Shown: positions 1-64,000 of the stretch, piece after piece
Layout of the letters: each line of letters opens with the position of its first letter
Position numbering within the stretch: the stretch's first letter is position 1
Source of the DNA: an uncultured Actinomycetes bacterium
Lineage (GTDB): Bacteria > Actinomycetota > Acidimicrobiia > IMCC26256 > DASPTH01
Length of the DNA stretch: 64,000 bases
NCBI GenBank assembly: GCA_963815405.1
Contig: CAWFGR010000006.1
Coordinates: 82,350 to 146,349 of the forward strand
Direction of reading: 5' to 3'
Made by a program: the position numbers and the translations under genes
Notes under the pieces: model-generated
Seen by the model: only the letters and a program-made list of their open reading frames with translations
Databases searched by the model: none
Told to the model about the DNA's origin: nothing

Positions 1-2188
1 CCCGGGCGTCGATCTCGTGCTCCTCGATGTGGATCGAGGTGAGCACGTCGTCGCGCACGAGCCGTTCGGAGAGGACGATGGCGTCCTCGTAGTTGTGACC
101 CTTCCAGGGCATGAACGCGACCAGGAGGTTCTTGCCGAGCGCGAGCTCGCCCTGGTGGGTCGACGGCCCGTCCGCGAGGACGTCACCGACCTTGACCTTG
201 TCACCCTCGCCCACCAGCGGCTTCTGGTTGATGCACGTGCCCTGGTTCGAGCGACGGAACTTCGAGAGGCGGTAGGTCTTCTTGCCCTTGCCCTCGTAGT
301 CGACCGTGATCGCGTCGCCGGCCACCGACGAGACGGTGCCGGGGTGCTCGGCGAGCACCACGTCGCCGGCGTCGCGTGCCGCACGACCCTCGACACCCGT
401 CCCAATGAACGGCGCGGTCGCTCGCAGGAGCGGGACGGCCTGCCGCTGCATGTTGGCGCCCATGAGGGCGCGGTTCGCGTCGTCGTGCTCGAGGAACGGG
501 ATCAGCGCCGTCGCGACCGAGACGATCTGCTTCGGCGAGACGTCCATGTAATCGACCTCGTGAGGGTCGACGTAGGCAACCTCACCACGCCGGGAGCGCA
601 CGAGCACCTTCTCGGCGAGGAAGCGGCCCTTGTCGTCGACCGCTGCGTTGGCCTGCGCGATGACGTAGCGGTCCTCGTCGTCGGCGGCGAGGTACTCGAT
701 GTTGCCGGTCGCGACACCCTTCTCGACCCGGCGGTACGGCGTCTCGATGAAACCGAAGCGGTTGATGCGGGCGTAGCTCGCGAGGTACCCGATGAGGCCG
801 ATGTTCGGGCCTTCCGGCGTCTCGATCGGGCACATCCGGCCGTAGTGGCTGGGGTGCACGTCACGAACCTCGAAGCCCGCTCGCTCGCGCGAGAGACCGC
901 CCGGACCGAGCGCCGAGAGGCGGCGCTTGTGGGTGAGCCCGGCGAGCGGGTTCGTCTGATCCATGAACTGGCTGAGCTGGCTCGAGCCGAAGAACTCCTT
1001 GATCGCGGCGACGACGGGCCGGATGTTGATCAAGGTCTGCGGCGTGATCGCCTCGACGTCCTGGGTGGTCATGCGCTCGCGCACGACACGTTCCATCCGC
1101 GACAGGCCGACGCGAACCTGGTTCTGGATGAGCTCACCGACCGAGCGGACGCGACGGTTGCCGAAGTGGTCGATGTCGTCCGGGTAGTAGTCGGGGTCGT
1201 TGTTGTGCAGCTTCACCAGGTACGAGACCGTGGCGAGGATGTCGGCCTTGGAGAGCTGGAAGTCGACGGGGCCGGCCCCGGGATCGGCGTTCGGCACCCT
1301 GAGGTCGAACCGGCCGAGCGGCAGCTTCGCGTACTCCTCCCGCAGCTTCTTCGAGACCTTGTGGCGCCCGACCTTGGCCATGTCGTAGCGCTTGGGATTG
1401 AAGAAGAGGTTCTCGAGCAGCGCCCGCGCCGAATCCGGCGTCGGGGGCTCACCCGGACGCAGCTTGCGGTAGATGTCGATGAACGCCGCGTCGGCGTTCT
1501 CCGTGTGGTCCTTCTCGAGGGTGTTGCGCATCGACTCGTACGGGTTCCCGTTGGCGTCGAGGACGAGCGCGATGAGCTCCTCCTCGCTCTCGCCGAAGCC
1601 GAGCGCCTTCAGCAGCACGGTGACGGGCTGCTTGCGCTTGCGGTCGATGCGGACGTAGACGATGTCCTTCTTGTCGACCTCGAACTCGAGCCACGCGCCG
1701 CGGCCCGGGATCATCTTCGCGTCGACGACGTCCTTCTCGGGCGACGTCTTGTCGGGGTTGATCCCGAAGTAGACGCCCGGCGAACGCACGAGCTGCGACA
1801 CGACGATGCGCTCGGTGCCGTTGATGATGAACGTGCCGCGGTCCGTCATCATGGGGAAGTCGCCCATGAAGACGGTCTGCTCCTTGATCTCGCCCGTCTC
1901 CGCGTTCATGAAGCGCGCGGTGACGAAGAGCGGGCACGCGTACGTCATGTCGCGCTCGCGGCACTCGTCCTCCGAGTACTTCGGCGGGTCGAACGCGTGC
2001 TCCGACAGCTCGAGCTTGAGCTGGCCGGTGAAGTCTTCGATGGGCGAGATGTCGGCGAGGACCTCCGCGACACCTTCCTTGAGGAACCATTCGAAGGACT
2101 CTCGTTGCACCGCGATGAGATCGGGCAGTTCGAGCACTTCGCGCAGATTCGAGAACGACAGCCGTTCGCGAGACGCGAGAGGAGCCAA
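1..2188 (-). CDS. rpoB: DNA-directed RNA polymerase subunit beta, N-terminal part (continues past the left edge)
   Basis: Absent from the ORF track because there is no stop in the window. My reverse-strand translation from TTG at 2188 (GAAGGAG 5 nt upstream) reads [39 protein letters not shown]...[35 protein letters not shown]. Sits after rplJ-rplL as expected. Confidence 0.93.
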
Positions 2189-2344
2189 CGTCACTCCTTC
2201 AGAGAGCACGCGCGTGGACCCGGACCTGGGAGGTCAGCGGGGGCACGGCCGGGCAGACACGACTAGACCGATCCTACTTCGCGAGAGGATCTGGCTGCAA
2301 CAAGACACACGCGGGCAGACCCCGAGGGCCGCCTTCTGCCGCGG

Positions 2345-2373
2345 AGGATAGGACGACCCCCGTCGGGCGTCAA
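2345..2373 (-). promoter_or_regulatory. Candidate sigma-A type promoter for rpoB (TTGACG, 17 nt spacer, TATCCT)
   Basis: Minus-strand reading is CTTGACG-CCCGACGGGGGTCGTCC-TATCCT, in the rplL-rpoB intergenic region about 155 nt upstream of the rpoB start. Confidence 0.4.
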
Positions 2374-2398
2374 GGGTTTCCCCGGCGTCGCGCGGTCC

Positions 2399-2414
2399 TC
2401 GGGGCGCGCCCCGA
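2399..2414 (-). terminator. Perfect 16-nt GC palindrome just after the rplL stop (attenuator/terminator-like hairpin, no U-tract)
   Basis: TCGGGGCGCGCCCCGA lies 14 nt downstream of the rplL TAG. The rplL-rpoB spacer classically carries an attenuator. Confidence 0.35.
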
Positions 2415-2427
2415 CGATCGTCGCCGG

Positions 2428-2824
2428 CTACTTGAGCTCGACCGTGGCGCCGGCTCCCTCGAGCTGGGCCTTGGCCTTCTCCGCGTCTTCCTTCGACACC
2501 TTCTCCAGGACCGGCTTGGGCAGCGTTGTCGACGAGGTCCTTGGCTTCCTTCAGCCCGAGACCCGAGACGATGGCGCGCACCTCCTTGATGACCTGGATC
2601 TTCTTGTCGCCGGCCGCCGTGAGGATGACGTCGAACTCGTCCTTCTCCTCGGCTGCCTCGGCCGCGGCGCCACCCCCGCCAGCGGCCGGTGCGGCCGCGA
2701 TGGCGACGGGAGCCGCGGCGGTTACGCCGAACTCCTCTTCGAACGCCTTCAGGAACTCGTTGAGCTCCAGGACCGTCATGTTCTTGAAGACGTCCAGGAG
2801 GTCGGTGGTGCTCATCGATGCCAT
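2428..2824 (-). CDS. rplL: 50S ribosomal protein L7/L12, with an apparent +1 frame break near 2517-2521
   Basis: N-terminus reads [31 protein letters not shown]...[10 protein letters not shown]. After AACGCTGCCCAAG the conserved end [33 protein letters not shown] is in the next frame. Span is 397 nt (3n+1). The 196-aa track ORF is read-through. Confidence 0.85.
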
Positions 2825-2839
2825 TGCGGGTCTCCTCGG

Positions 2840-3508
2840 TTACTCGGACTCAGATTCGGATTCGGCCGCGGGCTCGGCGGACGCCTCGGCTGCGGCCTCG
2901 GCCTCGATCGCAGGGGCTTCACCGGTCTCGGCGGGCGCCGACTCCAGCGCGGGCACGGGCTCGGTGGATGTGGTGAGGGCCTCGCCACCCGCCACACGCT
3001 GGTCGATCAGGGCCTTGAGGCCAGAGGCGAAGCTCCGCGGGAAGGCCTGGAACAGGCCCGCGGCTTTCACCAGCGGTGCCTGGAACGCGCCCGCGAGCTC
3101 CGCGAGCAGCACTTCACGCGGGGCCACGTCGGCCAGACGCTCGATGTCGGTGGCGGTCATCACCCGGACGCCCAGGAGGCCGCCCTTCACCACGAGCGCG
3201 GGGTTGGCCCGGCCGAATTCACGCAGGGCTTTCGCCGCGGCGACCGCATCGCCACGGACGAATGCGATCGCGACGGGACCCTCGAGCAGCGCGGTGAGGC
3301 CCTCGATGCCGGCCTCGTCGACCGCACGGCGGGCGAGCGTGTTCTTGAACACCTTGTATTCGGCGCCGGCCCTCCGCAGCGACGTGCGCAGGTCGGCGAG
3401 AGCGCGCACGCTCAAGCCGCGGTACTCGGTGAGGACAGCCGCGTCGGAGTCTGCGAGCTTGGCACGGATCTCGTCGACCAGCTCGACCTTCTCGGTTCGT
3501 ACAGGCAT
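2840..3508 (-). CDS. rplJ: 50S ribosomal protein L10 with an Ala/Glu-rich C-terminal tail
   Basis: MPVRTEKVELVDEIRAKLADSDAAVLTEYRGLSVRALADLRTSLR...; position upstream of rplL. Confidence 0.93.
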   Translation of the reverse strand: MPVRTEKVELVDEIRAKLADSDAAVLTEYRGLSVRALADLRTSLRRAGAEYKVFKNTLARRAVDEAGIEGLTALLEGPVAIAFVRGDAVAAAKALREFGRANPALVVKGGLLGVRVMTATDIERLADVAPREVLLAELAGAFQAPLVKAAGLFQAFPRSFASGLKALIDQRVAGGEALTTSTEPVPALESAPAETGEAPAIEAEAAAEASAEPAAESESESE

Positions 3509-3688
3509 GTGGGCTCGCTCGGATCAGTGTCGGAACATGAAGAAACGGGACACCGCTGCTCCACACACGCAGCGAAACGTCCCGTTGGCAGGGGCTCGCC
3601 TCGTCCGGCGGGCCCGGCGTGGCGCCGGAGCCCATTACCTCATCGAGACCGGAGGTCTGTGGCGCATTCAGTTGTGGCGGCGACGGTA
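3509..3688 (-). promoter_or_regulatory. Probable L10 (rplJ) leader region
   Basis: 180-nt untranslated spacer between rplA and rplJ with nested GC stems (AGACC-TCC-GGTCT; GGGAC...GCTGC...GCAGC...GTCCC). The location matches the known autoregulatory leader. Not folded computationally. Confidence 0.35.
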
Positions 3689-4408
3689 CTACACGGCAGT
3701 CGGAGCATGCTCCTCGAGACGGGTGATGAGCGGGTCGATCTTCACACCCGGCCCCATCGTGGACGACGTGGTCACGCCCTTCACGTAGCGGCCCTTGGCG
3801 GCAGCAGGCTTCGCGCGGAGCAGCTCGTCGAGTGCGGCGTGGTAATTCGCGACGAGCGCCGCCGCCGGGAAGCTCGCCTTGCCCACGGGCACGTGCACGT
3901 TCCCGTAGCGGTCAGTGCGGTATTCGACCCGGCCCGCCTTGAACTCGGCGACCGTCTTGCCGATGTCGTTCGTCACCGTTCCGGTCTTCGGGTTCGGCAT
4001 CAATCCGCGCGGACCGAGGGTGCGACCGAGCTTGCCGACCTGGGCCATCAGGTCCGGCGTCGCGATCGTCAGGTCGAAGTCGAGGAAGCCCTCCTCGATC
4101 CGCTTCACCAGGTCATCGGCACCGACGACGTCGGCTCCGGCTTCCTGGGCCTCGCGCGCCGCCTCGCCCGCCGCGAACACCGCGACCCGCACGCTCTTGC
4201 CGGTGCCATTCGGCAACGACACCGTGCCGCGGATCATCTGGTCGGCCTTGCGAGGATCGACGCCGAGGCGGAACGCCACCTCGACCGTCTCGTCGAACTT
4301 GTGGGTGGCGAGACCTTTCACGAGGTCGAACGCCTCGGCAGGTGTGTGCAGCCGCTCGCGATCGAAGCGTCGCTCTGCGTCCACGTACTTCTTGCCGTGC
4401 TGTCCCAT
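3689..4408 (-). CDS. rplA: 50S ribosomal protein L1
   Basis: [33 protein letters not shown]...[19 protein letters not shown]... Confidence 0.95.
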
Positions 4409-4495
4409 CGTGCGCTCCCGTCTCGTGCGGTGCTCCCTCGGATGTTCCCGGAGTCCGCCGGCGAGGTCCTCCGGCGGGCGGTCGTGCGAGCTGTC

Positions 4496-4924
4496 TCAGT
4501 CGGTGACCTCGATGCCCATCGAACGGGCGGTGCCGGCCACCTGCGCCATCGCGCCCTCGATGTCGACCGCGTTGAGGTCAGGCATCTTCGTCTCCGCGAT
4601 CTGGCGGACCTGCGCCTTCGAGACCCGCCCCGCCTTCTCCGTGCGGACATTCGCCGCGCCCTTCTCGATCCCCGCGGCTTGGCGCAACAGGAACGGCGTC
4701 GGCGGCGTCTTCAACACAAACGTGAAGGTGCGGTCCTCGAACACGGAGATCTCGGCCGGGACGACCGAGCCGCGTTGATTCTCGGTCGCCGCGTTGTACG
4801 CCTTGCAGAAGTCCATGATGTTGATGCCGTGCGGACCCAGTGCCGTACCAACCGGCGGCGCCGGCGTCGCCGCGCCCGCCTGGATCTGGATCTTCACGAC
4901 CGCCGCGAGTCGCTTCTTTGCCAT
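4496..4924 (-). CDS. rplK: 50S ribosomal protein L11
   Basis: [52 protein letters not shown]... Confidence 0.95.
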
Positions 4925-4932
4925 CTCTACTC

Positions 4933-5577
4933 CTACAGCTTCGCGACTTGGCCGAGCTCGAGCTCGACCGGGGTTTCGCGGCCGAAGATGTTCACGAGCA
5001 CCGTGATCATCGATCGGGCGACGTCGATGTCGCTGATCGTGCCGTTGAAGTCGGCGAACGGTCCCGTGGTGACCCGGACCTGCTCGCCCACCTCGAACTC
5101 GAGACGCGGCCGCGCCTTCTTCTCGCGACCCGGCTCCTCTTTCGCCCCGGTGCCGAGGATCGACTCGACCTCTTTCTGCGAAAGGGGGGTCGGGCGGGCG
5201 CCGTTGCCGACGAACCCGGTCACGCCCGGCGTGTTGCGCACGACGTACCAGGAGTCGTCGTCGAGGTCCATGCGCACCAAGAGGTACCCGGGGAAGACCT
5301 TCTTCTGCACGACCACCTTGCGGCCGGCCTTGAACTCGATGACGTCCTCCATCGGGATGACGACCTCGAAGATCCGCTCCTCGACGTTCATCGAACGGAC
5401 GCGGCTGGCCAGGTTCTGCTTCACCTTGTTCTCGTAGCCCGCGTACGTGTGCACCACGAACCAGTCCCCCGGACGGTCGAACGGGCTCGGTTCCCGGACC
5501 CCGACCTCGTCCGCGAGGCCTTCCTCGACCACATCGAGAAGCTCGGCATCGGCGAGGTCCGGCACTGCGACGAGCAC
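4933..5577 (-). CDS. nusG: Transcription termination/antitermination factor NusG (start uncertain; may extend to the ATG at 5738 through a frame break)
   Basis: [24 protein letters not shown]...[10 protein letters not shown]...[20 protein letters not shown]. An acidic extension typical of Actinobacteria (MDEQHPFDEESTPDGPVTDHPTDEIAEPP...) starts at 5738, 9 nt after the secE stop, but in another frame. Confidence 0.88.
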
Positions 5578-5746
5578 CTCCTCGCTGCCGAGGTCGTCCG
5601 ACCGAGCGCGACCTCCGCAGCGGCGTCCACCGCCGGCGTCGTCAACCAGGACGGGGGCTCCGCGATCTCGTCGGTCGGGTGGTCCGTCACGGGGCCGTCG
5701 GGAGTCGACTCTTCGTCGAAGGGGTGCTGCTCGTCCATCACGGGGC

Positions 5747-6031
5747 TCAGTCGAAGAGGAACAGCGTGAACTTGGACGACGCGTAGTCGAAGCCGAAGAT
5801 CAACGCGGTCATGACGATCACCGCGATCAGCACGACCACGGTCGAGTTGATGACCTCGTGTTTCGAGGGCCACGCCACCTTGCGAAGCTCACCTTTGACC
5901 TCGCTGACGAACTCCTTCGGGCTGGTCTTCTCGCGTGGCGCGCTCGAGGCCGCGGCCGGGCTGCGCCGTTCGGGCGCGCGCGGGCGGTCCGCACCTTGGC
6001 GCTGCATCAGGCGCTTGGTCTGTCGGTTCAC
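5747..6031 (-). CDS. secE: Preprotein translocase subunit SecE
   Basis: GTG start. ...KEFVSEVKGELRKVAWPSKHEVINSTVVVLIAVIVMTALIFGFD. Lies between tRNA-Trp and nusG. Confidence 0.9.
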   Translation of the reverse strand: MNRQTKRLMQRQGADRPRAPERRSPAAASSAPREKTSPKEFVSEVKGELRKVAWPSKHEVINSTVVVLIAVIVMTALIFGFDYASSKFTLFLFD

Positions 6032-6061
6032 GAGCGGCCTTCGATCAATCGTCGATCACTG

Positions 6062-6134
6062 CAGGGCAGGAGGGAATCGAACCCCCAACCGCCGGTTTTG
6101 GAGACCGGTGCTCTGCCAATTGAGCTACTGCCCT
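6062..6134 (-). tRNA. tRNA-Trp (anticodon CCA)
   Basis: Minus strand AGGGCAGTAGCTCAATTGGCAGAGCACCGGTCTCCAAAACCGG...GGTTCGATTCCCTCCTGCCCTG. Anticodon loop CT-CCA-AA. Canonical position upstream of secE. Confidence 0.9.
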
Positions 6135-6228
6135 CCGGCGCGGGGGCTGGGCGATGCAGAATAGCAGCAGGCGTGCGCGAGCCTCCGGGCGGGAAACCCA
6201 CGCAGCCCCGCGCGAAGGGCGGTGAGCG

Positions 6229-6600
6229 TCAGCCCGCGACGGTGACGGCGCGCCGCTTCGAGCGCCGGACCAGCACGGCCGCGGTGGCGGCACCGGCGGC
6301 GGCCAGCGTGGCGCCACCGATCGCGCCGACGTAGGCGACACGGCGACCGGACACCAGCGAGCGAACGGCCTGGCGCTCCCCCGCCTCGCCGAGCGCGGCG
6401 AGCGTCTGGGTCAGCAAGCCGGGGGACGGCTCGAGGTAGCGCGTGCGCAGCAGTTGGAGGCCCCGCAGCATCCGGCGGTAGCGCACGACCTCCGCCTGGC
6501 AGCGCAAGCACGAGTCGATGTGGCGCTGCGCGGGCAGATTGACGGCGAATCCGCCCTCGATGGCGGCCGGCAGGACCCGGACCACCTCTTCACACTGCAT
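6229..6600 (-). CDS. Anti-sigma factor, zf-HC2 type with a C-terminal TM segment
   Basis: MQCEEVVRVLPAAIEGG...QRHIDSCLRCQAEV contains H-x3-C-x2-C. Hydrophobic VAYVGAIGGATLAAAGAATAAVLV. Overlaps the upstream sigma gene by 11 nt. Confidence 0.75.
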   Translation of the reverse strand: MQCEEVVRVLPAAIEGGFAVNLPAQRHIDSCLRCQAEVVRYRRMLRGLQLLRTRYLEPSPGLLTQTLAALGEAGERQAVRSLVSGRRVAYVGAIGGATLAAAGAATAAVLVRRSKRRAVTVAG

Positions 6601-7183
6601 GAGCCCACCTCCCCTCGTCCTCGTAGAGCAGGTCCCGAAGCTTCTTTCGGCCTCGATGGAGACGAACCTTTGCGGCTGCCACCGAGATCCCCAGCTCCTC
6701 GGCGATCTCCTCGTGCGGGAGGCCGTAGACGTCCTTGAGCACGACCAGCGCCCGCAGCTTGGGCGGGAGCTGCTCCAGCGCGACCGACAGCCGGCCGAGC
6801 AGGGCCGCCGTCTCCGCCGCGTCCTCCGGCTGGTTCTCGGGGTGCAAGTCGATCGGCTCGTCGACCGACTCAAGACGGTCGGAGTGCGAACGCCGACGGC
6901 GCTTCACCGCGGTGAACGCGGCGTTCGCGGTAATGCGGTACATCCACGTGCTGAACTGCGCGTCGCCGCGGAAGCGACCGATCGCTCGCCATGCCCGCAG
7001 ATAGGACTCCTGCACCACGTCTTGCGCATCCTCCTCGTTGGCCGTGAGGCGGAGCGCGAGGGTGTAGGTGTCGACGTAGGTCCGGCGGACCAGCTCATCG
7101 AATGCCTGCCGGTCACCGGCCTGGGCGGCCCTGACCAGCTCCTCGAGCTCGGGTCGCTCTCGCGGCAACTCGCTCGTGGCCAT
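6590..7183 (-). CDS. ECF-type RNA polymerase sigma factor
   Basis: ...AFDELVRRTYVDTYTLALRLTANEEDAQDVVQESYLRAWRAIGRFRGDAQFSTWMYRITANAA...LPPKLRALVVLKDVYGLPHEEIAEELGISVAAAKVRLHRGRKKL (regions 2 and 4). Confidence 0.88.
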   Translation of the reverse strand: MATSELPRERPELEELVRAAQAGDRQAFDELVRRTYVDTYTLALRLTANEEDAQDVVQESYLRAWRAIGRFRGDAQFSTWMYRITANAAFTAVKRRRRSHSDRLESVDEPIDLHPENQPEDAAETAALLGRLSVALEQLPPKLRALVVLKDVYGLPHEEIAEELGISVAAAKVRLHRGRKKLRDLLYEDEGRWAHAV

Positions 7184-7265
7184 CAGACTCGGCCCGAGCG
7201 CTGGAGGTTACCGACGGGTACGCCGACTCGGCTCCCACCGAGGTGCGGACCGGCGCAGGCCCGGG

Positions 7266-7427
7266 TCAGCGGGTCTCCTTGTGGAGCGTGTGCTGGCGGT
7301 CGAACCGGCAGTACTTCTTCATCTCGATGCGCTCACGATCGTTCGTCTTGTTCTTGATCGTGATGTAGTTGCGACGCTTGCAGACCTCACACGCCAGCGT
7401 CACCTTGACTCGCTTGTCGCTCGCCAT
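7266..7427 (-). CDS. rpmG: 50S ribosomal protein L33
   Basis: [53 protein letters not shown]. The longer track ORF runs into the tRNA. Confidence 0.92.
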
Positions 7428-7472
7428 CTCGGTTCCTTTACCTGTTTCCCGACCTGCTGATGCCCGTCCGGG

Positions 7473-7546
7473 TAGCGGTGGCGGGACTCGAACCCGCGAC
7501 AACTCGATTATGAGCCGAGTGCTCTGACCATCTGAGCTACACCGCC
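7473..7546 (-). tRNA. tRNA-Met (anticodon CAT)
   Basis: Minus strand GGCGGTGTAGCTCAGATGGTCAGAGCACTCGGCTCATAATCGAG...GGTTCGAGTCCCGCCACCGCTA. Confidence 0.88.
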
Positions 7547-7564
7547 TGGCTACAACCGCTCGCG

Positions 7565-7637
7565 AGCCCCCTTACGGACTTGAACCGTAGACCCCTTCCT
7601 TACCATGGAAGTGCTCTGCCGACTGAGCTAAGGGGGC
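7565..7637 (-). tRNA. tRNA-Thr (anticodon GGT)
   Basis: Minus strand GCCCCCTTAGCTCAGTCGGCAGAGCACTTCCATGGTAAGGAAG...GGTTCAAGTCCGTAAGGGGGCT. Confidence 0.88.
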
Positions 7638-7665
7638 GGAGCGGGCAAGGATAGCAACGCGGCCG

Positions 7666-8205
7666 GTGTCGCCACCGGGCCGGGCTACCGTGCGCCCCGT
7701 GACCGAGGCCGACCTCCAGACGGCCGTTCGCCTCGCCGAGCGGCGCGACGCGGCCGAGATCCGCGCCATCCACAACCACTACGTCACCGAGACCACCGCC
7801 CTCGCCGACATGGTCCCCCGCACGCTCGACGAGCAGGTGGCGTGGATCAACGAGCACTCCGGCGCTCATCCCGCGGTCGTCGCCGTCGCGGGCGGCCGCG
7901 TCGTCGGCTTCGCGTCGCTTTCGCTCTTCCGGCCCCGGCCGGCGTACGCGACGACCGTGGAGGACTCGGTGTACGTCGCTCCCGAGCGCCATCGTGAGGG
8001 AACCGGCCGCGCGCTCCTCGATGAGCTGCTCCGGCTCGCCTCGGCCCACGGGTTCCACAGCGTGATCGCACGGATCACCGGTGGGAACGACGCGTCCATC
8101 GGACTGCACCGCGCGTGCGGGTTCGAGCACGTCGGCGTCGAACGCGAGGTGCTCCGCAAGCACGGGCGCTGGCTGGACGTCGTCGAGATGCAACGACTCC
8201 TCTGA
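7666..8205 (+). CDS. GNAT family N-acetyltransferase (phosphinothricin-acetyltransferase-like)
   Basis: VRPVTEADL...IHNHYVTETTALADMVPRTLDEQVAWI...VVGFASLSLFRPRPAYATTVEDSVYVAPERHREGTGRALL... Confidence 0.8.
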   Translation: MSPPGRATVRPVTEADLQTAVRLAERRDAAEIRAIHNHYVTETTALADMVPRTLDEQVAWINEHSGAHPAVVAVAGGRVVGFASLSLFRPRPAYATTVEDSVYVAPERHREGTGRALLDELLRLASAHGFHSVIARITGGNDASIGLHRACGFEHVGVEREVLRKHGRWLDVVEMQRLL

Positions 8206-8218
8206 CCGCGCGCCGCCG

Positions 8219-10840
8219 TCAAGGGCGCTTGCGTCTCCACCACCGCGGCCGCTTGGCGGCAGTGCCGTTGGCGGGCTCCGGCGTGGCGGAGGTCGCGTCC
8301 GACGACGCGGGGAACGGCGGCGATGAGAACGTCGGTCCGCGTCGCGCGGCGTACGGGGCTTGAGAGGAGTGCGCGCCGGCGATCCGCGCCGGCTCCGGTG
8401 CCGTCGGCGGCGCCGTCGCCACCCCGACCTCAGGGCCGGGCGGAGCAGTCACGGGACGCCCGTCGGCATCGACCACCGCCGCGCCGTGGTCGTCGTGAGC
8501 ACCGCTGATCGACGGACCGTGGCCGTTCGTCCGCCCGTTGAGGGACGGCAACGCCATGGCCACCGTCGCGGTCTGCTGGTGCGCGAGCAACGCCGACCGG
8601 TGGTACTCCTCGAGCTCGGCTTGGAAGTCGGCCTGGTGGTAGCGGTGACCGTCGACCACGGGACCCGAGTAGCCCTCCATGATGGCAGCAACGTCCTCAC
8701 CCGAGATCGTCCGGTGCTGCTCCATCGCGTGGGCGACGGCCAGGACCATGACGCGGTCGCGATCGAGGATCACCCGCACGCGCTCCAGAAGCTCCTGGAG
8801 CCGCGCCTCGACCCGGTTGCCGAACGGCGTCTCGAGCCACTGCCGGTCGGTTCCCGTCTCGACGCTCTGACCGAGCTGCCGCGCGTCGCCCGCTTTGGTC
8901 ACGAAGTGCGAGGCAACCGTCTCGCCCTGCGCGACGAACGCCTCCATCTGCATCGCAACCGTGGTCGCGCTCCGCAGGTCGCCACCGACGCCCATGGAGC
9001 TGTCGCCGTCGAAGAACATGCGCTCACCCGCGAGCGATGCGAGCGAGATCATGATGTCGACCTCGTTCTCGGACTTCCAGGTGAAGAACTGGTCCTCGAG
9101 CGGGATCGGCGCAACGAACCCGCCGATGTCGCCACGACGTTCGATCGTCGCAACGTCGATCGCGACCCCCCGGTGGAGCCGGTAGAACGCGACCGCGTGA
9201 CACGCTTCGTGGATCGCGACGGCGTGACGCTCGCGCGTGATGTATTCGGCCTCGTCGGGGAGGCCATGCTCCTTGTGATGCTTGGCCCGCAGCACATCGG
9301 GCCACGTGATCGTGTCCCGGCCGTCGCGGATCGCGTTGACCAACGCCTCGTTGACCATGTCCTTGACCGTGGCGCCGGTTGCGTGCGGCGACATCACAGA
9401 CAAGCGATCGATCTGCTCCGCCGTCAGCTGGTGCCGCACCTTGGCGAGGTAGCCCTCGTAGGTGCGCCGCCGACCGTCCTTCGACGGGTAGCCGACCTTG
9501 TAGATGCGGTCGATGCGGCCGGGCCGCAGGAACGCGGCGTCGAGCGAGTCGGGCATGTTCGTCGCCATGATCATGAGGATGCGGTACTTGGGCGGCGGCT
9601 TCGGCCGCATGTTGAAGAGGCGACGCACGTACCGGTTGAGGATGCCGCGCGGCTTCTTGAGCCCCGAGATCTCGGCGAGCAGCGCGGTCAGCGCCATGGG
9701 GTCGCCGCCGCCGCGACCCATGCCCGGCATGAAGAAGCGACGCGCGCGCGAGCGGCTGCTGCCGTCGTCGGCGGTCCCCGCGGCGAGCGTGAGATCGTGG
9801 ATCAGGGCCTGGCGCGCGGGAAGCGAGAGGTAGGCCGGGCCGTTGCACGCCTCGGTCATCGCGGTGGCAGCGGTCGCGCTCTGCGTTGAGAGCCCACGGT
9901 TGCCGAGCGCGTCGGCCTCGTCGAAGAACACGATGACGCCCCCGTACTTCAGTGCGAGCTTGCGCAGCTTCTTGAACAGCGATCGCACCTTGAGCACGCC
10001 GACGCCGAAGAACATGTTCGAGAACGCGCCGGGCTCGACGAACACGTAGGGGTTTCCGGTCTCGCCTGCGACCGCCTCGGCCATGAGCGTCTTGCCGGTT
10101 CCGGGCGGGCCGTAGAGCAGGATGCCGCCCGGCACGTGCCCGCCGCGGTCCTCGATCGACTTCGGGTCCTCGAGGAAGATCAGGTTCTCCTTGACCTTCT
10201 CGAGCACGCCGTCCTGGCCCCAGACGTCCTCGAAGCGGGTCTGGACGTCGTCGGGGTAGTAGACGGAGACGCCGCCCTTGGACATGAACCAGAAGATCCC
10301 GACGAACTGCGCGATCCCGATGACCATGTAGAACGCGACGAGACCGAACGATGAAGTGAAGAAGAGGTCGAAGACGTTGAAGATCTTGAGCAAGCCGGTC
10401 GCCATCGGCTCGTCGAAGCTCTTGGCCAGGATGTAGTCGAGGACCGCGAGGAAGATCAGGACCTTGATGGCGCGCGCGAGGCGGAAGCGGGTCCAGGGCC
10501 TGAAGCGCTCGGTGAAGTCGTTCCAATTCCCGACGATCTTGCGCGTCCAGGTGAGGTGATAGCTCGGCCAGTGCTCGCTGAGCACGTAGTGGAGCTGGCG
10601 CAGCAGCTCGAGCCCGAAGAGCAGGAACAACCACCACCGCGCGTCGATGGTGTGACGAATCGCCTGACTGACCGGAAGGATCGGGTTGTCGCCGATCTCG
10701 ATCCAGACGAAGAGCCAGAACGCGGCGACGATGAGCACGAAGAACTTCACGCGGTCCCACGGCGGGAGCGGTCCACACGTTCGCCGATCCGACTCGCGGG
10801 GGCGGCTCACGAACTGGTGCGGCTTGACGACCTCATTCAT
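8219..10840 (-). CDS. Atypical FtsH-like protein: polytopic N-terminal membrane domain, AAA+ ATPase with insertions, M41-type HExxH protease domain, Pro-rich tail
   Basis: Start MNEVVKPHQF at 10840 (ATGA overlap with the upstream gene). Walker A GPPGTGKT, Walker B VIVFFDEAD, sensor MATNMPDSLDAAFLRPGRIDR, zinc site HEACHAV, and GGDLRSATTVAM. At least 4 hydrophobic helices precede the ATPase. Confidence 0.8.
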   Translation of the reverse strand: MNEVVKPHQFVSRPRESDRRTCGPLPPWDRVKFFVLIVAAFWLFVWIEIGDNPILPVSQAIRHTIDARWWLFLLFGLELLRQLHYVLSEHWPSYHLTWTRKIVGNWNDFTERFRPWTRFRLARAIKVLIFLAVLDYILAKSFDEPMATGLLKIFNVFDLFFTSSFGLVAFYMVIGIAQFVGIFWFMSKGGVSVYYPDDVQTRFEDVWGQDGVLEKVKENLIFLEDPKSIEDRGGHVPGGILLYGPPGTGKTLMAEAVAGETGNPYVFVEPGAFSNMFFGVGVLKVRSLFKKLRKLALKYGGVIVFFDEADALGNRGLSTQSATAATAMTEACNGPAYLSLPARQALIHDLTLAAGTADDGSSRSRARRFFMPGMGRGGGDPMALTALLAEISGLKKPRGILNRYVRRLFNMRPKPPPKYRILMIMATNMPDSLDAAFLRPGRIDRIYKVGYPSKDGRRRTYEGYLAKVRHQLTAEQIDRLSVMSPHATGATVKDMVNEALVNAIRDGRDTITWPDVLRAKHHKEHGLPDEAEYITRERHAVAIHEACHAVAFYRLHRGVAIDVATIERRGDIGGFVAPIPLEDQFFTWKSENEVDIMISLASLAGERMFFDGDSSMGVGGDLRSATTVAMQMEAFVAQGETVASHFVTKAGDARQLGQSVETGTDRQWLETPFGNRVEARLQELLERVRVILDRDRVMVLAVAHAMEQHRTISGEDVAAIMEGYSGPVVDGHRYHQADFQAELEEYHRSALLAHQQTATVAMALPSLNGRTNGHGPSISGAHDDHGAAVVDADGRPVTAPPGPEVGVATAPPTAPEPARIAGAHSSQAPYAARRGPTFSSPPFPASSDATSATPEPANGTAAKRPRWWRRKRP

Positions 10841-11499
10841 TGGGACTTCCTCACCGTCCAGGACTTCAGAACGGACTCGATCTTCGACTTCTGTTGCTGG
10901 TAGCAGACCGACGTGCACGAGACGACCAGCACGTACACCTTGCTCGTGTTCGCGTCGAGCAGGGAGACCTGGCTCAGCGTGACGGACCCACCGCTCTGCA
11001 GCGACAACCGGACCACCATGTCGATGCCGTGGAAGCCACCGTCACGGGTGATGGTGTTGTAGGAGACGACCTGCGCGCTGCCCTGGTCGAGCGCGGTGTC
11101 GATGTCGACGGCGAAGTTCCGGAGGCTTGCCAATGACATCGAGTCGCGGTCGTCGTCGCTCAGCGTCTGCACGAGGGCGATGCCGACCGGGTACGACCGG
11201 GCGAGGTTCGTCGTGTGCTTCAAGGACGGTTGCGGATCGCCGTCGAAGGCCGTCTGCCAGGTGGTGCCCCTGAGCGCGTCCAGCTCTTCTTGGGAGAGCT
11301 TGCTCTTGGAGCCGCTCAGGACGTCGTCCTGGCTGAACAGCTTCCATTGCGTGGGCACCTTGTAATAGGTGCGGTTCGACGAGCTCTTCACGTACGTGAA
11401 GTCGGAGCCGAGGCACGCGGTGAGGAGCGGCGCGAGGAGGACGCCGACGATCGCGAGGCGCCAGGGGCGCCTGGGACGCTCACCCTCGGTCACCACCAC
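10837..11499 (-). CDS. Putative lipoprotein of unknown function, translationally coupled to the FtsH-like gene
   Basis: GTG start region VVVTEGERPRRPWRLAIVGVLLAPLLTAC (lipobox LTAC). The start must lie below tRNA-Tyr. Ends with an ATGA overlap. Confidence 0.6.
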   Translation of the reverse strand: MVVTEGERPRRPWRLAIVGVLLAPLLTACLGSDFTYVKSSSNRTYYKVPTQWKLFSQDDVLSGSKSKLSQEELDALRGTTWQTAFDGDPQPSLKHTTNLARSYPVGIALVQTLSDDDRDSMSLASLRNFAVDIDTALDQGSAQVVSYNTITRDGGFHGIDMVVRLSLQSGGSVTLSQVSLLDANTSKVYVLVVSCTSVCYQQQKSKIESVLKSWTVRKSQ

Positions 11500-11599
11500 G
11501 CCCCAGTATCCACCCTGAGGCAGCGCCCGTGAAACTACGCGGACATTTCGGACGCCCGACAGCGATGCGCCCGCCGGTCGGGAGCGAGCGTCGTGAGAG

Positions 11600-11680
11600 T
11601 GGGCCGGGTTGGATTCGAACCAACGTAGCTTGCGCAGCAGTTTTACAGACTGCCCCCTTTGGCCACTCGGGTACCGACCC
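11600..11680 (-). tRNA. tRNA-Tyr (anticodon GTA, long variable arm)
   Basis: Minus strand GGGTCGGTACCCGAGTGGCCAAAGGGGGCAGTCTGTAAAACTGCTGCGCAAGCTACGTTGGTTCGAATCCAACCCGGCCCA. Confidence 0.88.
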
Positions 11681-11728
11681 AGGGGCCGCGTAGAGTACCA
11701 GCCCGTTCGCGAGGAGCAGGAGGTGGCC

Positions 11729-12217
11729 GTGCCGACATTCGACGTCGTCTCCGAGGTCGACCTGCAAGAGGTCCGCAACGCAGTGGACCAGGCACAGCGC
11801 GAAGTCGCGACCCGCTACGACTTCAAGGGCACCGACACCACCGTCGAGCTCGCCGACAAGGCGATCGAGATGCACACCGAGAGCGAGTCGCGCCTTCAGG
11901 CACTCGTCCAGGTGCTCGAGGAGAAGCTGGTGAAGCGCAAGATCTCGCTGAAGGCGCTCGACTACGGCAAGGTCGAAGAGGCCACGAAGGGCACCGTGCG
12001 CCAGACGGCCAAGCTCCAGATGGGGATCAACGCCGACAAGGCCAAAGAGATCGGGAAGTTCATCAAGGAGCTCAACCTGAAGGGTGTCTCCCATCAGGTC
12101 CAGGGCGACCAGCTCCGCGTGAGCGCCAAGAAGCGCGACGACCTCCAAACCGCGATCGCCGCGATGCGCGACCACGACTTCGACGTACCCCTGCAGTTCA
12201 CGAACTTCCGTGACTAA
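11729..12217 (+). CDS. yajQ: YajQ family (UPF0234) nucleotide-binding protein
   Basis: GTG at 11729 after GGAGCAGGAGG. VPTFDVVSEVDLQEVRNAVDQAQREVATRYDFKGTDTTVEL...LQFTNFRD. Confidence 0.85.
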   Translation: MPTFDVVSEVDLQEVRNAVDQAQREVATRYDFKGTDTTVELADKAIEMHTESESRLQALVQVLEEKLVKRKISLKALDYGKVEEATKGTVRQTAKLQMGINADKAKEIGKFIKELNLKGVSHQVQGDQLRVSAKKRDDLQTAIAAMRDHDFDVPLQFTNFRD

Positions 12218-12251
12218 TGTCGCCGCCGATTCCGGCGGTCAGATCGACCTT
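12197..12251. repeat. Direct repeat copy 1: yajQ 3' end (TTCACGAACTTCCGTGACTAA) plus the hairpin CCGCCG-ATTC-CGGCGG
   Basis: About 52 nt shared with 16221-16273. The first 21 nt are shared with 17672-17692 (19/21 identical). Confidence 0.8.
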
Positions 12252-13150
12252 CCGTAGGTCGGCGGCGGGGTACTCGACGACCTCCACTCGCAGGTCGCCA
12301 CCTTCGATGCTCTCGCCGAAGTCCAGGACGGTCCAGTTGCCGGGCGGCACGAACTCTGGGTGCAGGCGTGGCTGGACGAACAGACGATCGCGGTCGCGCG
12401 AGATCCCGAACGACTCGAAGACTTCGCCGAACTGTTGGTTGAGCCGTGGGATTTCTTCCGCCTGCAGGTGACCGGCGATCGTTCGGGTAACTGAGGCGAG
12501 GCGGTCGAGAAGCGCGTCGATCTCCCCCACACCTACGCACGACTCGACCTCAACGGCCCGGGCCTGCAATCGAGCGCGCGCCTGCTCTGCGAGTTCGAGG
12601 CGTCCCTGAGCGTCCGTATCGATACGGACCATTGGTCGGCGGTGATCGCACCCGACTCGTAATCCCGTTGCGCACGGATCCTTAGGGACCGCTCACCGGC
12701 GATCTCGCCCTCGACGTGATTCAGCTCGTCGCGCACCGTCGCCGCCTCCGAAGCGCGCAAGGCGGCGAGACGGTCCCGTTCTCGCTCGATCGTCGCTTGC
12801 ACGTCTACTTGGTCGACGAAGTTGTCGACGAACGACCGGCGTACCTCATGATCCAGCATGTCGCGGTCGATCGGGGGCAGCCCGCATTTCGCCAGGCGCT
12901 TGCCGCGGCACACGTAGCGATGCTTCAGATCACGGCCTCGCTTCTGGTCGGTCCGGGTACCGATGCGTTCGCCGCACTGATCGCACCACAGCATGCCCGC
13001 GAGGAGGAACCTCTCGCTGCTGCCCCGGTTCCCACGTCCGAACCATCGGCGAGTGACCCGGTTCCCCGCTGCACTCGCGACGCGCTCCCGCGACAGTGCC
13101 TTCCCCTCGAAGTCCCTCGTCGAGATGGCGGGCGCTCCGCCCTTGACACA
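12198..13150 (-). pseudogene. Large serine recombinase remnant (zinc-ribbon and coiled-coil C-terminal parts only, frame-broken, no catalytic domain)
   Basis: ...SERFLLAGMLWCDQCGERIGTRTDQKRGRDLKHRYVCRGKRLAKCGLPPIDRDMLDHEV matches the recombinase zinc-ribbon pattern. The C-terminal coiled-coil continues in another frame (12198-12632). There is no room for an N-terminal resolvase domain before the gene at 13301. Confidence 0.7.
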
Positions 13151-13300
13151 CGTCAGTGAACCGCGTCGATCGCCGCGACTTGACCCCGAGACCGAATCAG
13201 GCCACTCTTTGCGATTGGGAAGGGGGTTCTCGGCGTTGCCTCATCCAGCGCGCGCAGGCGCGTTGGCGCCGGACTCCGTTGCACCAAAGAGGGGGAATCC

Positions 13301-14884
13301 ATGAAGCGTGTCACCATTGCGCTGGTGGCCTGCGCGGTCGTTCTCGGCCTCGTGGGAAGCGCGGGCGCGACGAGCCCGGCATCGTCACCTGCCAAGAAGA
13401 AGATCAACAAGAACACGTCGATCACGATCGACGTCGGGAATGCGACCGCGACACAGCTGGATCCGCACCTCGAGCGGAACTCGTCGGAGCTGCCGTTCGG
13501 GATGATGCTCTACGACCGGCTGGTCCATCTCAACAACAAGGTCGAGCTCGAGCCGCAGCTCGCCACGAAGTGGTCGTTCTCGACCGACGGCCTCTCGTTC
13601 ACGGCCACGATCCGGGGCAACGCCGTCTTCCACGACGGGTCGGCCGTGACGGCGGACGCGGTGAAGCAGAGCATCGAGCGGGCGCAAACCATCCCACAGA
13701 GCACCGCCAAGGCGAACCTGACGATGATCGACTCAGTCCAGGTCGTCGGGACGAATCAGGTGAAGTTCAACCTGAACCGGCCAGCGGCCGACCTCCCGTA
13801 CGTCCTGGCGAGGAACGCCGGCGCGATCATCAACCCGAAGGCGATCGCCCAGAACCTCGACCTCGGCATGGGTGACCAGAACATGGCGGGTTCGGGTTCG
13901 TACATCGCGACCGAGTGGGTTCCAACGGTCAAGGCGATCTTCACGCGGGCCTCGACCAAGTACTGGGACAAGAAGGCCGGCCGGATCAAGACCATCAACA
14001 TCTTGATGAGTGCCGACCCCAACACCGCGCTGAACGGCGTCCAGTCCGGCCAGGCCGACGCCTCGCTGGTGCACACCTCGCTCATCGACGCGGCACGCAA
14101 CGTATCGGGGAAGAAGCTCTACGAATACCCGACCCAGGGCTCGTACAACCTGCTCTTGAAGACGACTCGATCGGGTCCGGTGAGCAACCTCAAGTTCCGC
14201 CAGGCACTGGCATCTGCGATCGACCGCAAGACGATCAGCGAGCAGCTGCTGAACAACACCTGTAAGGCGGCAGACCAGCCCAATCCGCCGGGAACCCTCG
14301 GGAGCGCCACCAACTTCAAGTACCCGTTCGCGTTCAATGTCACCAAGGCGAAGCAACTGCTTTCCGACTCGGGCGTGGGCGCAAACCCGGAGATCACGTT
14401 GCAGCTCGGCGCCTCGCTCGAACCACAGACTTCGATCGGCACCGCTCTCGTCGCGGAATTCAAGGCGATCGGTGTCAACGTGAACGTGACGACGGCCGCA
14501 GTCAGCGTCATCACGAGCGACTTCACGCAGGGCAAGTACGACGCCTACGTACAGGTCAACGCCGGCCAGGGCTACCCGACGCTGTGGTTCACCCGGTACA
14601 TCACGCCGGGCGCAGTCATCTACAAGGTGGCCGGCGGCCCCGAGGGAGCGGCGTTCGAGACGCTGGTGAAGAGCGCCAACGATCCCACGCTCTCGGATTC
14701 CGAGGCACAGAAGCTGTGGAACGAGATCAACGACACGTTCGCCCAGAACGCGTGGTCGATTCCGATCTGCTACGACACCCGCTACTGGATCTTCCCGAAG
14801 GACGTCAAGGGAGTAGCGAACATGTCGTACGTGTGGGCCGTCGGCTGGGAGCCGCGGTACCTCACCCGGACCAAGAAGGCGTAA
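13301..14884 (+). CDS. ABC transporter substrate-binding protein, family 5 (peptide/nickel type), orphan
   Basis: Signal peptide MKRVTIALVACAVVLGLVGSAGA, then ...LYDRLVHLNNKVELEPQLATKWSFSTDGLSFTATIRGNAVFHDGSAVTADAVKQSIER... No permease or ATPase genes nearby. Confidence 0.8.
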   Translation: MKRVTIALVACAVVLGLVGSAGATSPASSPAKKKINKNTSITIDVGNATATQLDPHLERNSSELPFGMMLYDRLVHLNNKVELEPQLATKWSFSTDGLSFTATIRGNAVFHDGSAVTADAVKQSIERAQTIPQSTAKANLTMIDSVQVVGTNQVKFNLNRPAADLPYVLARNAGAIINPKAIAQNLDLGMGDQNMAGSGSYIATEWVPTVKAIFTRASTKYWDKKAGRIKTINILMSADPNTALNGVQSGQADASLVHTSLIDAARNVSGKKLYEYPTQGSYNLLLKTTRSGPVSNLKFRQALASAIDRKTISEQLLNNTCKAADQPNPPGTLGSATNFKYPFAFNVTKAKQLLSDSGVGANPEITLQLGASLEPQTSIGTALVAEFKAIGVNVNVTTAAVSVITSDFTQGKYDAYVQVNAGQGYPTLWFTRYITPGAVIYKVAGGPEGAAFETLVKSANDPTLSDSEAQKLWNEINDTFAQNAWSIPICYDTRYWIFPKDVKGVANMSYVWAVGWEPRYLTRTKKA

Positions 14885-14965
14885 CGCCTCGCCGCATCCC
14901 ACCGTGCGGCAGACAGTAGGCAAGAGTCGGTGGCAGGCCCACGGAACCCGCGGGTCTGCCACCGC

Positions 14966-16157
14966 TCAGCTCGTGCTTCCCTCGACGTCCCACCGCACAT
15001 GCATCGCGGTCAGGCAGCGGCTCGTCGGCCAATCGGAGTGCCAGGTCAGGACCTCGTCGTCGGCAAGTCGCAGGTTCGGGAGGGAGAGGAACGCTGCGAG
15101 GGCCTGCTGCGTCTCCATGCGCGCCAGCGCATTGCCGAGGCAGTAGTGGATCCCACCGCTGAATGCGAGGTGACGATTTGGCTCCCGGGTCACGTCGACG
15201 CGATCCGGATTCTCGAAGACGGCCGGGTCACGGTTCGCGGCCGCCAACCACACCACGACCTTCGCGCCCTTCGGGACGAGCCTTCGCCGAGCACGACATC
15301 GCGTCGCGTGACGAATGGATTCGACGTCCGGACGGAGGACTCGTGGCGCAGGCACTCCTCCACAGCTGGGACCAGAAGCCGGCGATCCCCCCGCACCTTC
15401 GTGAGCTGATCAGGATGCCGAAGCAACGTCAGGAGTGCGTTCGGGATGATGTGTGCCGTCGTCTCGTGGCCCGCCATCACCATCTCGAGGGCGAGGGTGG
15501 TCAGCTCACCCCTCGCAAGATGGTCACCACCCTCGTGGGCCTCCACGAACGCGGTCAGCATGTCGTCGCGCGGGAATCATCGTCGCTCCTCGGCCAGCGT
15601 CTCGAAGTACGCACTCACCTCGAGCGCGGCGGCGTCCGCGACCTCGAGCTCCCGTGCCGGACAGCCAGGTTGGAGCAGTGGCACGAGCCCATGGGTCCAC
15701 TCGACGAGCTTCGGGCCGTCCGCCTCGGGTGCGCCGATCATCGAGCAGATCATCTCCAGCGCAAACGGGTACGCGAAATCGGCGACTACGTCCATCGTGC
15801 CGAGGCCCGCGATCCGCTGAGGCCGCCGCGCCACGCTCAGACCCGCCACATCGCGTAGCAGCTCGCTCCCACAGCTCGAGCGCCGGCCCCCGCACGTGTC
15901 GCAGTTTCTCGGAGTGCATGGCCCTCCCGGACGAAGTCGCCGCTCGTGAACACGCTGCGCGCCAGCGTGTGCGAGGAGACGATCCACATGCCGACATCCG
16001 AGTGGTGCACCGGATGTCCGAAGTAGTGAACATGATGGAGACCTACGCGAACGACATGCGGCGTCCTCGCCGCTACATGATCCTGGACGGCGGGGACACC
16101 GCAAGGATCTTGCGCGCCTACGGCAAACTGCCCTCCTGTCCATGAGCCTCCGGTCAC
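14966..16157 (-). pseudogene. Cytochrome P450, disrupted (in-frame TGA near 15577 plus at least 2 frame changes)
   Basis: Heme loop FSGGIHYCLGNALAR, I-helix AGHETT, and EECLRHESSV, spread over three frames. AEERR-TGA-FPRDDMLTAFV is an in-frame stop. Confidence 0.8.
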
Positions 16158-16220
16158 GAGTCGCTGACGCGAAGGGCCAGTACGAGTCGGAGTGAGGACT
16201 CGACAAAGGTGGCAGCAGAT

Positions 16221-16273
16221 GACGAACTTCCGCGACTAGGTTGCCGCCGATTTCGGCGGTCAGATCGACCTTC
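16221..16273. repeat. Direct repeat copy 2: ACGAACTTCCGCGACTAG plus the hairpin CCGCCG-ATTT-CGGCGG
   Basis: See copy 1. Encodes TNFRD-stop with TAG. Confidence 0.8.
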
Positions 16274-16340
16274 TTGCCGCGGCAGACGTCGCGATGTCCG
16301 AGGTTGCGCGTGCAAGCTCCCGGGAGCTGACCCCGAGGAG
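16240..16340 (-). pseudogene. Second, heavily deleted serine-recombinase remnant
   Basis: Minus-strand ...LGHRDVCRGKKVDLTAEIGGN parallels DLKHRYVCRGKR...LRKVDLTAGIGGD of the 12198-12994 remnant. Confidence 0.45.
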
Positions 16341-16393
16341 TCGCCGGGCACCCATGATGCAGTCGTCGGCAGCGGAAGCTACGTTGTCCTTTC

Positions 16394-17143
16394 GTGCGCA
16401 CGTCGGGCCGTGTCGCTTTGGTGTTCAATGCGGGCGAGCATGCAGGACCCGCGGTCGCACGCCGGTTGGCCGCAGGTGGCGCGCAAGTAGTGCTCCACGA
16501 TCCTTCGCCGGTGCTCGTACGCGAGCTCGAGGACAGGCTTCCCGCTCCCCCGGCCGTCGTAAGCGCAGACCTCACCACTCCGGACGGCCATGCAGCGCTC
16601 GTCACGCAAACATTGCAACGGTTCGGGCATATCGACGCCGCCTGGATACGCACGGGGGTGACCATCGGCGTGTCGGGCAGGTTCCTCGACTCCGACGACC
16701 GCCTTTGGAACACGGTGAAGTTGCACAACCTCGACATGGTCGCATGGGCGCTGCGCGCGGTGCTCCCGCCGATGTTGGATGCAGGCGAAGGACAGGTCCT
16801 GGTGTCGACGAGCGCGACCGGGCTGCGACCCGAGCCGGGCGCCCCGATGTACACGGCAACACGCGCCGGAGCGATCGCGCTCGTCCGGGCGGTCGGTCTC
16901 GAACACGCTTCCTCCGGCGTTACGATCAATGCGATCGCGACGAACTTCCTCGACGCGCCCAGCTTTCTCGATGCCTCGGGTGCACGTGACCCGGAGCGCC
17001 GTCATGCCATCGAGCAAGCCTCACCGATGAGGCGCTTGGGCAGCCCCGAGGAGCTCGCGGAGTTCGCTGCGGTTCTCCTCGAGGGCCGGTCGCGATTCCA
17101 GACCGGGCAGTGCTTCTCCTTCAGCGGAGGCTGGTCTGCCTGA
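16394..17143 (+). CDS. Short-chain dehydrogenase/reductase family protein
   Basis: RVALVFNAGEHAGPAVARRLAAGGAQVVL...VSTSATGLRPEPGAPMYTATRAGAIALVRAVGLEHASSGVTINAIATNF... Confidence 0.7.
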   Translation: MRTSGRVALVFNAGEHAGPAVARRLAAGGAQVVLHDPSPVLVRELEDRLPAPPAVVSADLTTPDGHAALVTQTLQRFGHIDAAWIRTGVTIGVSGRFLDSDDRLWNTVKLHNLDMVAWALRAVLPPMLDAGEGQVLVSTSATGLRPEPGAPMYTATRAGAIALVRAVGLEHASSGVTINAIATNFLDAPSFLDASGARDPERRHAIEQASPMRRLGSPEELAEFAAVLLEGRSRFQTGQCFSFSGGWSA

Positions 17144-17363
17144 CGCGCACCAGTCAGGGGCACGGAGTCGGCGTCACGGGCGTCGACAATGCGTCCCTTT
17201 CCTGGGCACTGTCACGGAGTGGACGGGGCACAGAGGTGCCGCTGCGCCCAGCCTTCGCCGGCACGCGACCCATCGTCGAAGGTGACGACGAGGACCCGTT
17301 CGGTGTGGGCGCCTCTCGCCGCGTGTGCCCGGGCCGGATCGTTCACTTCACGAGGCGTTGACT

Positions 17364-17620
17364 TCACCGAGGCCCCCCGGAACTCGGACCTCGCGCGGTC
17401 TGATCGGGGTCTCCGAGCGAGACGTGAAAGCGGCCTTCCCTGATATCCCCTTCAGCGGACCAGCGGACGCCCTGGTCCTGCTGCGTTGCCATGCCGTGAC
17501 ACCGCGGCGGTCGCCAACACCACGGAGATGGATGCGTACGACATGCGAAGGCCCAGCAGATGCACGATCCTCGACGGCGGCGACACGGCTCGCATCCTCG
17601 GGACCATACGGTCACCTGCC
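17364..17620 (-). pseudogene. Second P450 N-terminal remnant
   Basis: About 75-100 nt (17528-17600) align with 16035-16115, the 5' end of the P450 pseudogene. It has the same orientation and the same position just before a yajQ-end repeat. Confidence 0.4.
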
Positions 17621-17671
17621 CGGTGAATGACGCGGACCGAGCGTCATGCCGATGCGGAGCGCTGCCTGCGT

Positions 17672-17692
17672 TTCACGAACTTCCGCGACTGA
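17672..17692. repeat. Direct repeat copy 3: TTCACGAACTTCCGCGACTGA
   Basis: Encodes FTNFRD-stop with TGA. Marks the distal end of the degraded block. Confidence 0.75.
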
Positions 17693-17832
17693 GCGGGGCG
17701 CGCCGAGCGCTGCCGGAGCGAACGTTTGCCACCAGTTGATGTGGCGGACACCACCCCGTAACGCGGGCAATGCATCCTGGCGTCGGGACGGGTTGGAATT
17801 GTCGTGATGCCCTCAGCTGGGAGGACACGCCC

Positions 17833-19267
17833 ATGCCCGACCTCAGCCACCGTCCCACGCGGTATGCCGTAGCGGCCATCTCGATGGTCGTCTTCGCGAC
17901 CACGGCGGCATCAGCGGCCGACGTGCAGTTCGGCCGTGACTCCGCGCTGAACGCCGCGCAACAGCGGGCCGACAGGCTCGACCATCGGGTGCACTCGCTC
18001 CAAGGCGAGCTCGGCACCGCCCGTCAAACGCCTCGACCGGCGCTCAGCACCACGACGGCGGAGGCCAAGGCGAGCACCCCGAGCTGTGCCTCGTACCCAT
18101 ACCAGCAAGACGCCCAGGCTCAGCTCGAGGCCGATCCCGCAGGGTTCGCCGCACTCGACGGAGACCACGACGGCGTTGCGTGCGAGCAGTTGAAGTCACG
18201 AACGCAGATGTCCGCACCCGCCGCGCACGCAGCGACGTCTTCGGCCACCGCGCCCACCGAACACGCCGATCCGACGTCCGAGGCGCCGGCCGCGACGCCG
18301 CTATCGCCGACCGACGTACCCACCAAGGCGCAGATCCTGGCAAGCGGACACCACTTCGGGCTGATGACCTCCACCACGGAGGAGTTCGACTTCCTCGAGT
18401 ACAGCCTTGCGCGCGACGCAACGATGCAGGGCTACTTCAAGGGCTTCGACACGTCGTTCGATGCCCCCCGGGTCCGTGCGCTGTGGCAGCGAGGGGAGGT
18501 CCCTGTCATGACCTGGGAATCGCGCGCGCTGGCCACGACGGGCGACACGACCGACTACTCCCTCGGACGCATCATCGATGGCTCGTTCGATGCTTACCTC
18601 ACGCAGTACGCGGTGGGATGTCAAGGCGCTCGGGCTCCCGCTCGTGATCCGGTTCGACCACGAGATGAACGGCAACTGGTACCGATGGACGGAGTTCGAC
18701 AATCCATACGGCAACCAGCCCGGCGGCTACATCGAGGCGTGGCGCCATGTGCGCGACCTCTTCGCCCGCGAAGGCGCGAACGACCTGGTGATCTGGCTCT
18801 GGGCGCCCAACCGGGTCGACAACCTCGTGCGGTTCCCTTCGATCGACCACTACTTCCCTGGTGCCGACTACGTGGACTGGGTGGGGATGACGGGCTACTA
18901 CCGGGTGGGCGACGGAACGGCGACCTTCGCCGCCACCTACGACGCGACGCTCGCCGAGCTTCGCCGCGTCGCGCCTGGTGTGCCGATCCTGCTCGCAGAG
19001 GTGGGCGCGACGGAAGATGGAGGCCAGAAGGTCGCATGGACCCAGACCTTCCTTCCCGGCCTGGAGGCCAACCCCGACGTCGTCGGCTTCATCTGGTTCA
19101 ACTTTGCGGTCTCCGAAGACGGTCACACGAACGACTGGCGACTCAATTCCACGACCGCAGTCTTCGACACATTCCACGACGGGCTCGCTGCCTCCGGATA
19201 CGGACGTGAACGCGGCACACCAGCGGCGCTCGTCCCGCGCGAGACCGGCGGAACGGTCGCGCCATGA
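17833..19267 (+). CDS. Secreted GH26-like glycoside hydrolase with an Excalibur Ca-binding motif; frame break near 18615-18621
   Basis: ATG at 17833 after GGGAGG. Signal anchor YAVAAISMVVFATTAASA, then DGDHDGVACE. Catalytic part LPLVIRFDHEMNGNWYRW...WLWAPN...LLAEVG is in the next frame. Span is 3n+1. Confidence 0.65.
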
Positions 19268-20886
19268 GCAGGACCGAGGTCGCCCTCTCCAGGTTCGTCG
19301 ACGACCGACCGGTTCGTGGACGCCGAGCGGTCCTCGAGGCCACGATGCTCCCGATGCCCCCCAACGAGGACGAGAAGTACTGGTACATGGGCAAGCAGCA
19401 TCGATGGCTGCTGGTCCTCCAGTCGTGCACGCTTGCGCTGGTCATCTTCAGCATTGGCCGCTTCGCGTGGTCGCGGCCCCCGCTGTGGTGCTTCTTCGTC
19501 CCCGCCATGGTCTACATCCTGGCGATGGCCGTCTCCTTGGCGAGTGGCATGCGACGGAAGCGGACGAGCCGCATGGATCACGAGCTGCGCACGATGTCGT
19601 ACGAACCCGAGGAGTATCCGACGGTCGACGTCTTCCTCCCGACCGCCGGGGAGCCGCTGGAAGTGCTGGAGAACACGTATCGGTTCGTCAGTCGCCTCGA
19701 TTGGCCGGCTGCCGTCACGGTCTGGGTGTTCGACGACGCGGATCGTGAGGAGGTGCGAGGGCTCGCCGAGTCGCGCTCCTTCGAGTATCGCGTCCGCCCC
19801 AATCGCGGTCATCTGAAGAAGGCCGGCAACCTCCGCTTCGGATACGAGCAGAGCAGCTCGGAGTTCATCGTCGTGTTCGATGCGGACTTCGCGCCGCGCC
19901 ACGATTTCCTCCGCGAGTTGATGCCGTACTTCCTCGACGAGAGCACCGGCATCGTCCAGTCACCCCAGTTCTTCGACTCCCGCAAAGGCATGTCGTGGCT
20001 GCAACGATGCGCCGGCGCCACGCAAGAGCTGTTCTATCGCTGGATCCAGCCGGCGCGGGACCGTTCACGTGCCGCGATCTGCGTGGGGACGTGCGCCATC
20101 TACCGTCGCACGGCGCTCGAGCGCGCCGGCGGGTTCGCCCAGATCGGCCATTCCGAGGACGTCCACACCGGCGTGAAGGTCGCGAAGGCGGGGTTCCAGC
20201 TCCGATACGTGCCCATCCTCCTCGCCAAGGGCCTCTGCCCCGACACGCTCCTCGCGTTCGTGAACCAGCAGTACCGATGGTGCACCGGATCGATGTCCCT
20301 GCTCGCGGACGCGAGCTTCCACCGGCACCCCGCCTTCAGCTGGCGACAGCGCTGCTGCTATTGGTCGGGCTTCCTCTACTACATCACCACCGCGGTCAAC
20401 GTGTTCCTCGCACCACTCCCGGGCCTGCTCATGCTCTGGCTCTTCGCAGACGACATCCACCCGAGGAACACGGTGTGGCTGCTCGGTGCGATCATGCTGT
20501 GGTACTTCGTGCTGCCGACCGTGATGCGCGGGCACTGGCGGATGGACGTTCTCCGGGTGCAGCAGCTCTACTCCTTTGCGCACGCAATCGCGATCGTGCA
20601 CTTCCTGTCCGGTCGAACCCGCGAGTGGGTCGCAACCGGGAGTGTGGCAACGCGCTCGACGCCCCTCGCGGTGACGATCGCTCGCGTGATGCGGATCACG
20701 GCGGTCGTGACACAGGTCCTGCTATGGACGGGTCTCGTGTTGGCGACGCTCAGCTACGGCATTCACGAGACGTGGGCGATGCTGGGCTTCGGTCTGCTCG
20801 CGGCGTACGTCCAGATCCCGATGCTGCTCCTCCCCAACCGCGGTCGTCGTCGGCGCCGCCGCGCCACCGTCGTCGATCAGTCGTAG
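19264..20886 (+). CDS. Processive family-2 glycosyltransferase, BcsA/cellulose-synthase-like, no PilZ domain
   Basis: VDVFLPTAGEP, VFDDAD, VVFDADF, GHSEDVHTG, QQYRWCTG (QxxRW), multiple C-terminal TM helices. ATGA overlap with the hydrolase gene. Confidence 0.8.
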   Translation: MSRTEVALSRFVDDRPVRGRRAVLEATMLPMPPNEDEKYWYMGKQHRWLLVLQSCTLALVIFSIGRFAWSRPPLWCFFVPAMVYILAMAVSLASGMRRKRTSRMDHELRTMSYEPEEYPTVDVFLPTAGEPLEVLENTYRFVSRLDWPAAVTVWVFDDADREEVRGLAESRSFEYRVRPNRGHLKKAGNLRFGYEQSSSEFIVVFDADFAPRHDFLRELMPYFLDESTGIVQSPQFFDSRKGMSWLQRCAGATQELFYRWIQPARDRSRAAICVGTCAIYRRTALERAGGFAQIGHSEDVHTGVKVAKAGFQLRYVPILLAKGLCPDTLLAFVNQQYRWCTGSMSLLADASFHRHPAFSWRQRCCYWSGFLYYITTAVNVFLAPLPGLLMLWLFADDIHPRNTVWLLGAIMLWYFVLPTVMRGHWRMDVLRVQQLYSFAHAIAIVHFLSGRTREWVATGSVATRSTPLAVTIARVMRITAVVTQVLLWTGLVLATLSYGIHETWAMLGFGLLAAYVQIPMLLLPNRGRRRRRRATVVDQS

Positions 20887-21371
20887 TAGCCCGAGTGGTG
20901 GTACAGCGTCGGGATGCCTTCGGCTCGGAACATCTCGACGTTGCGCCGGTCGTCTTCGATCGCGAGCCGGACCTCGAAACCGAAGCGCCGCAGCTCGCGC
21001 ACCGCGCCGCGCTTGAACAGCCGGGCGAGCTCGTACGCGCCGGTCGGCCGCATGACCAACAGGTCCCATCGGATCTCGTATCGGTGGAGCCAGGCCTCGG
21101 TGAGCGGGTGCACGCGCGACGGCCTCGCGGTGAGCAGCACGACCTGCAGGCGCGCGTCGAGCAGGTCGAGGAGGACCTTCATCTCCTCGATGACCTCGTC
21201 GTCGCCGCACGCGTCGAAGAACGCCCGCCAGTCCTTCGTCGGCGCCTCCAGGTAGTGCTGACGCTCCGCCGCGTCAGAGAGGACACCGTCGAGGTCGACG
21301 ATGACGGAGGCCGCAGGGTCGACCGGCCCCACCCTCCAGGTCCAGTACTCGGACGCCGGCTCGGTGCTCAA
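20877..21371 (-). CDS. HAD-superfamily phosphatase-like protein
   Basis: VIVDLDGVLSD...VVLLTARP...LAIEDDRRNVEMF. 4-nt overlap with acs. Confidence 0.55.
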   Translation of the reverse strand: MSTEPASEYWTWRVGPVDPAASVIVDLDGVLSDAAERQHYLEAPTKDWRAFFDACGDDEVIEEMKVLLDLLDARLQVVLLTARPSRVHPLTEAWLHRYEIRWDLLVMRPTGAYELARLFKRGAVRELRRFGFEVRLAIEDDRRNVEMFRAEGIPTLYHHSGYYD

Positions 21372-23329
21372 TCCTCGTCGGACGTCGACGCCGCGAGGTA
21401 CCGCGTCTTGATCGACTCGACCACCGACGGGTCTGCAAGTGTCGTCGTGTCCCCGAACGCCTGGTCCTCCGCGACATCTCGCAGGAGCCGCCGCATGATC
21501 TTGCCGGAGCGGGTCTTCGGGAGATCCTCGGTGAAGAGGATCGACTTGGGCCGTGCGATCGGGCCGATGTGGTGCGCCACGTGCTCGCGAAGCTGGCCGA
21601 CCAGGGCGTCAGTGGGCTCGTTGCCCGCGCGGAGGATCACGAACGCCGAGATCGCCTGTCCCGTCGTCGCGTCCTTGGTGCCCACGACGGCGGCTTCGGC
21701 GACCGCCGGGTGGCCGACGAGCGAGTGCTCCACCTCGGCGGTCGAGATGTTGTGGCCCGAGACCAACATGACGTCGTCGACGCGCCCCAGGAGCCAGAAG
21801 TAACCCTCCTCGTCGCGCTTCGCGCCGTCGCCAGCGAAGTACGCGCCCTCGAAACGGCTCCAGTAGGTGTCCTCGAACCGCTGCGGGTCGCCCCAGATCC
21901 CGCGCAGCATCGACGGCCAGGGGCGGGTAAGGGTGAGGAAGCCACCACCCGGGATCGACACGGCGTTGCCGTCCTCGTCGACGACATCGGCGCCGATGCC
22001 CGGCAGAGGGAACGTCGCGCTGCCCGGCTTGAGCACCGTCGCCCCCGGCAGCGGGCTGATCATGATGGCGCCCGTCTCGGTCTGCCACCACGTGTCGACG
22101 ACCGGACAGCGCTCACCACCGATGTGCTGCCAGTACCACACCCAGGCCTCGGGGTTGATCGGCTCGCCCACCGACCCGAGGAGCCGCAGCGATGACAAGT
22201 CGCGACCGGCGGGGAATTGCGGACCCCACTTCATGAACGTGCGGATCGCGGTGGGGGCCAGATAGAGGATCGTGACCTGGTGCTTCTCGACGATCTCCCA
22301 GAGGCGATCCTTCTCCGGGTAGTCGGGTGATCCCTCGTACATGACGCTCGTCGCGCGGTTCGCGAGCGGGCCGTACACGATGTAGGAGTGGCCGGTCACC
22401 CAGCCGACGTCGGCCGCGCACCAGTAGATGTCCTGCTCGGCATCGAGGTCGAAGACGTTGCGGTGCGTCCACGCGACCTGCGTGAGGTACCCGCCGGTCG
22501 TGTGCATGATCCCCTTGGGCCGCGCCGTGGTTCCGCTCGTGTAGAGCAGGTAGAGCAGGTCCTCGGCGTCCATCGGCTGCGGCGGACATTCCGGCGACTG
22601 GCCGGGGACGAGATCATGCCACCAGACATCTCGTCCCTCGGTCATGGGCACGTCCTGGCCGGTGCGGCGCAGCACGAGCACCTTCTCGATCGTGGGGCAC
22701 TCCGCGACCGCCTCGTCGGCCGTCGTCTTGAGCGGCACCACGTTCCCGCGCCGCCACGCACCGTCGCCCGTGATGAGGACCTTGGCCCCCGCGTCCTGGA
22801 TCCGGTCACGCAGCGAGTCGGAAGAGAACCCGCCGAAGACAACGGAGTGAGCGGCGCCGATGCGCGCGCAGGCGAGGAGCGCCGTGGGGAGCTCCGGCAC
22901 CATGCCGAGATAGATGTTCACCCGGTCGCCCTTGCGCACACCGAGTGCCTTGAGCGCGTTCGCGAGACGACTGACGTCGGCAAGGAGCTCCGCGTACGTG
23001 ATCACCCGGGTGTCGCCGGGCTCGCCTTCCCAGTAGTACGCGACCTTGTCGCCCGCGCCTGCCGCGACATGGCGATCGAGGCAGTTGTACGCGACGTTGA
23101 GCTTGCCCCCGACGAACCATTTGGCGAACGGTCGATTCCACTCGAGGATGGTGTGCCAGTCCTCGTACCAGTCGAGCAGGTCGGCGGCTTGACGCGCCCA
23201 GAAGCCCTCGAAGTCGCGGTCCGCCTCGTCGTAGATGTCGCTGCCGACGATGCGTGCGTGCTGCTTGAAGCTCTCAGGCGGTGGGAACGTTCGACCTTCG
23301 GCGAGCAGCGACTCGATGGTGTCGGACAT
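21368..23329 (-). CDS. acs: Acetyl-CoA synthetase
   Basis: MSDTIESLLAEGRTFPPPESFKQHA...KWFVGGKLNVAYNCLDRHV...YTSGTTARPKG...LPKTRSGKIMRRLLRD. Confidence 0.93.
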   Translation of the reverse strand: MSDTIESLLAEGRTFPPPESFKQHARIVGSDIYDEADRDFEGFWARQAADLLDWYEDWHTILEWNRPFAKWFVGGKLNVAYNCLDRHVAAGAGDKVAYYWEGEPGDTRVITYAELLADVSRLANALKALGVRKGDRVNIYLGMVPELPTALLACARIGAAHSVVFGGFSSDSLRDRIQDAGAKVLITGDGAWRRGNVVPLKTTADEAVAECPTIEKVLVLRRTGQDVPMTEGRDVWWHDLVPGQSPECPPQPMDAEDLLYLLYTSGTTARPKGIMHTTGGYLTQVAWTHRNVFDLDAEQDIYWCAADVGWVTGHSYIVYGPLANRATSVMYEGSPDYPEKDRLWEIVEKHQVTILYLAPTAIRTFMKWGPQFPAGRDLSSLRLLGSVGEPINPEAWVWYWQHIGGERCPVVDTWWQTETGAIMISPLPGATVLKPGSATFPLPGIGADVVDEDGNAVSIPGGGFLTLTRPWPSMLRGIWGDPQRFEDTYWSRFEGAYFAGDGAKRDEEGYFWLLGRVDDVMLVSGHNISTAEVEHSLVGHPAVAEAAVVGTKDATTGQAISAFVILRAGNEPTDALVGQLREHVAHHIGPIARPKSILFTEDLPKTRSGKIMRRLLRDVAEDQAFGDTTTLADPSVVESIKTRYLAASTSDED

Positions 23330-23405
23330 GCCTGTTCCCCCTTGCGGACTCCGCGGCGCGGTCAGGCTATCCCGTCGTCTCGACGCTGCGGCAGGCGCAG
23401 CCCGG

Positions 23406-24524
23406 TCAGGGAACGTAGCGAGCGCTGGCCGCGATGGCGTCGACTGCCAACTTGTTCGCGTCGTGCTCGGCCCCGGGCTTTCCGATCGTGTCGATGTGGA
23501 GGACGAGTCCCGGCCCCCATTGGATCTCATAGAGGTAGAACCTGGTTCCAGCGGGAGAGAAACCGACTCCGTTGTATTCGCCTTCGAGCACCGTCGTTGC
23601 CCGACCGTCGATCGTGGTGCTTCTGGTCGAGATCCGCGCGACCGAAGTCTGTCCCGGCGGCGAAGACCAATCCCACGGCTGACCTGGGCTCACCGAGATC
23701 GGCACGGGCGCGTCGCTGTTCCGGATGACTAGAAAGGGCTGCGTCCCGAAGACACGGCAGCGGAAGTCGTCGCTCAGCTCGACGAAGGCGCCGTTCGGAA
23801 CGTCGATGCGGAAGTGACCAGGATCACTGGTGCACGACATCGGCCTCGACCGAGCAGCGGGGAGTCGCACGACCAGTTGACCCTGGGTGGGCTCGATCAG
23901 TTGGAAGGGACGACGCGCGTCGAGCCCGATGATCCACGTGAGCTCGCCTTCGAAGTCCTGAGTCCGGACGACCTCGAGAACCCCCGACGGGCTACCGGGA
24001 TGCAGATCGCGCCCGGGAGACGTCATGCCTGGCGTGAGTTCCGGGGTTCCCGCTGCATGCGAGAACTGGACTACGAGGAACGCGTTCCCTTCGACCGCGA
24101 CACGCTCCCCTCGCGGGCTGTCCGAGAACGGCCCCGCCTGGTATTCGGCCGTCCAGTCCGGCGTGCCACCCGAGAAGCTGAATCCGACCTCGTCGACACA
24201 GTCGCTCGCCTGCACCTGGACGTTGATGAGCACCGTCGAGTTCGGCGGGTTCGACAACTGTCCTGTGCCGTGCTGTCGATCCGTCGCTCCCGAAGGACTG
24301 CATGCGACCGCCGATGTCGTGGTCGGCGGCGCCGGCGTCGTGGGCACCGTCGCACCGGTGGCGGGCGTGGTCGCCGCCGTGGTCGGGGTTCCACCGGTCA
24401 CGCGCGAGTCCTGCTGGAGCACCGACCACACGAGCCAGCCGCCCACGCTGAGCAGCACGACCAGGCACGCGGCGACGGCTGCGAGAGGACGGCTTCGCCT
24501 CCACGGAGAGCCCTGGCGCAGCAC
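23406..24524 (-). CDS. Membrane-anchored Thr/Pro-rich extracytoplasmic protein, possible anti-sigma partner (N-terminus may begin at 24603 through a frame break)
   Basis: RSRPLAAVAACLVVLLSVGGWLVW TM segment, then a TTAATTPATGATVPTTPAPPTTT linker. MADLEEQIRKIAANREGQVRA-TGA lies just upstream, overlapping the sigma gene stop. Confidence 0.5.
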   Translation of the reverse strand: MLRQGSPWRRSRPLAAVAACLVVLLSVGGWLVWSVLQQDSRVTGGTPTTAATTPATGATVPTTPAPPTTTSAVACSPSGATDRQHGTGQLSNPPNSTVLINVQVQASDCVDEVGFSFSGGTPDWTAEYQAGPFSDSPRGERVAVEGNAFLVVQFSHAAGTPELTPGMTSPGRDLHPGSPSGVLEVVRTQDFEGELTWIIGLDARRPFQLIEPTQGQLVVRLPAARSRPMSCTSDPGHFRIDVPNGAFVELSDDFRCRVFGTQPFLVIRNSDAPVPISVSPGQPWDWSSPPGQTSVARISTRSTTIDGRATTVLEGEYNGVGFSPAGTRFYLYEIQWGPGLVLHIDTIGKPGAEHDANKLAVDAIAASARYVP

Positions 24525-24595
24525 ACGTGGCGGCTCGTCACGCGCGTACCTGGCCCTCGCGGTTCGCCGCGATCTTGCGGATCTGCTCCTCGAGA

Positions 24596-25090
24596 TCAGC
24601 CATGGCTCGCCACCCCCAAGTGCTCACGGAGACGGACCATCGCTCGAGCGATGTGAGTGCCCACGGTCGAGGGGGACACGTCGAGCGCGACCGCGGTCTC
24701 CCCATACGTCCACTCGCAGCCATGGACCAGCCAGACCGCCTGCGCTTGCGCAGGCGAGAGCTCCCGCAAGGCGTCGGGCAATCCCGGCTCGATATCAGGC
24801 ACCCGCGTGTCGCACGGCCATTCGAGCCAGCCCTGCCTGCGAGTGCGCGACTTCGACTGTCCCACTCGGAACAAGTACCCGGACGGGTTCTCCATGGCCA
24901 TGACTCGCTCCCGGTGTTCCCACGCGTAGGCGAACGCTTCCGCGAGGGCGTCGGCGACAGACTCGCGAGGGAGGTTCCCGGTGAGCGCGCGTCGGAGCCC
25001 GGGCTCGGTCCTGAGCACGAAGCTCTCGAAGTCGTCGTCGCGTTCCATGCCCTCGTCCTTCATAACCCGCCTGGGCGCGGTTCGCGCCAC
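24596..25090 (-). CDS. ECF-like sigma-70 family factor
   Basis: ...AEAFAYAWEHRERVMAMENPSGYLFRVG...LSPAQAQAVWLVHGCEWTYGETAVALDVSPSTVGTHIARAMVRLREHL. Confidence 0.75.
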   Translation of the reverse strand: MARTAPRRVMKDEGMERDDDFESFVLRTEPGLRRALTGNLPRESVADALAEAFAYAWEHRERVMAMENPSGYLFRVGQSKSRTRRQGWLEWPCDTRVPDIEPGLPDALRELSPAQAQAVWLVHGCEWTYGETAVALDVSPSTVGTHIARAMVRLREHLGVASHG

Positions 25091-25100
25091 ACGCCTCGGG

Positions 25101-26255
25101 TCAGCGGCGGAACACGAGCACGCGGTGAGCTCCGAGGCCGGCGGGATCGGTGAGCGCGGCAGCCTCGCTCACGCGGCTGCGATGGGTCACCGCCTCGAGG
25201 TCGCCGATGTGCGCGCGCGCCCGCCATCCCTCCCGAGCGGCAGCCGTCAGCTCCTCGAGCCCGAGCTCCTCCAACCACTCGGCTTGCGTGGCGTCGCGCA
25301 CCAGCTCCAAACCCGCGTGGCCGGCCACGCGGGTGAGGCCGTCCGAAGGGACGTCGGCGGTGATGTCGCACGCGCCCGGATCGTCGAGGGGTGAGGCTGC
25401 TCGCTCGTGGCTCCGGTAGGTCCGGAGCCACGACGTCATCTCGCGCTCGACGAGCTCCTCGGGCGTTGCCATGTAGTCGACGACGGCCAGGAAGCCGGCG
25501 TCCAGGAGCTGGGCGACCCGGCGCACCCACGCCTGCGCCGCGGCGGGCAGCGGGATGCGCGCGCCATCCGGGATCCGGGCTGCACCAGCCATGACATCGG
25601 CGGCGTGGCCGACCGCGGGCGCGGCGGGCAGGGTGAGCTCGACCAGCCGGTCACCCTCGATGCCCACCCGTACCTCGCGCCAGCCTTCGCCCGATCGTTC
25701 GACGATGCCGAACGGGAGGTTGTCGAGCAGCTCGTTGGCGAGCACCACACCGATGATCGGGAACGACGGCAGGTCCTCCAACGCGGTGACGATGGGGCCC
25801 GACCCGGGCACCGCCTCGGCCGCTTCGCCCGGAGCGCTCGGCAGCACCGGCCCGATCGCGTCCTCGAACGGCTCGACGTGGAGCAATTCACGCTGTGCCG
25901 CGCGGAGCGCGCCCGACCGCTCGACCAGGACGTAGCGCAGCGCATTCGCGCACGCCGGCTCCGCGTGGAGCACGTCCGCGGCGAGCCGGCCCCGGCCCGC
26001 TCCGGCCTCGACGACGAAGAAGGGATCGGGACGGTCGAGCTGGTCCCACCATCGGTCGAGCGCACGCGCGACAAGCGCTCCGAACAACGGCCCGACCTCC
26101 GGGCTGGTGACGAAGTCCGCACCGCTCCTCCCCGCGCCGCCGCCCTCGGTGAAGAAGCCGCCGTCGCCGTAGAGCGCGAGCTCCATGAACGCGTCGAATG
26201 CGATCGGACCCTCGCGCCGGATCAGCTCCCCGAGCCGCCCGGCGAGCGCGCTCAC
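25101..26255 (-). CDS. SAM-dependent methyltransferase, MidA/NDUFAF7 (DUF185) family
   Basis: GPIAFDAFMELALYGDGGFF...DFVTSPEVGPLFGALVA...FVVEAGAGRGRLAADVL...ANELLDNLPF...DYM. GTG start 1 nt after the nuoN stop. Confidence 0.75.
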   Translation of the reverse strand: MSALAGRLGELIRREGPIAFDAFMELALYGDGGFFTEGGGAGRSGADFVTSPEVGPLFGALVARALDRWWDQLDRPDPFFVVEAGAGRGRLAADVLHAEPACANALRYVLVERSGALRAAQRELLHVEPFEDAIGPVLPSAPGEAAEAVPGSGPIVTALEDLPSFPIIGVVLANELLDNLPFGIVERSGEGWREVRVGIEGDRLVELTLPAAPAVGHAADVMAGAARIPDGARIPLPAAAQAWVRRVAQLLDAGFLAVVDYMATPEELVEREMTSWLRTYRSHERAASPLDDPGACDITADVPSDGLTRVAGHAGLELVRDATQAEWLEELGLEELTAAAREGWRARAHIGDLEAVTHRSRVSEAAALTDPAGLGAHRVLVFRR

Positions 26256-26256
26256 C

Positions 26257-27720
26257 TCAGCCGCGCGTGAACGCCAGCTCGCCGATGCGCGCGAACAGCT
26301 GCGGGTAGATACCCACCACGAGCACGATCGCGCCGGCGATCCCGATGGCAGCGACGAGCGCCGTCGGCATGGTGGCCTCCTGCGTGTGGCTGGGATCCGG
26401 AGCGTGGAACCAGATCCGGCGCGCGACGCCTGCGTAGTAGAAGAACGCGATCACCGAGTTCACTGCGGCAACGATCGCCAAGACGACCGCGGGCGTCGAG
26501 TGCGCGTCGAGGAGGGCTCGGAACATCACGAACTTGGCGAACCATCCGGCGAGCGGCGGGATCCCGGCGAGTGAGAACAAGAACATGGACATCACGACCG
26601 CGAGCCACGGCGACGTGGTGCCCAGGCCCGAGTAGGTGACGATGTCGGCCGAGCGCGTGCGGCGCGCCACCGCGATGACGACGGCGAACGCACCGAGGTT
26701 CATCGCGCCGTAGATGAGCAGGTAGATCACGACCGCTTCGAACGCAGACTTCTGGGCGGTGCCGTCCCCCGCGATCGCGAGCGGAGCAAGGATGAAGCCG
26801 CCCTGCGCGATGGACGAGTACGCGAGCATCCGCACGATGTTCGTCTGGCGCAGGGCGACGAGGTTGCCGATCGTCATCGACGCCGCCGCCAGGATCCAGA
26901 GCGCAATCTCCCACGAGTCACGCGACTCGAGGAAGCCGAAGCGGATGATCGACAGCAGCGCGACGAAACCGCCGGCCTTGGATGCCACCGACAGGAACGC
27001 GGTGACCGGCGTCGGAGCGCCCTCGTAGGTGTCAGGCGTCCAGAAGTGGAATGGGACCGCGCTCACCTTGAAGGCGAAGCCCGCCAGCGTCAGGAAGATC
27101 GCGACCGTGAACAGGGCCGGCGTGTGCGTCCCGGCAACCTTCGCAATGTCGCTGAGCCGGGTCGAGCCCGCGGCGCCGTAGACGAACGACATCCCGTAGA
27201 GCATGACGGCCGAGGACAAGACGCCGAAGACGAAGTACTTGATCGCGGCTTCGTTGGAGTTGCCGTCGTGCTTTCGCCACGCTACGAGCACGAAGGTCGG
27301 CATCGTGATCGTCTCGAGCGCCACGAAGATCGACACCAGGTCGCGCGCCGATGCCATCGCGGTCATGCCGAGGACCGACGTCAACAGCAAGAAGTAGAAC
27401 TCGCCCTGGTAGTAGTCGCCCTCACTGATGTAGTCGACCGAGAGCAGCAGCGACACGTAGGCAACGACGAGGAAGAACGCCTTGAGCGCCAAGGCGTAGT
27501 TGTCGACCACGTATGCGCCGCCGAACAGAGAGCGATCCGATCCGTCGGCGGCGAGCGTCAGCACGGGAACGAGCGCGGCGAGGACGCCGATCGAAGCGAT
27601 CCGGGACGTCGTGAAGCGAGAACGCTCCGGCCAGAGCAAGTCGGCCACGAGCACGACGATGATCGTTGCCGTGAGCACGATCTCCGGCGCGATCGCGTGG
27701 AAGTCGACGTGCGGGTTCAT
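26257..27720 (-). CDS. nuoN: NADH-quinone oxidoreductase subunit N (11-gene set)
   Basis: ...DLVSIFVALETITMPTFVLVA...KVSAVPFHFWTPDTYEGAPTPVTAFLS... Confidence 0.9.
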   Translation of the reverse strand: MNPHVDFHAIAPEIVLTATIIVVLVADLLWPERSRFTTSRIASIGVLAALVPVLTLAADGSDRSLFGGAYVVDNYALALKAFFLVVAYVSLLLSVDYISEGDYYQGEFYFLLLTSVLGMTAMASARDLVSIFVALETITMPTFVLVAWRKHDGNSNEAAIKYFVFGVLSSAVMLYGMSFVYGAAGSTRLSDIAKVAGTHTPALFTVAIFLTLAGFAFKVSAVPFHFWTPDTYEGAPTPVTAFLSVASKAGGFVALLSIIRFGFLESRDSWEIALWILAAASMTIGNLVALRQTNIVRMLAYSSIAQGGFILAPLAIAGDGTAQKSAFEAVVIYLLIYGAMNLGAFAVVIAVARRTRSADIVTYSGLGTTSPWLAVVMSMFLFSLAGIPPLAGWFAKFVMFRALLDAHSTPAVVLAIVAAVNSVIAFFYYAGVARRIWFHAPDPSHTQEATMPTALVAAIGIAGAIVLVVGIYPQLFARIGELAFTRG

Positions 27721-27721
27721 T

Positions 27722-29272
27722 TCACAGGGCCTTCGTCAAGTGCGACACCATGTTGGTGACCGCCGGGTCCTGGATCTTGAAGAGCAGATTCGGGTAGATC
27801 CCGAGCGCGACGACGAAGGCGAGGATCGGCGCCCACGCGATCCATTCGGGTCCGTGCACGTCGTGGATGTGCGCACCCTCGAACTCCGCCTTCGGCGTCC
27901 CGAACGCGACCCGCTGCAGCATCCACAGCAGGTATCCCGCCGCCAGGACAGTGCCGATCGCGGCCACCACCATGAAGATCCGGAACGTCCACAGTGTGCC
28001 GCCGCTGGTCCCGAAGAGGCCGTGCGGGTTGACCGGGTTGTACGCCGACAGGATGGCCGGGAACTCGCCCCAGAAACCGGCGAGGCCGGGAAGCCCGAGC
28101 GACGCCATCGCCGAGAAGCTGAGGATCCAGCCCAGGTGTGGCGCCTGCGTCAGCAGCCCACCCAGGCGACTGAGCTCTCGGGTCTCGTAGCGCTCCTGCA
28201 CCGAGCCGGCCACGAAGAACAGCATCCCGGTGATCAACCCGTGCGCCACCATGCCGAACAGCGCGGCGTTGATGCCGAAGTTCGTCAGCGTCGCGACGCC
28301 GAGCATCACGAAGCCCATGTGTGCGATCGACGAGAACGCGATCAGTCGCTTCATGTCGCGTTGCGCGAGACACCCGAGCGCGCCGTAGATGATGCCGATG
28401 ACCGCGAGGAGACCGATCCAAGGCGCCCACGTCTGTGCCGCGCCGGGCAGCACCGGCAGCGCGATCCGAATGAACCCGTACACGCCGAGCTTCAGAAGGA
28501 TCGCGGCCAGCAACACCGATCCCGCGGTCGGGGCTTCGGTGTGGGCGTCGGGAAGCCAGGTGTGGAAGGGGAACATGGGAACCTTGATCGCGAAGCCGAG
28601 GAACAGGCCGGCGAACAACAGCACCTGGGTACCGTGCGCGATCCCTGCGCCGTGGAGCTGCGACAGGCGCACGATATCGAAGGTGTGCTCCTTCGAGAGG
28701 AAGAACAGCGCCAGGAAGCTCAGCAACATCATCGCCGAACCGAAGAGCGTGAACAGGAAGAACTTGATCGACGCGTACTCCCGATTGGGGCCTCCCCAGA
28801 CTCCGATCATGAAGAACATGGGAAGCAGCACGATCTCGAAGAAGATGAAGAACAGGATGAGGTCCTGCGCGGCGAACGTTCCGTTCATGCCGACCTCGAG
28901 CAGCAACATCAGCGCGAGGAAGGCCTTCGGGTTGTGCGGCTCAGGGAAGTGGTTCCACGAATAGATCACGACCAGCGTCGTGATGAACATCGAGAGCACG
29001 AGCATCGGCAGCGAGATGCCGTCGATGCCGACGTGGTAGCGGCTGTTGATGACGTCGATCCACGACTTGTCGACCGTGAACTGGAGCTTGCCGCTCCCGT
29101 AGTCGAAGCGGGCAAGGAGGACCACGCCGACCGCGAGCGTGACCAGCGTGGTGGCGAGCGTCACCATCTTGATCAGCTGCTCTTCGGCTCTCGGGATCAG
29201 CAGCACGATCGCCATCCCGACGGCCGGGATGAAGATCGCCAGCGTGAGAGCCCAGCTGTCGAACCAATCCAT
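27722..29272 (-). CDS. nuoM: NADH-quinone oxidoreductase subunit M (11-gene set)
   Basis: ...GIDGISLPMLVL...KVPMFPFHTWLPDAHTEAPTAGSVLLAAILLKLG... Confidence 0.9.
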   Translation of the reverse strand: MDWFDSWALTLAIFIPAVGMAIVLLIPRAEEQLIKMVTLATTLVTLAVGVVLLARFDYGSGKLQFTVDKSWIDVINSRYHVGIDGISLPMLVLSMFITTLVVIYSWNHFPEPHNPKAFLALMLLLEVGMNGTFAAQDLILFFIFFEIVLLPMFFMIGVWGGPNREYASIKFFLFTLFGSAMMLLSFLALFFLSKEHTFDIVRLSQLHGAGIAHGTQVLLFAGLFLGFAIKVPMFPFHTWLPDAHTEAPTAGSVLLAAILLKLGVYGFIRIALPVLPGAAQTWAPWIGLLAVIGIIYGALGCLAQRDMKRLIAFSSIAHMGFVMLGVATLTNFGINAALFGMVAHGLITGMLFFVAGSVQERYETRELSRLGGLLTQAPHLGWILSFSAMASLGLPGLAGFWGEFPAILSAYNPVNPHGLFGTSGGTLWTFRIFMVVAAIGTVLAAGYLLWMLQRVAFGTPKAEFEGAHIHDVHGPEWIAWAPILAFVVALGIYPNLLFKIQDPAVTNMVSHLTKAL

Positions 29273-29319
29273 CGAAGTGTTCCCCTCGAATCAGCGGCGA
29301 GCGCGCCAGGAGCCGAGCA

Positions 29320-31398
29320 TTAGATGTTCTTCACCAAGAGACCGAGGCTCAGCATCGAGACCCCGGCGAACATGAGCAGCGCGTAGCGCTGCACGCGACC
29401 GGACTGGAGATAGCGCAGGAGGCCACCGGTCTCGCCGGTCACCTCCGCGATCTCGTTGACCGCTCCGTCGACTCCCCGCTGGTCGATCACGTCGTAGGTG
29501 AAGCGACCCGCGCGCATCGCGAGCCGGCCGGTGCCGTTCACGACACCGTCGATCACGTGCTGGTTGAACCAGTACGCGCCCTTGGCGATCGGACCCTTGA
29601 TGGATCCGACAATCACGTTCTCGTAGAGGTCGTCGAGGTAGAGCTTCTTCACGAGGAACTGGTAGCCGGCACACGCCAGCGCGTTCCGTTCGGTGAGGCC
29701 ATGCATCACCGTGTTCTGCTCCCGGCGGAACCAGTAGGCCGCGCTCACGCCGATCCCGAGCAGGGCGATGACGACGGCCAGCGCCGCCCCCCCGTAGCTG
29801 AAGTCCGCGTGCACGAGGTGTGGGAACGTGCTCGTCGGCTCGAACCACTCCCTGAACTTCTCGATGCCGAGAGGTGCGGCGTTGAGCAACCCCGCGAAGG
29901 TCGAGAAGACGGCGAGCACGACGAGGGGAATCGTGATCAGCGGCTCCGACTCGTGCGGATGGTGGTGGCCGCGGTACTCGCCGAAGAAGGTCAGGTACAC
30001 GCAGCGCGTCATGTACGCCGCGGTCAGGGCCGCGCCGATGAGTCCGATGACCAAGAACGTGTCGTAGCCGGTCTTGCCCGCAGTGACGAGGATCTCGTCC
30101 TTCGACCAGAAGCCGGCGAAGGGCGGAAGTCCCGCGAGCGCGATCGAGCCGATCATGAACGTCGTGAAGGTGATCGGCATGTGCTTGCGGAGCCCACCCA
30201 TGTCCGCCTTCATGTCGAACGAGTGGTGCGAGCCCGAGTGGCTCACCGATCCGGCACCCAGGAACAGGAGCGCCTTGAAGAACGCGTGGGTGAAGAGGTG
30301 GAAGATCGCGGCGGTCCACGCGCCGCAGCCCAGCGCCATGACCATGTAGCCCAGCTGGCTGATCGTGGAGTACGCGAGCACCTTCTTGATGTCGCGCTGC
30401 ACGAAGGCGAGCGCAGCTCCGACGAGGATCGTCACCCCGCCGATCAGCGCCATCGCGTTGACGCCGCCGTGGGCGATCGAGAAGCCCTCGAAGAAGACGG
30501 GATACAAGCGCGCGACGAGGTACACGCCGGCCACCACCATCGTGGCCGCGTGGATCAACGCCGAGACCGGTGTCGGGCCGGCCATGGCGTCGGGCAGCCA
30601 GGTGTGGAGCGGGAACTGACCGCTCTTGCCGATGACGCCGATGAACAAGCACGCCGCGCCGGCGAGCAAGAAGCCGTGCCGAGCACCGCCGCTCAGCGCA
30701 TAGGCGTTGATGCCGCCGATGCTGAAGGTACCGGCGGCGAAGAACGTGATCACGATGCCGATGAGCAGCCCGATGTCACCCGTGCGAGTCGTGAGAAAGG
30801 CCTTGAGCGCCGCCTTCGAGTTCTCCGGCTCTTCCCACCAGTGGCCGATCAGGGCGAAGGAGCACAGACCGACGCCCTCCCAGCCCACGAGGAGCTGCAG
30901 CGTGTTGTCGGCGACGACGAGCAGCAACATCGAAGCGGTGAAGAGGCTCAGCATCGCGAAGTAATGGGTGAACCGGCGATCGCCGCGCAGGTAGGCAACC
31001 GAGTAGATGTGCACCAAGATCGAGATCAAGCCGACGACGAACATCATCATCACGGCGAGGCCGTCGATGCGCGTCCCCACTTCGAACGCGACCCCACCGC
31101 TGCGCCACCACGTGATCGCGTGGACCACCGGCTTGACGACGGCACCCTCGTGGCCACCACCCGCGACCGCGGCCTTGACGCTGCTCCCGAGCGCGCGCAG
31201 GGCGCCGCCCGACGTGTGACCCGCGTCGTCGACCCGGTTGATCCACTGGACGAGCGCCACGACTGCGAGCACGAACGAGGACCCGACGGCGGTGATGCCG
31301 ATCTCCGCGCCCTTCAGCGGGAGGCGCTTGCCGAAGAAGAGGATGAGGACGAACAACAGCGCGGGGAGCGTCGGGATGATCCAGGCGTGATCGAGCAT
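29320..31398 (-). CDS. nuoL: NADH-quinone oxidoreductase subunit L (11-gene set)
   Basis: ...[21 protein letters not shown]...[36 protein letters not shown]... Confidence 0.9.
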   Translation of the reverse strand: MLDHAWIIPTLPALLFVLILFFGKRLPLKGAEIGITAVGSSFVLAVVALVQWINRVDDAGHTSGGALRALGSSVKAAVAGGGHEGAVVKPVVHAITWWRSGGVAFEVGTRIDGLAVMMMFVVGLISILVHIYSVAYLRGDRRFTHYFAMLSLFTASMLLLVVADNTLQLLVGWEGVGLCSFALIGHWWEEPENSKAALKAFLTTRTGDIGLLIGIVITFFAAGTFSIGGINAYALSGGARHGFLLAGAACLFIGVIGKSGQFPLHTWLPDAMAGPTPVSALIHAATMVVAGVYLVARLYPVFFEGFSIAHGGVNAMALIGGVTILVGAALAFVQRDIKKVLAYSTISQLGYMVMALGCGAWTAAIFHLFTHAFFKALLFLGAGSVSHSGSHHSFDMKADMGGLRKHMPITFTTFMIGSIALAGLPPFAGFWSKDEILVTAGKTGYDTFLVIGLIGAALTAAYMTRCVYLTFFGEYRGHHHPHESEPLITIPLVVLAVFSTFAGLLNAAPLGIEKFREWFEPTSTFPHLVHADFSYGGAALAVVIALLGIGVSAAYWFRREQNTVMHGLTERNALACAGYQFLVKKLYLDDLYENVIVGSIKGPIAKGAYWFNQHVIDGVVNGTGRLAMRAGRFTYDVIDQRGVDGAVNEIAEVTGETGGLLRYLQSGRVQRYALLMFAGVSMLSLGLLVKNI

Positions 31399-31405
31399 GA
31401 CGGCC

Positions 31406-31705
31406 TCAGCCCCTCAGATGGTCGACGGTGTCGAGGTCGGGACTGTGGATGTTGCGGTAGAGCAGCAGGATGATGGCGAGCCCGATGCCGACCTCGGCAG
31501 CCGCGATCGTGATGACGAACAGCGCGAACACCGCTCCGTCCACGGAGTGGTGGAACGCCGAGAACGCGATCAGGTTGATGTTCACCGCGTTGAGCATCAG
31601 CTCGACGCTCATGAGCACGAGGACCGCGTTCTTGCGGGCCAGGACGCCGTAGACGCCGGTGCAGAAGAGGAAAGCGCTGAGGATCAGGAAGTTGTTGAGG
31701 ACCAC
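31406..31705 (-). CDS. nuoK: NADH-quinone oxidoreductase subunit K (11-gene set)
   Basis: 99 aa. ...[20 protein letters not shown]...[18 protein letters not shown]... Confidence 0.9.
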
Positions 31706-31706
31706 G

Positions 31707-32210
31707 TCAGTCCCTCCGCGCGATCACGACCGCGCCGACGAGCGCGGCGAGGAGCAGCATCGAGACCACTTCGAACGGGACGACGTAGGTGCGAAAGACG
31801 CTGGTTGCGACCGTGTTCGCCTTGCCGACGGCGAGCAGCTTGTCGTTCAACTGCACCTTGTCGCCGCCGTAGGCGTCCACGAGCAGCGCAGTGACGACCC
31901 CGAAGAAAAAGAGTGAGACCGCGGCCGAGGCGAAGCGCTGGCGGTTGTCGAGGCTGCCGCTGGGTCTCATGGGTGCCCGCGTGAGCATGATCCCGAACAG
32001 GAACAGGATCACGACCGCACCGATGTAGATGAGAACCTGCACCCACGCCACGAATTCCGAGGCCAACAGGATGTACTGCGCGGCTGCCCCCGCCAGCACG
32101 ACGACGAGGAACAGTGCGGCGTGCACGACATTCTGCGAGCGCACCACGCCGATCGCCGCCGCCGCCATCGCGACCGCAAGGATCCAGAACGCGACGTTTT
32201 GCGCGATCAC
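31707..32210 (-). CDS. nuoJ: NADH-quinone oxidoreductase subunit J (11-gene set)
   Basis: GTG start in a GTGA overlap with nuo[50 protein letters not shown]... Confidence 0.85.
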
Positions 32211-32697
32211 TTCTTCTTGACCTCGGCGCCCAGCTCGAGGGGTTCGGGCTCGGGGACCGTCGCCATCCACTCGCCGAGCTTGCGCTTGTCGTGGAGGAGG
32301 TTCGCGATGTTCGACTCCGAGTACTCGAAGTCGGGGCTCCAGAACAGCGCATCGAACGGGCAGACCTCGACACAGATGCCGCAGTACATGCACAGCGCGT
32401 AGTCGATGTCGAAGCGATCGAGCACGCTGACGGTGCGCTCGCGCCCGCCCTCACGCGTCGCGGCGGACGCTTCTCCTTGTGCCCTTCGATGTAGATGCAC
32501 CAGTCCGGGCAGGAGCGGGCGCAGAGCATGCACACCGTGCAGTTCTCCTCCTTGAGCGCGATGACCCCGCGCGACCGAGGCGCGGGATCCTCCTTCTCGT
32601 GGGGATACTGCACGGTGACCGCGGGCTTGAGCATCGTCTTGAACGTGACGCCCAACCCGCTGATGAGACCCGGGACCTTCTTCTTCTTCTTCGCCAT
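32207..32697 (-). CDS. nuoI: NADH-quinone oxidoreductase subunit I (11-gene set), frame break near 32455-32480
   Basis: [23 protein letters not shown]...[22 protein letters not shown] in one frame, and ...[23 protein letters not shown] in the next. Span 491 nt (3n+2). Confidence 0.85.
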
Positions 32698-33729
32698 CAG
32701 AAGACCACCTTCAGCACGCCGGTGGCGAGGATGTTCACGAGACCGAGGGGAATGAGGAACTTCCACGCAAGCGCTTGGAGCTGGTCCTCACGCAGCCGCG
32801 GGTAGGTGAAGCGGACCCAGAACATCACGAAGGCGACGAGCATCGTCTTGGTGATGAGCACGATCGGCCCGAGGACCCGCATCAACCCGACGTTGTGGAT
32901 GAACGGAATGCTCCAACCGCCGAGGAACAAGGTGGCCGACAGCGCAGCGAACGCGAAGGCGGTGCCGAACTCGCCGATGAAGAAGAACAAGAAGCGGAAG
33001 CCCGTGTACTCGACCATGTAGCCGGCCACGAGCTCGCTCTCGGCGACGGGCATGTCGAACGGCGTCTGGGTCAGCTCGGCCTGCGAGGACACGAGGAACA
33101 GAGCGAAGCCAACGAACTGGGTCAAGATGAAGGGGAAGCCGAGCCCGTCCCACCCGAAGATCGCGTCGTGGGACTGCGCGCCGACGATGCCCTGCAAGCT
33201 CATCGTGCCGGCCTGCACGACGACCCCCACCACGGCGAGCAGGAGCGGGAGCTCGTACGCGATGAGCTGCGCCGCCGCCCGCAACGCGCCGAGCAACGAG
33301 AACTTGTTGGCGCTCGCCCACCCGGCCATCAGCACGCCGATCACCGAGAGGCTGGACACTGCCGAGCGCGTAGAAGACCCCGACGTCGAGGTCGCGCACC
33401 ACCAGGTCGGGACCGGCTGGGATGACGACGAAGACGAGGAACGTCGACATCACCACGACCGCCGGCGCGAAGGCGAACACCCACCGATCGGCCTCGCCGG
33501 GAATGATGTCCTCTTTCTGGATGAACTTGATGCCGTCGCCGATGAGCTGGAACCAGCCGTGGAAACCACCGGGGTCCATCGGGCCGAGCCGGCTCTGCAT
33601 GTGGCTCATCATCTTCAGCAGGAAGACGTAGCCGAGCACGAGCGCCGCGGCGGGCACCAGACCGAGGATGACCACGGTCTTGATGGCGAGCGTGGTCCCC
33701 CATCCGACATCGACGCCCAAGACGTTCAT
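32697..33729 (-). CDS. nuoH: NADH-quinone oxidoreductase subunit H (11-gene set), frame break near 33360
   Basis: ...[26 protein letters not shown]...GVFYAL then, in the next frame, [36 protein letters not shown]. Span is 3n+1. Confidence 0.85.
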
Positions 33730-33748
33730 CCTTGCCCGCTCTCGGCGA

Positions 33749-34954
33749 TCATCGATCGATGTCCCCGAGGATGAAGTACAGGCTCGCCAGGATCGTGATG
33801 ACGTCGGGGACGAAGACGCCGCGGAGCAACCAGGGCAGGATCGAGATGTTGCTGAACGACGCCGATCGGATCTTCACGCGAAACGGACCGGTCGCGCCCT
33901 TCGACACCACGTAGTACCCCATCTGGCCAAGGGGATTCTCGGTCTCGACCCAGACCTCGCCCTCGGGAACCTTGATGATCCGGGGCACTTTGGCCATGAC
34001 GGGGCCCGTAGGGATCCGGTCGAGCATCTGGACCACCATGCGCGCCGACTCGCGCGTCTCTTGCAACCGGACCCAGTAGCGCGCGAAGGAGTCGCCGTCG
34101 GGATGCGTCCAGACCTTGAAGTCGAGCTCGGGGTACACGAGGTACGGCTCGCCGTCGCGGCGGAGGTCCCAGTCGACGCCCGACGCGCGGAGGTTGGAGC
34201 CGGAGACGCCGTACGCGGCCCCGAGGTCAGCCGGGATGATCCCGATCGAGCGTGTGCGGGCTTCGAAGATCTCGTTGCCCGCGACCAGACCCTCGAACGT
34301 GTCGCACGCGTCGAGCACCGTCTTCATCGCGTTGCGCGTGTCGTTGATCCAACCCCACGGAAGGTCGTCCTTGATGCCGCCGATGCGGTTGAAGTTCGGG
34401 TGGAAGCGCCCGCCGGTCGCCGCCTCGATCAGGTTGAGCACATACTCACGGTCGCGGAACCCGTAGAACGCCGGGGTGATCGCGCCCACCTGCAGACCCA
34501 TCTCGCCGAGGAACAGCACGAAGGTCGCGATGCGACTGAGCTCGGTGAGGATCGTGCGGATGTACTGCGCGCGGGGAGGTGCCTCGATCCCCATCAGCCG
34601 TTCCGCGGCGTGGATGAAGGGCACCTCGTTCGCGAAGCTCGAGAGCCAGTCGATTCGGTTGATCAGCGTCGTGATCTGCGGGTAGGTCCGGAACTCGGTG
34701 AGCTTCTCGTAGCCGCGGTGCATGTACCCGATGATCGGGTCGGCCGCGAGCACGCGTTCACCGTCGAGGCGCACGACGAGTCGCAGGGTTCCGTGCGTGG
34801 CCGGGTGCTGCGGCCCGAGGTTCAAGATCATGTCGCCCGTGTCGAGCTCGACGTTCACCTGCGCCTCGGCGAGGTGGCGGAGCGCGCGCGGATCCAGCTC
34901 GATCGCCGGCGCGGCCGTCCCCGCACCTGGACCGGTCGGGGTCCCGCTGCTCAT
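33749..34954 (-). CDS. nuoD: NADH-quinone oxidoreductase subunit D (11-gene set)
   Basis: ...[25 protein letters not shown]...[11 protein letters not shown]...[15 protein letters not shown] overlap with nuoC. Confidence 0.9.
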
Positions 34955-35631
34955 GTCGACGCCTCGCCGCTCGGCTCGCCGTCGCCTTCTTCGCCGGGCA
35001 TCGGCTCGACGTCGACGAGCCCCGGCCAGGGCTTCACGACGCGCGCCAGGAGCGGGAAGTCCTTGCGGCCGGGATGCCCTTCGAACTCCGACGGGAGATA
35101 GAGGTGGCGCAACGCGGGATGTCCCTCGAAGCCGATGCCGTACATCTCCCAGCACTCACGCTCGTGCCAGTCGGCACCGGGGTACACGTCGACCCATGAC
35201 TGCGCGGTCGGCGCAGCCTCGTCGACGTCGACTTTCAGGACCACGCCGACGTTGCGCGACGTCGATTGGACCCGAGCGAAGACCTGGAAGCGTCCCGCGG
35301 ATCCCGCGACGCCGTACGTCGTCTCCTGCGGCTGCACGGGCGAGGACGTATCGCCACCCGCGTCGTCACCGCTCGTCGGCGCCGGCATCCAGTCGATCCC
35401 GGAGACGAACGACAGGTAGTCGCACCCCAAGGCGCCGCGCGCGAGCTCGGCGCTGCGTCGCCACGCGTCGGGGCGTACCCGGACGACCGGGATGCCGAAG
35501 TTCGCGGCCGATTCGAGGATGGCGTCGCCGAGCTCGGCCTCGAACCGGGCGAGCAGCTCGGCGTGCGCGTCGTCGAGCGCGTGTGGGTCGGTCGAGGTGG
35601 TCTCCGCCCCGGATCCCGTGACGTCAGTCAA
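34951..35631 (-). CDS. nuoC: NADH-quinone oxidoreductase subunit C (11-gene set)
   Basis: TTG start overlapping the nuoB stop. ...[14 protein letters not shown]...[24 protein letters not shown]... Acidic tail. Confidence 0.8.
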
Positions 35632-36150
35632 CGACGATCGGCTCCCCGCGCCAGCGCTGCTCCAGCTCGTGGTTCCCGACGCCTTCGTTCTGGATGCGCT
35701 CCTGCAACAGGACGATGCCCTCGATGAGCGCCTCGGGTCGGGGCGGACACCCGGGACGTACACGTCGACCGGGATGACCTGGTCGATCCCCTTCGTCACG
35801 GAGTACGAGTCCCAGTAGGGGCCGCCGCAGTTGGCGCACGAACCCATCGAAATGACGTATTTGGGGTCGGGCATCTGCTCGTAGAGCCGCTTCACCGCCG
35901 GGGCCATCTTGTCGGTGACCGTGCCCGAGATCACGATGAGGTCTGCCTGGCGGGGGCTCGCCGGGAACGGGATCACGCCGAGCCGCATGAGGTCGTACCG
36001 GGGGCTGGCGAGTGCGGCACCCATCTCGATCGCGCAGCAGGCCAAGCCCCACTGGAACATCCACAGCGAGTACTTGCGACTGTAGTTCAACAGCCAGGTG
36101 AGCGGCTTGAGGCCCGGCTTCGAGAGCGTCCCCTTCTCGATCAGGCCCAC
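35624..36150 (-). CDS. nuoB: NADH-quinone oxidoreductase subunit B (11-gene set), frame break near 35750-35756
   Basis: ...[16 protein letters not shown]...[12 protein letters not shown]...VDVYVPG then [19 protein letters not shown] in the next frame. The site is CCCGGG-T. Span 527 nt (3n+2). Confidence 0.85.
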
Positions 36151-36503
36151 CGCAACACCCCCTTGCGCCAGGCGTAGACGAGCCCGAGGGCCAGGATCAG
36201 GATGAACACACCCATCTCGACGAGCCCGAAGGTCCCGAGAGACTCGAGCCTGACCGCCCACGGGAAGATGAAGACGGCCTCGACGTCGAACATCACGAAG
36301 AGCAGCGCGTACACGTAGTACCGCACGTTCGACTGGCCGAAGCCGAGCACGGCATCCGAGCCCGCCTCGTACGGGAGCAACTTCTCCTCCCGAGGTCGGG
36401 AGGGTCGCAGCAGCCGGCCGGCCCCCAGCATCGCCCCGACCATGAGCAGGGCCGCGCCGACGAAGACCGCCACGGCGAGGTAGCTCCGATAGAACTCGGT
36501 CAC
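36141..36503 (-). CDS. nuoA: NADH-quinone oxidoreductase subunit A (11-gene set)
   Basis: GTG start. ...[11 protein letters not shown]...[25 protein letters not shown]... Confidence 0.9.
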
Positions 36504-36570
36504 TCGGGTGGGCCTCCTGCCCCCTTGGCCTCGTTGTCAGCCTCGTTCCGGGGGCTCGAATAGCGGGCGC

Positions 36571-36601
36571 AGTATAGGTCTGGCCTTTCTGGCCCCAACA
36601 A
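36571..36601 (-). promoter_or_regulatory. Weak candidate internal promoter between the two nuo sets (TTGTTG, 19 nt spacer, TATACT)
   Basis: An AT-rich TATACT hexamer stands out in the GC-rich 135-nt spacer. The spacer length is suboptimal. Confidence 0.25.
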
Positions 36602-36638
36602 ACCGTGAACGGCGTCGTAGGGGGTCACGTGGGCCCGT

Positions 36639-38204
36639 TCAACGGGACGCGACGAGGGATCCGGCGTGACGCGCAAAGTCGACGAAGAAGCCTGGGAAGA
36701 CCCCCACCCAGACGACGAACACCGCCGCGATCGCGAGCACGAGAACGGCCGGCGCGTCGATCCACTCTCGTCGCGATCCACTCGGCGCGGGAGCGTCCGT
36801 CGGATCGTCCTCGCCCTCGTCGTCGACCCCGAAGACGAGCACCGTCACCCGCAGGTACACGGCCGCACCCACGACCGAGGCCAGGACCCCGATGATCGCG
36901 AGCCAGTACTCGCGGGCGTCGACCGCGGCGGCGAAGACCTGCAGCTTGGCGACGAATCCGCCGGTGAACGGAACGCCCGCCTGGGCCAGGACGAAGAAGG
37001 TGAGGAACGCTGCGAGCATCGGCGACCGGCGTGCCAACCCTCGGTACTGCACCAACCGGTGGTCGGCATCGTGGCTGCGCCGACCGATGATCGTCACCAC
37101 ACCGAAGGCACCCACCGTCATGAATGTGTAGGTGAGCAGGTACAGGAGTGCTGCTTGCAGGCCCCGCCGCGCGGGCTCCACGTGGTCGGTCGCGGCAACG
37201 GCGAAGGCGATCAGCACGTAACCCGCATGCGAGATCGACGAGTACGCCAGGAGTCGTTTCAGGTCGGTCTGCACGACGGCCGCCACGCTCCCCACGACGA
37301 GCGACGCGACGGCGAGGACCATGATGACGGGCCGCCAGTCGGAGCGATACGCCGGCAGTGCGACGACAAACACGCGGAGGAACACGGCGAAGCCGGCGAC
37401 CTTCGTCGCGGACGACATGAAGGCCGTGACCGGGCTGGGAGCACCCTGGTATACGTCGGGCGTCCACTGGTGGAAGGGCGCGGCCGAGACCTTGAACGCG
37501 AGGCCGACGGTCATGAGCGCGAAGCCCGCGATCAGCGTGCCCTGCTCGAGCAACCGGCGCCCTCCGAGGAACTGCGCGATCCCCGTGATCGAGGTGGTAC
37601 CGGTCGCGCCGTAGGTCAGCGCAATCCCATAGAGGAGGATGGCCGATGCGAAGGAACCGAGGACGAAGTACTTGATGCCGGCTTCCTGCGAACCGAGGCG
37701 TCGCCGATCGAACGCGGCGAGCACGTACAGCGGGATCGACAGGACCTCGAGCGCCACGAACACCACCACGAGGTTGTTCGCGGTCGTCATCGCGAGCATT
37801 CCCGCTGCGGAGAGCAGGACCAGCGCCAGGTACTCGGGCCCTTCGAGGCCTTCGCGCCGCAGGTAGTTCACCGACAGGAGGAGGGTCGCGCCGGCGGCGA
37901 ACACCACCAGAATGCCGAGGAAGACGGCGAAGGGGTCGACCCGCACCATCTCGCTCATCGTCGTGAGGGTGCCGTGGTGGCGGACGTGGAACCACTGCCA
38001 CGCAAGGAGCCCGCCCGACGCCGCGATGCCGGCTCCGGCGATAGCGATGGCGGTGGCGTTCGCGCCCCGCCGGCCGCGCAGCAGCGCGCGTGCCAGCACG
38101 ACCGCGATGCCCGCACCCGCGAGCGCGAGCACCGGCGCGATCGCGAGCCACGCAACGGAGGGCGCCGCGATGTGACGGAACGGAGCCGTCGCGCCGAGGA
38201 TCAC
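36639..38204 (-). CDS. nuoN: NADH-quinone oxidoreductase subunit N (14-gene operon)
   Basis: GTG start in a GTGA overlap with the nuoM end. ...NLVVVFVALEVLSIPLYVLAA...KVSAAPFHQWTPDVYQGAPSPVTAFMS... Confidence 0.88.
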   Translation of the reverse strand: MILGATAPFRHIAAPSVAWLAIAPVLALAGAGIAVVLARALLRGRRGANATAIAIAGAGIAASGGLLAWQWFHVRHHGTLTTMSEMVRVDPFAVFLGILVVFAAGATLLLSVNYLRREGLEGPEYLALVLLSAAGMLAMTTANNLVVVFVALEVLSIPLYVLAAFDRRRLGSQEAGIKYFVLGSFASAILLYGIALTYGATGTTSITGIAQFLGGRRLLEQGTLIAGFALMTVGLAFKVSAAPFHQWTPDVYQGAPSPVTAFMSSATKVAGFAVFLRVFVVALPAYRSDWRPVIMVLAVASLVVGSVAAVVQTDLKRLLAYSSISHAGYVLIAFAVAATDHVEPARRGLQAALLYLLTYTFMTVGAFGVVTIIGRRSHDADHRLVQYRGLARRSPMLAAFLTFFVLAQAGVPFTGGFVAKLQVFAAAVDAREYWLAIIGVLASVVGAAVYLRVTVLVFGVDDEGEDDPTDAPAPSGSRREWIDAPAVLVLAIAAVFVVWVGVFPGFFVDFARHAGSLVASR

Positions 38205-39778
38205 TTGTTGGCTCCCGCGTGCCCCGCGCCCGCGCCACCGAACCCGCGCGGACACCCTGGTCGGCCACCGCCGGCTGCCGGTAGTCGGAGTGACGCTCGA
38301 CCTGGGCGATGACCGCCTTCACCGACGGCTCGACCCGATCGAGCACCGGCTTCGGGTAGATCCCGAGGAACAGGCTCAGCCCGAGCAGCGGGACGACCGC
38401 CGCGAGCTCGCGGAGGCCGATGTCGGGAAGGTGCGCGTTCTCGCCGCTCGGCACACCGGTGAAGACCCGCTGGAAGGCCCAGAGCAAGTAGACGGCCGCG
38501 AGGATGACCCCGATGGCTCCGATGATCGCGTACGGCTCGTGCCGGACGAACGTGCCGATCAGCGCGAGGAACTCGCCGACGAAACCCGAGAATCCCGGGA
38601 GCCCGATCGACGCGAACGCAGCGACGCAGAAGAGTCCTCCCAGGAGCGGCACCGAGCGCCACAGCCCGCCGAACTCGGAGATCTCCCGCGTGTGCCGGCG
38701 GTCGTACAGCATGCCGACCAAGAGGAAGAGCGCGCCGGTCGTGAGCCCGTGGCTGATCATGGTGAAGATGCCGCCCTCGAGGCCCTGGGTCGTGAGGGCG
38801 AAGATCCCCAGCGTGGCGAACCCGAGGTGCGCGACCGACGAGTAGGCCACGAGTCGCTTCAAGTCGGGCTGAACCGCCGCGACGATCGCTCCGTACACGA
38901 TGCCGATCACCGCGAGCACGAGCAGTAGCGGTGCGAGGTCCACCGCAGCCTGGGGGAACAAGGGCAAGAGGAGGCGCAGGAACCCATACGTGCCCATCTT
39001 GAGGAGGACGCCGGCGAGGATGACCGAGCCGGCCGTTGGAGCTTCGGTGTGCGCGTCGGGCAGCCACGTGTGGAGCGGGAACAGCGGCACCTTCACCGCG
39101 AACGCGCCGAGAAACGCGAGGAAGAGCCACTTCGCCGTGCCTTCGTCGAGCCCACCCGGCGCCCACGCGGTGAGGGTGCGCAGGTCGAACGTGAGCGTGC
39201 CGGTCGCGGACTGGTGCAGGAACGCCAGGGCAAGGAGACCCACGAGGAGCAGCGCCGACCCGGCCATCGTGTACAGGAAGAACTTGAGTGCGGCGTAGTT
39301 CCGTCGCTCGTGTCCCCAGCCCAAGATGATGAAGTACATCGGGACAAGGACGATCTCGAAGAACACGAAGAACACCACGAGGTCGAGGCCGAGAAAGACG
39401 CCCATCAAGGCGCTCTCGAGGACGAGCATCCACGCCGTGAAGGCCTTCACACGGGTCTTCAGGTTCCCGGAGGCGAGCAAGCCGATCGGGAACAGCAGCG
39501 CCGTCAGAGCGACCATGAACAGGCTGATGCCGTCGACGCCGACGACGTACTTGATCCCCAACGACGCGATCCACGTCCGCGTCTCGACGAATTGGTACGA
39601 CGCCTTGCCTGCGTCGAAGTTCCAGAGCAGTGCGCCGGCGAGACCGAGCGTGACTGCGGTCGTCGCGTAGCCGGCCACGCGCACGATCTCGACGCGCCGG
39701 CGCGGGGAGCAACGCCACGATCAGCGCGCCCGCGGCCGGAACCAGGATCAGCGCGGTCAGGATCGGAAAGTCGTTCAC
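38201..39778 (-). CDS. nuoM: NADH-quinone oxidoreductase subunit M (14-gene operon), two compensating frame breaks (about 39704-39707 and about 38245)
   Basis: [25 protein letters not shown] and the terminal GGAGAGHAGANK-TGA share one frame. The body (...KVPLFPLHTWLPDAHTEAPTAGSVILAGVLLKMG...) is in another. The total span is divisible by 3. Confidence 0.85.
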   Translation of the reverse strand: MNDFPILTALILVPAAGALIVALLPAPARRDRARGRLRDDRSHARSRRRTALELRRRQGVVPIRRDADVDRVVGDQVRRRRRRHQPVHGRSDGAAVPDRLARLREPEDPCEGLHGVDARPRERLDGRLSRPRPRGVLRVLRDRPCPDVLHHLGLGTRATELRRTQVLPVHDGRVGAAPRGSPCPGVPAPVRDRHAHVRPAHPHRVGAGWARRRHGEVALPRVSRRVRGEGAAVPAPHVAARRAHRSSNGRLGHPRRRPPQDGHVWVPAPPLALVPPGCGGPRTATARARGDRHRVRSDRRGGSARLEATRGLLVGRAPRVRHAGDLRPHDPGPRGRHLHHDQPRAHDRRALPLGRHAVRPPAHAGDLRVRRAVALGAAPGRTLLRRCVRVDRAPGILGFRRRVPRADRHVRPARAVRDHRSHRGHPRGRLLALGLPAGLHRCAERRERAPSRHRPPRARGGRPAARAEPVPRDLPEAGARSGRAVGEGGHRPGRASLRLPAAGGGRPGCPRGFGGAGAGHAGANK

Positions 39779-41805
39779 CGAGCCGCCCACACGAGGAGAT
39801 ACGTCACGAGCGCGGCGGCTCCGGCGAAGAGCCCGAGCGCGTAGTTCCGCACGAGGCCGGTCTGCAGGCGGCGAAGCCCGCTGCCGCCGCGCCGGACCAG
39901 CGCGCCGAGGCCGTTGACCGCGCCGTCGATGACGCGCGCGTCGAACACGTCGGCGAGCCAGCGAGCGCCGGTCTTCCCCGGTCCGTCGACGAGGCGCTCG
40001 ATGGTCTCGTCGAAGAAGAAGGCTCGACCCGCAACTGCGCCCACGGGTCCGAGCGCCTCGTCGAACGGGTCGACCTCCGGGTCGGGCACCCCGAGGCCAT
40101 ACCAGCGGAACGCCACCGCGATCCCGGCAACGCCGAGTGTGACGGTGAGGAGAGAGAGCAGCGCTCCGGCACCGAACGAGGTCGCGTGGATCTCGTGGAC
40201 CCGCGCGAACGTGGGCTCGAGCCAGTCGGTCAGGAACTCGACGCCCTTGAACGGCAGGTTGAGGAGTCCACCGATCACGGCAAGGCCGGCGAGGGCCAGC
40301 ACCGGGAGTGTCATCACCGGTGGCGATTCGTGTGGCCGATGCGCGAGCTCTCCCGGAGCGACCGGGTCGCCGTAGGCCACGGTGGGTGTGGTCGTCTTCA
40401 CCTCGCCGTGCGCGACCGTCGCGTTGTGCCCGTCGTCGGACGTGTGACGCACCGCCCAACGTTCGTTTCCGAAGAACACCAGCAGAACTTGCCGCGTCAT
40501 GTACGCACCGGTGAGCAGCGCGGCCGCGAGGCCCACGACCCAGACGCCGTAGTGATGCGAGAAGAACGCTTTGGCGAGCACGTCGTCCTTGGCGAAGAAG
40601 CCGGAGAACGGGGGCAGGCCGGCGATCGCCAGCCATGCGACGACGAACGCCGACGCGGTGATCGGCATGTACTTCGCGAAGCGCCCCATTCTCCGCATGT
40701 CCTGATTGCCCTCGTTGCCGTGGATCACCGACGCGGAGCCGAGGAAGAGCGCGCCCTTGAAGAACGCGTGGACGATGACGAGGAAGATCGCCGACGCGTA
40801 CGCACCGACGCCCAACGCGAGGAACATGTATCCGAGCTGGCTCACGGTCGAGTACGCGAGAACACGCTTGATGTCAGGCTGGACGAGGGCGACGAAGCCG
40901 GCGCCCAACGCGGTGCCGGCACCGATCCACGCGACGACCGTCATCGCGTCGCCACTCGCTTCGAAGAACGGGTGCGCCCGTGCGACGAGGAACACACCGG
41001 CCGTGACCATCGTCGCCGCGTGGATCAGCGCCGACACCGGCGTCGGGCCTTCCATCGCGTCGGGCAGCCACACGTGCAGCGGGAACTGCGCGCTCTTGCC
41101 GACGGCGCCGAGGAAGAGCGCGAGTGCGATCGCCGTCGCGGTGCCTTTCGCGAGGCCTGACGCCCCCAGCAAGGCCCCGTGCGCGCCGGCATAGTCGAGG
41201 GTCCCGAGCTTCTGGAAGATCAGGAACATCCCGATCATGAAGCCGACGTCACCGACGCGCGTCGTGATGAACGCCTTCTTGCCCGCGTTTGCTGCCGCGT
41301 TGCGCTCGAACCAGAAGGACACGAGCAGGTATGAGCAGAGACCGACGCCCTCCCACCCGAGGAAGGTCACGAGGAAGCTGCTCCCGAGGACCAGGATCAG
41401 CATCGCGGCCACGAAGAGGTTGAGGTATCCGAAGAAGCGTGGGTACCGCTCGTCGCCGTGCATGTATCCGACCGAGAACAGGTGGATGAGCGTGGCGACG
41501 CCGGTGACGAAGAGGATGAACGTCACCGACAGCGGATCGGCGAGGAACCCGAGGTTCACCTGGAGGCCCCCGGCCGGGATCCACCGGAACAGCGTGGCGA
41601 CCTGCTCGCGGTGCTCGGCGGGTAACGAGTGGAGCGCGAAGAACGAGACGACGGACCACACGAAGGACAGTGCCAGCATCAACGTCGCGAACCAGCCCGA
41701 CCGCGGCTCCCCGATGCGCGTTCCGCCGAGCAGGAGCACGACCGCGCCGAACAGCGGGAAGGCCGGGACGAGCCAGATCAGGTCGAGGAGGCTGTGCGCA
41801 GACAT
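39775..41805 (-). CDS. nuoL: NADH-quinone oxidoreductase subunit L (14-gene operon)
   Basis: ...[20 protein letters not shown]...[36 protein letters not shown]... Confidence 0.92.
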
Positions 41806-41808
41806 CGG

Positions 41809-42127
41809 TCAGCCCCTCAGTGCGCGGCACGTCGTCGGCCGTCGCATTGCGTCGCCGGCGGAAGATCACGACAATGATCGCGAGGCCCACGGCAACCTCG
41901 GCGGCCGCGACCACGAGCGTGAAGAACACGAGCACTTGGCCTCGGACGTCGTTGAGCTCGTGAGCAAACGAGACGAACGTGAGGTTCACGGCGTTGAGCA
42001 TCAGCTCCACACACATGAACATCACCAGCACGTTGCGCCGCACGAGCACGCCGATGGCGCCGATCGTGAACAGTCCGGCCGCGAGGACCAGGTAGTAGGT
42101 CGAGGTCACATCGAGCACGGCGGTCAC
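41809..42127 (-). CDS. nuoK: NADH-quinone oxidoreductase subunit K (14-gene operon), frame break near 41815-41835
   Basis: ...[19 protein letters not shown]...[20 protein letters not shown]. The expected ...LRG-TGA end lies 3 nt before the nuoL ATG, in the next frame. Span is 3n+1. Confidence 0.82.
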
Positions 42128-42765
42128 GACTCGACCTCCACCGCGACGCGGTCTTCCGTGTCGTCGCCGTCCACGCGGTCGTCCTCAACGTCGGTGAGCG
42201 GATCAGGCGCGTCGGTCGGCGGCTCCTCGACGATCTCCACCCGCTGACCGCTCCGGCGCGCCAACACGACGCTGCCGACGACCGCGATGACGAGCAGCGC
42301 CGCCGTCAGCTCGAACGGCCACAAGAATTCGACGAACAGCGCGCGCGCGACACGCTCGACGTTGCCCCCCAGGTTCCGGTTGTTGCTCCGAAGCGCATGC
42401 ACGCCGCCCGAGTGCTCGCCCGTCACCCATTCGTGGCCCGCGAGATAGATCGTCTCCGCGCAGACGATGGCACCCAGCGCCACAGCTGTCGGGCGTTGGA
42501 AGCGCAGCGGCTCGAACCGTGATTCGAAGCGATCGATTCCGAGCAGCATGATCACGAACAGGAACAGCACGACGACCGCGCTGGCGTACACGATGATCTG
42601 GACGGCCGCGAGCAGGTCGGCGTCCTGTTCGAGGAAGAACACCGCGACGCTCACCATCGCGGCGACGAGCAACAGCGCCGAGTGCACCGGATTGCGCGCG
42701 AGCACCATGCCGATCGAGGCGCCGACCGCGAGCGCGGCGAACAGGAAGAAGATGAGGGCCTGCAC
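42124..42765 (-). CDS. nuoJ: NADH-quinone oxidoreductase subunit J (14-gene operon)
   Basis: [45 protein letters not shown]... Acidic C-terminal tail. Confidence 0.9.
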
Positions 42766-42777
42766 GTCTCTCCTGCC

Positions 42778-43380
42778 TCACTCGCCGTCTTCGTCGGCGC
42801 TTTGGCCGAGCTCCGGGGCACGGACGCCGAAGCCGAGCTCTCCCGACCAGCTCACACGGCCCTCGTAGGCCATCTGGCCACCGGGCGCGGTCGCGCGCAT
42901 CCACGCACTGGTGTGCTCGTCCTCGTCACCCGACCAGAGCTCCCAGGGCTGACGGCGCGCGCGGCCATCGTCACCGACCACGAGCTCACGCTTGGTGTAG
43001 ATCGCGTCTTCTCGGTGTGCGAACGAGAACTCGAACAGCTTTGTCTCGGTGATCGCCTCGGTCGGGCACGCCTCCACGCACAGGTCGCAGTGGATGCACC
43101 GCAGGTAGTTGATCTCGTACACAAAGCCGTAGCGCTCGCCGGGCGACACGGGCGCGTCGGGCGGGTTGTCGGCGCCGCGCACGTAGATGCACCTGGCCGG
43201 GCAGACACCGGCGCAGAGCTCGCAGCCGATGCACTTCTCCATGCCGTCCTCGTAGCGGTTGAGCACGTGGCGCCCGTGGAACCGCTCCGGCTTGGGCCGC
43301 TTCTCCTTCGGGAATTGCTCCGTCAACGGCCGGCGGCCCATCTGGCGCAGCGTCACCCTGAAGCCCGACAGCTTCCCCAT
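42778..43380 (-). CDS. nuoI: NADH-quinone oxidoreductase subunit I (14-gene operon)
   Basis: ...GRHVLNRYEDGMEKCIGCELCAGVCPARCIYV...NYLRCIHCDLCVEACPTEAI... Confidence 0.92.
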   Translation of the reverse strand: MGKLSGFRVTLRQMGRRPLTEQFPKEKRPKPERFHGRHVLNRYEDGMEKCIGCELCAGVCPARCIYVRGADNPPDAPVSPGERYGFVYEINYLRCIHCDLCVEACPTEAITETKLFEFSFAHREDAIYTKRELVVGDDGRARRQPWELWSGDEDEHTSAWMRATAPGGQMAYEGRVSWSGELGFGVRAPELGQSADEDGE

Positions 43381-43413
43381 CAGCGAATCTCCTGATATCT
43401 GGTTGCGCTCGCT

Positions 43414-43436
43414 GCGGGCCGGGATACCCGGCCCGC
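43414..43436. repeat. Intra-operon palindromic element copy A (GCGGGCCGGG-ATA-CCCGGCCCGC)
   Basis: Perfect 10-bp stem in the nuoH-nuoI spacer. About 45 nt of flanking similarity to the copy at 47528-47550. Confidence 0.7.
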
Positions 43437-43486
43437 GGGCGCTCGCCGCTCCCGCGAGCTCGCTCGCTCTGCTCGCTCGCCGCGCG

Positions 43487-44695
43487 TCACCTGATCTCCT
43501 CGATCAGCTCGTCGGGCTTGGGCACCGAGAGGTAGAGGACGCCGTAGAGCGCGGCGGCGCCGAGCACCGCCGCCGGGACCACAATCCACATCTGCCAGTG
43601 CCGGTCGTGACCCACCGCGACGACACCGGAGACCATGACCCACAAGAAGGCCAGCTCGATCAGGTACTTCCAACCCAGCGCCATGAGCTGGTCGTAACGC
43701 AGCCGCGGGAGCGAGGCACGCACCCACACCGTCCCGAACAGCAGCGCGATGAGCTTGGCGAGGAACCAGAAGACCGGGAGCACCCAGGTGCTCAACCAGC
43801 TCGTAGGGGAGATGCCGAGCCCGGGACCGCTGGGCCCACCGAGAAAGAGCGTCACCGCGATCGCGCACATCGTGATCAGGTTCATGAACTCGGCGAGGTA
43901 GAAGATCGCGAACTTGATCCCCGAGTACTCGGTCATGAAGCCGGCGACGAGCTCCTGTTCGGCCTCGACCAGGTCGAACGGCGGATGGTTCGTCTCGGCG
44001 ACGGCGCTGATGAGAAAAACCGCGAACGCGACGATCGCCGGCAGCCAGTACCAATCGCCGTTGACGATCGACTGCACGCCGTGCCAACCCTGAAGCGAGA
44101 CGATCCCGCGTGTCGACAAGGTGCCCGACTGCACGAGGACCCCGACGATCGCGAGGCCGAACGCAGCCTCGTAGCTCAGCAGCTGCGCCGACGCGCGCAC
44201 TGAGCCCAGCAGCGGATACTTCGACCCCGATGCCCAACCCGCCAGCATCACGCCATAGACGCCGATGCCCGACATGGCGAGCAGCCACAGGATGCCGAAG
44301 GGCAGCTCCGCGAGCTGCAGGTTCGTCACCCGCCCTGCGATCGAGACGGTCCCGCCGATCGGCACGATGCTGAATGCCAGGAACGCCGGCATGATCGAGA
44401 GATAGGGCGCGAGCCGGAACACGCGGCGGTCGGCCGAGTCGGGCTCGGTGCCCTCCTTGAAGAAGAGCTTGATGCCGTCGGCGAGCGTCTGGAGGATCCC
44501 GAAAGGACCGGCGCGGTTCGGACCGATCCGGTTCTGCATGCGCGCGATCACCTTGCGCATGAACCAGATGTACAGCAGGACCGAGACCAGCAGCAGCGCG
44601 AACACGGCCACGGTCTTGCCGATGACGATCAGCACGGTCGTGAGGTCGACCTTGCGGTGGAACAGCGGATCCGACGCCGCGAGCACGTGCATCAT
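43487..44695 (-). CDS. nuoH: NADH-quinone oxidoreductase subunit H (14-gene operon)
   Basis: MMHVLAASDPLF...MQNRIGPNRAGPFGILQTLADGIKLF...MLAGWASGSKYPLLGSVRASAQLLSYE... Start is in an ATGA overlap with the true nuoG stop. Confidence 0.9.
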   Translation of the reverse strand: MMHVLAASDPLFHRKVDLTTVLIVIGKTVAVFALLLVSVLLYIWFMRKVIARMQNRIGPNRAGPFGILQTLADGIKLFFKEGTEPDSADRRVFRLAPYLSIMPAFLAFSIVPIGGTVSIAGRVTNLQLAELPFGILWLLAMSGIGVYGVMLAGWASGSKYPLLGSVRASAQLLSYEAAFGLAIVGVLVQSGTLSTRGIVSLQGWHGVQSIVNGDWYWLPAIVAFAVFLISAVAETNHPPFDLVEAEQELVAGFMTEYSGIKFAIFYLAEFMNLITMCAIAVTLFLGGPSGPGLGISPTSWLSTWVLPVFWFLAKLIALLFGTVWVRASLPRLRYDQLMALGWKYLIELAFLWVMVSGVVAVGHDRHWQMWIVVPAAVLGAAALYGVLYLSVPKPDELIEEIR

Positions 44696-47464
44696 CGAGT
44701 CGTCTCCACGCGCAGCTCGGTCACCGGTTCGCGCAGGTCGACGAGGTCCCCGACGGTCGCGCGCCCGGCCTGCGCGATCGGCGAGATACGCGGTCCCCTG
44801 CGGCTGCGCGGCATCGGCGCGGATCGGCACCGTGATCGACCCCCGTGCGCTGGTGACGCGCACCTCTTCTCCTTCTCGGTGCACCCCGATCCGGGAGAGC
44901 TCGCTGGGGTTCACGACCAGGGCGACGCCGGGCGCCAACGCCGAGAGCGCGGAACTCGAGCTCGTGATGCGGCCCGCGTCGTAGAGCTTGCGGCTGATCA
45001 CGAGCCGCAGACTGTAGGCGTCACGCGGAGTCACGGGCTGGGTGGCCACTCCGGGCTGCCAGCGATGCAGGACGGGCGCCCCGAGCCGACGCTCGGCGGC
45101 ACGCTCCAGCAGTGCCGCCCGCTCCTCGTGCGACTCCGGAGCCGGGAGACCGGGCGGCGCCACGACGGCGGCCTCAGGTCCGGTGGCCTCGGCCACTGCC
45201 GTTGCGCCGACCGCGGACACGAGCGGCTCGTCGTCGGGTGTGATCGGTGGGATCGGCTCCCACGAGGGACCGAGACAACCTCCTGCGCCGCGGAACACGA
45301 GCTCGTCGGCGTGCGCGTCGATGGGAACGACCGCGCCGTCGCGGAGGCGTCGCAACGTCGTCGCGTCGACCCCCGCGTATGCGGGTGCCACGCGCGCGAT
45401 CTCGTCCTGCACGTCGCTGACGGTCTCCCACCCGAACTCGACCCCCAAGCGCGACGCGAGCTCACCCGCGATCTGCCAGTCGGCCATGGCGTGGCCACCT
45501 GGCGTCACCAGTCGGGCCACGCGCTGCACGCGTCCCTCGAGGTTCGTCGTGCTCCCGGACTTCTCGCTCCACACGCTCGTCGGCAGGAACACATCGGCTC
45601 GGTCCGCGCCGTCCTCGATGAACGCCCCGACCGCGACGACACATCGAGCCGTCGCCAATGCGGCGCGGACGAGGGTCTGGTCCGGGAAGTCGGCGAGCAG
45701 GTCGCAGCCCAGCAGCACGAGCGTGTCGATGTCGCCGGACGCGGTGCCCGCGAGCACGCCGGCCGCGTCGGCTCCCCGCGCGGCGGGCACGGAGCCCCAG
45801 TGCTCGGCGAACCAGTCGCGGCCGTCGTCGAGCGTCACCCGGCCCGGCAACATGCCCGGCGCGAGCCCGAGGTCGAGCGCCCCGTGCACGTTGGCGCGGT
45901 GCAAGGCAGAGAGGAAGGAGACGCCCGGTAGTGCAGCGAGCTCGGCGGCGGCGGCGACCACCGCGGCCGCACCGTCGGCGAGCGAAGGGCGGCCGACGAC
46001 GACCACGATGTCCTCGCCCGCGTCGCGCAGCACCGCCGCGGCTTCCGCGAACGGCCCCTCCACCTCGTCGCCGCGCATCGCCGCGACGAGGTGGCGAACC
46101 GCCTCGCCCTCGTCGCCCGGCAGATGACGCAGCGACACCGCCGCGTACCGGGTGAGCGCCGTCGCCCGCGACGACACCTCGACGATCGGGACGCCCAGAT
46201 CCGTCGCGGCAAGGCGCAGGCGGAGGAAGAGGATCGGCAGCTCTTCGATGAGATCGCCGGCGAGGACGACAACGGCCTTCGCCCGCGCGAGGTCGGGAAT
46301 CGTCGCCCGGGGAACACCGAGCACGAAGTCTGCGGGCAACCCGTCGGCAAGTTGCGCGTCGGTGTTGTCGGTCCCGACGACGGCCTTCGCGAGCCGTGCC
46401 CACGCGTACGCGTCCTCGTTGGTGCCACGGGCGCCACCGATGAATCCGACCGACGCCGGGCCTTGGGCGGCGATGGCTGCCCGCAGACCGCCGGCGGCTG
46501 CGTCGAGCGCCTCGGGCCACGAGACCTCGACCAGCTCCGAGCCCTTGCGCACCATCGGCGCGCGCACGCGTTCGCCCGAGTGCACCCACTCGAGCCCGTA
46601 GCGACCTTTGTCGCACAGCCACCCTTGGTTGACCGGATCCGAGTCCACGCCGAGCATGCGCACCAGCCGGTTGGAGGTGGACTGGATGACGGAACGGCAA
46701 CCGACGGCGCACGTCGCGCAGCTGGTCTCCGCGGTCTGCAGGTCCCAGGGGCGGGCGCGGAAGCGGTACTGGCTCGCGGTGAGCGCACCGACCGGGCAGA
46801 TCTGGACCGTGTTCCCCGAGAAATAGGAGCGGAACGGCTCGTCGGGGAACGTGATCACCTCGGTCGTGCCGCCGCGGCCGCCGAACGCGATGAGCGGCTC
46901 GCCCACGATCTCGTCGGCGAACCGGGTACAGCGACCGCACTGGATGCAGCGCTCACGGTCGAGCAGCACCAGGTCGCTGATCGGGATCGGCTTCTCGAAG
47001 TGGCGCTTCTCTTCGACGAAGCGCGATTCACCGGGACCGAACGCGAGGGTCTGGTCCTGGAGCGGGCACTCGCCACCCCGGTCACAGACCGGGCAGTCGA
47101 GCGGGTGATTGATCAGCAGCAGCTCGAGCACGCCGTCCTGCGCGCCCTTGACCGCCTCGCTCTTCGTGCTGACGATCATGCCGTCGGACACCGGCGTGGC
47201 GCACGAGATCTGCAGCCCGCGCATGCCCTGGACCTCGACGAGGCACATGCGGCACATGCCTACGGGCTTCATCCGCTCGTGCCAGCAGAAGCGCGGCACG
47301 TAGGTGCCGTTGTCCTGCGCGACCTTGATCAGCAACTCGCCCCGCGGCGCGCGGACCTCGACACCGTCGATCGTGACGGTGACGACGTCGGGTCCCGGCG
47401 CAACCGGGATGCGGTAGGGCTGGTTCGAGGGCCACTGGCTCATCGGGATCGAGTCAGCACTCAT
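44692..47464 (-). CDS. nuoG: NADH-quinone oxidoreductase subunit G (14-gene operon), frame break near 44778-44784
   Basis: MSADSIP...VTIDGVEVRAPRGELLIKVAQDNGTYVPRFCWHERMKPVGMCRMCLVEV...HPLDCPVCDRGGECPLQD... The natural end ...DLVDLREPVTELRVETTR-TGA is in the next frame. Span is 3n+1. Confidence 0.88.
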
Positions 47465-47527
47465 GCTTGCCCGCTCTCGGTGCTGCGCACCGGGCCGCAC
47501 TGCGCCCCGACGGCGCCACGCTCCGCT

Positions 47528-47550
47528 GCGAACCGGGATACCCGGCTCGC
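47528..47550. repeat. Intra-operon palindromic element copy B (GCGAACCGGG-ATA-CCCGGCTCGC)
   Basis: In the nuoF-nuoG spacer. One stem mismatch relative to copy A. Confidence 0.65.
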
Positions 47551-47561
47551 GGACGCTCCGC

Positions 47562-48878
47562 TCATGCGCTGCGCACCTCGATCCGGGGGCGCGGGGCGCC
47601 GAAGCGAGCCTCGAGCTCCTCACGGAAGTACCAGCTGAGGCTCACGACCGGAGACACCGCGCTGGGGCCGAGCTGGCAGATCGTCGTCATGCCCGGAGGC
47701 CAGTTCAGGCCCGGCGCCAGGTTGTTGCCGAAGGACAGGAGGAGCTCGAAGTCCTCCGGACGCCCCGCGCCGTGCGCCATGCGGTAGAGGACCTTCTCGA
47801 TCCAGCCCGTCCCCTCGCGACAGGGCGTGCACTTGCCGCACGACTCATGAGCGAAGAACTTCGCGATGCGCCACGCGATCATCACGGGGTCGACCGTCTC
47901 GTCGAACACCATCACCGCGCCCGAGCCGAGCATCGTCTTGAGCGAAGTCGCGTGGTCGAGGTCGAGCGGCTCGTCGAGGTGCTGCGGCAACAGCCACGGT
48001 GACGACGCGCCACCGGGGATGAAGAACTTCAGCTCGCGGCCGCCGGAGATCCCTCCCGCGAGCCCGTCGATGAGGTCCCGGAAGGTGGCACCGAACTCCA
48101 CCTCGTAGTTCCCGGGACGCTCCACGTTGCCCGACACCGAGAACAGCTTGGTGCCGGTCGATCGGTTCACACCCATCTTCGAGTACCACTCGCCACCCTC
48201 ACGGATGATGTGCGGGATGGTCGACATCGTCTCGATGTTGTTGACGATCGTCGGCGCCGCGTACAGCCCCTGCACCGCAGGGAACGGCGGCTTGATCCGC
48301 GGCATGGCCCGTTCGCCTTCGAGGCTCGACAGCAAGCCCGTTTCATCGCCCGCGATGTAGCAGCCCGCGCCCCGGTGCAGCACGATCTCGAGGTCGTAGC
48401 CCGATCCCAAGATGTTGCTGCCGACGAACCCGCGCGCGTACGCCTCGCGCAGCGCGTGGCCGAGGCGCTCCGCACCGAGCGCGAACTCACCGCGCAAATA
48501 GATGAATGCCTGGTTGCACCGCGTCGCATACGCGCTGATCACGATGCCTTCGAGCACCTGGTGCGGGTCGCACTCGACCAGCATCCGGTCCTTGAACGTG
48601 CACGGCTCGCCCTCGTCGCCGTTGACCGCGAGGTAGCGGGGGAACGTGTCCTTGGGGAGGAAGGACCACTTCTGACCGGTGCCGAACCCTGCACCGCCGC
48701 GGCCGCGGAGCCCGGAGGTCACGACCTCGGTGACGATCGCGTCGGGCTCCATGGTGAGCGCCTTGCGCAACGAGTCGTACGCGCCGTTGGCGAGCGCCGC
48801 GTCGATCGTCCACGAATCCTCGGGGTGGTCGCGCAGGAACTTGGTCACGATGCGCGTCTCGTGGGCCGTTCCGGTCAT
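47562..48878 (-). CDS. nuoF: NADH-quinone oxidoreductase subunit F (14-gene operon)
   Basis: MTGTAHETRIVTK...SGLRGRGGAGFGTGQKWSF...YLAVNGDEGEPCTFKDR...ESCGKCTPCREGTGW... Confidence 0.92.
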   Translation of the reverse strand: MTGTAHETRIVTKFLRDHPEDSWTIDAALANGAYDSLRKALTMEPDAIVTEVVTSGLRGRGGAGFGTGQKWSFLPKDTFPRYLAVNGDEGEPCTFKDRMLVECDPHQVLEGIVISAYATRCNQAFIYLRGEFALGAERLGHALREAYARGFVGSNILGSGYDLEIVLHRGAGCYIAGDETGLLSSLEGERAMPRIKPPFPAVQGLYAAPTIVNNIETMSTIPHIIREGGEWYSKMGVNRSTGTKLFSVSGNVERPGNYEVEFGATFRDLIDGLAGGISGGRELKFFIPGGASSPWLLPQHLDEPLDLDHATSLKTMLGSGAVMVFDETVDPVMIAWRIAKFFAHESCGKCTPCREGTGWIEKVLYRMAHGAGRPEDFELLLSFGNNLAPGLNWPPGMTTICQLGPSAVSPVVSLSWYFREELEARFGAPRPRIEVRSA

Positions 48879-49390
48879 GCCCGCCCGCTCCCACCGCTCA
48901 CAGGGGCCGGCGTCCCCGACAGCGTGCGCGCCACACGGGCACCGCTGCGGTACTCGGCCACGAGATCGTCGGCGGACGCCGAGGTGGTCGGTCCGTGATA
49001 CTCGTAGTTGACCTGCAGAACCGGGGCGAGATCGCACGCCGCGATGCATTCGACTTCCTCGACCATCACGTCGGGATCGTCAGCGTACCGGTGCCGGAGG
49101 TGCTCGAGCAGGTCGGCACCGCCGTTGACGAGACAGCTCACGTTGGTGCACACCGACACCACGAGGGAGCCCTCCGGCTCGCGCTTGAACATCGTGTAGA
49201 AGCTGCACGTCCCGAGCACCTGCGCAGACGTGAGGCCGAGGAGGTCGGCGATCTCCGCGATCGCGGGGTCGGTCACCGCACCGTCCTGATCCTGTGCCAG
49301 GTGCAGCAACGGCAGCGTCGCCGACCGCGCTTGCGGGTATCGAGCGATGATCTCGCGTGCCAGCTTGAGGTTGGCGTCGGTGAACGGCAC
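48875..49390 (-). CDS. nuoE: NADH-quinone oxidoreductase subunit E (14-gene operon)
   Basis: ...SATLPLLHLAQDQDG...VSVCTNVSCLVNGG...VECIAACDLAPVLQVN... Confidence 0.9.
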   Translation of the reverse strand: MPFTDANLKLAREIIARYPQARSATLPLLHLAQDQDGAVTDPAIAEIADLLGLTSAQVLGTCSFYTMFKREPEGSLVVSVCTNVSCLVNGGADLLEHLRHRYADDPDVMVEEVECIAACDLAPVLQVNYEYHGPTTSASADDLVAEYRSGARVARTLSGTPAPVSGGSGRA

Positions 49391-50676
49391 TAGCGGTCGA
49401 CCTCCCCCATGATCGGGTCGATGCTCGACACGATCGCGACCGCATCGGCGACCAGGCTGCCGGGCACCATCGCGCTCATCGACTGGAGGTTGTAGAAGGA
49501 CGGCCCGCGAATGTGCATGCGCACCGGCTTCGCCGACCCGTCGGAGACCAGGTAGCAGCCGATCTCACCTCGCGGTGATTCGATCGCGATGTAGGTCTCG
49601 CCCGCAGGCACACGGAAGCCCTCGGTGAAGAGCTTGAAGTGGTGGATCAACGCCTCCATCGACTCGTCGATGCGCGCACGCGGCGGCGGCGTGACCTTGT
49701 GATCCTGGGTGCGGTAGTCACCCGAGGGCATGGCGTCCACGCATTGGCGCACGATCTTGAGCGACTCGAGGATCTCATAGAGCCGGATGACGTAGCGGTC
49801 GTACGTGTCGCCGTGCTCCGTGTAGATGACGTCGAAGTCGACGTCGTCGTACGCGAGGTACGGCTGCGCCTTGCGGAGATCCCACGCGAAGCCGGTGGAG
49901 CGCAGAATCGGCCCGGTCGCACCGAGGGCGAGCGCCTGCTGCGTGGTGATGGTGCCGATCCCGACCGTGCGTTCGCGCCAGATGGGGTTCTCGGAGAGCA
50001 GCTCCTGGTACTCGGCGACACCTCGTTCGACGAGGTCGCAGACGTCGAGGGTGGCGTCCTCCCAACCGTCGGGGAGGTCGGCCGCGACGCCGCCGGGGCG
50101 GATGAAGTTGTGGTTCATCCGCAAGCCGGTGATGCGCTCGAGCAGACGCAGCGTCTCCTCACGCTCGCGCCAGCCGTAGATCATCATCGACACCGCGCCG
50201 ATGTCCATTCCGTTGGTCGCCTGGAACAAGAGGTGCGACGAGATGCGGTTCAGCTCGACGAGCATCATGCGGATCCACGTCGCGCGCGGTGGGATGTCCA
50301 GCTCGAGCAGGCGCTCGACCGCGAGGCAGTAGACGAGCTCGTTCGACAGCGGCGACGCGTAGTCCATGCGGGTGACGTTCGTCGGACCCTGGACGTAGGT
50401 GAGCTCCTCGCCCGTCTTCTCCATGCCGGTGTGGAGGTAGCCGACGACGGCCTTGCTCCGCAGCACGACCTCGGAGTCGAGCTCCATCATGATCCGGAGC
50501 ACGCCGTGCGTGGACGGGTGCTGCGGGCCCATGTTCATGATCATGGTGTCGCCGGCCTCGGGCCACGGCCCGCCGGTCATCACCAGCTCGCGGTCGGTCG
50601 GGGGGCGCAGCTCCTGCGCGCCCTCGTCGGTCTGGCGCTCGAGGCGCGACATCTCGCGGTCCGTCGGAAGCGTCAT
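49390..50676 (-). CDS. nuoD: NADH-quinone oxidoreductase subunit D (14-gene operon)
   Basis: ...MIMNMGPQHPSTHGVLRIMMELDSE...VGYLHTGMEKT...SSIDPIMGEVDR. Confidence 0.92.
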   Translation of the reverse strand: MTLPTDREMSRLERQTDEGAQELRPPTDRELVMTGGPWPEAGDTMIMNMGPQHPSTHGVLRIMMELDSEVVLRSKAVVGYLHTGMEKTGEELTYVQGPTNVTRMDYASPLSNELVYCLAVERLLELDIPPRATWIRMMLVELNRISSHLLFQATNGMDIGAVSMMIYGWREREETLRLLERITGLRMNHNFIRPGGVAADLPDGWEDATLDVCDLVERGVAEYQELLSENPIWRERTVGIGTITTQQALALGATGPILRSTGFAWDLRKAQPYLAYDDVDFDVIYTEHGDTYDRYVIRLYEILESLKIVRQCVDAMPSGDYRTQDHKVTPPPRARIDESMEALIHHFKLFTEGFRVPAGETYIAIESPRGEIGCYLVSDGSAKPVRMHIRGPSFYNLQSMSAMVPGSLVADAVAIVSSIDPIMGEVDR

Positions 50677-51230
50677 CGTGGAGCCGGGTCGCCCTTGAAG
50701 GTCACGGGGATGCGCGCCGGCGCCGCGTCCTTGCGGAGGGGGAATCCGACCCAGTCGTCGGGCATCAGGATGCGCGTCAGGTCGGGGTGGCCGCGGAACG
50801 TGATGCCGAACAGGTCGAACACCTCGCGCTCCGCGAAGTTCACACCCGGGTAGAGGTCGCTGAGGCTGTCGATCTCGGCGTCGCCGGCGTCAAGTTGGCA
50901 GATCACACGCACGCGGCGGTTGCGGGGGTGCGAGAGGAGGTTGGCAACGACTTCGAAGCGTGCGGCAGCGACACCTTCGGGCACGGCACGCGCCGCGTCG
51001 GCGAGGTGGTCGACTGCGGTGACGTCGAGACATTGGGTGAACCGCTCGTCGTCGCGGAGGACGGTCGCGACCTCGTGCCAGACGTCCCGGTCGACGTAGA
51101 CGACGGCCTGCCCGTGGGACTCGACTCCGACCGATCCCGCAAAGCGCGCCACGAGCGCGGCGACGACCACGTCGACCGGGGTCGAGGTCTCGTCCTTGTG
51201 ATCTTGTTCACGAGGGGTCGCATCGGTCAT
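50673..51230 (-). CDS. nuoC: NADH-quinone oxidoreductase subunit C (14-gene operon)
   Basis: MTDATPREQ...FTQCLDVTAVDHL...SLSDLYPGVNFAEREVFDLFGITFRGHPDL... Confidence 0.88.
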   Translation of the reverse strand: MTDATPREQDHKDETSTPVDVVVAALVARFAGSVGVESHGQAVVYVDRDVWHEVATVLRDDERFTQCLDVTAVDHLADAARAVPEGVAAARFEVVANLLSHPRNRRVRVICQLDAGDAEIDSLSDLYPGVNFAEREVFDLFGITFRGHPDLTRILMPDDWVGFPLRKDAAPARIPVTFKGDPAPR

Positions 51231-51252
51231 CGAGGACGCTCGCCTGCCGCAC

Positions 51253-51795
51253 TCAGACCGAGACGCGCGCGCCGTCGCGCTGCTCGACGAGCACCCCCGC
51301 ACCGCCGTGCTCGGTGCTCGAGCGCCGGCGCATGATCTCCCCCGTCCGGATCATCTCGTTGAGCGTGAGGATCCCGTGCATGAGCGTCTCCGGTCCCGGC
51401 GGGCAGCCGGGAACGTACACGTCGACGGGAACGATCTGGTCGACGCCCTGCACGATCGCGTAGTTGTTGAACATCCCCCCGCTGCTGGCGCACACCCCCA
51501 TCGAGATCACCCACTTGGGCTCGACCATCTGGTCGTAGACCTGGCGCAGCACCGGCGCCATCTTCTGGCTGACCCGGCCGGCGACGATCATGAGGTCGGC
51601 CTGGCGCGGGCTCGCGCGGAACACCTCCATGCCCCAGCGGGCGAGGTCGTAGTGCGCGGCGCCGGTCGCCATCATCTCGATCGCGCAGCATGCGAGACCG
51701 AAGGTGGCCGGCCACGTCGAGCTCCGCCGGGCCCACCGCACGAGATCCTCCACCTTCCCGGTGAGGAAGTTGTGGCTGACCGCCTCGAGTCCCAT
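51253..51795 (-). CDS. nuoB: NADH-quinone oxidoreductase subunit B (14-gene operon)
   Basis: [10 protein letters not shown]...[16 protein letters not shown]...[14 protein letters not shown]...[19 protein letters not shown]... Confidence 0.92.
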
Positions 51796-52271
51796 CAGGC
51801 GGCCCGCCCTTCGTCGCCGCCGGCAGCGGGGAGCGAAACCGGGTCGAGGCCGTCGCGGCCGGGTGCCCCGACCACGCGGAGCACACCCGTGCCCGTCCTC
51901 GCGAGCACACGCTTCACCGGGCCCCAGTCGAGCGCGCCGGTCGACAAGAGGTATGCAAATGGGATGAGCAGCACGATGAGGAAGATCCCCATCGCGATGA
52001 GCCCATACGCGGCGAGACCGCGGAAGACGGTGGTGAAGGGATATAAGAACACGATCTCGACATCGAGGACGATGAACGCCATCGCGACCAGGTAGAACTT
52101 GACCGGGAAGCGCTCGACAGGCTCGAACTCGGAAACGATCCCACACTCGTAAGGTGCCCGCTTCGCGGACGTCGGGCGCCGAGGTCCGAGCAGCGACGAA
52201 GCGAGGAACGAGAGACCGACGAACGCGAAGACCAGCACGATCATGGTCAGGATCGGCAGGTAATCACGCAC
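51795..52271 (-). CDS. nuoA: NADH-quinone oxidoreductase subunit A (14-gene operon), with a roughly 40-aa C-terminal tail
   Basis: GTG at 52271 after [32 protein letters not shown]...APYECGIV...[22 protein letters not shown]... Confidence 0.88.
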
Positions 52272-52423
52272 GCGATCCTCCTCCGAAGCTTCCCCCGACG
52301 TCGCGGTGGAGGCTATCCGAAGCGAGTCGGTGCAACGCAAAGCCGTCACCCATTCACCCGGCAGTGACGTCACCGCGGTGGGCTGCTAGGGTCCCCCGAA
52401 CCTCGGGCGGACCCACGGAGCTC

Positions 52424-53497
52424 ATGACTGTCCTTCGACGTCGCTACGCGGTTGCTGCGGCCTTCGTTCTCGCACTTGCGGTCGTTGCATCCTCGACCAT
52501 GGCTGGAGCCGATGAGCTGAGCGACGCGCGCGCCAAGCTCGCCGCCGCCCGCGCGGCCGCGACGCAGGCGGCGAGCGAGCTCAATGTGGCTCAGAACAAG
52601 CTCGCCGACCTCGACAACACGATCTCCGATCTCGAGGCGCGCGTCGCGCAGCAGAAGCAGCGCGCGTCCGAGCTGCAAGACATCGCACGTCGCCGCGCCG
52701 TCTATGCCTACAAGAACGCGAGCGACCAGCTCGACATCGTGGTGGGCGCGGGCGACCCCGTCGACGCCGCGCGGCGGACCCAGCTGCTCGAGCACGCCAA
52801 CCAGAACGACAACAAGGCCGTGCGGAGCCTCGCGGCGATCAACGCCGACCTCGACGCCCAGCAGAGCCAGCTCCGCACGCAGCGGGCGCAAGAGCTGACG
52901 GTGAAGAGCGCGCTCGACACGAAGAACCGTGACCTCCAGGCCAAGCTCGTCGACGCGCAGAACGCCACGAGCGCGCTCGAAGCGAAGCTCGCCGCGGCGC
53001 AAGCGAAGGCGGACGCCGACAACGCCGCACGGCTGGCCGCGGAACGCGCTCGTCTCAACGGCGGTGCGCCGGCAGGCAACCTCGGGCCCGGCGTCATCGT
53101 CGTGAACCCCGGCGGCGGCGTGTTCCAGTGTCCCGTCACGGGCGCGGCGTACACCGACGACTTCGGTGGCGCGCGCAACCACATGGGCAACGACCTCTTC
53201 GTGCCGATCGGCACCATGGCGGTCGCGGTCAAGGGCGGCACCGTCACGTACGTGCCGAACGAAGGAGCGGGCGGCAACACCGCGTACCTGTACGCGAACG
53301 ACGGCAACGTCTTCTTCTACGCTCACCTCTCGCAGTTCGTCGGCGGCCCACGGCAGGTCTCGCAGGGGGAGGTCATCGCCCTGTCCGGGATGACCGGCAA
53401 CGCCACCGCACCCCACGTGCACTTCGAGATCCGTCTCGGCGGCGCGAACGGCACCCGCATCGACCCGTACCCGACGCTCAAGAGCGCAGGCTGCTGA
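52424..53497 (+). CDS. Secreted M23 family metallopeptidase with an N-terminal coiled-coil
   Basis: Signal peptide MTVLRRRYAVAAAFVLALAVVASSTMAGA, long Ala/Gln-rich coiled-coil, then NHMGNDLF (HxxxD) and APHVHFEI (HxH). Confidence 0.82.
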   Translation: MTVLRRRYAVAAAFVLALAVVASSTMAGADELSDARAKLAAARAAATQAASELNVAQNKLADLDNTISDLEARVAQQKQRASELQDIARRRAVYAYKNASDQLDIVVGAGDPVDAARRTQLLEHANQNDNKAVRSLAAINADLDAQQSQLRTQRAQELTVKSALDTKNRDLQAKLVDAQNATSALEAKLAAAQAKADADNAARLAAERARLNGGAPAGNLGPGVIVVNPGGGVFQCPVTGAAYTDDFGGARNHMGNDLFVPIGTMAVAVKGGTVTYVPNEGAGGNTAYLYANDGNVFFYAHLSQFVGGPRQVSQGEVIALSGMTGNATAPHVHFEIRLGGANGTRIDPYPTLKSAGC

Positions 53498-53631
53498 GAG
53501 CGCGCTCCGAAAGGCGCGCAGGCTCGTGGCCCGAGCGGCCCGGCCCAAAGGGCCGAGCGCGGAAGAGGAGGACCCGATCGTCGACAGGCGATGACAGACG
53601 TCGCTGATAGCGTGACGGTCGGAGGGTTCCC

Positions 53632-54138
53632 ATGGAAGAGCATCCGCGCAGCCAGGACGTGCTCGAGCCGTTGTACGTCGCGGACCTCGACCACCGATCA
53701 CTCGACGAGCTCCGCGTCATGCGGGCCGAATGCGCCGACATCGAGAACGCGGTGTCCTACGTGCGACGAATCGCGCAAGCGCGGATCGACATCCTCGAGG
53801 CAGAAGCCGACCGCAGAGCGCGAGGCGGTTCGTTGGAAGAGCTGATCCGCGCCCTGCCCCGCATCCTCGCCGACTCCGGACCGCGCGCCGCACCCGCGTC
53901 GAGCCGTCTGGCGCTCCCGCTCGCGCCCGGCCAGGAGAGCGAGTGGGCGCCACGGCTTGCAGCCATCGAGGCCGCCGTCGCCGATCTGCCGTCGCTCGAC
54001 GACGATCGCCTCCAATCGGTCCTCGGGGAGCTGCGCTCACTCGAGCACGAGGTCTCCGCGCAACGTCACGGTTTGCACGGAGTGCTCGACCAAGTCGACG
54101 CGGCACTCGCTCGACGGCTCGCCGCCGAGTCGGTCTAG
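53632..54138 (+). CDS. RsiG-like coiled-coil protein carrying c-di-GMP-binding signature motifs
   Basis: ENAVSYVRRIAQARID matches E-x3-S-x2-R-x3-Q-x3-D exactly. EHEVSAQRHGLHGVLD is a second copy with Q replaced by H. Confidence 0.55.
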   Translation: MEEHPRSQDVLEPLYVADLDHRSLDELRVMRAECADIENAVSYVRRIAQARIDILEAEADRRARGGSLEELIRALPRILADSGPRAAPASSRLALPLAPGQESEWAPRLAAIEAAVADLPSLDDDRLQSVLGELRSLEHEVSAQRHGLHGVLDQVDAALARRLAAESV

Positions 54139-54217
54139 CCAGTCGCAGGTCCGATACCGCGACCCTGCAGGGCCCAACCGCCCGGGTCGTCCACGCGCGA
54201 CCGGGCGTTAGCATCGG

Positions 54218-55440
54218 ATGCCTATGCGCCGGGTCGCCGTACTCAGCATCCACACGTCGCCGTTGGCACAACCGGGCAGCGGCGACGGCGGCGGGATGAA
54301 CGTGTACGTGCGCTCGCTCGCATCGGCGCTCGCACGGGCCGGCGTCGCCGTCGACGTCCTGACGCGCGCCGACCACCCCGCACAACCGCGTGTCGCGGAG
54401 ATCGAGCCGCGCTTTCGCGTCGTCCACCTCGAGGTCGGACCACGACGACCACTGCCGTTGCACGAGCTCCCGGACCTCATCGGCGAGCTCACCGCCGCCG
54501 CGCACGAACAGCTCGAGCGCCTCGGCGGCGACCACCGGCTCGTTCACGCGAACTACTGGGTGTCGGGCGCCGTCGCCCATCGCCTCAAGCACGACCTCGA
54601 GGTCCCGCTCGTCACCACCTTCCACACGCTCGAACGAGTGAAGGCCGCGCTCGGCGTTGGCCATGACGGCGGACTGCGACCGCACGTGGAGGCCGAGGTC
54701 GTCCGCTGCTCCGACCTCCTCGTCGCCTCGACGCACGACGAGCGCGACCAACTGCTGCGGCTCTACGGCGCGGCCGCCGAACGCATCGAGATCATCCCGC
54801 CCGGCGTCGATCACCACATCTTCAGCCCCGGGGATCGCGTGGCGGCGCGCCGGCACCTCGGTCTCGACGATCAACCGACGCTCTTGTTCGTCGGACGCAT
54901 CCAACCGCTCAAGGGCATCGACCTCGCAATCGGCGCGTTGGCCGCGCTCGGAGTGCCACGCGCGCGCGTCTGCTCGTCGTCGGGGGACCGAGCGGAGCCG
55001 ATGGCGCGAGCGAGCTCGCCCACCTCGAGCAGCTTGCGACTGACCTGGGCGTCCGCGATCAGATCCAGTTCGTGCCACCACAGCGCCACGACCGGCTCGC
55101 TGACTTCTACCGTGCTGCTGACGTGTGCCTCGTCCCGTCGCGAAGCGAGTCGTTCGGACTCGTCGCACTCGAAGCCGCCGCATGCGCGACGCCGGTCATC
55201 GCCGCGTCCGTCGGGGGGCTCCGGTCGCTCGTCCGCCACGGTGAGACCGGATTGCTCGTCAGCACGCGAGACGCCGCGAGCTACGCAGCGTGTGCCGACG
55301 CGATCTTGCGCGGCGCTCACCCGCGGATGGGCACGCAGGCCGCGTCCAACGCCACGCGATACCGCTGGGGCATTGCCGCGGCGCGCCTGCGTCGTCACTA
55401 CGACGACCTCGCCGCCCGCACGCTCGTCATGTGCTCGTGA
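54218..55440 (+). CDS. mshA: D-inositol-3-phosphate glycosyltransferase (mycothiol biosynthesis), frame break near 54950-54968
   Basis: RRVAVLSIHTSPLAQPGSGDGGGMNVYV... The C-terminal half LLVVGGPSG...FVPPQRHDRLADFYRAADVCLVPSRSESFGLVALEAAACATPVIAA is in the next frame. Span is 3n+2. Confidence 0.85.
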
Positions 55441-55862
55441 ACCTCGAGACGGCGTACGCGCTCGTCGCCGAACATCTCGAGCACGCCGTCGCCGACGAGC
55501 CGTACGTCGACCACGTCGAGTACGACGCGGAGCTTCGACGTTGGTACGTGCGTTTCCGTTGCGCCGGGCGCGACGCGACCACGATCTACTTCGATCTCCA
55601 CCCGCGCACCTTGCGCTACGAGGTGTACTTCCTCCCCGACCCACCGCGCGCGCACCTCGAGCTCTACCGGTACCTGCTCGTTCGCAACCATCGGCTCTAT
55701 GGAGCGAAGTTCTCCCTCGGCCCCGACGGCGACCTCTACCTCGTCGGGCGTGTGGCGCTCGAGCACCTCACGATCGGGGAGCTCGACCGCATCATCGGCG
55801 TCATCTACGAGACGGTGGAAGCGACGTTCCCGCACGCGGTCGGGATCGCCTTTCGCCGCTGA
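55437..55862 (+). CDS. YbjN-domain protein
   Basis: GTG in a GTGA overlap with mshA. VNLETAYALVAEHLEH...WYVRFRCAGRDATTIYFDLHPRTLRYEVYF...LYLVGRVALEHLTIGELDRIIGVIYE. Confidence 0.65.
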   Translation: MNLETAYALVAEHLEHAVADEPYVDHVEYDAELRRWYVRFRCAGRDATTIYFDLHPRTLRYEVYFLPDPPRAHLELYRYLLVRNHRLYGAKFSLGPDGDLYLVGRVALEHLTIGELDRIIGVIYETVEATFPHAVGIAFRR

Positions 55863-56082
55863 TCCGTCCGCAGGCGGTCTTGCGTCTGTGTCCGGTTTAT
55901 GCCAATATGTCCACAGCCGGGCCCGAGGTACGCGAAGCCCGCTCCGTTCGGGGAAGTGCGGAGCGAGTGGAGTCTCCTCGGGCCCGAGCGCGCGCCGGCC
56001 ACCTGCGAGCAGCCCGCGTCAGACGCCGCCGGATGCGTTGGTTTGCAACGGTCGGATCCCGCTTCACGGTTACGCTCGCACG

Positions 56083-56888
56083 ATGAACGTGGCCGTGCTC
56101 GGCGGAGGGAAGATGGGCGAGGCCCTCGCCGTCGGTCTCGTCGCCTCGGGGTGGGAGCCGTCTTCGCTGGCCGTCGCCGAAGTCGACGCCGACCGTCGCC
56201 ACCTGCTCGAGGGGCGGCTGCCCGGCGCCCGCATCGTCCCCAGCCCGGCGTGGGCGGCGGCCGACGCCGGCGCGGTGGTCGTCGCGGTGAAGCCCGCCGA
56301 CGTGGCCGAAGCCATCGGCACCGCGCTGCCCGCGCTCCGCGCGGACGCCCTCCTGCTCTCGATCGCGGCCGGCGTCACCATCGAGGCATTGGAGTCCGCC
56401 GCGCCCGGTCATCCGGTCGTCCGCGCGATGCCCAACACGGGCGCGCTCGTCGGCGTGGGTGCCGCGGCGATCGCGGCCGGCACCCACGCCACCGAGTCCG
56501 ACCTGCAGCTCGCCGAGCAGATCCTCGGGAGCGTCGGCACGGTCGTGCGCGTGCCCGAGAAGCTGCTGGACGCGGTGACCGGCCTGTCCGGCTCGGGACC
56601 GGCCTACTTCTTTCTCGTCGCCGAGGCCCTCATCGATGCCGGCGTGCTCGTCGGGCTCCCGCGCGACACCGCAGACGCGCTCGTGCGCCAGACGATGCTC
56701 GGCTCCGCCACGTTGCTCACGAGCGGTGCCGGGAGCCCAGAGTCGCTGCGCGCCGCGGTCACCTCGCCCGGCGGCACGACGGCCGCGGGGACTGCACGCG
56801 CTCGAGGCACACGGCGTTCGCGCCGCCATCCTCGAGGCAGTCTCCGCGGCGACCGAGCGCTCGCGGCGCGTTGGGCCGCCCCTCGTGA
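56083..56888 (+). CDS. proC: Pyrroline-5-carboxylate reductase, two apparent frame breaks (about 56787-56790 and about 56860-56880)
   Basis: MNVAVLGGGKMGEAL...RAMPNTGALVGVGAAAIA...LSGSGPAYFFLVAEALIDAGV...VTSPGGTTAAG, then LHALEAHGVRAAILEAVSAATERS in the next frame. The first break site is GCGGGG-A. Confidence 0.82.
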
Positions 56889-57768
56889 GCCGCGCACCCC
56901 GCTCCCGGAAGCCACCGCGCCTCGACCTCGCCGCGAACCCACCGCCGTCGTCGACGACTCGGTCCCGCATCGCCGGGGCCGCCGAGCTGCTTAAGGCCGC
57001 GCGCGTGACCGGCCGGAGCACACGCCAGGGCGGCGAGGAGCTTCGGCGGCACCTTCGCCGGCTCGTGGAGGGTGACGGCCGCGTCCGGTTGGGTCTCGAG
57101 CCGCTCGAGGGCCTGACGATGGAGCACGCCCTCGATGCCATGGACCGCGTGTACGGCTGGGACGGCACCGGTCCCCGCGCCCGCATCGAGCCGGCACGGA
57201 CGGTCGAGGGATGGCTCGCCGGGTGCGTGCGAGTGCTCGAGGTCGCGGCGCAGCGCGGCCGGATCGCGTTCGCGACCGGACGACCCGCGTCGCTGCTTGC
57301 GCTCCACCAGGCGCTCGCCGCCGCCGCGATCGCTGCCGGTGGGTCCGTGGCGGAACACGGGGAGTCACCTGCACTCGCCGACCGGCGCCGGCGGCTCTGG
57401 TGGGTCCACGGTGTCGCTGCCGTCACCGACGGTGAGAGCCTCCTGGCCGACGACGGGCTCGACGCCGCGGCGAGCTCCTCTTCGCCATCGACCGGCCCGA
57501 CCTCGTCGTGGCCGACGGCGTGTTCGCGGGGGTGGCCCTCAGCGCGGGCCTCGAGGTGGTCGCGCTGAGCGGCCTCGACGCCCCGGCGCTGGCGGTCGCG
57601 GCCTGGCGTGGGATGGCCCTGCGGGTCGTCCCACTCGATGACCGGCGCCCGCCCGCCTCGTACGCCCCCCTCCTCGGCCTGCTCACGGAGTGCACCGAGT
57701 GGATGGGGGGACCCACCTCTGGTTTCGTCTCGACGCTCGAGCCCCTGGAGTCTCCTCTGCACTCCTGA
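56885..57768 (+). CDS. Conserved hypothetical protein, frame break near 57468
   Basis: GTG in a GTGA overlap with the proC end. ...LTMEHALDAMDRVYGWDGTGPRARIEP...RIAFATGRPASLLALHQAL... The end ...ELLFAIDRPDLVVADGVFAGVALSAGLEVVAL... is in another frame. Confidence 0.5.
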
Positions 57769-57872
57769 TGCACACTTGGCAACACTGCTCCCAGAGGCCT
57801 ACGCTCCCCTCAGGGAAGCGGGAAGAGAAGGGGTCCAAGCAGTGGCGCAGTCCTTCGCGAACCGCGCGGTTC

Positions 57873-58037
57873 TTGACCGTGCAGGAAGTCGCCGACTTGA
57901 TGCGAGTGTCCAGCATGACCGTCTACCGCCTGATCAAATCGGGTGAGTTGCCGGCCGTCCGGGTCGGACGATCGTTCCGCGTCCGAGACACTGACGTCGA
58001 CAGCTACTTGGGCTCGCGCTACACGCAAGCCGGCTAG
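57873..58037 (+). CDS. Excisionase-family HTH DNA-binding protein (Rv0500A-like); minimal TTG-start model, true start probably upstream
   Basis: LTVQEVADLMRVSSMTVYRLIKSGELPAVRVGRSFRVRDTDVDSYL. A GTG at 57842 with AAGGGG upstream gives VAQSFANRA in another frame. Confidence 0.75.
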   Translation: MTVQEVADLMRVSSMTVYRLIKSGELPAVRVGRSFRVRDTDVDSYLGSRYTQAG

Positions 58038-58078
58038 AGCGCGCCGGGCATTGGCCCGGCGCGCACCGGTGCTTCGCC

Positions 58079-58978
58079 GTGGGTCCGTTCATCGCGTTCC
58101 TGTCCGACTACGGGCTGCACGACGAATTCGTCGGTGTCTGCAAGGCGGTGATCCTCGGCCAGGCTCCGGACGCGCGCATCGTCGACGTCGGCCACGACAT
58201 CCCACCCCACGACGTCCGCGCCGGAGCGCTCCAGCTCTCGAGGGCTGCTCAGTACCTGCCCGTAGGCGCCATCGTGCTCGCCGTGGTCGATCCCGGCGTC
58301 GGTTCCGATCGGCGCCTCCTCGCGGTCGAGGTGGAGGGGGGCCGCTTCGTCGGACCCGACAACGGGCTGCTTGCGCCGGCCGTCGCGATGGCCGGCGGCG
58401 CCCGCCGAGTCGTCTCGCTCGACAACGACGAGTACCACCTCGCGGCGCTCGGACCGACGTTCGCGGGACGAGACGTCCTGGCGCCCGCGGTCGGCGCGCT
58501 GGCCTCGGGGACCCCGATCACCGCGCTCGGTTCGGACGTCGACCCGGCCACGCTGGTGCCCGGATTGGTGTCGCTCCCGAGTCGCACGGACGCCGGCGCC
58601 ATCGAGGGCGAGGTGTGGTGGGTCGACCGGTTCGGGAATTGCCAGCTCAACGTCGATCCCGACGAGCTCATCCTCGCCGGCCTCGCTCCCGGCGGATCCG
58701 TGGAGGTGCGCTTCGGTTCCACGGCGCGGCGCGCCCGCTGGGTGACGACCTACGGCGACGCACGGCCATCCGAGCTCGTCCTGCTCGTCGACTCGTACGG
58801 TCTGCTGAGCCTCGCCTTCGACCGGGAGCCGGCGAGCACCGCGCTGGGCCTGCGAACGGGCAGCGCGGTGACGCTGCTCCCGCCCGGGGCAGCGGTCGTC
58901 GACGCCGGGTCGACGTCGACGACGGTGACGCTCCGGACGAAAGGCGAGGGGTCACCCCCGGATACGGTGCGACCATGA
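58079..58978 (+). CDS. SAM hydroxide adenosyltransferase family protein (DUF62)
   Basis: IAFLSDYGLHDEFVGVCKAVI...VVDPGVGSDRR...VGPDNGLL...FAGRDVLAPAV...VDRFGNCQLNV... Confidence 0.8.
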   Translation: MGPFIAFLSDYGLHDEFVGVCKAVILGQAPDARIVDVGHDIPPHDVRAGALQLSRAAQYLPVGAIVLAVVDPGVGSDRRLLAVEVEGGRFVGPDNGLLAPAVAMAGGARRVVSLDNDEYHLAALGPTFAGRDVLAPAVGALASGTPITALGSDVDPATLVPGLVSLPSRTDAGAIEGEVWWVDRFGNCQLNVDPDELILAGLAPGGSVEVRFGSTARRARWVTTYGDARPSELVLLVDSYGLLSLAFDREPASTALGLRTGSAVTLLPPGAAVVDAGSTSTTVTLRTKGEGSPPDTVRP

Positions 58979-59061
58979 GGCCGGGCACGACCATCGCCAT
59001 CGTGGCACTGCTGGCGGCGATCCTCCTCGCCGCGGTGGCGCAGTTCGTGTTCAAGCTCTAG
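58975..59061 (+). CDS. 28-aa hydrophobic micropeptide candidate
   Basis: MRPGTTIAIVALLAAILLAAVAQFVFKL. ATGA overlap with the upstream stop. Confidence 0.35.
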   Translation: MRPGTTIAIVALLAAILLAAVAQFVFKL

Positions 59062-59363
59062 GCCCGCGAGCTCTCGGGTCGACGAGCTCTGGGGCCGGCG
59101 AGGCGCTCCGCGGGGGCTCAACTACAACGAGTGGTAAAGAACCACGGTCCGCGTTCGAATTGGCTCAAGCCCACCACGCCCCGAGTCGATCACGGAAACG
59201 CGAGCAGCCCGAGGGGGATGCTCAACCGGTTCCGGCTGCGGGTGCGGGCGGCGTGAGCATCGCCACAACGGTGTTCACGAGCCTCCCAGCCCGCCCCAAG
59301 CCCGCCTGCGCCCGCGGCCGGACCCTCCTCCCCGAAGTTTGGGCCCGACCGGGCCGGCCCGAC

Positions 59364-59382
59364 TTCGAGAACGCGTGCACAA
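59364..59382. promoter_or_regulatory. Degenerate Rex-operator-like site upstream of rex
   Basis: The reverse strand TTGTGCACGCGTTCTCGAA compared with the ROP consensus TTGTGAACNNNNTTCACAA: left half 7/8, right half weak. Confidence 0.25.
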
Positions 59383-59444
59383 GCTCGGTACCCTGGGCGT
59401 ACCCGGCCCGAGAGAGCCCGGACCACCCAGGAGCGAGGCCTCAG

Positions 59445-60128
59445 ATTCCCAACGCCCGGCGCATTCCCGAGGCGACGGTCGCCCGACTGCCGCTCTACTA
59501 CCGGGCACTCCTCGACATCGCCGACCAGGAGGTCGGCACCGTCTCGTCGGAGCGCCTCGCCCAGCTCGCCGGCGTCAACGCCGCGAAGGTCCGCAAAGAC
59601 CTCTCGTACCTCGGCTCCTACGGCACACGAGGCGTCGGCTACGACGTCGAACATCTCCTGGGCGAGATCTCGGCCGAGCTCGGCCTGACGCACGACTGGC
59701 CCGTCGCCATCGTGGGGCTCGGCAACCTGGGGCAGGCGCTCGCGAATTACCGTGGGTTCGGCGCGCGCGGCTTTCGGATCGTCGCGCTCGTCGACAGCGA
59801 CCCCGCGAAGTTGGGACGGACGGTGGCCGGACTGTCCATCGACCCACTCGAAGCCCTCGACGCGATCGTGCGCAAGCGCGGTGTGGCGATCGGCATCATC
59901 GCGACACCCGCGCACGCCGCGCAGGGTGTCGCCGATCGACTGGTCGAAGCAGGGGTGACCTCGATCCTCAACTTCGCTCCCGGTGTCGTGACGGTGCCCA
60001 CGGGCGTGGCGCTCCGGAAGGTCGATCTCGCGATCGAGCTCCAGATCCTGTCGTTCTACCGGCAGCACCCGCAGGGCGTTCCGGCCGGCCGCGGCCAGAT
60101 CGAAGGTGCGGGGGTTCCCGCGTCGTGA
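59445..60128 (+). CDS. rex: Redox-sensing transcriptional repressor Rex (start codon unresolved)
   Basis: RRIPEATVARLPLYYRALLDIADQEVGTVSSERLAQLAGVNAAKVRKDLSYLGSYGTRGVGYDVEHL...IVGLGNLGQALANY... I saw no in-frame ATG/GTG/TTG in the roughly 100 nt I read upstream of the core. 59445 is an ATT after GGAGCGAGG. Confidence 0.8.
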   Translation: MPNARRIPEATVARLPLYYRALLDIADQEVGTVSSERLAQLAGVNAAKVRKDLSYLGSYGTRGVGYDVEHLLGEISAELGLTHDWPVAIVGLGNLGQALANYRGFGARGFRIVALVDSDPAKLGRTVAGLSIDPLEALDAIVRKRGVAIGIIATPAHAAQGVADRLVEAGVTSILNFAPGVVTVPTGVALRKVDLAIELQILSFYRQHPQGVPAGRGQIEGAGVPAS

Positions 60129-60769
60129 GCACGGGCCGGCCGGGCATCGGTGGCTACCCCGTGAACCTGATCGTGTCGGGACGGCGCTGCGTCGTCGTCG
60201 GTGCGGGCCGGATCGCCGCGCGCAAGATCGAGGCACTCCTGGCCGCGGGTGCCGCAGTGCACGTCGTCGCGCCGGCGCTCGGTGACGCAGTACGCGCCCT
60301 GGCCGAAGCAGAGCGCCTCACCGTTCGCGAAGGCGTGTTCGAGCCCGCGGATCTCGACGGCGCATGGTTGGCAACCACCGCCACGGGCGACCCCGACGTC
60401 GACCGCGCCGTCTTCACTGCGGGCGAAGTGGGCCGGGTCTGGGTCAACTCGGCGGACGATCCCGACAACTGCTCGTTCACGCTGATGTCGCTCGTGCGAC
60501 GCGGCGATCTGGTCGTCTCGATCGGAACGGGTGGGCGCAGCCCCGCCCTCGCGACCTGGCTGAAACAGCGGTTCAGCGAGGAGCTCGGACCCGAGTACGA
60601 GACGCTGCTCGACCTACTCTCGGACGCGCGAGAATCGTTGCGAGCCAGTCGACGATCGAGTGAGGACGCCGGCTGGCAGCGTGCACTCGATTCCGGCATG
60701 CTCGACCTGGTTCGCGCCGGGCGAGTCGAGGAAGCGAAGGAGTTGCTCCACGCGTGTCTCTCCTCGTAG
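60125..60769 (+). CDS. Precorrin-2 dehydrogenase / sirohydrochlorin ferrochelatase-like (CysG N-terminal/SirC type)
   Basis: GTG in a GTGA overlap with rex. YPVNLIVSGRRCVVVGAGRIAARKIEALLAAGAAVHVVAP...VWVNSADDPDNCSFTLMSLVRRGDLVVSIGTGGRSPALA. Confidence 0.75.
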   Translation: MSTGRPGIGGYPVNLIVSGRRCVVVGAGRIAARKIEALLAAGAAVHVVAPALGDAVRALAEAERLTVREGVFEPADLDGAWLATTATGDPDVDRAVFTAGEVGRVWVNSADDPDNCSFTLMSLVRRGDLVVSIGTGGRSPALATWLKQRFSEELGPEYETLLDLLSDARESLRASRRSSEDAGWQRALDSGMLDLVRAGRVEEAKELLHACLSS

Positions 60770-62058
60770 TTGGCCTCAACCACCGCACGGTGCCCGTGGA
60801 GCTGCTCGAGCGGCTCGCGGTGGCACCCGAGCAGCTGCCCAAGGCGTTGCACGCACTGTGCCGGCACGAGCACCTCGCCGAGGTGGTGCTGCTCTCGACG
60901 TGCAACCGCACCGAGGTCTACGCGCACGCCACGTTGTTCCACCCGGCGCTGCAGGATGTGCACGACTTCCTCGCCGACATGTCGGGCGTCGACCCGGCCG
61001 AGTTCAGCGACCTGCTCTACACGTACCACGACGACGCGGCAGTGGCGCACCTCTTCAGCGTCGCCGCGGGTCTCGACTCCATGATCATCGGCGAAGGCGA
61101 GATCCTCGGTCAGGTCCGTGAGGCGTGGCAGGCAGCCGAGGTCGAGAGCACCACGGGGCCCATGCTCTCCCGGGCGTTCCGCCACACGATCGAGGTGGGC
61201 AAGCGCGTCCGCACGGAGACCGCGATCAGCCGCCAACCGGTCTCGGTGTCATCGGCCACGGTCGCGGTCGCGACCGAGCGTCTCGGGACGCTCGACAACC
61301 GGCGCGTGCTCGTGCTCGGCGCCGGTGACATGGGCGAGGGCATGGCCGTCACGTTGGCCGGGGCCGGTGTCGTGGACATCGTCGTCGCGAACCGGACCGT
61401 CGAGCGAGCCGCGTCCCTCGCCTCACGCATCGGAGGTCGGTCGATCTCGCTGGCCGAGGTCCCCGATGTGCTCGCAACCTGCGACGTGCTCCTCGTGTCG
61501 ACGAGCAGCAGCGATGTCCTGCTCACGCGCGAGGAGGTGGAGACGGTGATGCGCGACCGCGGGGGTCGTGCGTTGCTCGTGATCGACATCGGGGTGCCAC
61601 GCAACGTCGATCCCGGCGTCGGCGAGATCTTCGGGGTCACGCTCCTCGACATCGATGCGCTCCGAGCGTTCGGCGAGCAGTCCCTCGCACAGCGGCGCCA
61701 GGCGATCGACGCGTCGCGATCGATCATCGCCCGCGAGCTCGACCGCTTCCGCGCCGAGCGCTCGGCGCGTGAGGTTGCGCCGATCGTCACCGCGCTGCGC
61801 GCCCGGGCCGAGGACCTGCGCCTCGGCGAGCTCGAGCGCTTCCGGGCGCGACTCGACTCCCTCGACGCCGAGACACGCGCCACGGTCGACGCGCTCACGC
61901 AAGGGATCATCAACAAGCTGCTGCACGAGCCCACCGTCCGCGTGAAGGACGCCGCCGGCACGGGCAAGGGTGAGCTGTTCGCCGATGCCCTCGCGGAGCT
62001 GTTCGGGCTCCGCCAGGGCGAGCCGGGCGACGGCAGCGAGTCCCCGACCAGCCCCTGA
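60754..62058 (+). CDS. hemA: Glutamyl-tRNA reductase
   Basis: LLVVGLNHRTVPVELLERL...VLLSTCNRTEVYA...HLFSVAAGLDSMIIGEGEILGQV...GAGDMGE... Confidence 0.92.
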   Translation: MSLLVVGLNHRTVPVELLERLAVAPEQLPKALHALCRHEHLAEVVLLSTCNRTEVYAHATLFHPALQDVHDFLADMSGVDPAEFSDLLYTYHDDAAVAHLFSVAAGLDSMIIGEGEILGQVREAWQAAEVESTTGPMLSRAFRHTIEVGKRVRTETAISRQPVSVSSATVAVATERLGTLDNRRVLVLGAGDMGEGMAVTLAGAGVVDIVVANRTVERAASLASRIGGRSISLAEVPDVLATCDVLLVSTSSSDVLLTREEVETVMRDRGGRALLVIDIGVPRNVDPGVGEIFGVTLLDIDALRAFGEQSLAQRRQAIDASRSIIARELDRFRAERSAREVAPIVTALRARAEDLRLGELERFRARLDSLDAETRATVDALTQGIINKLLHEPTVRVKDAAGTGKGELFADALAELFGLRQGEPGDGSESPTSP

Positions 62059-62950
62059 TGCCGGCTCTGCGCGTCGCGACGCGCAGCGAGCGCGCTCGCG
62101 CGGTGGCAGGCGGAGTGGGTCGCGAGCCAGCTCGGCGCGACGACGGAGCTCGTCGAGGTCACGACCAGAGGCGACCAGCGCGCCGACGTGCCGATCCACA
62201 CGATGGGCGGGACCGGGGTCTTCGTCAAGGAGGTCCAGCAGGCTGTGCTCGACGGCCGCGCCGACCTCGCGGTGCACTCGGCGAAGGACCTGCCGGCCGA
62301 CACATCTCCCGAGGGCCTCGTGATCGCCGCCGTCCCGACCCGAGGTGACGCTCGCGACGCGCTGGTGGGCTCGACACTCGCCGGGCTGGCAACAGGCGCG
62401 GTCGTCGCGACCGGATCGGTGCGCCGGCAGCGCGCAACTCGCCGCGCGGCGGCCCGACCTCCGATTCGCCGAGCTGCGGGGAAACATCGCCACCCGGCTC
62501 GAGAGGGCAGGCGAGTACGGAGCGATCGTCGTTGCCTTTGCCGCGCTCCAACGGCTCGGCCTCGAGGACCGCGCGGCCGAGGTGCTCGACCCCGAGGTGA
62601 TGACCCCACAGGTCGGCCAAGGCGCGCTGGCGGTGGAATGTCGCGCCGAAGACGGTGCGACGCGCGCGATCGTGGCACGCATCGACGACGACGAGAGCCA
62701 TCGTCATGTGCGCTGCGAGCGGGCGTTCCTCGCCGAGCTCGGCAGCGGCTGCGACCTCCCGTGCGGTGCCCTGGCCCACCGCACCGGCACGAGCCTCGAG
62801 ATCTCCGGCGTGGTCCTCGCTCCCAATGGCGGGTCGGAGGTGCGCGCCCGCTCGGTCGGCGTCGACCCCGAACGCGTGGGTGCGAGCCTGGCGCTGCGGA
62901 TCCTGCGCCTCGGCGGCCGAGCACTGCTCGACCGTGACGGCTCCGCATGA
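62058..62950 (+). CDS. hemC: Porphobilinogen deaminase, two frame breaks (about 62085 and about 62425)
   Basis: MPALRVATR / SALARWQAEWVASQLG...TTRGDQ...GGTGVFVKEVQQAVLDGRADLAVHSAKDLP...GSVRRQ / AQLAARRPDLRFAELRGNIATRL...QVGQGALAVECR... across three successive frames. Span is 3n+2. Confidence 0.85.
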
Positions 62951-64000
62951 CCGTCTACCTCGTCGGGGCCGGGCCGGGAGACCCTGGACTCCTCACCATC
63001 CGCGGCGCCGAGTTGCTCGCGCACGCCGACGTGGTGATCTACGACCGCCTCGCCGACGCGTCGCTGCTCGACCTGGCACCGCCGACCGCGCTGCGCATCG
63101 CAGCCGGGAAGTCGCCCGGTGACGTCGACCTCACGCAGGACGCGACCAACGCGCTCCTCGTCGAGCACGGTCGGACCGCGGCGACCGTGATCCGCTTGAA
63201 GGGCGGCGACCCGTTCGTGTTCGGCCGTGGCGGTGAGGAAGCGGAGGTGCTCGCAGGGGCCGGCATCCCCTTCGAGGTGGTGCCCGGCGTGACGAGCGCC
63301 GTTGCCGCGCCGGCGTACGCGGGCATCCCGGTGACGCATCGAGGCGTGTCGACCCACTTCACCGTGGTCACCGGGCACGAGGACCCGATCAAGGACCAGA
63401 CCGACGTCGACTGGGAGACGCTGGCGCGTGCCGGCGGGACACTCGTGATCCTCATGGGTGCGGGCAACCTGCGCGAGATCGCGGCGCGACTCGTCGCCGG
63501 GGGCCGCCCGCCCGAGACCCCGGTTGCCGCGGTCCGACACGGCACACGTGCGGAGCAGCAGACGATCCGAGCGACACTCGCCACCATCGCCGATGCCGGC
63601 GTGCGCTCGCCATCGGTGATCGTCGTCGGCGACGTCGCGGCACTCGATCTCGCGTGGTTCGAGACCCGACCCTTGTTCGGGCGCTCGGTGCTCGTGACCG
63701 CGCCCGTGAGCAGGCGAGCGGATTGCGGATGCGCCTCGAGATGCTGGGCGCGACGGTGGTCGAGCTGCCGTCGATCGCCTTCGAGGGGATGCCGATCGAG
63801 CTGCCCGACCTGGCGCAGTTCGCATGGTTGGTGTTCACGTCCGCGAACGGCGTTGCGGCGTTCTTCGACCGCGGCCTCGCCGCGGTCGGCCTCGACGCGC
63901 GTGCGCTCGGCGGGGTGAGGGTCGCCGCGATCGGCCCCGGGACCGCGGACACGCTCGCGACTCGGGGCGTCCACGCGGATCTGGTGCCGGAACGTTTCGT
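62947..64000 (+). CDS. Uroporphyrinogen-III C-methyltransferase fused to uroporphyrinogen-III synthase (partial at the right edge), frame break near 63695
   Basis: MTVYLVGAGPGDPGLLTIRGAELLAHADVVIYDRL...LKGGDPFVFGRGGEE...VPGVTSAVAAPAYAGIPVTHR. The HemD part RAREQASGLRMRLEMLGATVVELPSIAF...LVFTSANGV... is in the next frame. Confidence 0.82.

Follow-up and report, generated by a model that had tools for sequence, protein, structure and literature searches.

A MidA/NDUFAF7-family methyltransferase gene behind an 11-gene nuo set in an uncultured member of the Acidimicrobiia and its candidate target in NuoD

Why should a gene of the MidA/NDUFAF7 methyltransferase family lie directly behind a set of complex I genes in an uncultured member of the Acidimicrobiia, and what might its product methylate? 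The question is raised by a 384-residue open reading frame (the midA-like gene, 25101..26255) in the window, the 64,000-nucleotide stretch of DNA analysed here, in which this gene and all other features located below are encoded on the minus strand. The initial annotation had noted a GTG start 1 nt after the nuoN stop codon, and the junction indeed reads TGA at 26259-26257, G at 26256 and GTG at 26255-26253. No further in-frame ATG, GTG or TTG lies upstream in the ORF, and the GTG start appears sound because the alignments of relatives to the protein begin at its residues 1-12. No terminator-like sites were found in the window between 23300 and 26600, and, judged by gene order, midA would be co-transcribed as the twelfth and last cistron of the 11-subunit operon.

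The assignment to the DUF185/MidA family, made earlier from motifs, was borne out by a profile search in which PF02636 (Methyltransf_28, COG1565) matched the protein with 149.2 bits (E 1.9e-43), compared to a curated cut-off of 23.3 bits, over profile positions 1-244 of 249; a search of NCBIfam returned no matching model. Both motifs quoted earlier are present, VVEAGAGRGRLAADVL at 26015-25968, which includes SAM motif I (VVEAGAGRG), and ANELLDNLPF at 25739-25710. Screened for motif I (ExGxGxG) and the family motifs DFxTSPE, ANExxDxxP, DY and PGxxDIT, the protein was found to contain VEAGAGRG, DFVTSPE, ANELLDNLP, DYM and PGACDIT, and these align with their equivalents in the structures 4f3n, 1zkd and 5ztz, the motif columns being invariant or nearly so among 27 diverse clade members. 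A profile of the clade matched 4f3n (E 4e-43), 1zkd (E 4e-37) and Dictyostelium MidA, 5ztz (E 2e-33). An AF2 model of the protein (pLDDT 91.6, pTM 0.90) gave 4f3n, 5ztz, 4g67, 5zu0 and 1zkd as the best Foldseek matches (E 1e-22 to 6e-26, TM 0.72-0.79, with 0.77-0.79 for 4f3n and 5ztz), while other methyltransferases and the next fold remained below a TM of 0.45. The closest solved sequences are the COG1565/DUF185 structures from Burkholderia thailandensis (4f3n/4g67; 30% identity to 4f3n) and Rhodopseudomonas palustris (1zkd; 25%). With mitochondrial NDUFAF7 (human) and Dictyostelium discoideum MidA (5ztz, 5zu0), the protein shares PF02636, the fold (TM 0.79) and SAM motif I, but its identity to Dictyostelium MidA is only 22%, its gene is part of a bacterial operon, and its activity is a predicted one. 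In a tree built without alphaproteobacterial and mitochondrial sequences, the Acidimicrobiia clade was separated from gamma- and betaproteobacterial homologues by a long branch. The family motifs and the modelled fold together identify the predicted product as a class I SAM-dependent methyltransferase of the MidA/NDUFAF7 family.

The genes in front of midA, searched with Pfam and tblastn, form a block at 26257-36503 in the order nuoA-B-C-D-H-I-J-K-L-M-N without nuoE, F or G, in agreement with the EFG-less cluster described initially. The set begins with nuoA2 (36141..36503) and continues through nuoB2 (35624..36140), nuoC2 (34951..35631), nuoD2 (33749..34954), nuoH2 (32697..33729), nuoI2 (32207..32697), nuoJ2 (31707..32210, its GTG at 32210 overlapping the nuoI2 stop), nuoK2 (31406..31705), nuoL2 (29320..31398) and nuoM2 (27722..29272) to nuoN2, the last subunit gene (26257..27720). 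Directly upstream, and on the same strand, comes a full 14-gene nuo set, which includes nuoD1 (49390..50676). The gene order had been put forward as a direct genomic link for the methyltransferase family; such a link is not new, as the combination of 11-subunit nuo genes and NDUFAF7 is already known from a 2021 preprint on Ca. Actinomarina (bioRxiv 10.1101/2021.02.01.429150). The cluster described there comprises afuABC, heliorhodopsin, an 11-subunit nuoA-N, NDUFAF7 (K18164/PF02636), htpX and pspE; two papers on the 11-subunit complex I (PMC3144371 and PMC4453560) say nothing of a methyltransferase. Like the window, Ca. Actinomarina belongs to the Acidimicrobiia and has an NDUFAF7 homologue behind the same 11-subunit operon, with a 14-subunit complex I nearby. 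In the window, however, the 11-gene set is preceded by the 14-gene operon and not by heliorhodopsin or an iron transporter, htpX is absent, and 3′ of midA there are two insertions, an ECF-sigma-like gene and a gene with an AMIN domain.

In NDUFS2/Nqo4, the arginine that becomes methylated is part of an HRGxE motif; it is modified in the bovine, human, Pichia and Paracoccus enzymes, remains unmethylated in E. coli NuoCD and is a threonine in Thermus (PMC8042128, PMC3750175). Dimethyl-Arg65 of Paracoccus denitrificans Nqo4 shows that at least one bacterium carries the modification. The initial annotation had pointed instead to an HG(T/V)LR segment shared by the two NuoD proteins, which is literally present (HGVLR in NuoD1, HGTLR in NuoD2) but was rejected as the methylation site, since it holds the quinone ligand His38 and not the target arginine. 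At the HRGxE site, NuoD2 reads GYMHRGYEK (34729-34703), with Arg80 as the candidate methylation site, and NuoD1 reads GYLHTGMEK (50442-50416), with Thr83 and no target arginine. Since the arginine is present in NuoD2 and replaced by threonine in NuoD1, this site sharpens the case beyond the earlier one. The split between HRG in NuoD2 and HTG in NuoD1 was found in 120/120 homologues of each, every midA-linked NuoD with a readable motif keeps the arginine, and the preprint on Ca. Actinomarina does not discuss this Arg/Thr difference between the two copies. The reverse swap occurs in NuoB, where NuoB1 has arginine (AGR, segment at 51553..51582) and NuoB2 has threonine (SGT, in a 10-residue segment at 35928-35899). 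Among solved enzymes, NuoD-Thr (HTG) with NuoB-Arg (AGR), as in the window's 14-gene set, is found in Thermus thermophilus (2fug/4hea) and Mycobacterium smegmatis (8e9g), whose complexes lack a methylatable arginine and represent the type that stands in the same cell here as the counter-example to the midA-linked set; the pairing of NuoD-Arg with NuoB-Thr is found in the mitochondrial and E. coli enzymes. The two NuoD copies also differ at the quinone site, whose ligands His38 and Tyr87 (Thermus numbering) were verified on the 2fug_4 alignment. NuoD2 keeps the quinone-loop histidine (THGTLR) but lacks the RxDY tyrosine, having tryptophan in NRIDW (34660-34637), and NuoD1 has RMDY (50373-50350); the tryptophan of RIDW was present in 120/120 NuoD2-like and RMDY in 120/120 NuoD1-like homologues. 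The complex linked to midA is thus not a canonical complex I.

Given this residue pattern, it appears fairly likely that the midA-like gene product serves as a NuoD2 arginine methyltransferase acting during assembly of the 11-subunit complex. The enzyme would methylate, and probably symmetrically dimethylate, the HRGxE arginine of its own operon's NuoD, namely Arg80 beside Fe-S cluster N2, and would do so during assembly of the NuoB-C-D module, in the way that NDUFAF7 acts on Arg85 of NDUFS2 in mitochondria. The 14-subunit complex of the same cell cannot be a substrate at the HRGxE site, where its NuoD1 has threonine. The likeness to NDUFAF7/MidA lies in the association with a NuoD/NDUFS2 subunit bearing the HRGxE arginine near N2; the difference is that the complex in the window is without NuoE, F and G and that its NuoD has the tryptophan described above. 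The earlier interpretation is thus supported in part. Its core, a complex I maturation methyltransferase that is encoded in the operon and directed at NuoD, has good comparative backing from family, fold, class-wide synteny and independent linkages in other phyla, while its argument about the site used the wrong motif. Several observations count against the proposed role: E. coli NuoCD keeps an unmethylated arginine, so that the residue alone does not imply methylation, the linked complex is non-canonical at the quinone site, three genes of its operon are frameshifted in the present assembly, and the protein is distant both from Dictyostelium MidA and, by its long branch, from the proteobacterial homologues.

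Some of these observations are shared by the alternative that survives best, though we consider it unlikely, in which the enzyme is tied to the 11-subunit complex but methylates another residue, another subunit, DNA or a cofactor, and NuoD2 Arg80 is not its substrate. Specificity was deduced solely from distant homologues at 22-30% identity, and a Wolbachia MidA, for which DNA methylation has been proposed, reportedly methylated DNA when expressed in E. coli, a result its authors call preliminary (PMC12455994). Proteobacterial members are not linked to nuo genes, which also counts against the proposed role and suggests that the family may lack a single substrate. Against this alternative, the only residue known as a target of the family is distributed exactly as the linkage is, present in the NuoD paralogue next to midA and absent from the other, and midA is paired with an orphan NuoD alone in several Actinomycetota, which suggests that its partner is NuoD itself.

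The open frames of nuoB2, nuoH2 and nuoI2 are broken, while that of midA is intact, and this might indicate that the 11-gene set is decaying into pseudogenes and that midA is a leftover or serves something else. In nuoB2, a run of G is one base short at about 35749, between the stretches VDVYVPG and CPPRPEAL; nuoH2 carries an extra G in CTCGGCAGTG at 33362/33363; and nuoI2 shifts frame near 32455-32470 (about 32460), between KEKRPPRR and EGGRER. Two apparent fusion proteins, NuoB-NuoC and NuoG-NuoH, were rejected as frameshift artefacts, the former of the nuoB2 event. A search of sequencing runs for the source strain found no run with it (best share of words, 0.05). The 14-gene set is hit as well, however, in the C-terminus of nuoG1 (near 44700-44800) and in nuoM1 (near 39750), which argues for assembly errors; apart from the breaks, the affected genes show 73-87% identity to intact orthologues and keep their downstream frames, and the nuoB2 event is a single-base loss in a homopolymer of G. 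Frame changes in related loci were found in 12 of the 17 assemblies of the 'MFD ... contig_N' type compared to 2 of the 63 others, a signature of consensus error. The nuoB2, nuoH2 and nuoI2 frameshifts are thus probably assembly (consensus) errors, the assembly type of the window itself being presumed, and pseudogene decay is improbable.

Whether the position of midA carries functional meaning was addressed through its neighbourhood in other genomes. In all 80 species-level loci from Acidimicrobiia, midA lies 3′ of nuoK2-L2-M2-N2 on the same strand, and it is directly adjacent in 77/80. The initial annotation had called the two genes translationally coupled, which fits the 1-nt spacing in the present genome and in a minority of relatives, but the gap in relatives is mostly 0-100 nt with a median of about 46 nt, and tight coupling is not a feature of the clade. 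Elsewhere, core nuo genes were found within 8 kb of midA in 24/75 loci from Nitrospirota, Chloroflexota, other Actinomycetota and one cyanobacterium. The Nitrospirota have midA-nuoA-nuoB-nuoCD and the Chloroflexota midA-x-nuoA and onward; in other Actinomycetota, midA stands tail-to-tail with an orphan NuoD, in several cases with no other nuo gene nearby, and the cyanobacterium has a further, independently arranged linkage. Proteobacterial-type loci, used as a control, had nuo genes near midA in 0/80, and the COG1565/DUF185 genes in them belong to a branch separate from the Acidimicrobiia clade, so that conserved nuo linkage holds for the Acidimicrobiia and part of the other groups, and family-wide linkage was rejected. 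A purely inherited gene order, with a housekeeping methyltransferase caught between nuoN2 and acs, would account for conservation within one class by vertical descent, as the entire Acidimicrobiia neighbourhood (nuo2, midA, acs, HAD_PNKP, htpX, yajQ) is syntenic, and also for a nuoN2 gap that is usually tens of nucleotides without overlap. It does not account for independent linkages in other phyla at 24/75, compared to less than about 1% expected for a random gene (estimated from operon and genome size), or for the clean proteobacterial-type control, and is quite improbable. Least probable of all, and very much so, is that the protein works mainly as a non-catalytic assembly chaperone, binding NuoD2 without any need for methyl transfer. 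NDUFAF7/MidA does bind NDUFS2 directly, and sequence data cannot tell binding from catalysis, but SAM motif I and the family motifs show strict conservation throughout the clade, and the phenotypes of the Dictyostelium knockout are not rescued by a methyltransferase-deficient mutant (reviewed in PMC9006661).

Retaining methylation of NuoD2 by MidA as the preferred reading, its value is limited in that annotation pipelines already name such genes NDUFAF7, the preprint is a precedent, and the organism is known as an uncultured MAG. What MidA/DUF185 proteins do in bacteria has so far been deduced in silico only (PMC12455994), and mutation of the arginine next to N2, which destroys the site, does not reveal what its dimethylation does (PMC8042128). 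The window offers a natural contrast within one cell, where one isoform of complex I combines the arginine with a dedicated methyltransferase gene and the other has NuoD threonine and NuoB arginine. A wider reading, which we offer tentatively and think rather doubtful, holds that MidA-type methylation of the NuoD arginine is ancient and widespread outside Proteobacteria (Actinomycetota, Nitrospirota, Chloroflexota) and that in the Acidimicrobiia it is one element of a maturation code specific to each isoform. The arginine beside N2 would then come from NuoB in the 14-subunit complex (NuoD-Thr with NuoB-Arg) or from NuoD in the 11-subunit complex (NuoD-Arg with NuoB-Thr), where it would be methylated by the operon's MidA, and if this were true, the two complex I paralogues in one cell could not combine NuoB of one with NuoD of the other into a functional module. 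As evidence from gene neighbourhood, the recurrent midA-nuo and midA-nuoD linkage in several phyla speaks for NuoD being the conserved substrate, and it also suggests tractable experimental systems.

The midA-like gene (25101..26255, minus strand) is an open reading frame of 384 aa with a GTG start and no in-frame upstream alternative start, and the alignments of its relatives begin within the first dozen residues of the protein. Its product matched PF02636 (Methyltransf_28, the MidA/NDUFAF7/DUF185 family) with an E value of 1.9e-43 and 149 bits, in agreement with the initial annotation, and both peptides quoted there, including ANELLDNLPF, are present; no other gene in the window belongs to PF02636. 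A profile built from 27 members of the midA-like clade and run against solved sequences matched Burkholderia COG1565 (4f3n, E 4e-43), Rhodopseudomonas DUF185 (1zkd, E 4e-37), and Dictyostelium MidA (5ztz, E 2e-33). The same three were the top structural matches (TM 0.72–0.79) of the AlphaFold2 model (pLDDT 91.6, pTM 0.90), with unrelated methyltransferases far behind. An exhaustive homologue search returned 8814 representative clusters with E ≤ 1e-3, of which 439 had E ≤ 1e-30. When the top 150 representatives were placed in a tree with the Acidimicrobiia loci, the two grouped in a single clade, and a long branch divided it from the gamma- and betaproteobacterial homologues.

The window has a G+C content of 68%, and its nearest named relatives are Acidimicrobiia MAGs. 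On the minus strand, a 14-gene nuo operon (set 1, ~52.1 kb to 36.6 kb; including nuoD1 at 49390-50676 as well as nuoF, G, H, I, J, L, and N) is followed after a 135-nt spacer by an 11-gene set without nuoE, F, and G (set 2, nuoA2-B2-C2-D2-H2-I2-J2-K2-L2-M2-N2, 36503 to 26257), whose neighbouring genes mostly overlap by 1–8 nt, and then by the midA-like gene, an ECF-sigma-like gene (24596-25090; 164 aa, region 4 only) 10 nt past the midA stop, an AMIN-domain gene, acetyl-CoA synthetase (acs), and HAD_PNKP. The ECF-sigma-like and AMIN-domain genes, spanning 23406-25090, are an insertion in this genome, since acs directly follows midA in relatives; the window lacks htpX (M48), which relatives carry past HAD_PNKP. 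At the junction, the nuoN2 stop (TGA, 26259-26257) is separated by a single G from the GTG start (26255-26253), as originally described. No promoter-like or terminator-like sites were found between 23300 and 26600, and the spacing and shared strand suggest that the midA-like gene is co-transcribed with the 11-gene operon. The sole GAGG before the gene abuts the start codon, leaving no Shine-Dalgarno sequence at a useful distance, and translation in this genome is therefore probably by termination-reinitiation at TGA-G-GTG.

The initial annotation had based its argument for NuoD methylation on the HG(T/V)LR segment, which is the wrong one: in Thermus Nqo4 alignment numbering, HGVLR holds His38, a quinone ligand, and the target arginine lies in HRGxE, at residue 64. 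This arginine is symmetrically dimethylated in Yarrowia (R121), bovine (R85), and Paracoccus Nqo4 (R65) enzymes, carries no modification in E. coli NuoCD (R249), and is replaced by Thr in Thermus (PMC8042128, PMC3750175). The NuoD2 motif is GYMHRGYEK (Arg80) and the NuoD1 motif GYLHTGMEK (Thr83); among the matches listed, Arg was present in 120/120 NuoD2-like homologues (≥ 86% identity) and Thr in 120/120 NuoD1-like homologues (≥ 80% identity). With this division, the putative methyltransferase gene accompanies the only operon of the two with a NuoD that could serve as substrate, and action of the enzyme on another substrate is, in our judgement, unlikely. The corresponding NuoB segments (13 residues in NuoB1, 12 in NuoB2) show the reciprocal Arg/Thr swap, with AGR (51553-51582, minus strand) paired with the HTG of NuoD1 and SGT (35899-35928, minus strand) with the HRG of NuoD2. 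Set 1 thus resembles Thermus (2fug/4hea) and M. smegmatis (8e9g), which combine NuoD-HTG with NuoB-AGR, whereas set 2 follows the mitochondrial enzymes and E. coli (NuoD-HRG with NuoB-AGT), from which we infer that the NuoB arginine may stand where the NuoD arginine would otherwise lie next to cluster N2. The two copies also differ at the quinone-ligand Tyr87 position (Thermus numbering), where NuoD2 has Trp (RIDW, 34637-34660, minus strand) and NuoD1 has Tyr (RMDY, 50350-50373, minus strand), in 120/120 NuoD2-like versus 120/120 NuoD1-like homologues among the matches listed. Because Trp replaces the ligand Tyr, the 11-subunit enzyme linked to midA in Acidimicrobiia is, as judged from these residues, not a standard quinone reductase at this site.

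In the assembly, the 11-gene set contains three frameshifted genes, as would be expected if the operon were decaying in this strain: nuoB2, by one base lost in a G run at ~35749, between VDVYVPG and CPPRPEAL; nuoH2, by an extra G at 33362/33363; and nuoI2, near 32455-32470 (all minus strand). However, the 14-gene operon is affected as well, in nuoG1 (~44700-44800, the shifted C-terminus reading into nuoH1) and nuoM1 (~39750, after ~24 codons), both on the minus strand, and the sequence encoded in the displaced frames remains conserved, with 73–87% identity to intact orthologues. Frame changes among related loci occurred in 12/17 'MFD... contig_N' assemblies but only 2/63 others, and the remaining genes tested in the window (among them nuoD2, J2-N2, midA, acs, nuoD1, H1, I1, J1, K1, L1, and N1) each gave single HSPs against relatives' proteins. 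For these reasons the frameshifts look like long-read consensus errors, and decay of the operon is a minor and quite improbable alternative. The apparent 'NuoBC' fusion (34951-36261), in which the shifted nuoB2 frame runs on into nuoC2, and the 'NuoGH' fusion (43487-47623) are false products of these frame changes.

Five of five individually inspected relatives shared the order nuoL-M-N, midA, acs, HAD_PNKP, htpX. When one genome per species was scanned (587 relatives, of which the best 80, at 46–63% identity and all Acidimicrobiia-type, were analysed), nuoK-L-M-N preceded midA on the same strand in 80/80, bearing out the predicted conservation of this linkage, and the linked genes matched the set-2 paralogues, not set 1. 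The two were directly adjacent in 77 of the 80, the exceptions having inserts of 1.1–3.6 kb. The nuoN-midA gap had a median of ~46 nt (mostly 0–100 nt) and was ≤ 5 nt in only about nine loci; the coupling to nuoN originally proposed thus fits this genome but not most relatives, the 1-nt junction being the exception and proximity and co-direction the rule. Six loci with a typical nuo2-midA-acs block (L014, L023, L029, L051, L056, and L070) come from MAGs labelled Burkholderiales, Bifidobacteriaceae, Sphingomonadales, Acidobacteria, or Rubrobacter and are likely mis-binned or mislabelled.

Across bacterial DUF185 genes at large, a nuo neighbourhood is partial. No core nuo genes were found near proteobacterial-type members (0/80; 80 species, ± 8 kb, 1.1 Mb total), whereas a second control scan, centred on a deep-branching member and taxonomically mixed, found them within 8 kb in 28/79 loci (24/75 without Acidimicrobiia re-fetches). 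In eight Nitrospirota loci, nuoA-nuoB-nuoCD directly follows midA (checked with Pfam on L178, 7935-11929, in a nuoF-containing set), with HRG accompanied by AGT. In nine loci from Chloroflexota, Limnocylindria, or Polarisedimenticolia, midA is followed by a small unknown gene and nuoA onward (Pfam check on L211, from Chloroflexia, 7850-9818, where midA overlaps a 136-aa ORF without a Pfam match), and in one cyanobacterium ndhH lies 1.4 kb upstream of midA. Five loci from non-Acidimicrobiia Actinomycetota (L181, L183, L189, L196, and L199) have midA tail-to-tail with an orphan NuoD-like gene, ~100 nt apart (Pfam check on L189, 7977-9083 plus and 9087-10274 minus), with no other nuo genes within 8 kb. 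The orphan protein (395 aa) carries HRGAE or HRAAE and also has Trp at the Tyr87 position; the genes upstream of these pairs encode a Ser/Thr kinase and a 331-aa protein that matched no Pfam family. Arg is kept in every midA-linked NuoD of other phyla with a readable motif. Inherited synteny without meaning could account for a single arrangement, but the linkages differ among these phyla, making it very unlikely; their independence argues for a functional tie between midA and nuo, with NuoD indicated as the partner by the orphan pairs. The protein and its clade retain motif I and the family motifs, and a purely non-catalytic chaperone is highly improbable.

The direct genomic link proposed initially had already appeared in a heliorhodopsin preprint, which places NDUFAF7 and htpX after the 11-subunit nuo operon of Ca. 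Actinomarina and a 14-subunit operon close by (bioRxiv 10.1101/2021.02.01.429150). In JGI/KEGG annotation, many of these proteins are already called NDUFAF7. Also known are the MidA family, its function in mitochondria, and, from Paracoccus, the existence of the modification in bacteria; no statement of the Arg/Thr split between NuoD copies, the NuoB swap, or the multi-phylum linkage was found in the literature searched. NDUFAF7 and the early NDUFS2-NDUFS7 intermediate provide an analogy, on which the enzyme would bind newly made NuoD2 and use SAM to methylate Arg80 either before NuoD2 joins NuoB2 and cluster N2 or while it does so. On balance, it seems fairly probable that a co-transcribed MidA-like enzyme methylates Arg80 of NuoD2 during assembly of the 11-subunit complex, with both substrate and chemistry drawn from this analogy.

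Follow-up and report, generated by a model that had tools for sequence, protein, structure and literature searches.

The window analyzed here, a 64,000-nucleotide stretch of the chromosome of an uncultured member of the Acidimicrobiia (Actinomycetota), carries two sets of nuo genes in direct succession. Judging from the sequences, the upstream set (set 1) probably encodes the canonical actinobacterial NADH:quinone oxidoreductase, and the downstream set (set 2), together with an adjoining NDUFAF7-like gene, a separate, functional 'ancestral' quinone reductase and proton pump of 11 subunits that lacks NuoEFG.

Arrangement of the two nuo gene sets

All 25 nuo genes are located on the minus strand, and every expected family was found with Pfam models, nuoK1 being located by tblastn rather than by Pfam. 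Set 1 is a contiguous, single-strand run of 14 genes, nuoA-N, from 52271 to 36639; it is followed, after a gap of 135 nt (36504-36638), by the 11 contiguous genes nuoABCDHIJKLMN of set 2, from 36503 to 26257, in which nuoE, nuoF and nuoG are missing and nuoH2 directly follows nuoD2. Pfam and tblastn agree on this layout, and intact orthologues used as tblastn queries locate all 11 genes of set 2 as well as nuoI1 through nuoN1. Gene content, strand, spacing, the lengths of the two NuoL proteins (676 amino acids in set 1, 692 in set 2) and the NuoD motifs cited for the two copies are thus as the original prediction described them. What it overlooked is that the second set, with its 11 nuo genes, includes a conserved twelfth gene after nuoN2.

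Set 1 consists of nuoA1 (51795-52271; PF00507), with a GTG start behind GGAGGAGG, nuoB1 (51253-51795; PF01058, tblastn), nuoC1 (50673-51302, start uncertain; PF00329), nuoD1 (49390-50676; PF00346), nuoE1 (48875-49390; PF01257), nuoF1 (47562-48878, start approximate; PF01512, PF10589 and SLBB), nuoG1 (44692-47464, start approximate; NuoG domains), nuoH1 (43487-44695; PF00146, tblastn), nuoI1 (42778-43380; Fer4 families; 87% identical to the orthologue in an intact relative, L002), nuoJ1 (42124-42765; PF00499), nuoK1 (41809-42115), nuoL1 (39775-41805; PF00361, PF00662; NF005141, 683 bits), nuoM1 (38201-39778; tblastn) and nuoN1 (36639-38204; PF00361, tblastn). The families represented are Oxidored_q4, q6, Complex1_30kDa, 49kDa, 2Fe-2S_thioredx, Complex1_51K, the NuoG domains, NADHdh, Fer4, q3 and three Proton_antipo_M. 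The complete NADH-oxidizing N-module is present (PF01257, PF01512, PF10589, PF13510, PF10588, PF22117 and PF00384), with the 2Fe-2S domain of NuoE, the FMN/NADH and 4Fe-4S domains of NuoF, and the Fe-S and molybdopterin-like domains of NuoG.

Set 2 contains the same families except those of NuoE, NuoF and NuoG: nuoA2 (36141-36503; PF00507; 86% identical to L002), with GGAGG before its GTG start, nuoB2 (35624-36150), nuoC2 (34951-35622; PF00329), nuoD2 (33749-34954; PF00346), nuoH2 (32697-33729), nuoI2 (32207-32697), nuoJ2 (31707-32210; PF00499), nuoK2 (31406-31705; PF00420), nuoL2 (29320-31398; PF00361, PF00662, PF01010; NF005141, 608 bits), nuoM2 (27722-29272; PF00361; TIGR01972, 560 bits) and nuoN2 (26257-27720; PF00361; TIGR01770, 396 bits). 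This layout is identical in 80 relatives. The twelfth gene (25101-26255, minus strand), which begins 1 nt past the nuoN2 stop codon, encodes an NDUFAF7/MidA-like SAM-dependent methyltransferase (hereinafter MT28).

Within the spacer, a promoter-like element consists of TTTGTT (36602-36597) and TATACT (36576-36571), at an unusually long spacing of 19-20 nt. Of 69 sequences, 30 contain the motif TAT[AG]CT ahead of nuoA2, compared to 2.1 in shuffled ones; conservation of the element is limited to the closer relatives and includes those in which an opposite-strand gene separates the two sets, which points to a separate promoter for set 2. Most likely, set 2 is transcribed from its own promoter, although a sigma-70 scan of the spacer did not call the element. 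The co-transcription with set 1 suggested by the original prediction would fit the other negative result, that a search of the 135 nt for a terminator-like structure found none (fold z = -0.58).

The order of the two sets is widespread. Among 61 evaluable loci from species-representative genomes of Acidimicrobiia, 49 carry nuoN1 and nuoA2 on one strand, with nuoN1 upstream; the junction is direct, with 118-343 nt between the genes, in nine loci, an opposite-strand patatin gene intervenes in 15, and set 1 is absent within 8 kb in the remaining 12. The gene after nuoN2 is MT28 in 41 of 50 loci. The original prediction, which proposed searching genomes for this junction, considered the head-to-tail layout to be uncharacterized and named its being common, with a donor already assigned, as evidence against its own reading; of these two points the first holds, with 49 of 61 loci. 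Paired operons are typical of the class Acidimicrobiia and are already in the literature: in Candidatus Actinomarinales, a 14-gene nuo cluster adjoins an 11-gene cluster without nuoEFG, which is followed by NDUFAF7 (PMC7771536; bioRxiv 10.1101/2021.02.01.429150). That lineage belongs to the same class and shares with the window the A-N plus ABCDHIJKLMN composition, the PF02636 gene after nuoN2 and the proximity of the clusters. The differences are that in Ca. Actinomarinales the sets are separated by a heliorhodopsin gene and an iron-uptake cluster, whereas here the sets are 135 nt apart and no heliorhodopsin gene was found in the window, and that the methyltransferase gene is followed by htpX and pspE there, but by genes for a sigma factor, an AMIN-like protein and acetyl-CoA synthetase here. 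Streptomyces, with a full nuoA-N and a second, partial nuo cluster without nuoEFG, is cited as a parallel in PMC7771536 ('like other actinobacteria', Ikeda 2003). The combination of a full and a partial, nuoEFG-less cluster in an actinobacterium is the same as in the window. The two Streptomyces clusters differ in lying about 20 genes apart, and the second is not known to include nuoC.

Lineage and conserved residues of set 2

The paralogous proteins of the two sets are only 32-47% identical, and the two NuoD proteins have different affinities. NuoD1 passes the TIGR01962 model (546.7 bits, cut-off 459) and its closest PDB entry is NuoD of Mycobacterium smegmatis (457 bits). NuoD2 is of the short type, fits the short NuoD model NF008974 along its full length and, among solved structures, is closest to Nqo4 of Thermus thermophilus (338 bits) and NdhH (310 bits), with M. 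smegmatis NuoD at 254 bits. Set 2 is of separate origin from set 1 and anciently diverged, in line with the original claims that the duplication is not recent and that the second set, which has no NADH module, is complex I-like and distinct.

Set 2 retains all the residues of the Fe-S clusters, the quinone site and the proton channels. The four cysteine ligands of cluster N2 are present in NuoB2 once a frame break (see below) is corrected, one of them lying beyond the break and hinging on the 1-nt correction; the corrected NuoI2 contains both CxxCxxCxxxCP motifs. In NuoD2, the quinone-site histidine (QHPxxHG) and tyrosine (RTY) are invariant among 121 sequences, and in an alignment of the three antiporter-like subunits of both sets (L1, L2, M1, M2, N1 and N2), L2, M2 and N2 keep the TM5 glutamate, the TM7 lysine and, at TM12, the Lys/Glu/Lys pattern.

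MT28 is recognized by PF02636 with 148.6 bits (cut-off 23.3; E-value 2.9e-43) and matches the PDB entries 4f3n, 1zkd and 5ztz (MidA; 3.7e-15). In mitochondria, NDUFAF7 methylates Arg85 of NDUFS2, the target being the LHRGxEK motif of the 49-kDa/NuoD partner (PMC3829151). At the corresponding position, NuoD2 has Arg80 (YMHRGYEK), which is invariant among the 121 sequences, whereas NuoD1 has a threonine (GYLHTGMEK). It is a small new point of this alignment that the arginine targeted by mitochondrial NDUFAF7 has its counterpart in NuoD2 and not in NuoD1. By analogy, MT28 may dimethylate Arg80 of NuoD2 beside cluster N2, as NDUFAF7 does with Arg85 of NDUFS2.

Candidate electron donors and relationship to known enzymes

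In the proposed mechanism, electrons would reach NuoI2 from a soluble, low-potential donor other than NADH and pass through clusters N6a and N6b to N2 and on to menaquinone, a flow that would drive proton pumping via NuoL2, NuoM2 and NuoN2. Reduced ferredoxin, which is discussed as a donor to enzymes without NuoEFG (PMC11238625), is tentatively the foremost candidate. Neither the window nor its conserved neighborhood was found to contain a gene for ferredoxin, flavodoxin, FpoF or another candidate input module; the donor is not encoded nearby. The model for ferredoxin input is the cyanobacterial and plastid NDH-1, a ferredoxin:plastoquinone oxidoreductase that shares with set 2 the 11-subunit core without EFG and includes, in NdhH, the second-closest solved relative of NuoD2; however, NuoD2 belongs to the short type, and its alignment to NdhH is confined to residues 35-320. 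An assignment of set 2 to cyanobacterial NDH-1 itself was rejected, with 345 bits for the NdhH model NF005649 compared to a cut-off of 583 and no genes for NdhL-O, NdhS or NdhV in the cluster. The 11-subunit 'ancestral' complex I-like enzyme (Moparthi and Hagerhall 2011, PMC3144371), exemplified by nuoABCDHIJKLMN of Desulfitobacterium hafniense (PMC11238625), has the same gene order as set 2, likewise lacks the N-module and shows the same conserved Q-module motifs. It is usually the only type of complex I in its hosts, often anaerobes, whereas set 2 coexists with an adjacent, full 14-subunit enzyme and, unlike the 'ancestral' enzyme, carries a MidA-like gene.

An alternative, which we regard as unlikely, is that a single N-module serves two chassis, such that NuoEFG of set 1 docks on the Q- and P-modules of either set. 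Acidimicrobiia would then possess two NADH-dependent isozymes, one with a mitochondrion-like dimethyl-arginine beside cluster N2; the tandem layout would serve co-expression, and the class-wide order of nuoA-N followed by nuoA2-N2 would reflect the sharing of NuoEFG from the upstream operon. The conservation of the same-strand order across the whole class, the spacer devoid of a terminator and the lack of another input module encoded nearby are all compatible with such sharing, and a precedent has been proposed in Syntrophobacter fumaroxidans, which encodes nuoEFG once and the remaining nuo genes twice (Spero 2015, PMC4453560). The likeness extends to a single gene set for the N-module and two for the Q- and P-modules per genome, but S. 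fumaroxidans belongs to another phylum and both its copies fall in one clade (E, E), compared to two lineages here. Sharing is further at odds with the low identity (just 33-47%) between the sets of the connecting subunits that would face NuoG and NuoE, with the short type and different lineage of NuoD2, with the conserved promoter-like element of set 2 and the opposite-strand gene that often separates the sets, and with the 12 loci that lack set 1 within 8 kb. Moreover, clusters without EFG have been reported to work in organisms devoid of any NuoEFG (PMC3144371, PMC11238625).

Substantially less probable is that set 2 encodes an Fpo-like F420H2:quinone oxidoreductase whose FpoF-type subunit is encoded elsewhere. 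This is what Lopez-Perez et al. propose for Ca. Actinomarinales, where they report F420 biosynthesis genes (PMC7771536), and archaeal Fpo indeed resembles set 2 in the absence of EFG and in its short D subunit, the FpoD model aligning with NuoD2 along its full length. Nevertheless, the NCBIfam scores of set 2 are far below all the Fpo cut-offs (347 vs 600 for FpoD, 251 vs 475 for FpoH, 49 vs 180 for FpoI and 413 vs 1050 for FpoL), neither FpoF nor FpoO was detected among the window ORFs scanned, and an FrhB/FpoF-like domain is absent from these ORFs and from the conserved neighborhood.

Frame breaks and assembly quality

Three genes of set 2 are interrupted: nuoB2 by 1 nt missing from CCCGGG at about 35750 (35750-35752), just before the cysteine of GCPPRPE, nuoH2 by a surplus G at 33363, and nuoI2 by two surplus nucleotides at 32453-32454. 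These breaks, which the original prediction treated as a possible sign of decay, are present in the text but not peculiar to set 2; the prediction overlooked comparable ones in set 1 and in the flanks. Set 1 has four, namely, in nuoG1 (about 44790), where the frame runs on into nuoH1 and where body and tail, a single frame in relatives, occupy two, in nuoK1 (about 41825), and in nuoM1 (about 39700 and 38230), of which tblastn spans only residues 28-517 in a single frame; at least five more affect genes on the flanks (GT4, proC, a PF15698 phosphatase, hemC and P450). Each kb of set 1 contains about 0.26 breaks, compared to 0.29 for set 2, and the genes of a related long-read contig (L001) are fragmented in the same manner. 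This even spread over both sets and the flanks suggests that the breaks are most likely indel errors of assembly, and the window looks like an error-prone long-read assembly rather than the site of a decaying copy.

That set 2 is a non-functional copy in which the breaks of nuoB2, nuoH2 and nuoI2 are true mutations is accordingly a reading with very little probability. Three breaks do fall within 10 kb, that in nuoB2 costs the protein its fourth N2 cysteine, and public read runs, which share just 5% of sampled words with this genome, offer no check on the breaks. Against decay, the canonical set and the housekeeping neighbors carry breaks at equal density, there are no internal stops, and the orthologues in relatives are intact; in soil-metagenome contigs of relatives, a compensating indel is found at precisely the three set-2 sites. 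Of 258 columns with a conservation of 98% or more among homologues, NuoD2 departs at one, and after correction of one indel each the departures at conserved columns are 0 of 98 in NuoB2, 1 of 136 in NuoH2 and 0 of 82 in NuoI2, all within leave-one-out controls. Apart from the three single indels, set 2 is intact and as constrained as its orthologues are, and decay was rejected on the strength of these columns and of the equally dense breaks elsewhere. Compared with L002, set 2 is 73-91% identical and set 1 62-87%.

A misassembly fusing nuo operons of two organisms, as could be imagined for a probably error-prone metagenome assembly, deserves next to no credence, given that nuoN1 and nuoA2 are adjacent in dozens of assemblies made independently, among them both short-read MAGs and complete chromosomes, and that the GC content is even over the junction.

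Two diverged nuo gene sets

The G+C content across the window is 64-74%, and every gene of both nuo sets, together with a methyltransferase gene, lies on the minus strand. The upstream set (set 1; 52271 to 36639) is a complete nuoA-N series delineated by stop-to-stop frames and Pfam matches, in which NuoE contains a 2Fe-2S domain, NuoF contains FMN-binding and 4Fe-4S domains, and NuoG contains Fe-S and molybdopterin-like domains. A spacer of 135 nt (36504-36638) separates nuoN1 from the second set (set 2; 36503 to 26257), identified by Pfam as nuoA2-B2-C2-D2-H2-I2-J2-K2-L2-M2-N2. Since nuoH2 directly follows nuoD2, the nuoE, nuoF and nuoG genes are truly missing from set 2 rather than overlooked. 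The methyltransferase gene (PF02636; 26255-25101, minus strand) starts 1 nt past the nuoN2 stop, and a PDB search shows that its product is akin to the solved MidA/NDUFAF7 proteins. The tandem layout in the original prediction is thus confirmed by the frames and Pfam domains, and the protein lengths and motifs quoted there are correct when checked in the sequence.

The paralogous pairs are only 32-47% identical between the two sets. For NuoD1, the closest match is NuoD of Mycobacterium smegmatis (457 bits), and its score exceeds the NuoD equivalog cut-off; NuoD2 is nearest to Nqo4 of Thermus (338 bits) and NdhH of cyanobacteria (310 bits), and reaches just 254 bits with the M. smegmatis protein. 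NuoD2 (33749-34954) lacks two segments that are present in NuoD1 (49390-50676), approximately DYRTQDHKVTP and ESMEALIHHFKLFTEGF, and is a "short" D subunit that matches the short NuoD model NF008974 over its full length; the FpoD model is likewise short, and NuoD2 falls under both the NdhH and the FpoD cut-offs. Because the nearest relatives, the segments and the model matches all differ between NuoD1 and NuoD2, set 2 is not a recent duplicate, in agreement with the earlier proposal. By these sequence criteria, set 2 belongs to the EFG-less "11-subunit" lineage of Moparthi and Hagerhall (PMC3144371).

The catalytic residues are in place: NuoB2 retains the cysteines of cluster N2, NuoI2 both 4Fe-4S motifs, NuoD2 the quinone-site His and Tyr, and the three antiporter-like subunits their canonical Glu and Lys positions, with Lys/Glu/Lys at TM12. 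Between relatives, set 2 shows no less conservation than set 1. The best-supported reading is that set 2 encodes a second, functional quinone-reducing proton pump that would operate beside normal complex I. The original interpretation is thus partly right: set 2 as a distinct complex I-like enzyme without an NADH module stands, and the claim of novelty is wrong.

Conservation of the arrangement and transcription of the second set

NuoD2 has thousands of homologs, the best 120 of which are 86-92% identical to it. We scanned one genome per species and annotated 80 loci by tblastn; nearly all carry titles of Acidimicrobiia, Acidimicrobiales or Actinomycetota MAGs, and a few bins are evidently mislabeled. 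Among the 61 loci with enough upstream sequence for synteny counts, nuoN1 precedes nuoA2 on the same strand in 49, and set 1 is absent within 8 kb of set 2 in the remaining 12. The 49 loci comprise 9 with a direct nuoN1-nuoA2 junction (gaps of 118-343 nt), 15 in which one patatin-like gene on the opposite strand separates the sets, and 25 with 0.5-7 kb of other DNA between them. The patatin-like phospholipase gene, found in a related genome used here as the intact-gene reference (L002, 7306-8205) and in 14 other loci, and thus present in many close relatives, is absent from the window. The methyltransferase gene follows nuoN2 in 41 of 50 loci. Accordingly, the head-to-tail layout is one variant of a class-wide synteny: the pairing of a 14-gene and an 11-gene set is nearly universal in Acidimicrobiia, and the direct junction of 135 nt represents a local variant also seen in at least 9 other species-level genomes.

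The pairing has also been published. Two nuo clusters, one of them EFG-less, were described in Ca. Actinomarinales (Acidimicrobiia) by Lopez-Perez et al. 2020, "like other actinobacteria", with a citation of the Streptomyces avermitilis genome (PMC7771536), and Bulzu et al. 2021 reported an 11-gene operon followed by NDUFAF7, with a 14-gene version close by (bioRxiv 10.1101/2021.02.01.429150). The window has the same 14-gene and EFG-less 11-gene clusters, with an NDUFAF7-like gene after the latter, and is therefore a new instance of an arrangement already described; it adds no new kind of system. The novelty originally attributed to the head-to-tail layout is refuted both by these reports and by the 49 similar loci among 61.

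Scans of the spacer for sigma-70 promoters and terminators gave no matches, and RNA folding of the spacer (z = -0.58) revealed neither a terminator-like hairpin nor an unusual fold. The region ahead of nuoA2 contains a conserved element, GGTTyG and TATRCT about 20 nt apart. Of 69 such regions, 30 have the TATRCT hexamer, versus 2.1 in shuffled sequences, irrespective of whether the preceding DNA is nuoN1, patatin or something else. In the window, the element spans 36602-36571, 68 nt ahead of the nuoA2 GTG start codon, which is preceded by GGAGG. Set 2 therefore probably has a promoter of its own, and transcripts of set 1 may also run on into it; the two hexamers are farther apart than is usual for sigma-70, and the standard scan makes no call here.

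The stretch separating the -35-like and -10-like hexamers (window 36571-36604; same place in loci L001-L031) has a conserved GAAA(A) core, and the short G+C-rich arms on either side of this core often remain complementary as their sequence changes: GGCC-AGAAA-GGCC in the window, CCCCG-AAAAGC-CGGGG and GACG-CCGGAAA-CGTC in the related loci L003 and L006, respectively. This could be an operator or merely a compositional effect. A rex gene is located about 7 kb from nuoA1; no Rex operator (TTGTGAA-N6-TTCACAA, up to 3 mismatches) was detected in the window, including the regions upstream of either nuoA. The plus-strand region 58929-64000 encodes this rex-like redox-sensing repressor (Put_DNA-bind_N and CoA_binding domains), a sirC-like NAD_binding_7 protein, hemA, hemC and cobA-hemD, an order that resembles the Streptomyces rex-hemACD operon.

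Frame breaks across the window

Mapping against the intact orthologs on the 2.6-Mb contig of the reference relative showed that nuoB2 lacks one base within a CCCGGG run just ahead of the GCPPRPE cysteine, nuoH2 has one surplus G at 33363, and nuoI2 has two surplus bases at 32453-32454. When the entire window was segmented by a Viterbi procedure on codon usage, many further places emerged at which the frame changes on the same strand without a stop codon; each of these was checked individually. In set 1, the nuoK1 frame is lost nine codons ahead of its stop (~41825); nuoM1 changes frame twice (near 39700 and 38230), its 490-residue body being in a different frame from the one shared by the start of the gene and its final codons, which contain the GTGA overlap with nuoN1; and nuoG1 runs through into nuoH1 (break near 44790). 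The nuoG1 tail was not resolved by a PDB comparison of the C-terminus but was by comparison with relatives: the NuoG body and the "...DLVD..VTDLRVE" tail are in a single frame in four relatives and in two frames in the window. A NuoG-NuoH fusion protein is rejected because in the relatives the tail is in frame and followed by a stop. In the flanks, genes for a GT4 glycosyltransferase, proC, a PF15698 phosphatase, hemC and a cytochrome P450 are each split, with consecutive parts of the Pfam profile in different frames. Altogether, at least 12 breaks are scattered over unrelated genes in the 64 kb, those outside set 2 including 54954, 56787, 57471, 62421, 15200-15580, 38230, 39700, 41825 and 44790.

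These breaks are best explained as artefacts, and their pattern is the signature of an uncorrected long-read assembly, probably of a Nanopore metagenome. A related long-read metagenome contig (L001) is fragmented in the same manner, and short-read contigs of relatives carry a compensating indel at exactly 32452, 33364 and 35752; the soil and permafrost metagenomes behind this comparison share 5% of sampled words with the window and so represent relatives, not this genome. The alternative, decay of the 11-gene set as signaled by the nuoB, nuoH and nuoI breaks, is untenable: the density of breaks is about the same in set 1 (~0.26 per kb) and set 2 (~0.29 per kb), and the conserved positions are kept. 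After single-indel correction, the differences at strongly conserved ortholog columns amount to 0/98 in NuoB2, 1/136 in NuoH2 and 0/82 in NuoI2, with 1/258 in NuoD2, all inside the leave-one-out controls, and none of these four sequences contains an internal stop. Frame breaks in such long-read metagenome sequence are not to be taken as pseudogenisation, and pseudogene calls anywhere in the window are suspect. The P450 gene (14969-15580, minus strand) combines a frame break with an in-frame stop (LAEERR*FPRDDML), and its N-terminal half is not recognizable; it may be a genuine pseudogene, beyond mere error.

Electron input and the methyltransferase

The donor of the EFG-less 11-subunit enzymes is a long-standing, unsettled question (PMC3144371, PMC11238625). 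No ferredoxin, flavodoxin, FrhB/FpoF or hydrogenase is encoded among ~45 flanking ORF translations of the window or in the conserved neighborhood of set 2. By analogy, we rank first ferredoxin, favored for EFG-less enzymes (PMC11238625), or another soluble low-potential donor. Second comes a single NuoEFG module that would serve both sets, as suggested for Syntrophobacter (PMC4453560), and third, F420, on which there has been speculation for Ca. Actinomarinales (PMC7771536).

The neighboring methyltransferase has a potential substrate. In humans, NDUFAF7 dimethylates NDUFS2 at Arg85, which lies in the peptide LLHRGTEK beside cluster N2; Thermus has Thr at this position (PMC3829151). NuoD2 has Arg here (YMHRGYEK), invariant in 121 sequences, and NuoD1 has Thr (GYLHTGMEK); the NuoD2 Arg is therefore a plausible candidate target, found only in the EFG-less enzyme.

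Acidimicrobiia are abundant aerobic bacteria of soil, freshwater and sea that retain an EFG-less enzyme beside normal complex I. Three points emerge: the pairing is nearly universal, set 2 matches or exceeds set 1 in conservation, and an NDUFAF7-like gene accompanies a NuoD2 with the candidate target Arg.

In the reference relative (18709-21185), the methyltransferase and an acetyl-CoA synthetase are called as one 1080-aa product, which is either a true fusion or an error of gene calling. The corresponding window region (23406-25168) has genes for a sigma-70 region-4 protein and an AMIN-like-domain protein between the two. At the start of the window (1-7600, minus strand), the core chromosomal genes rpoB (partial), rplJ, rplA, nusG, secE and rpmG are found, with an ECF sigma factor embedded among them at 6590-7207.
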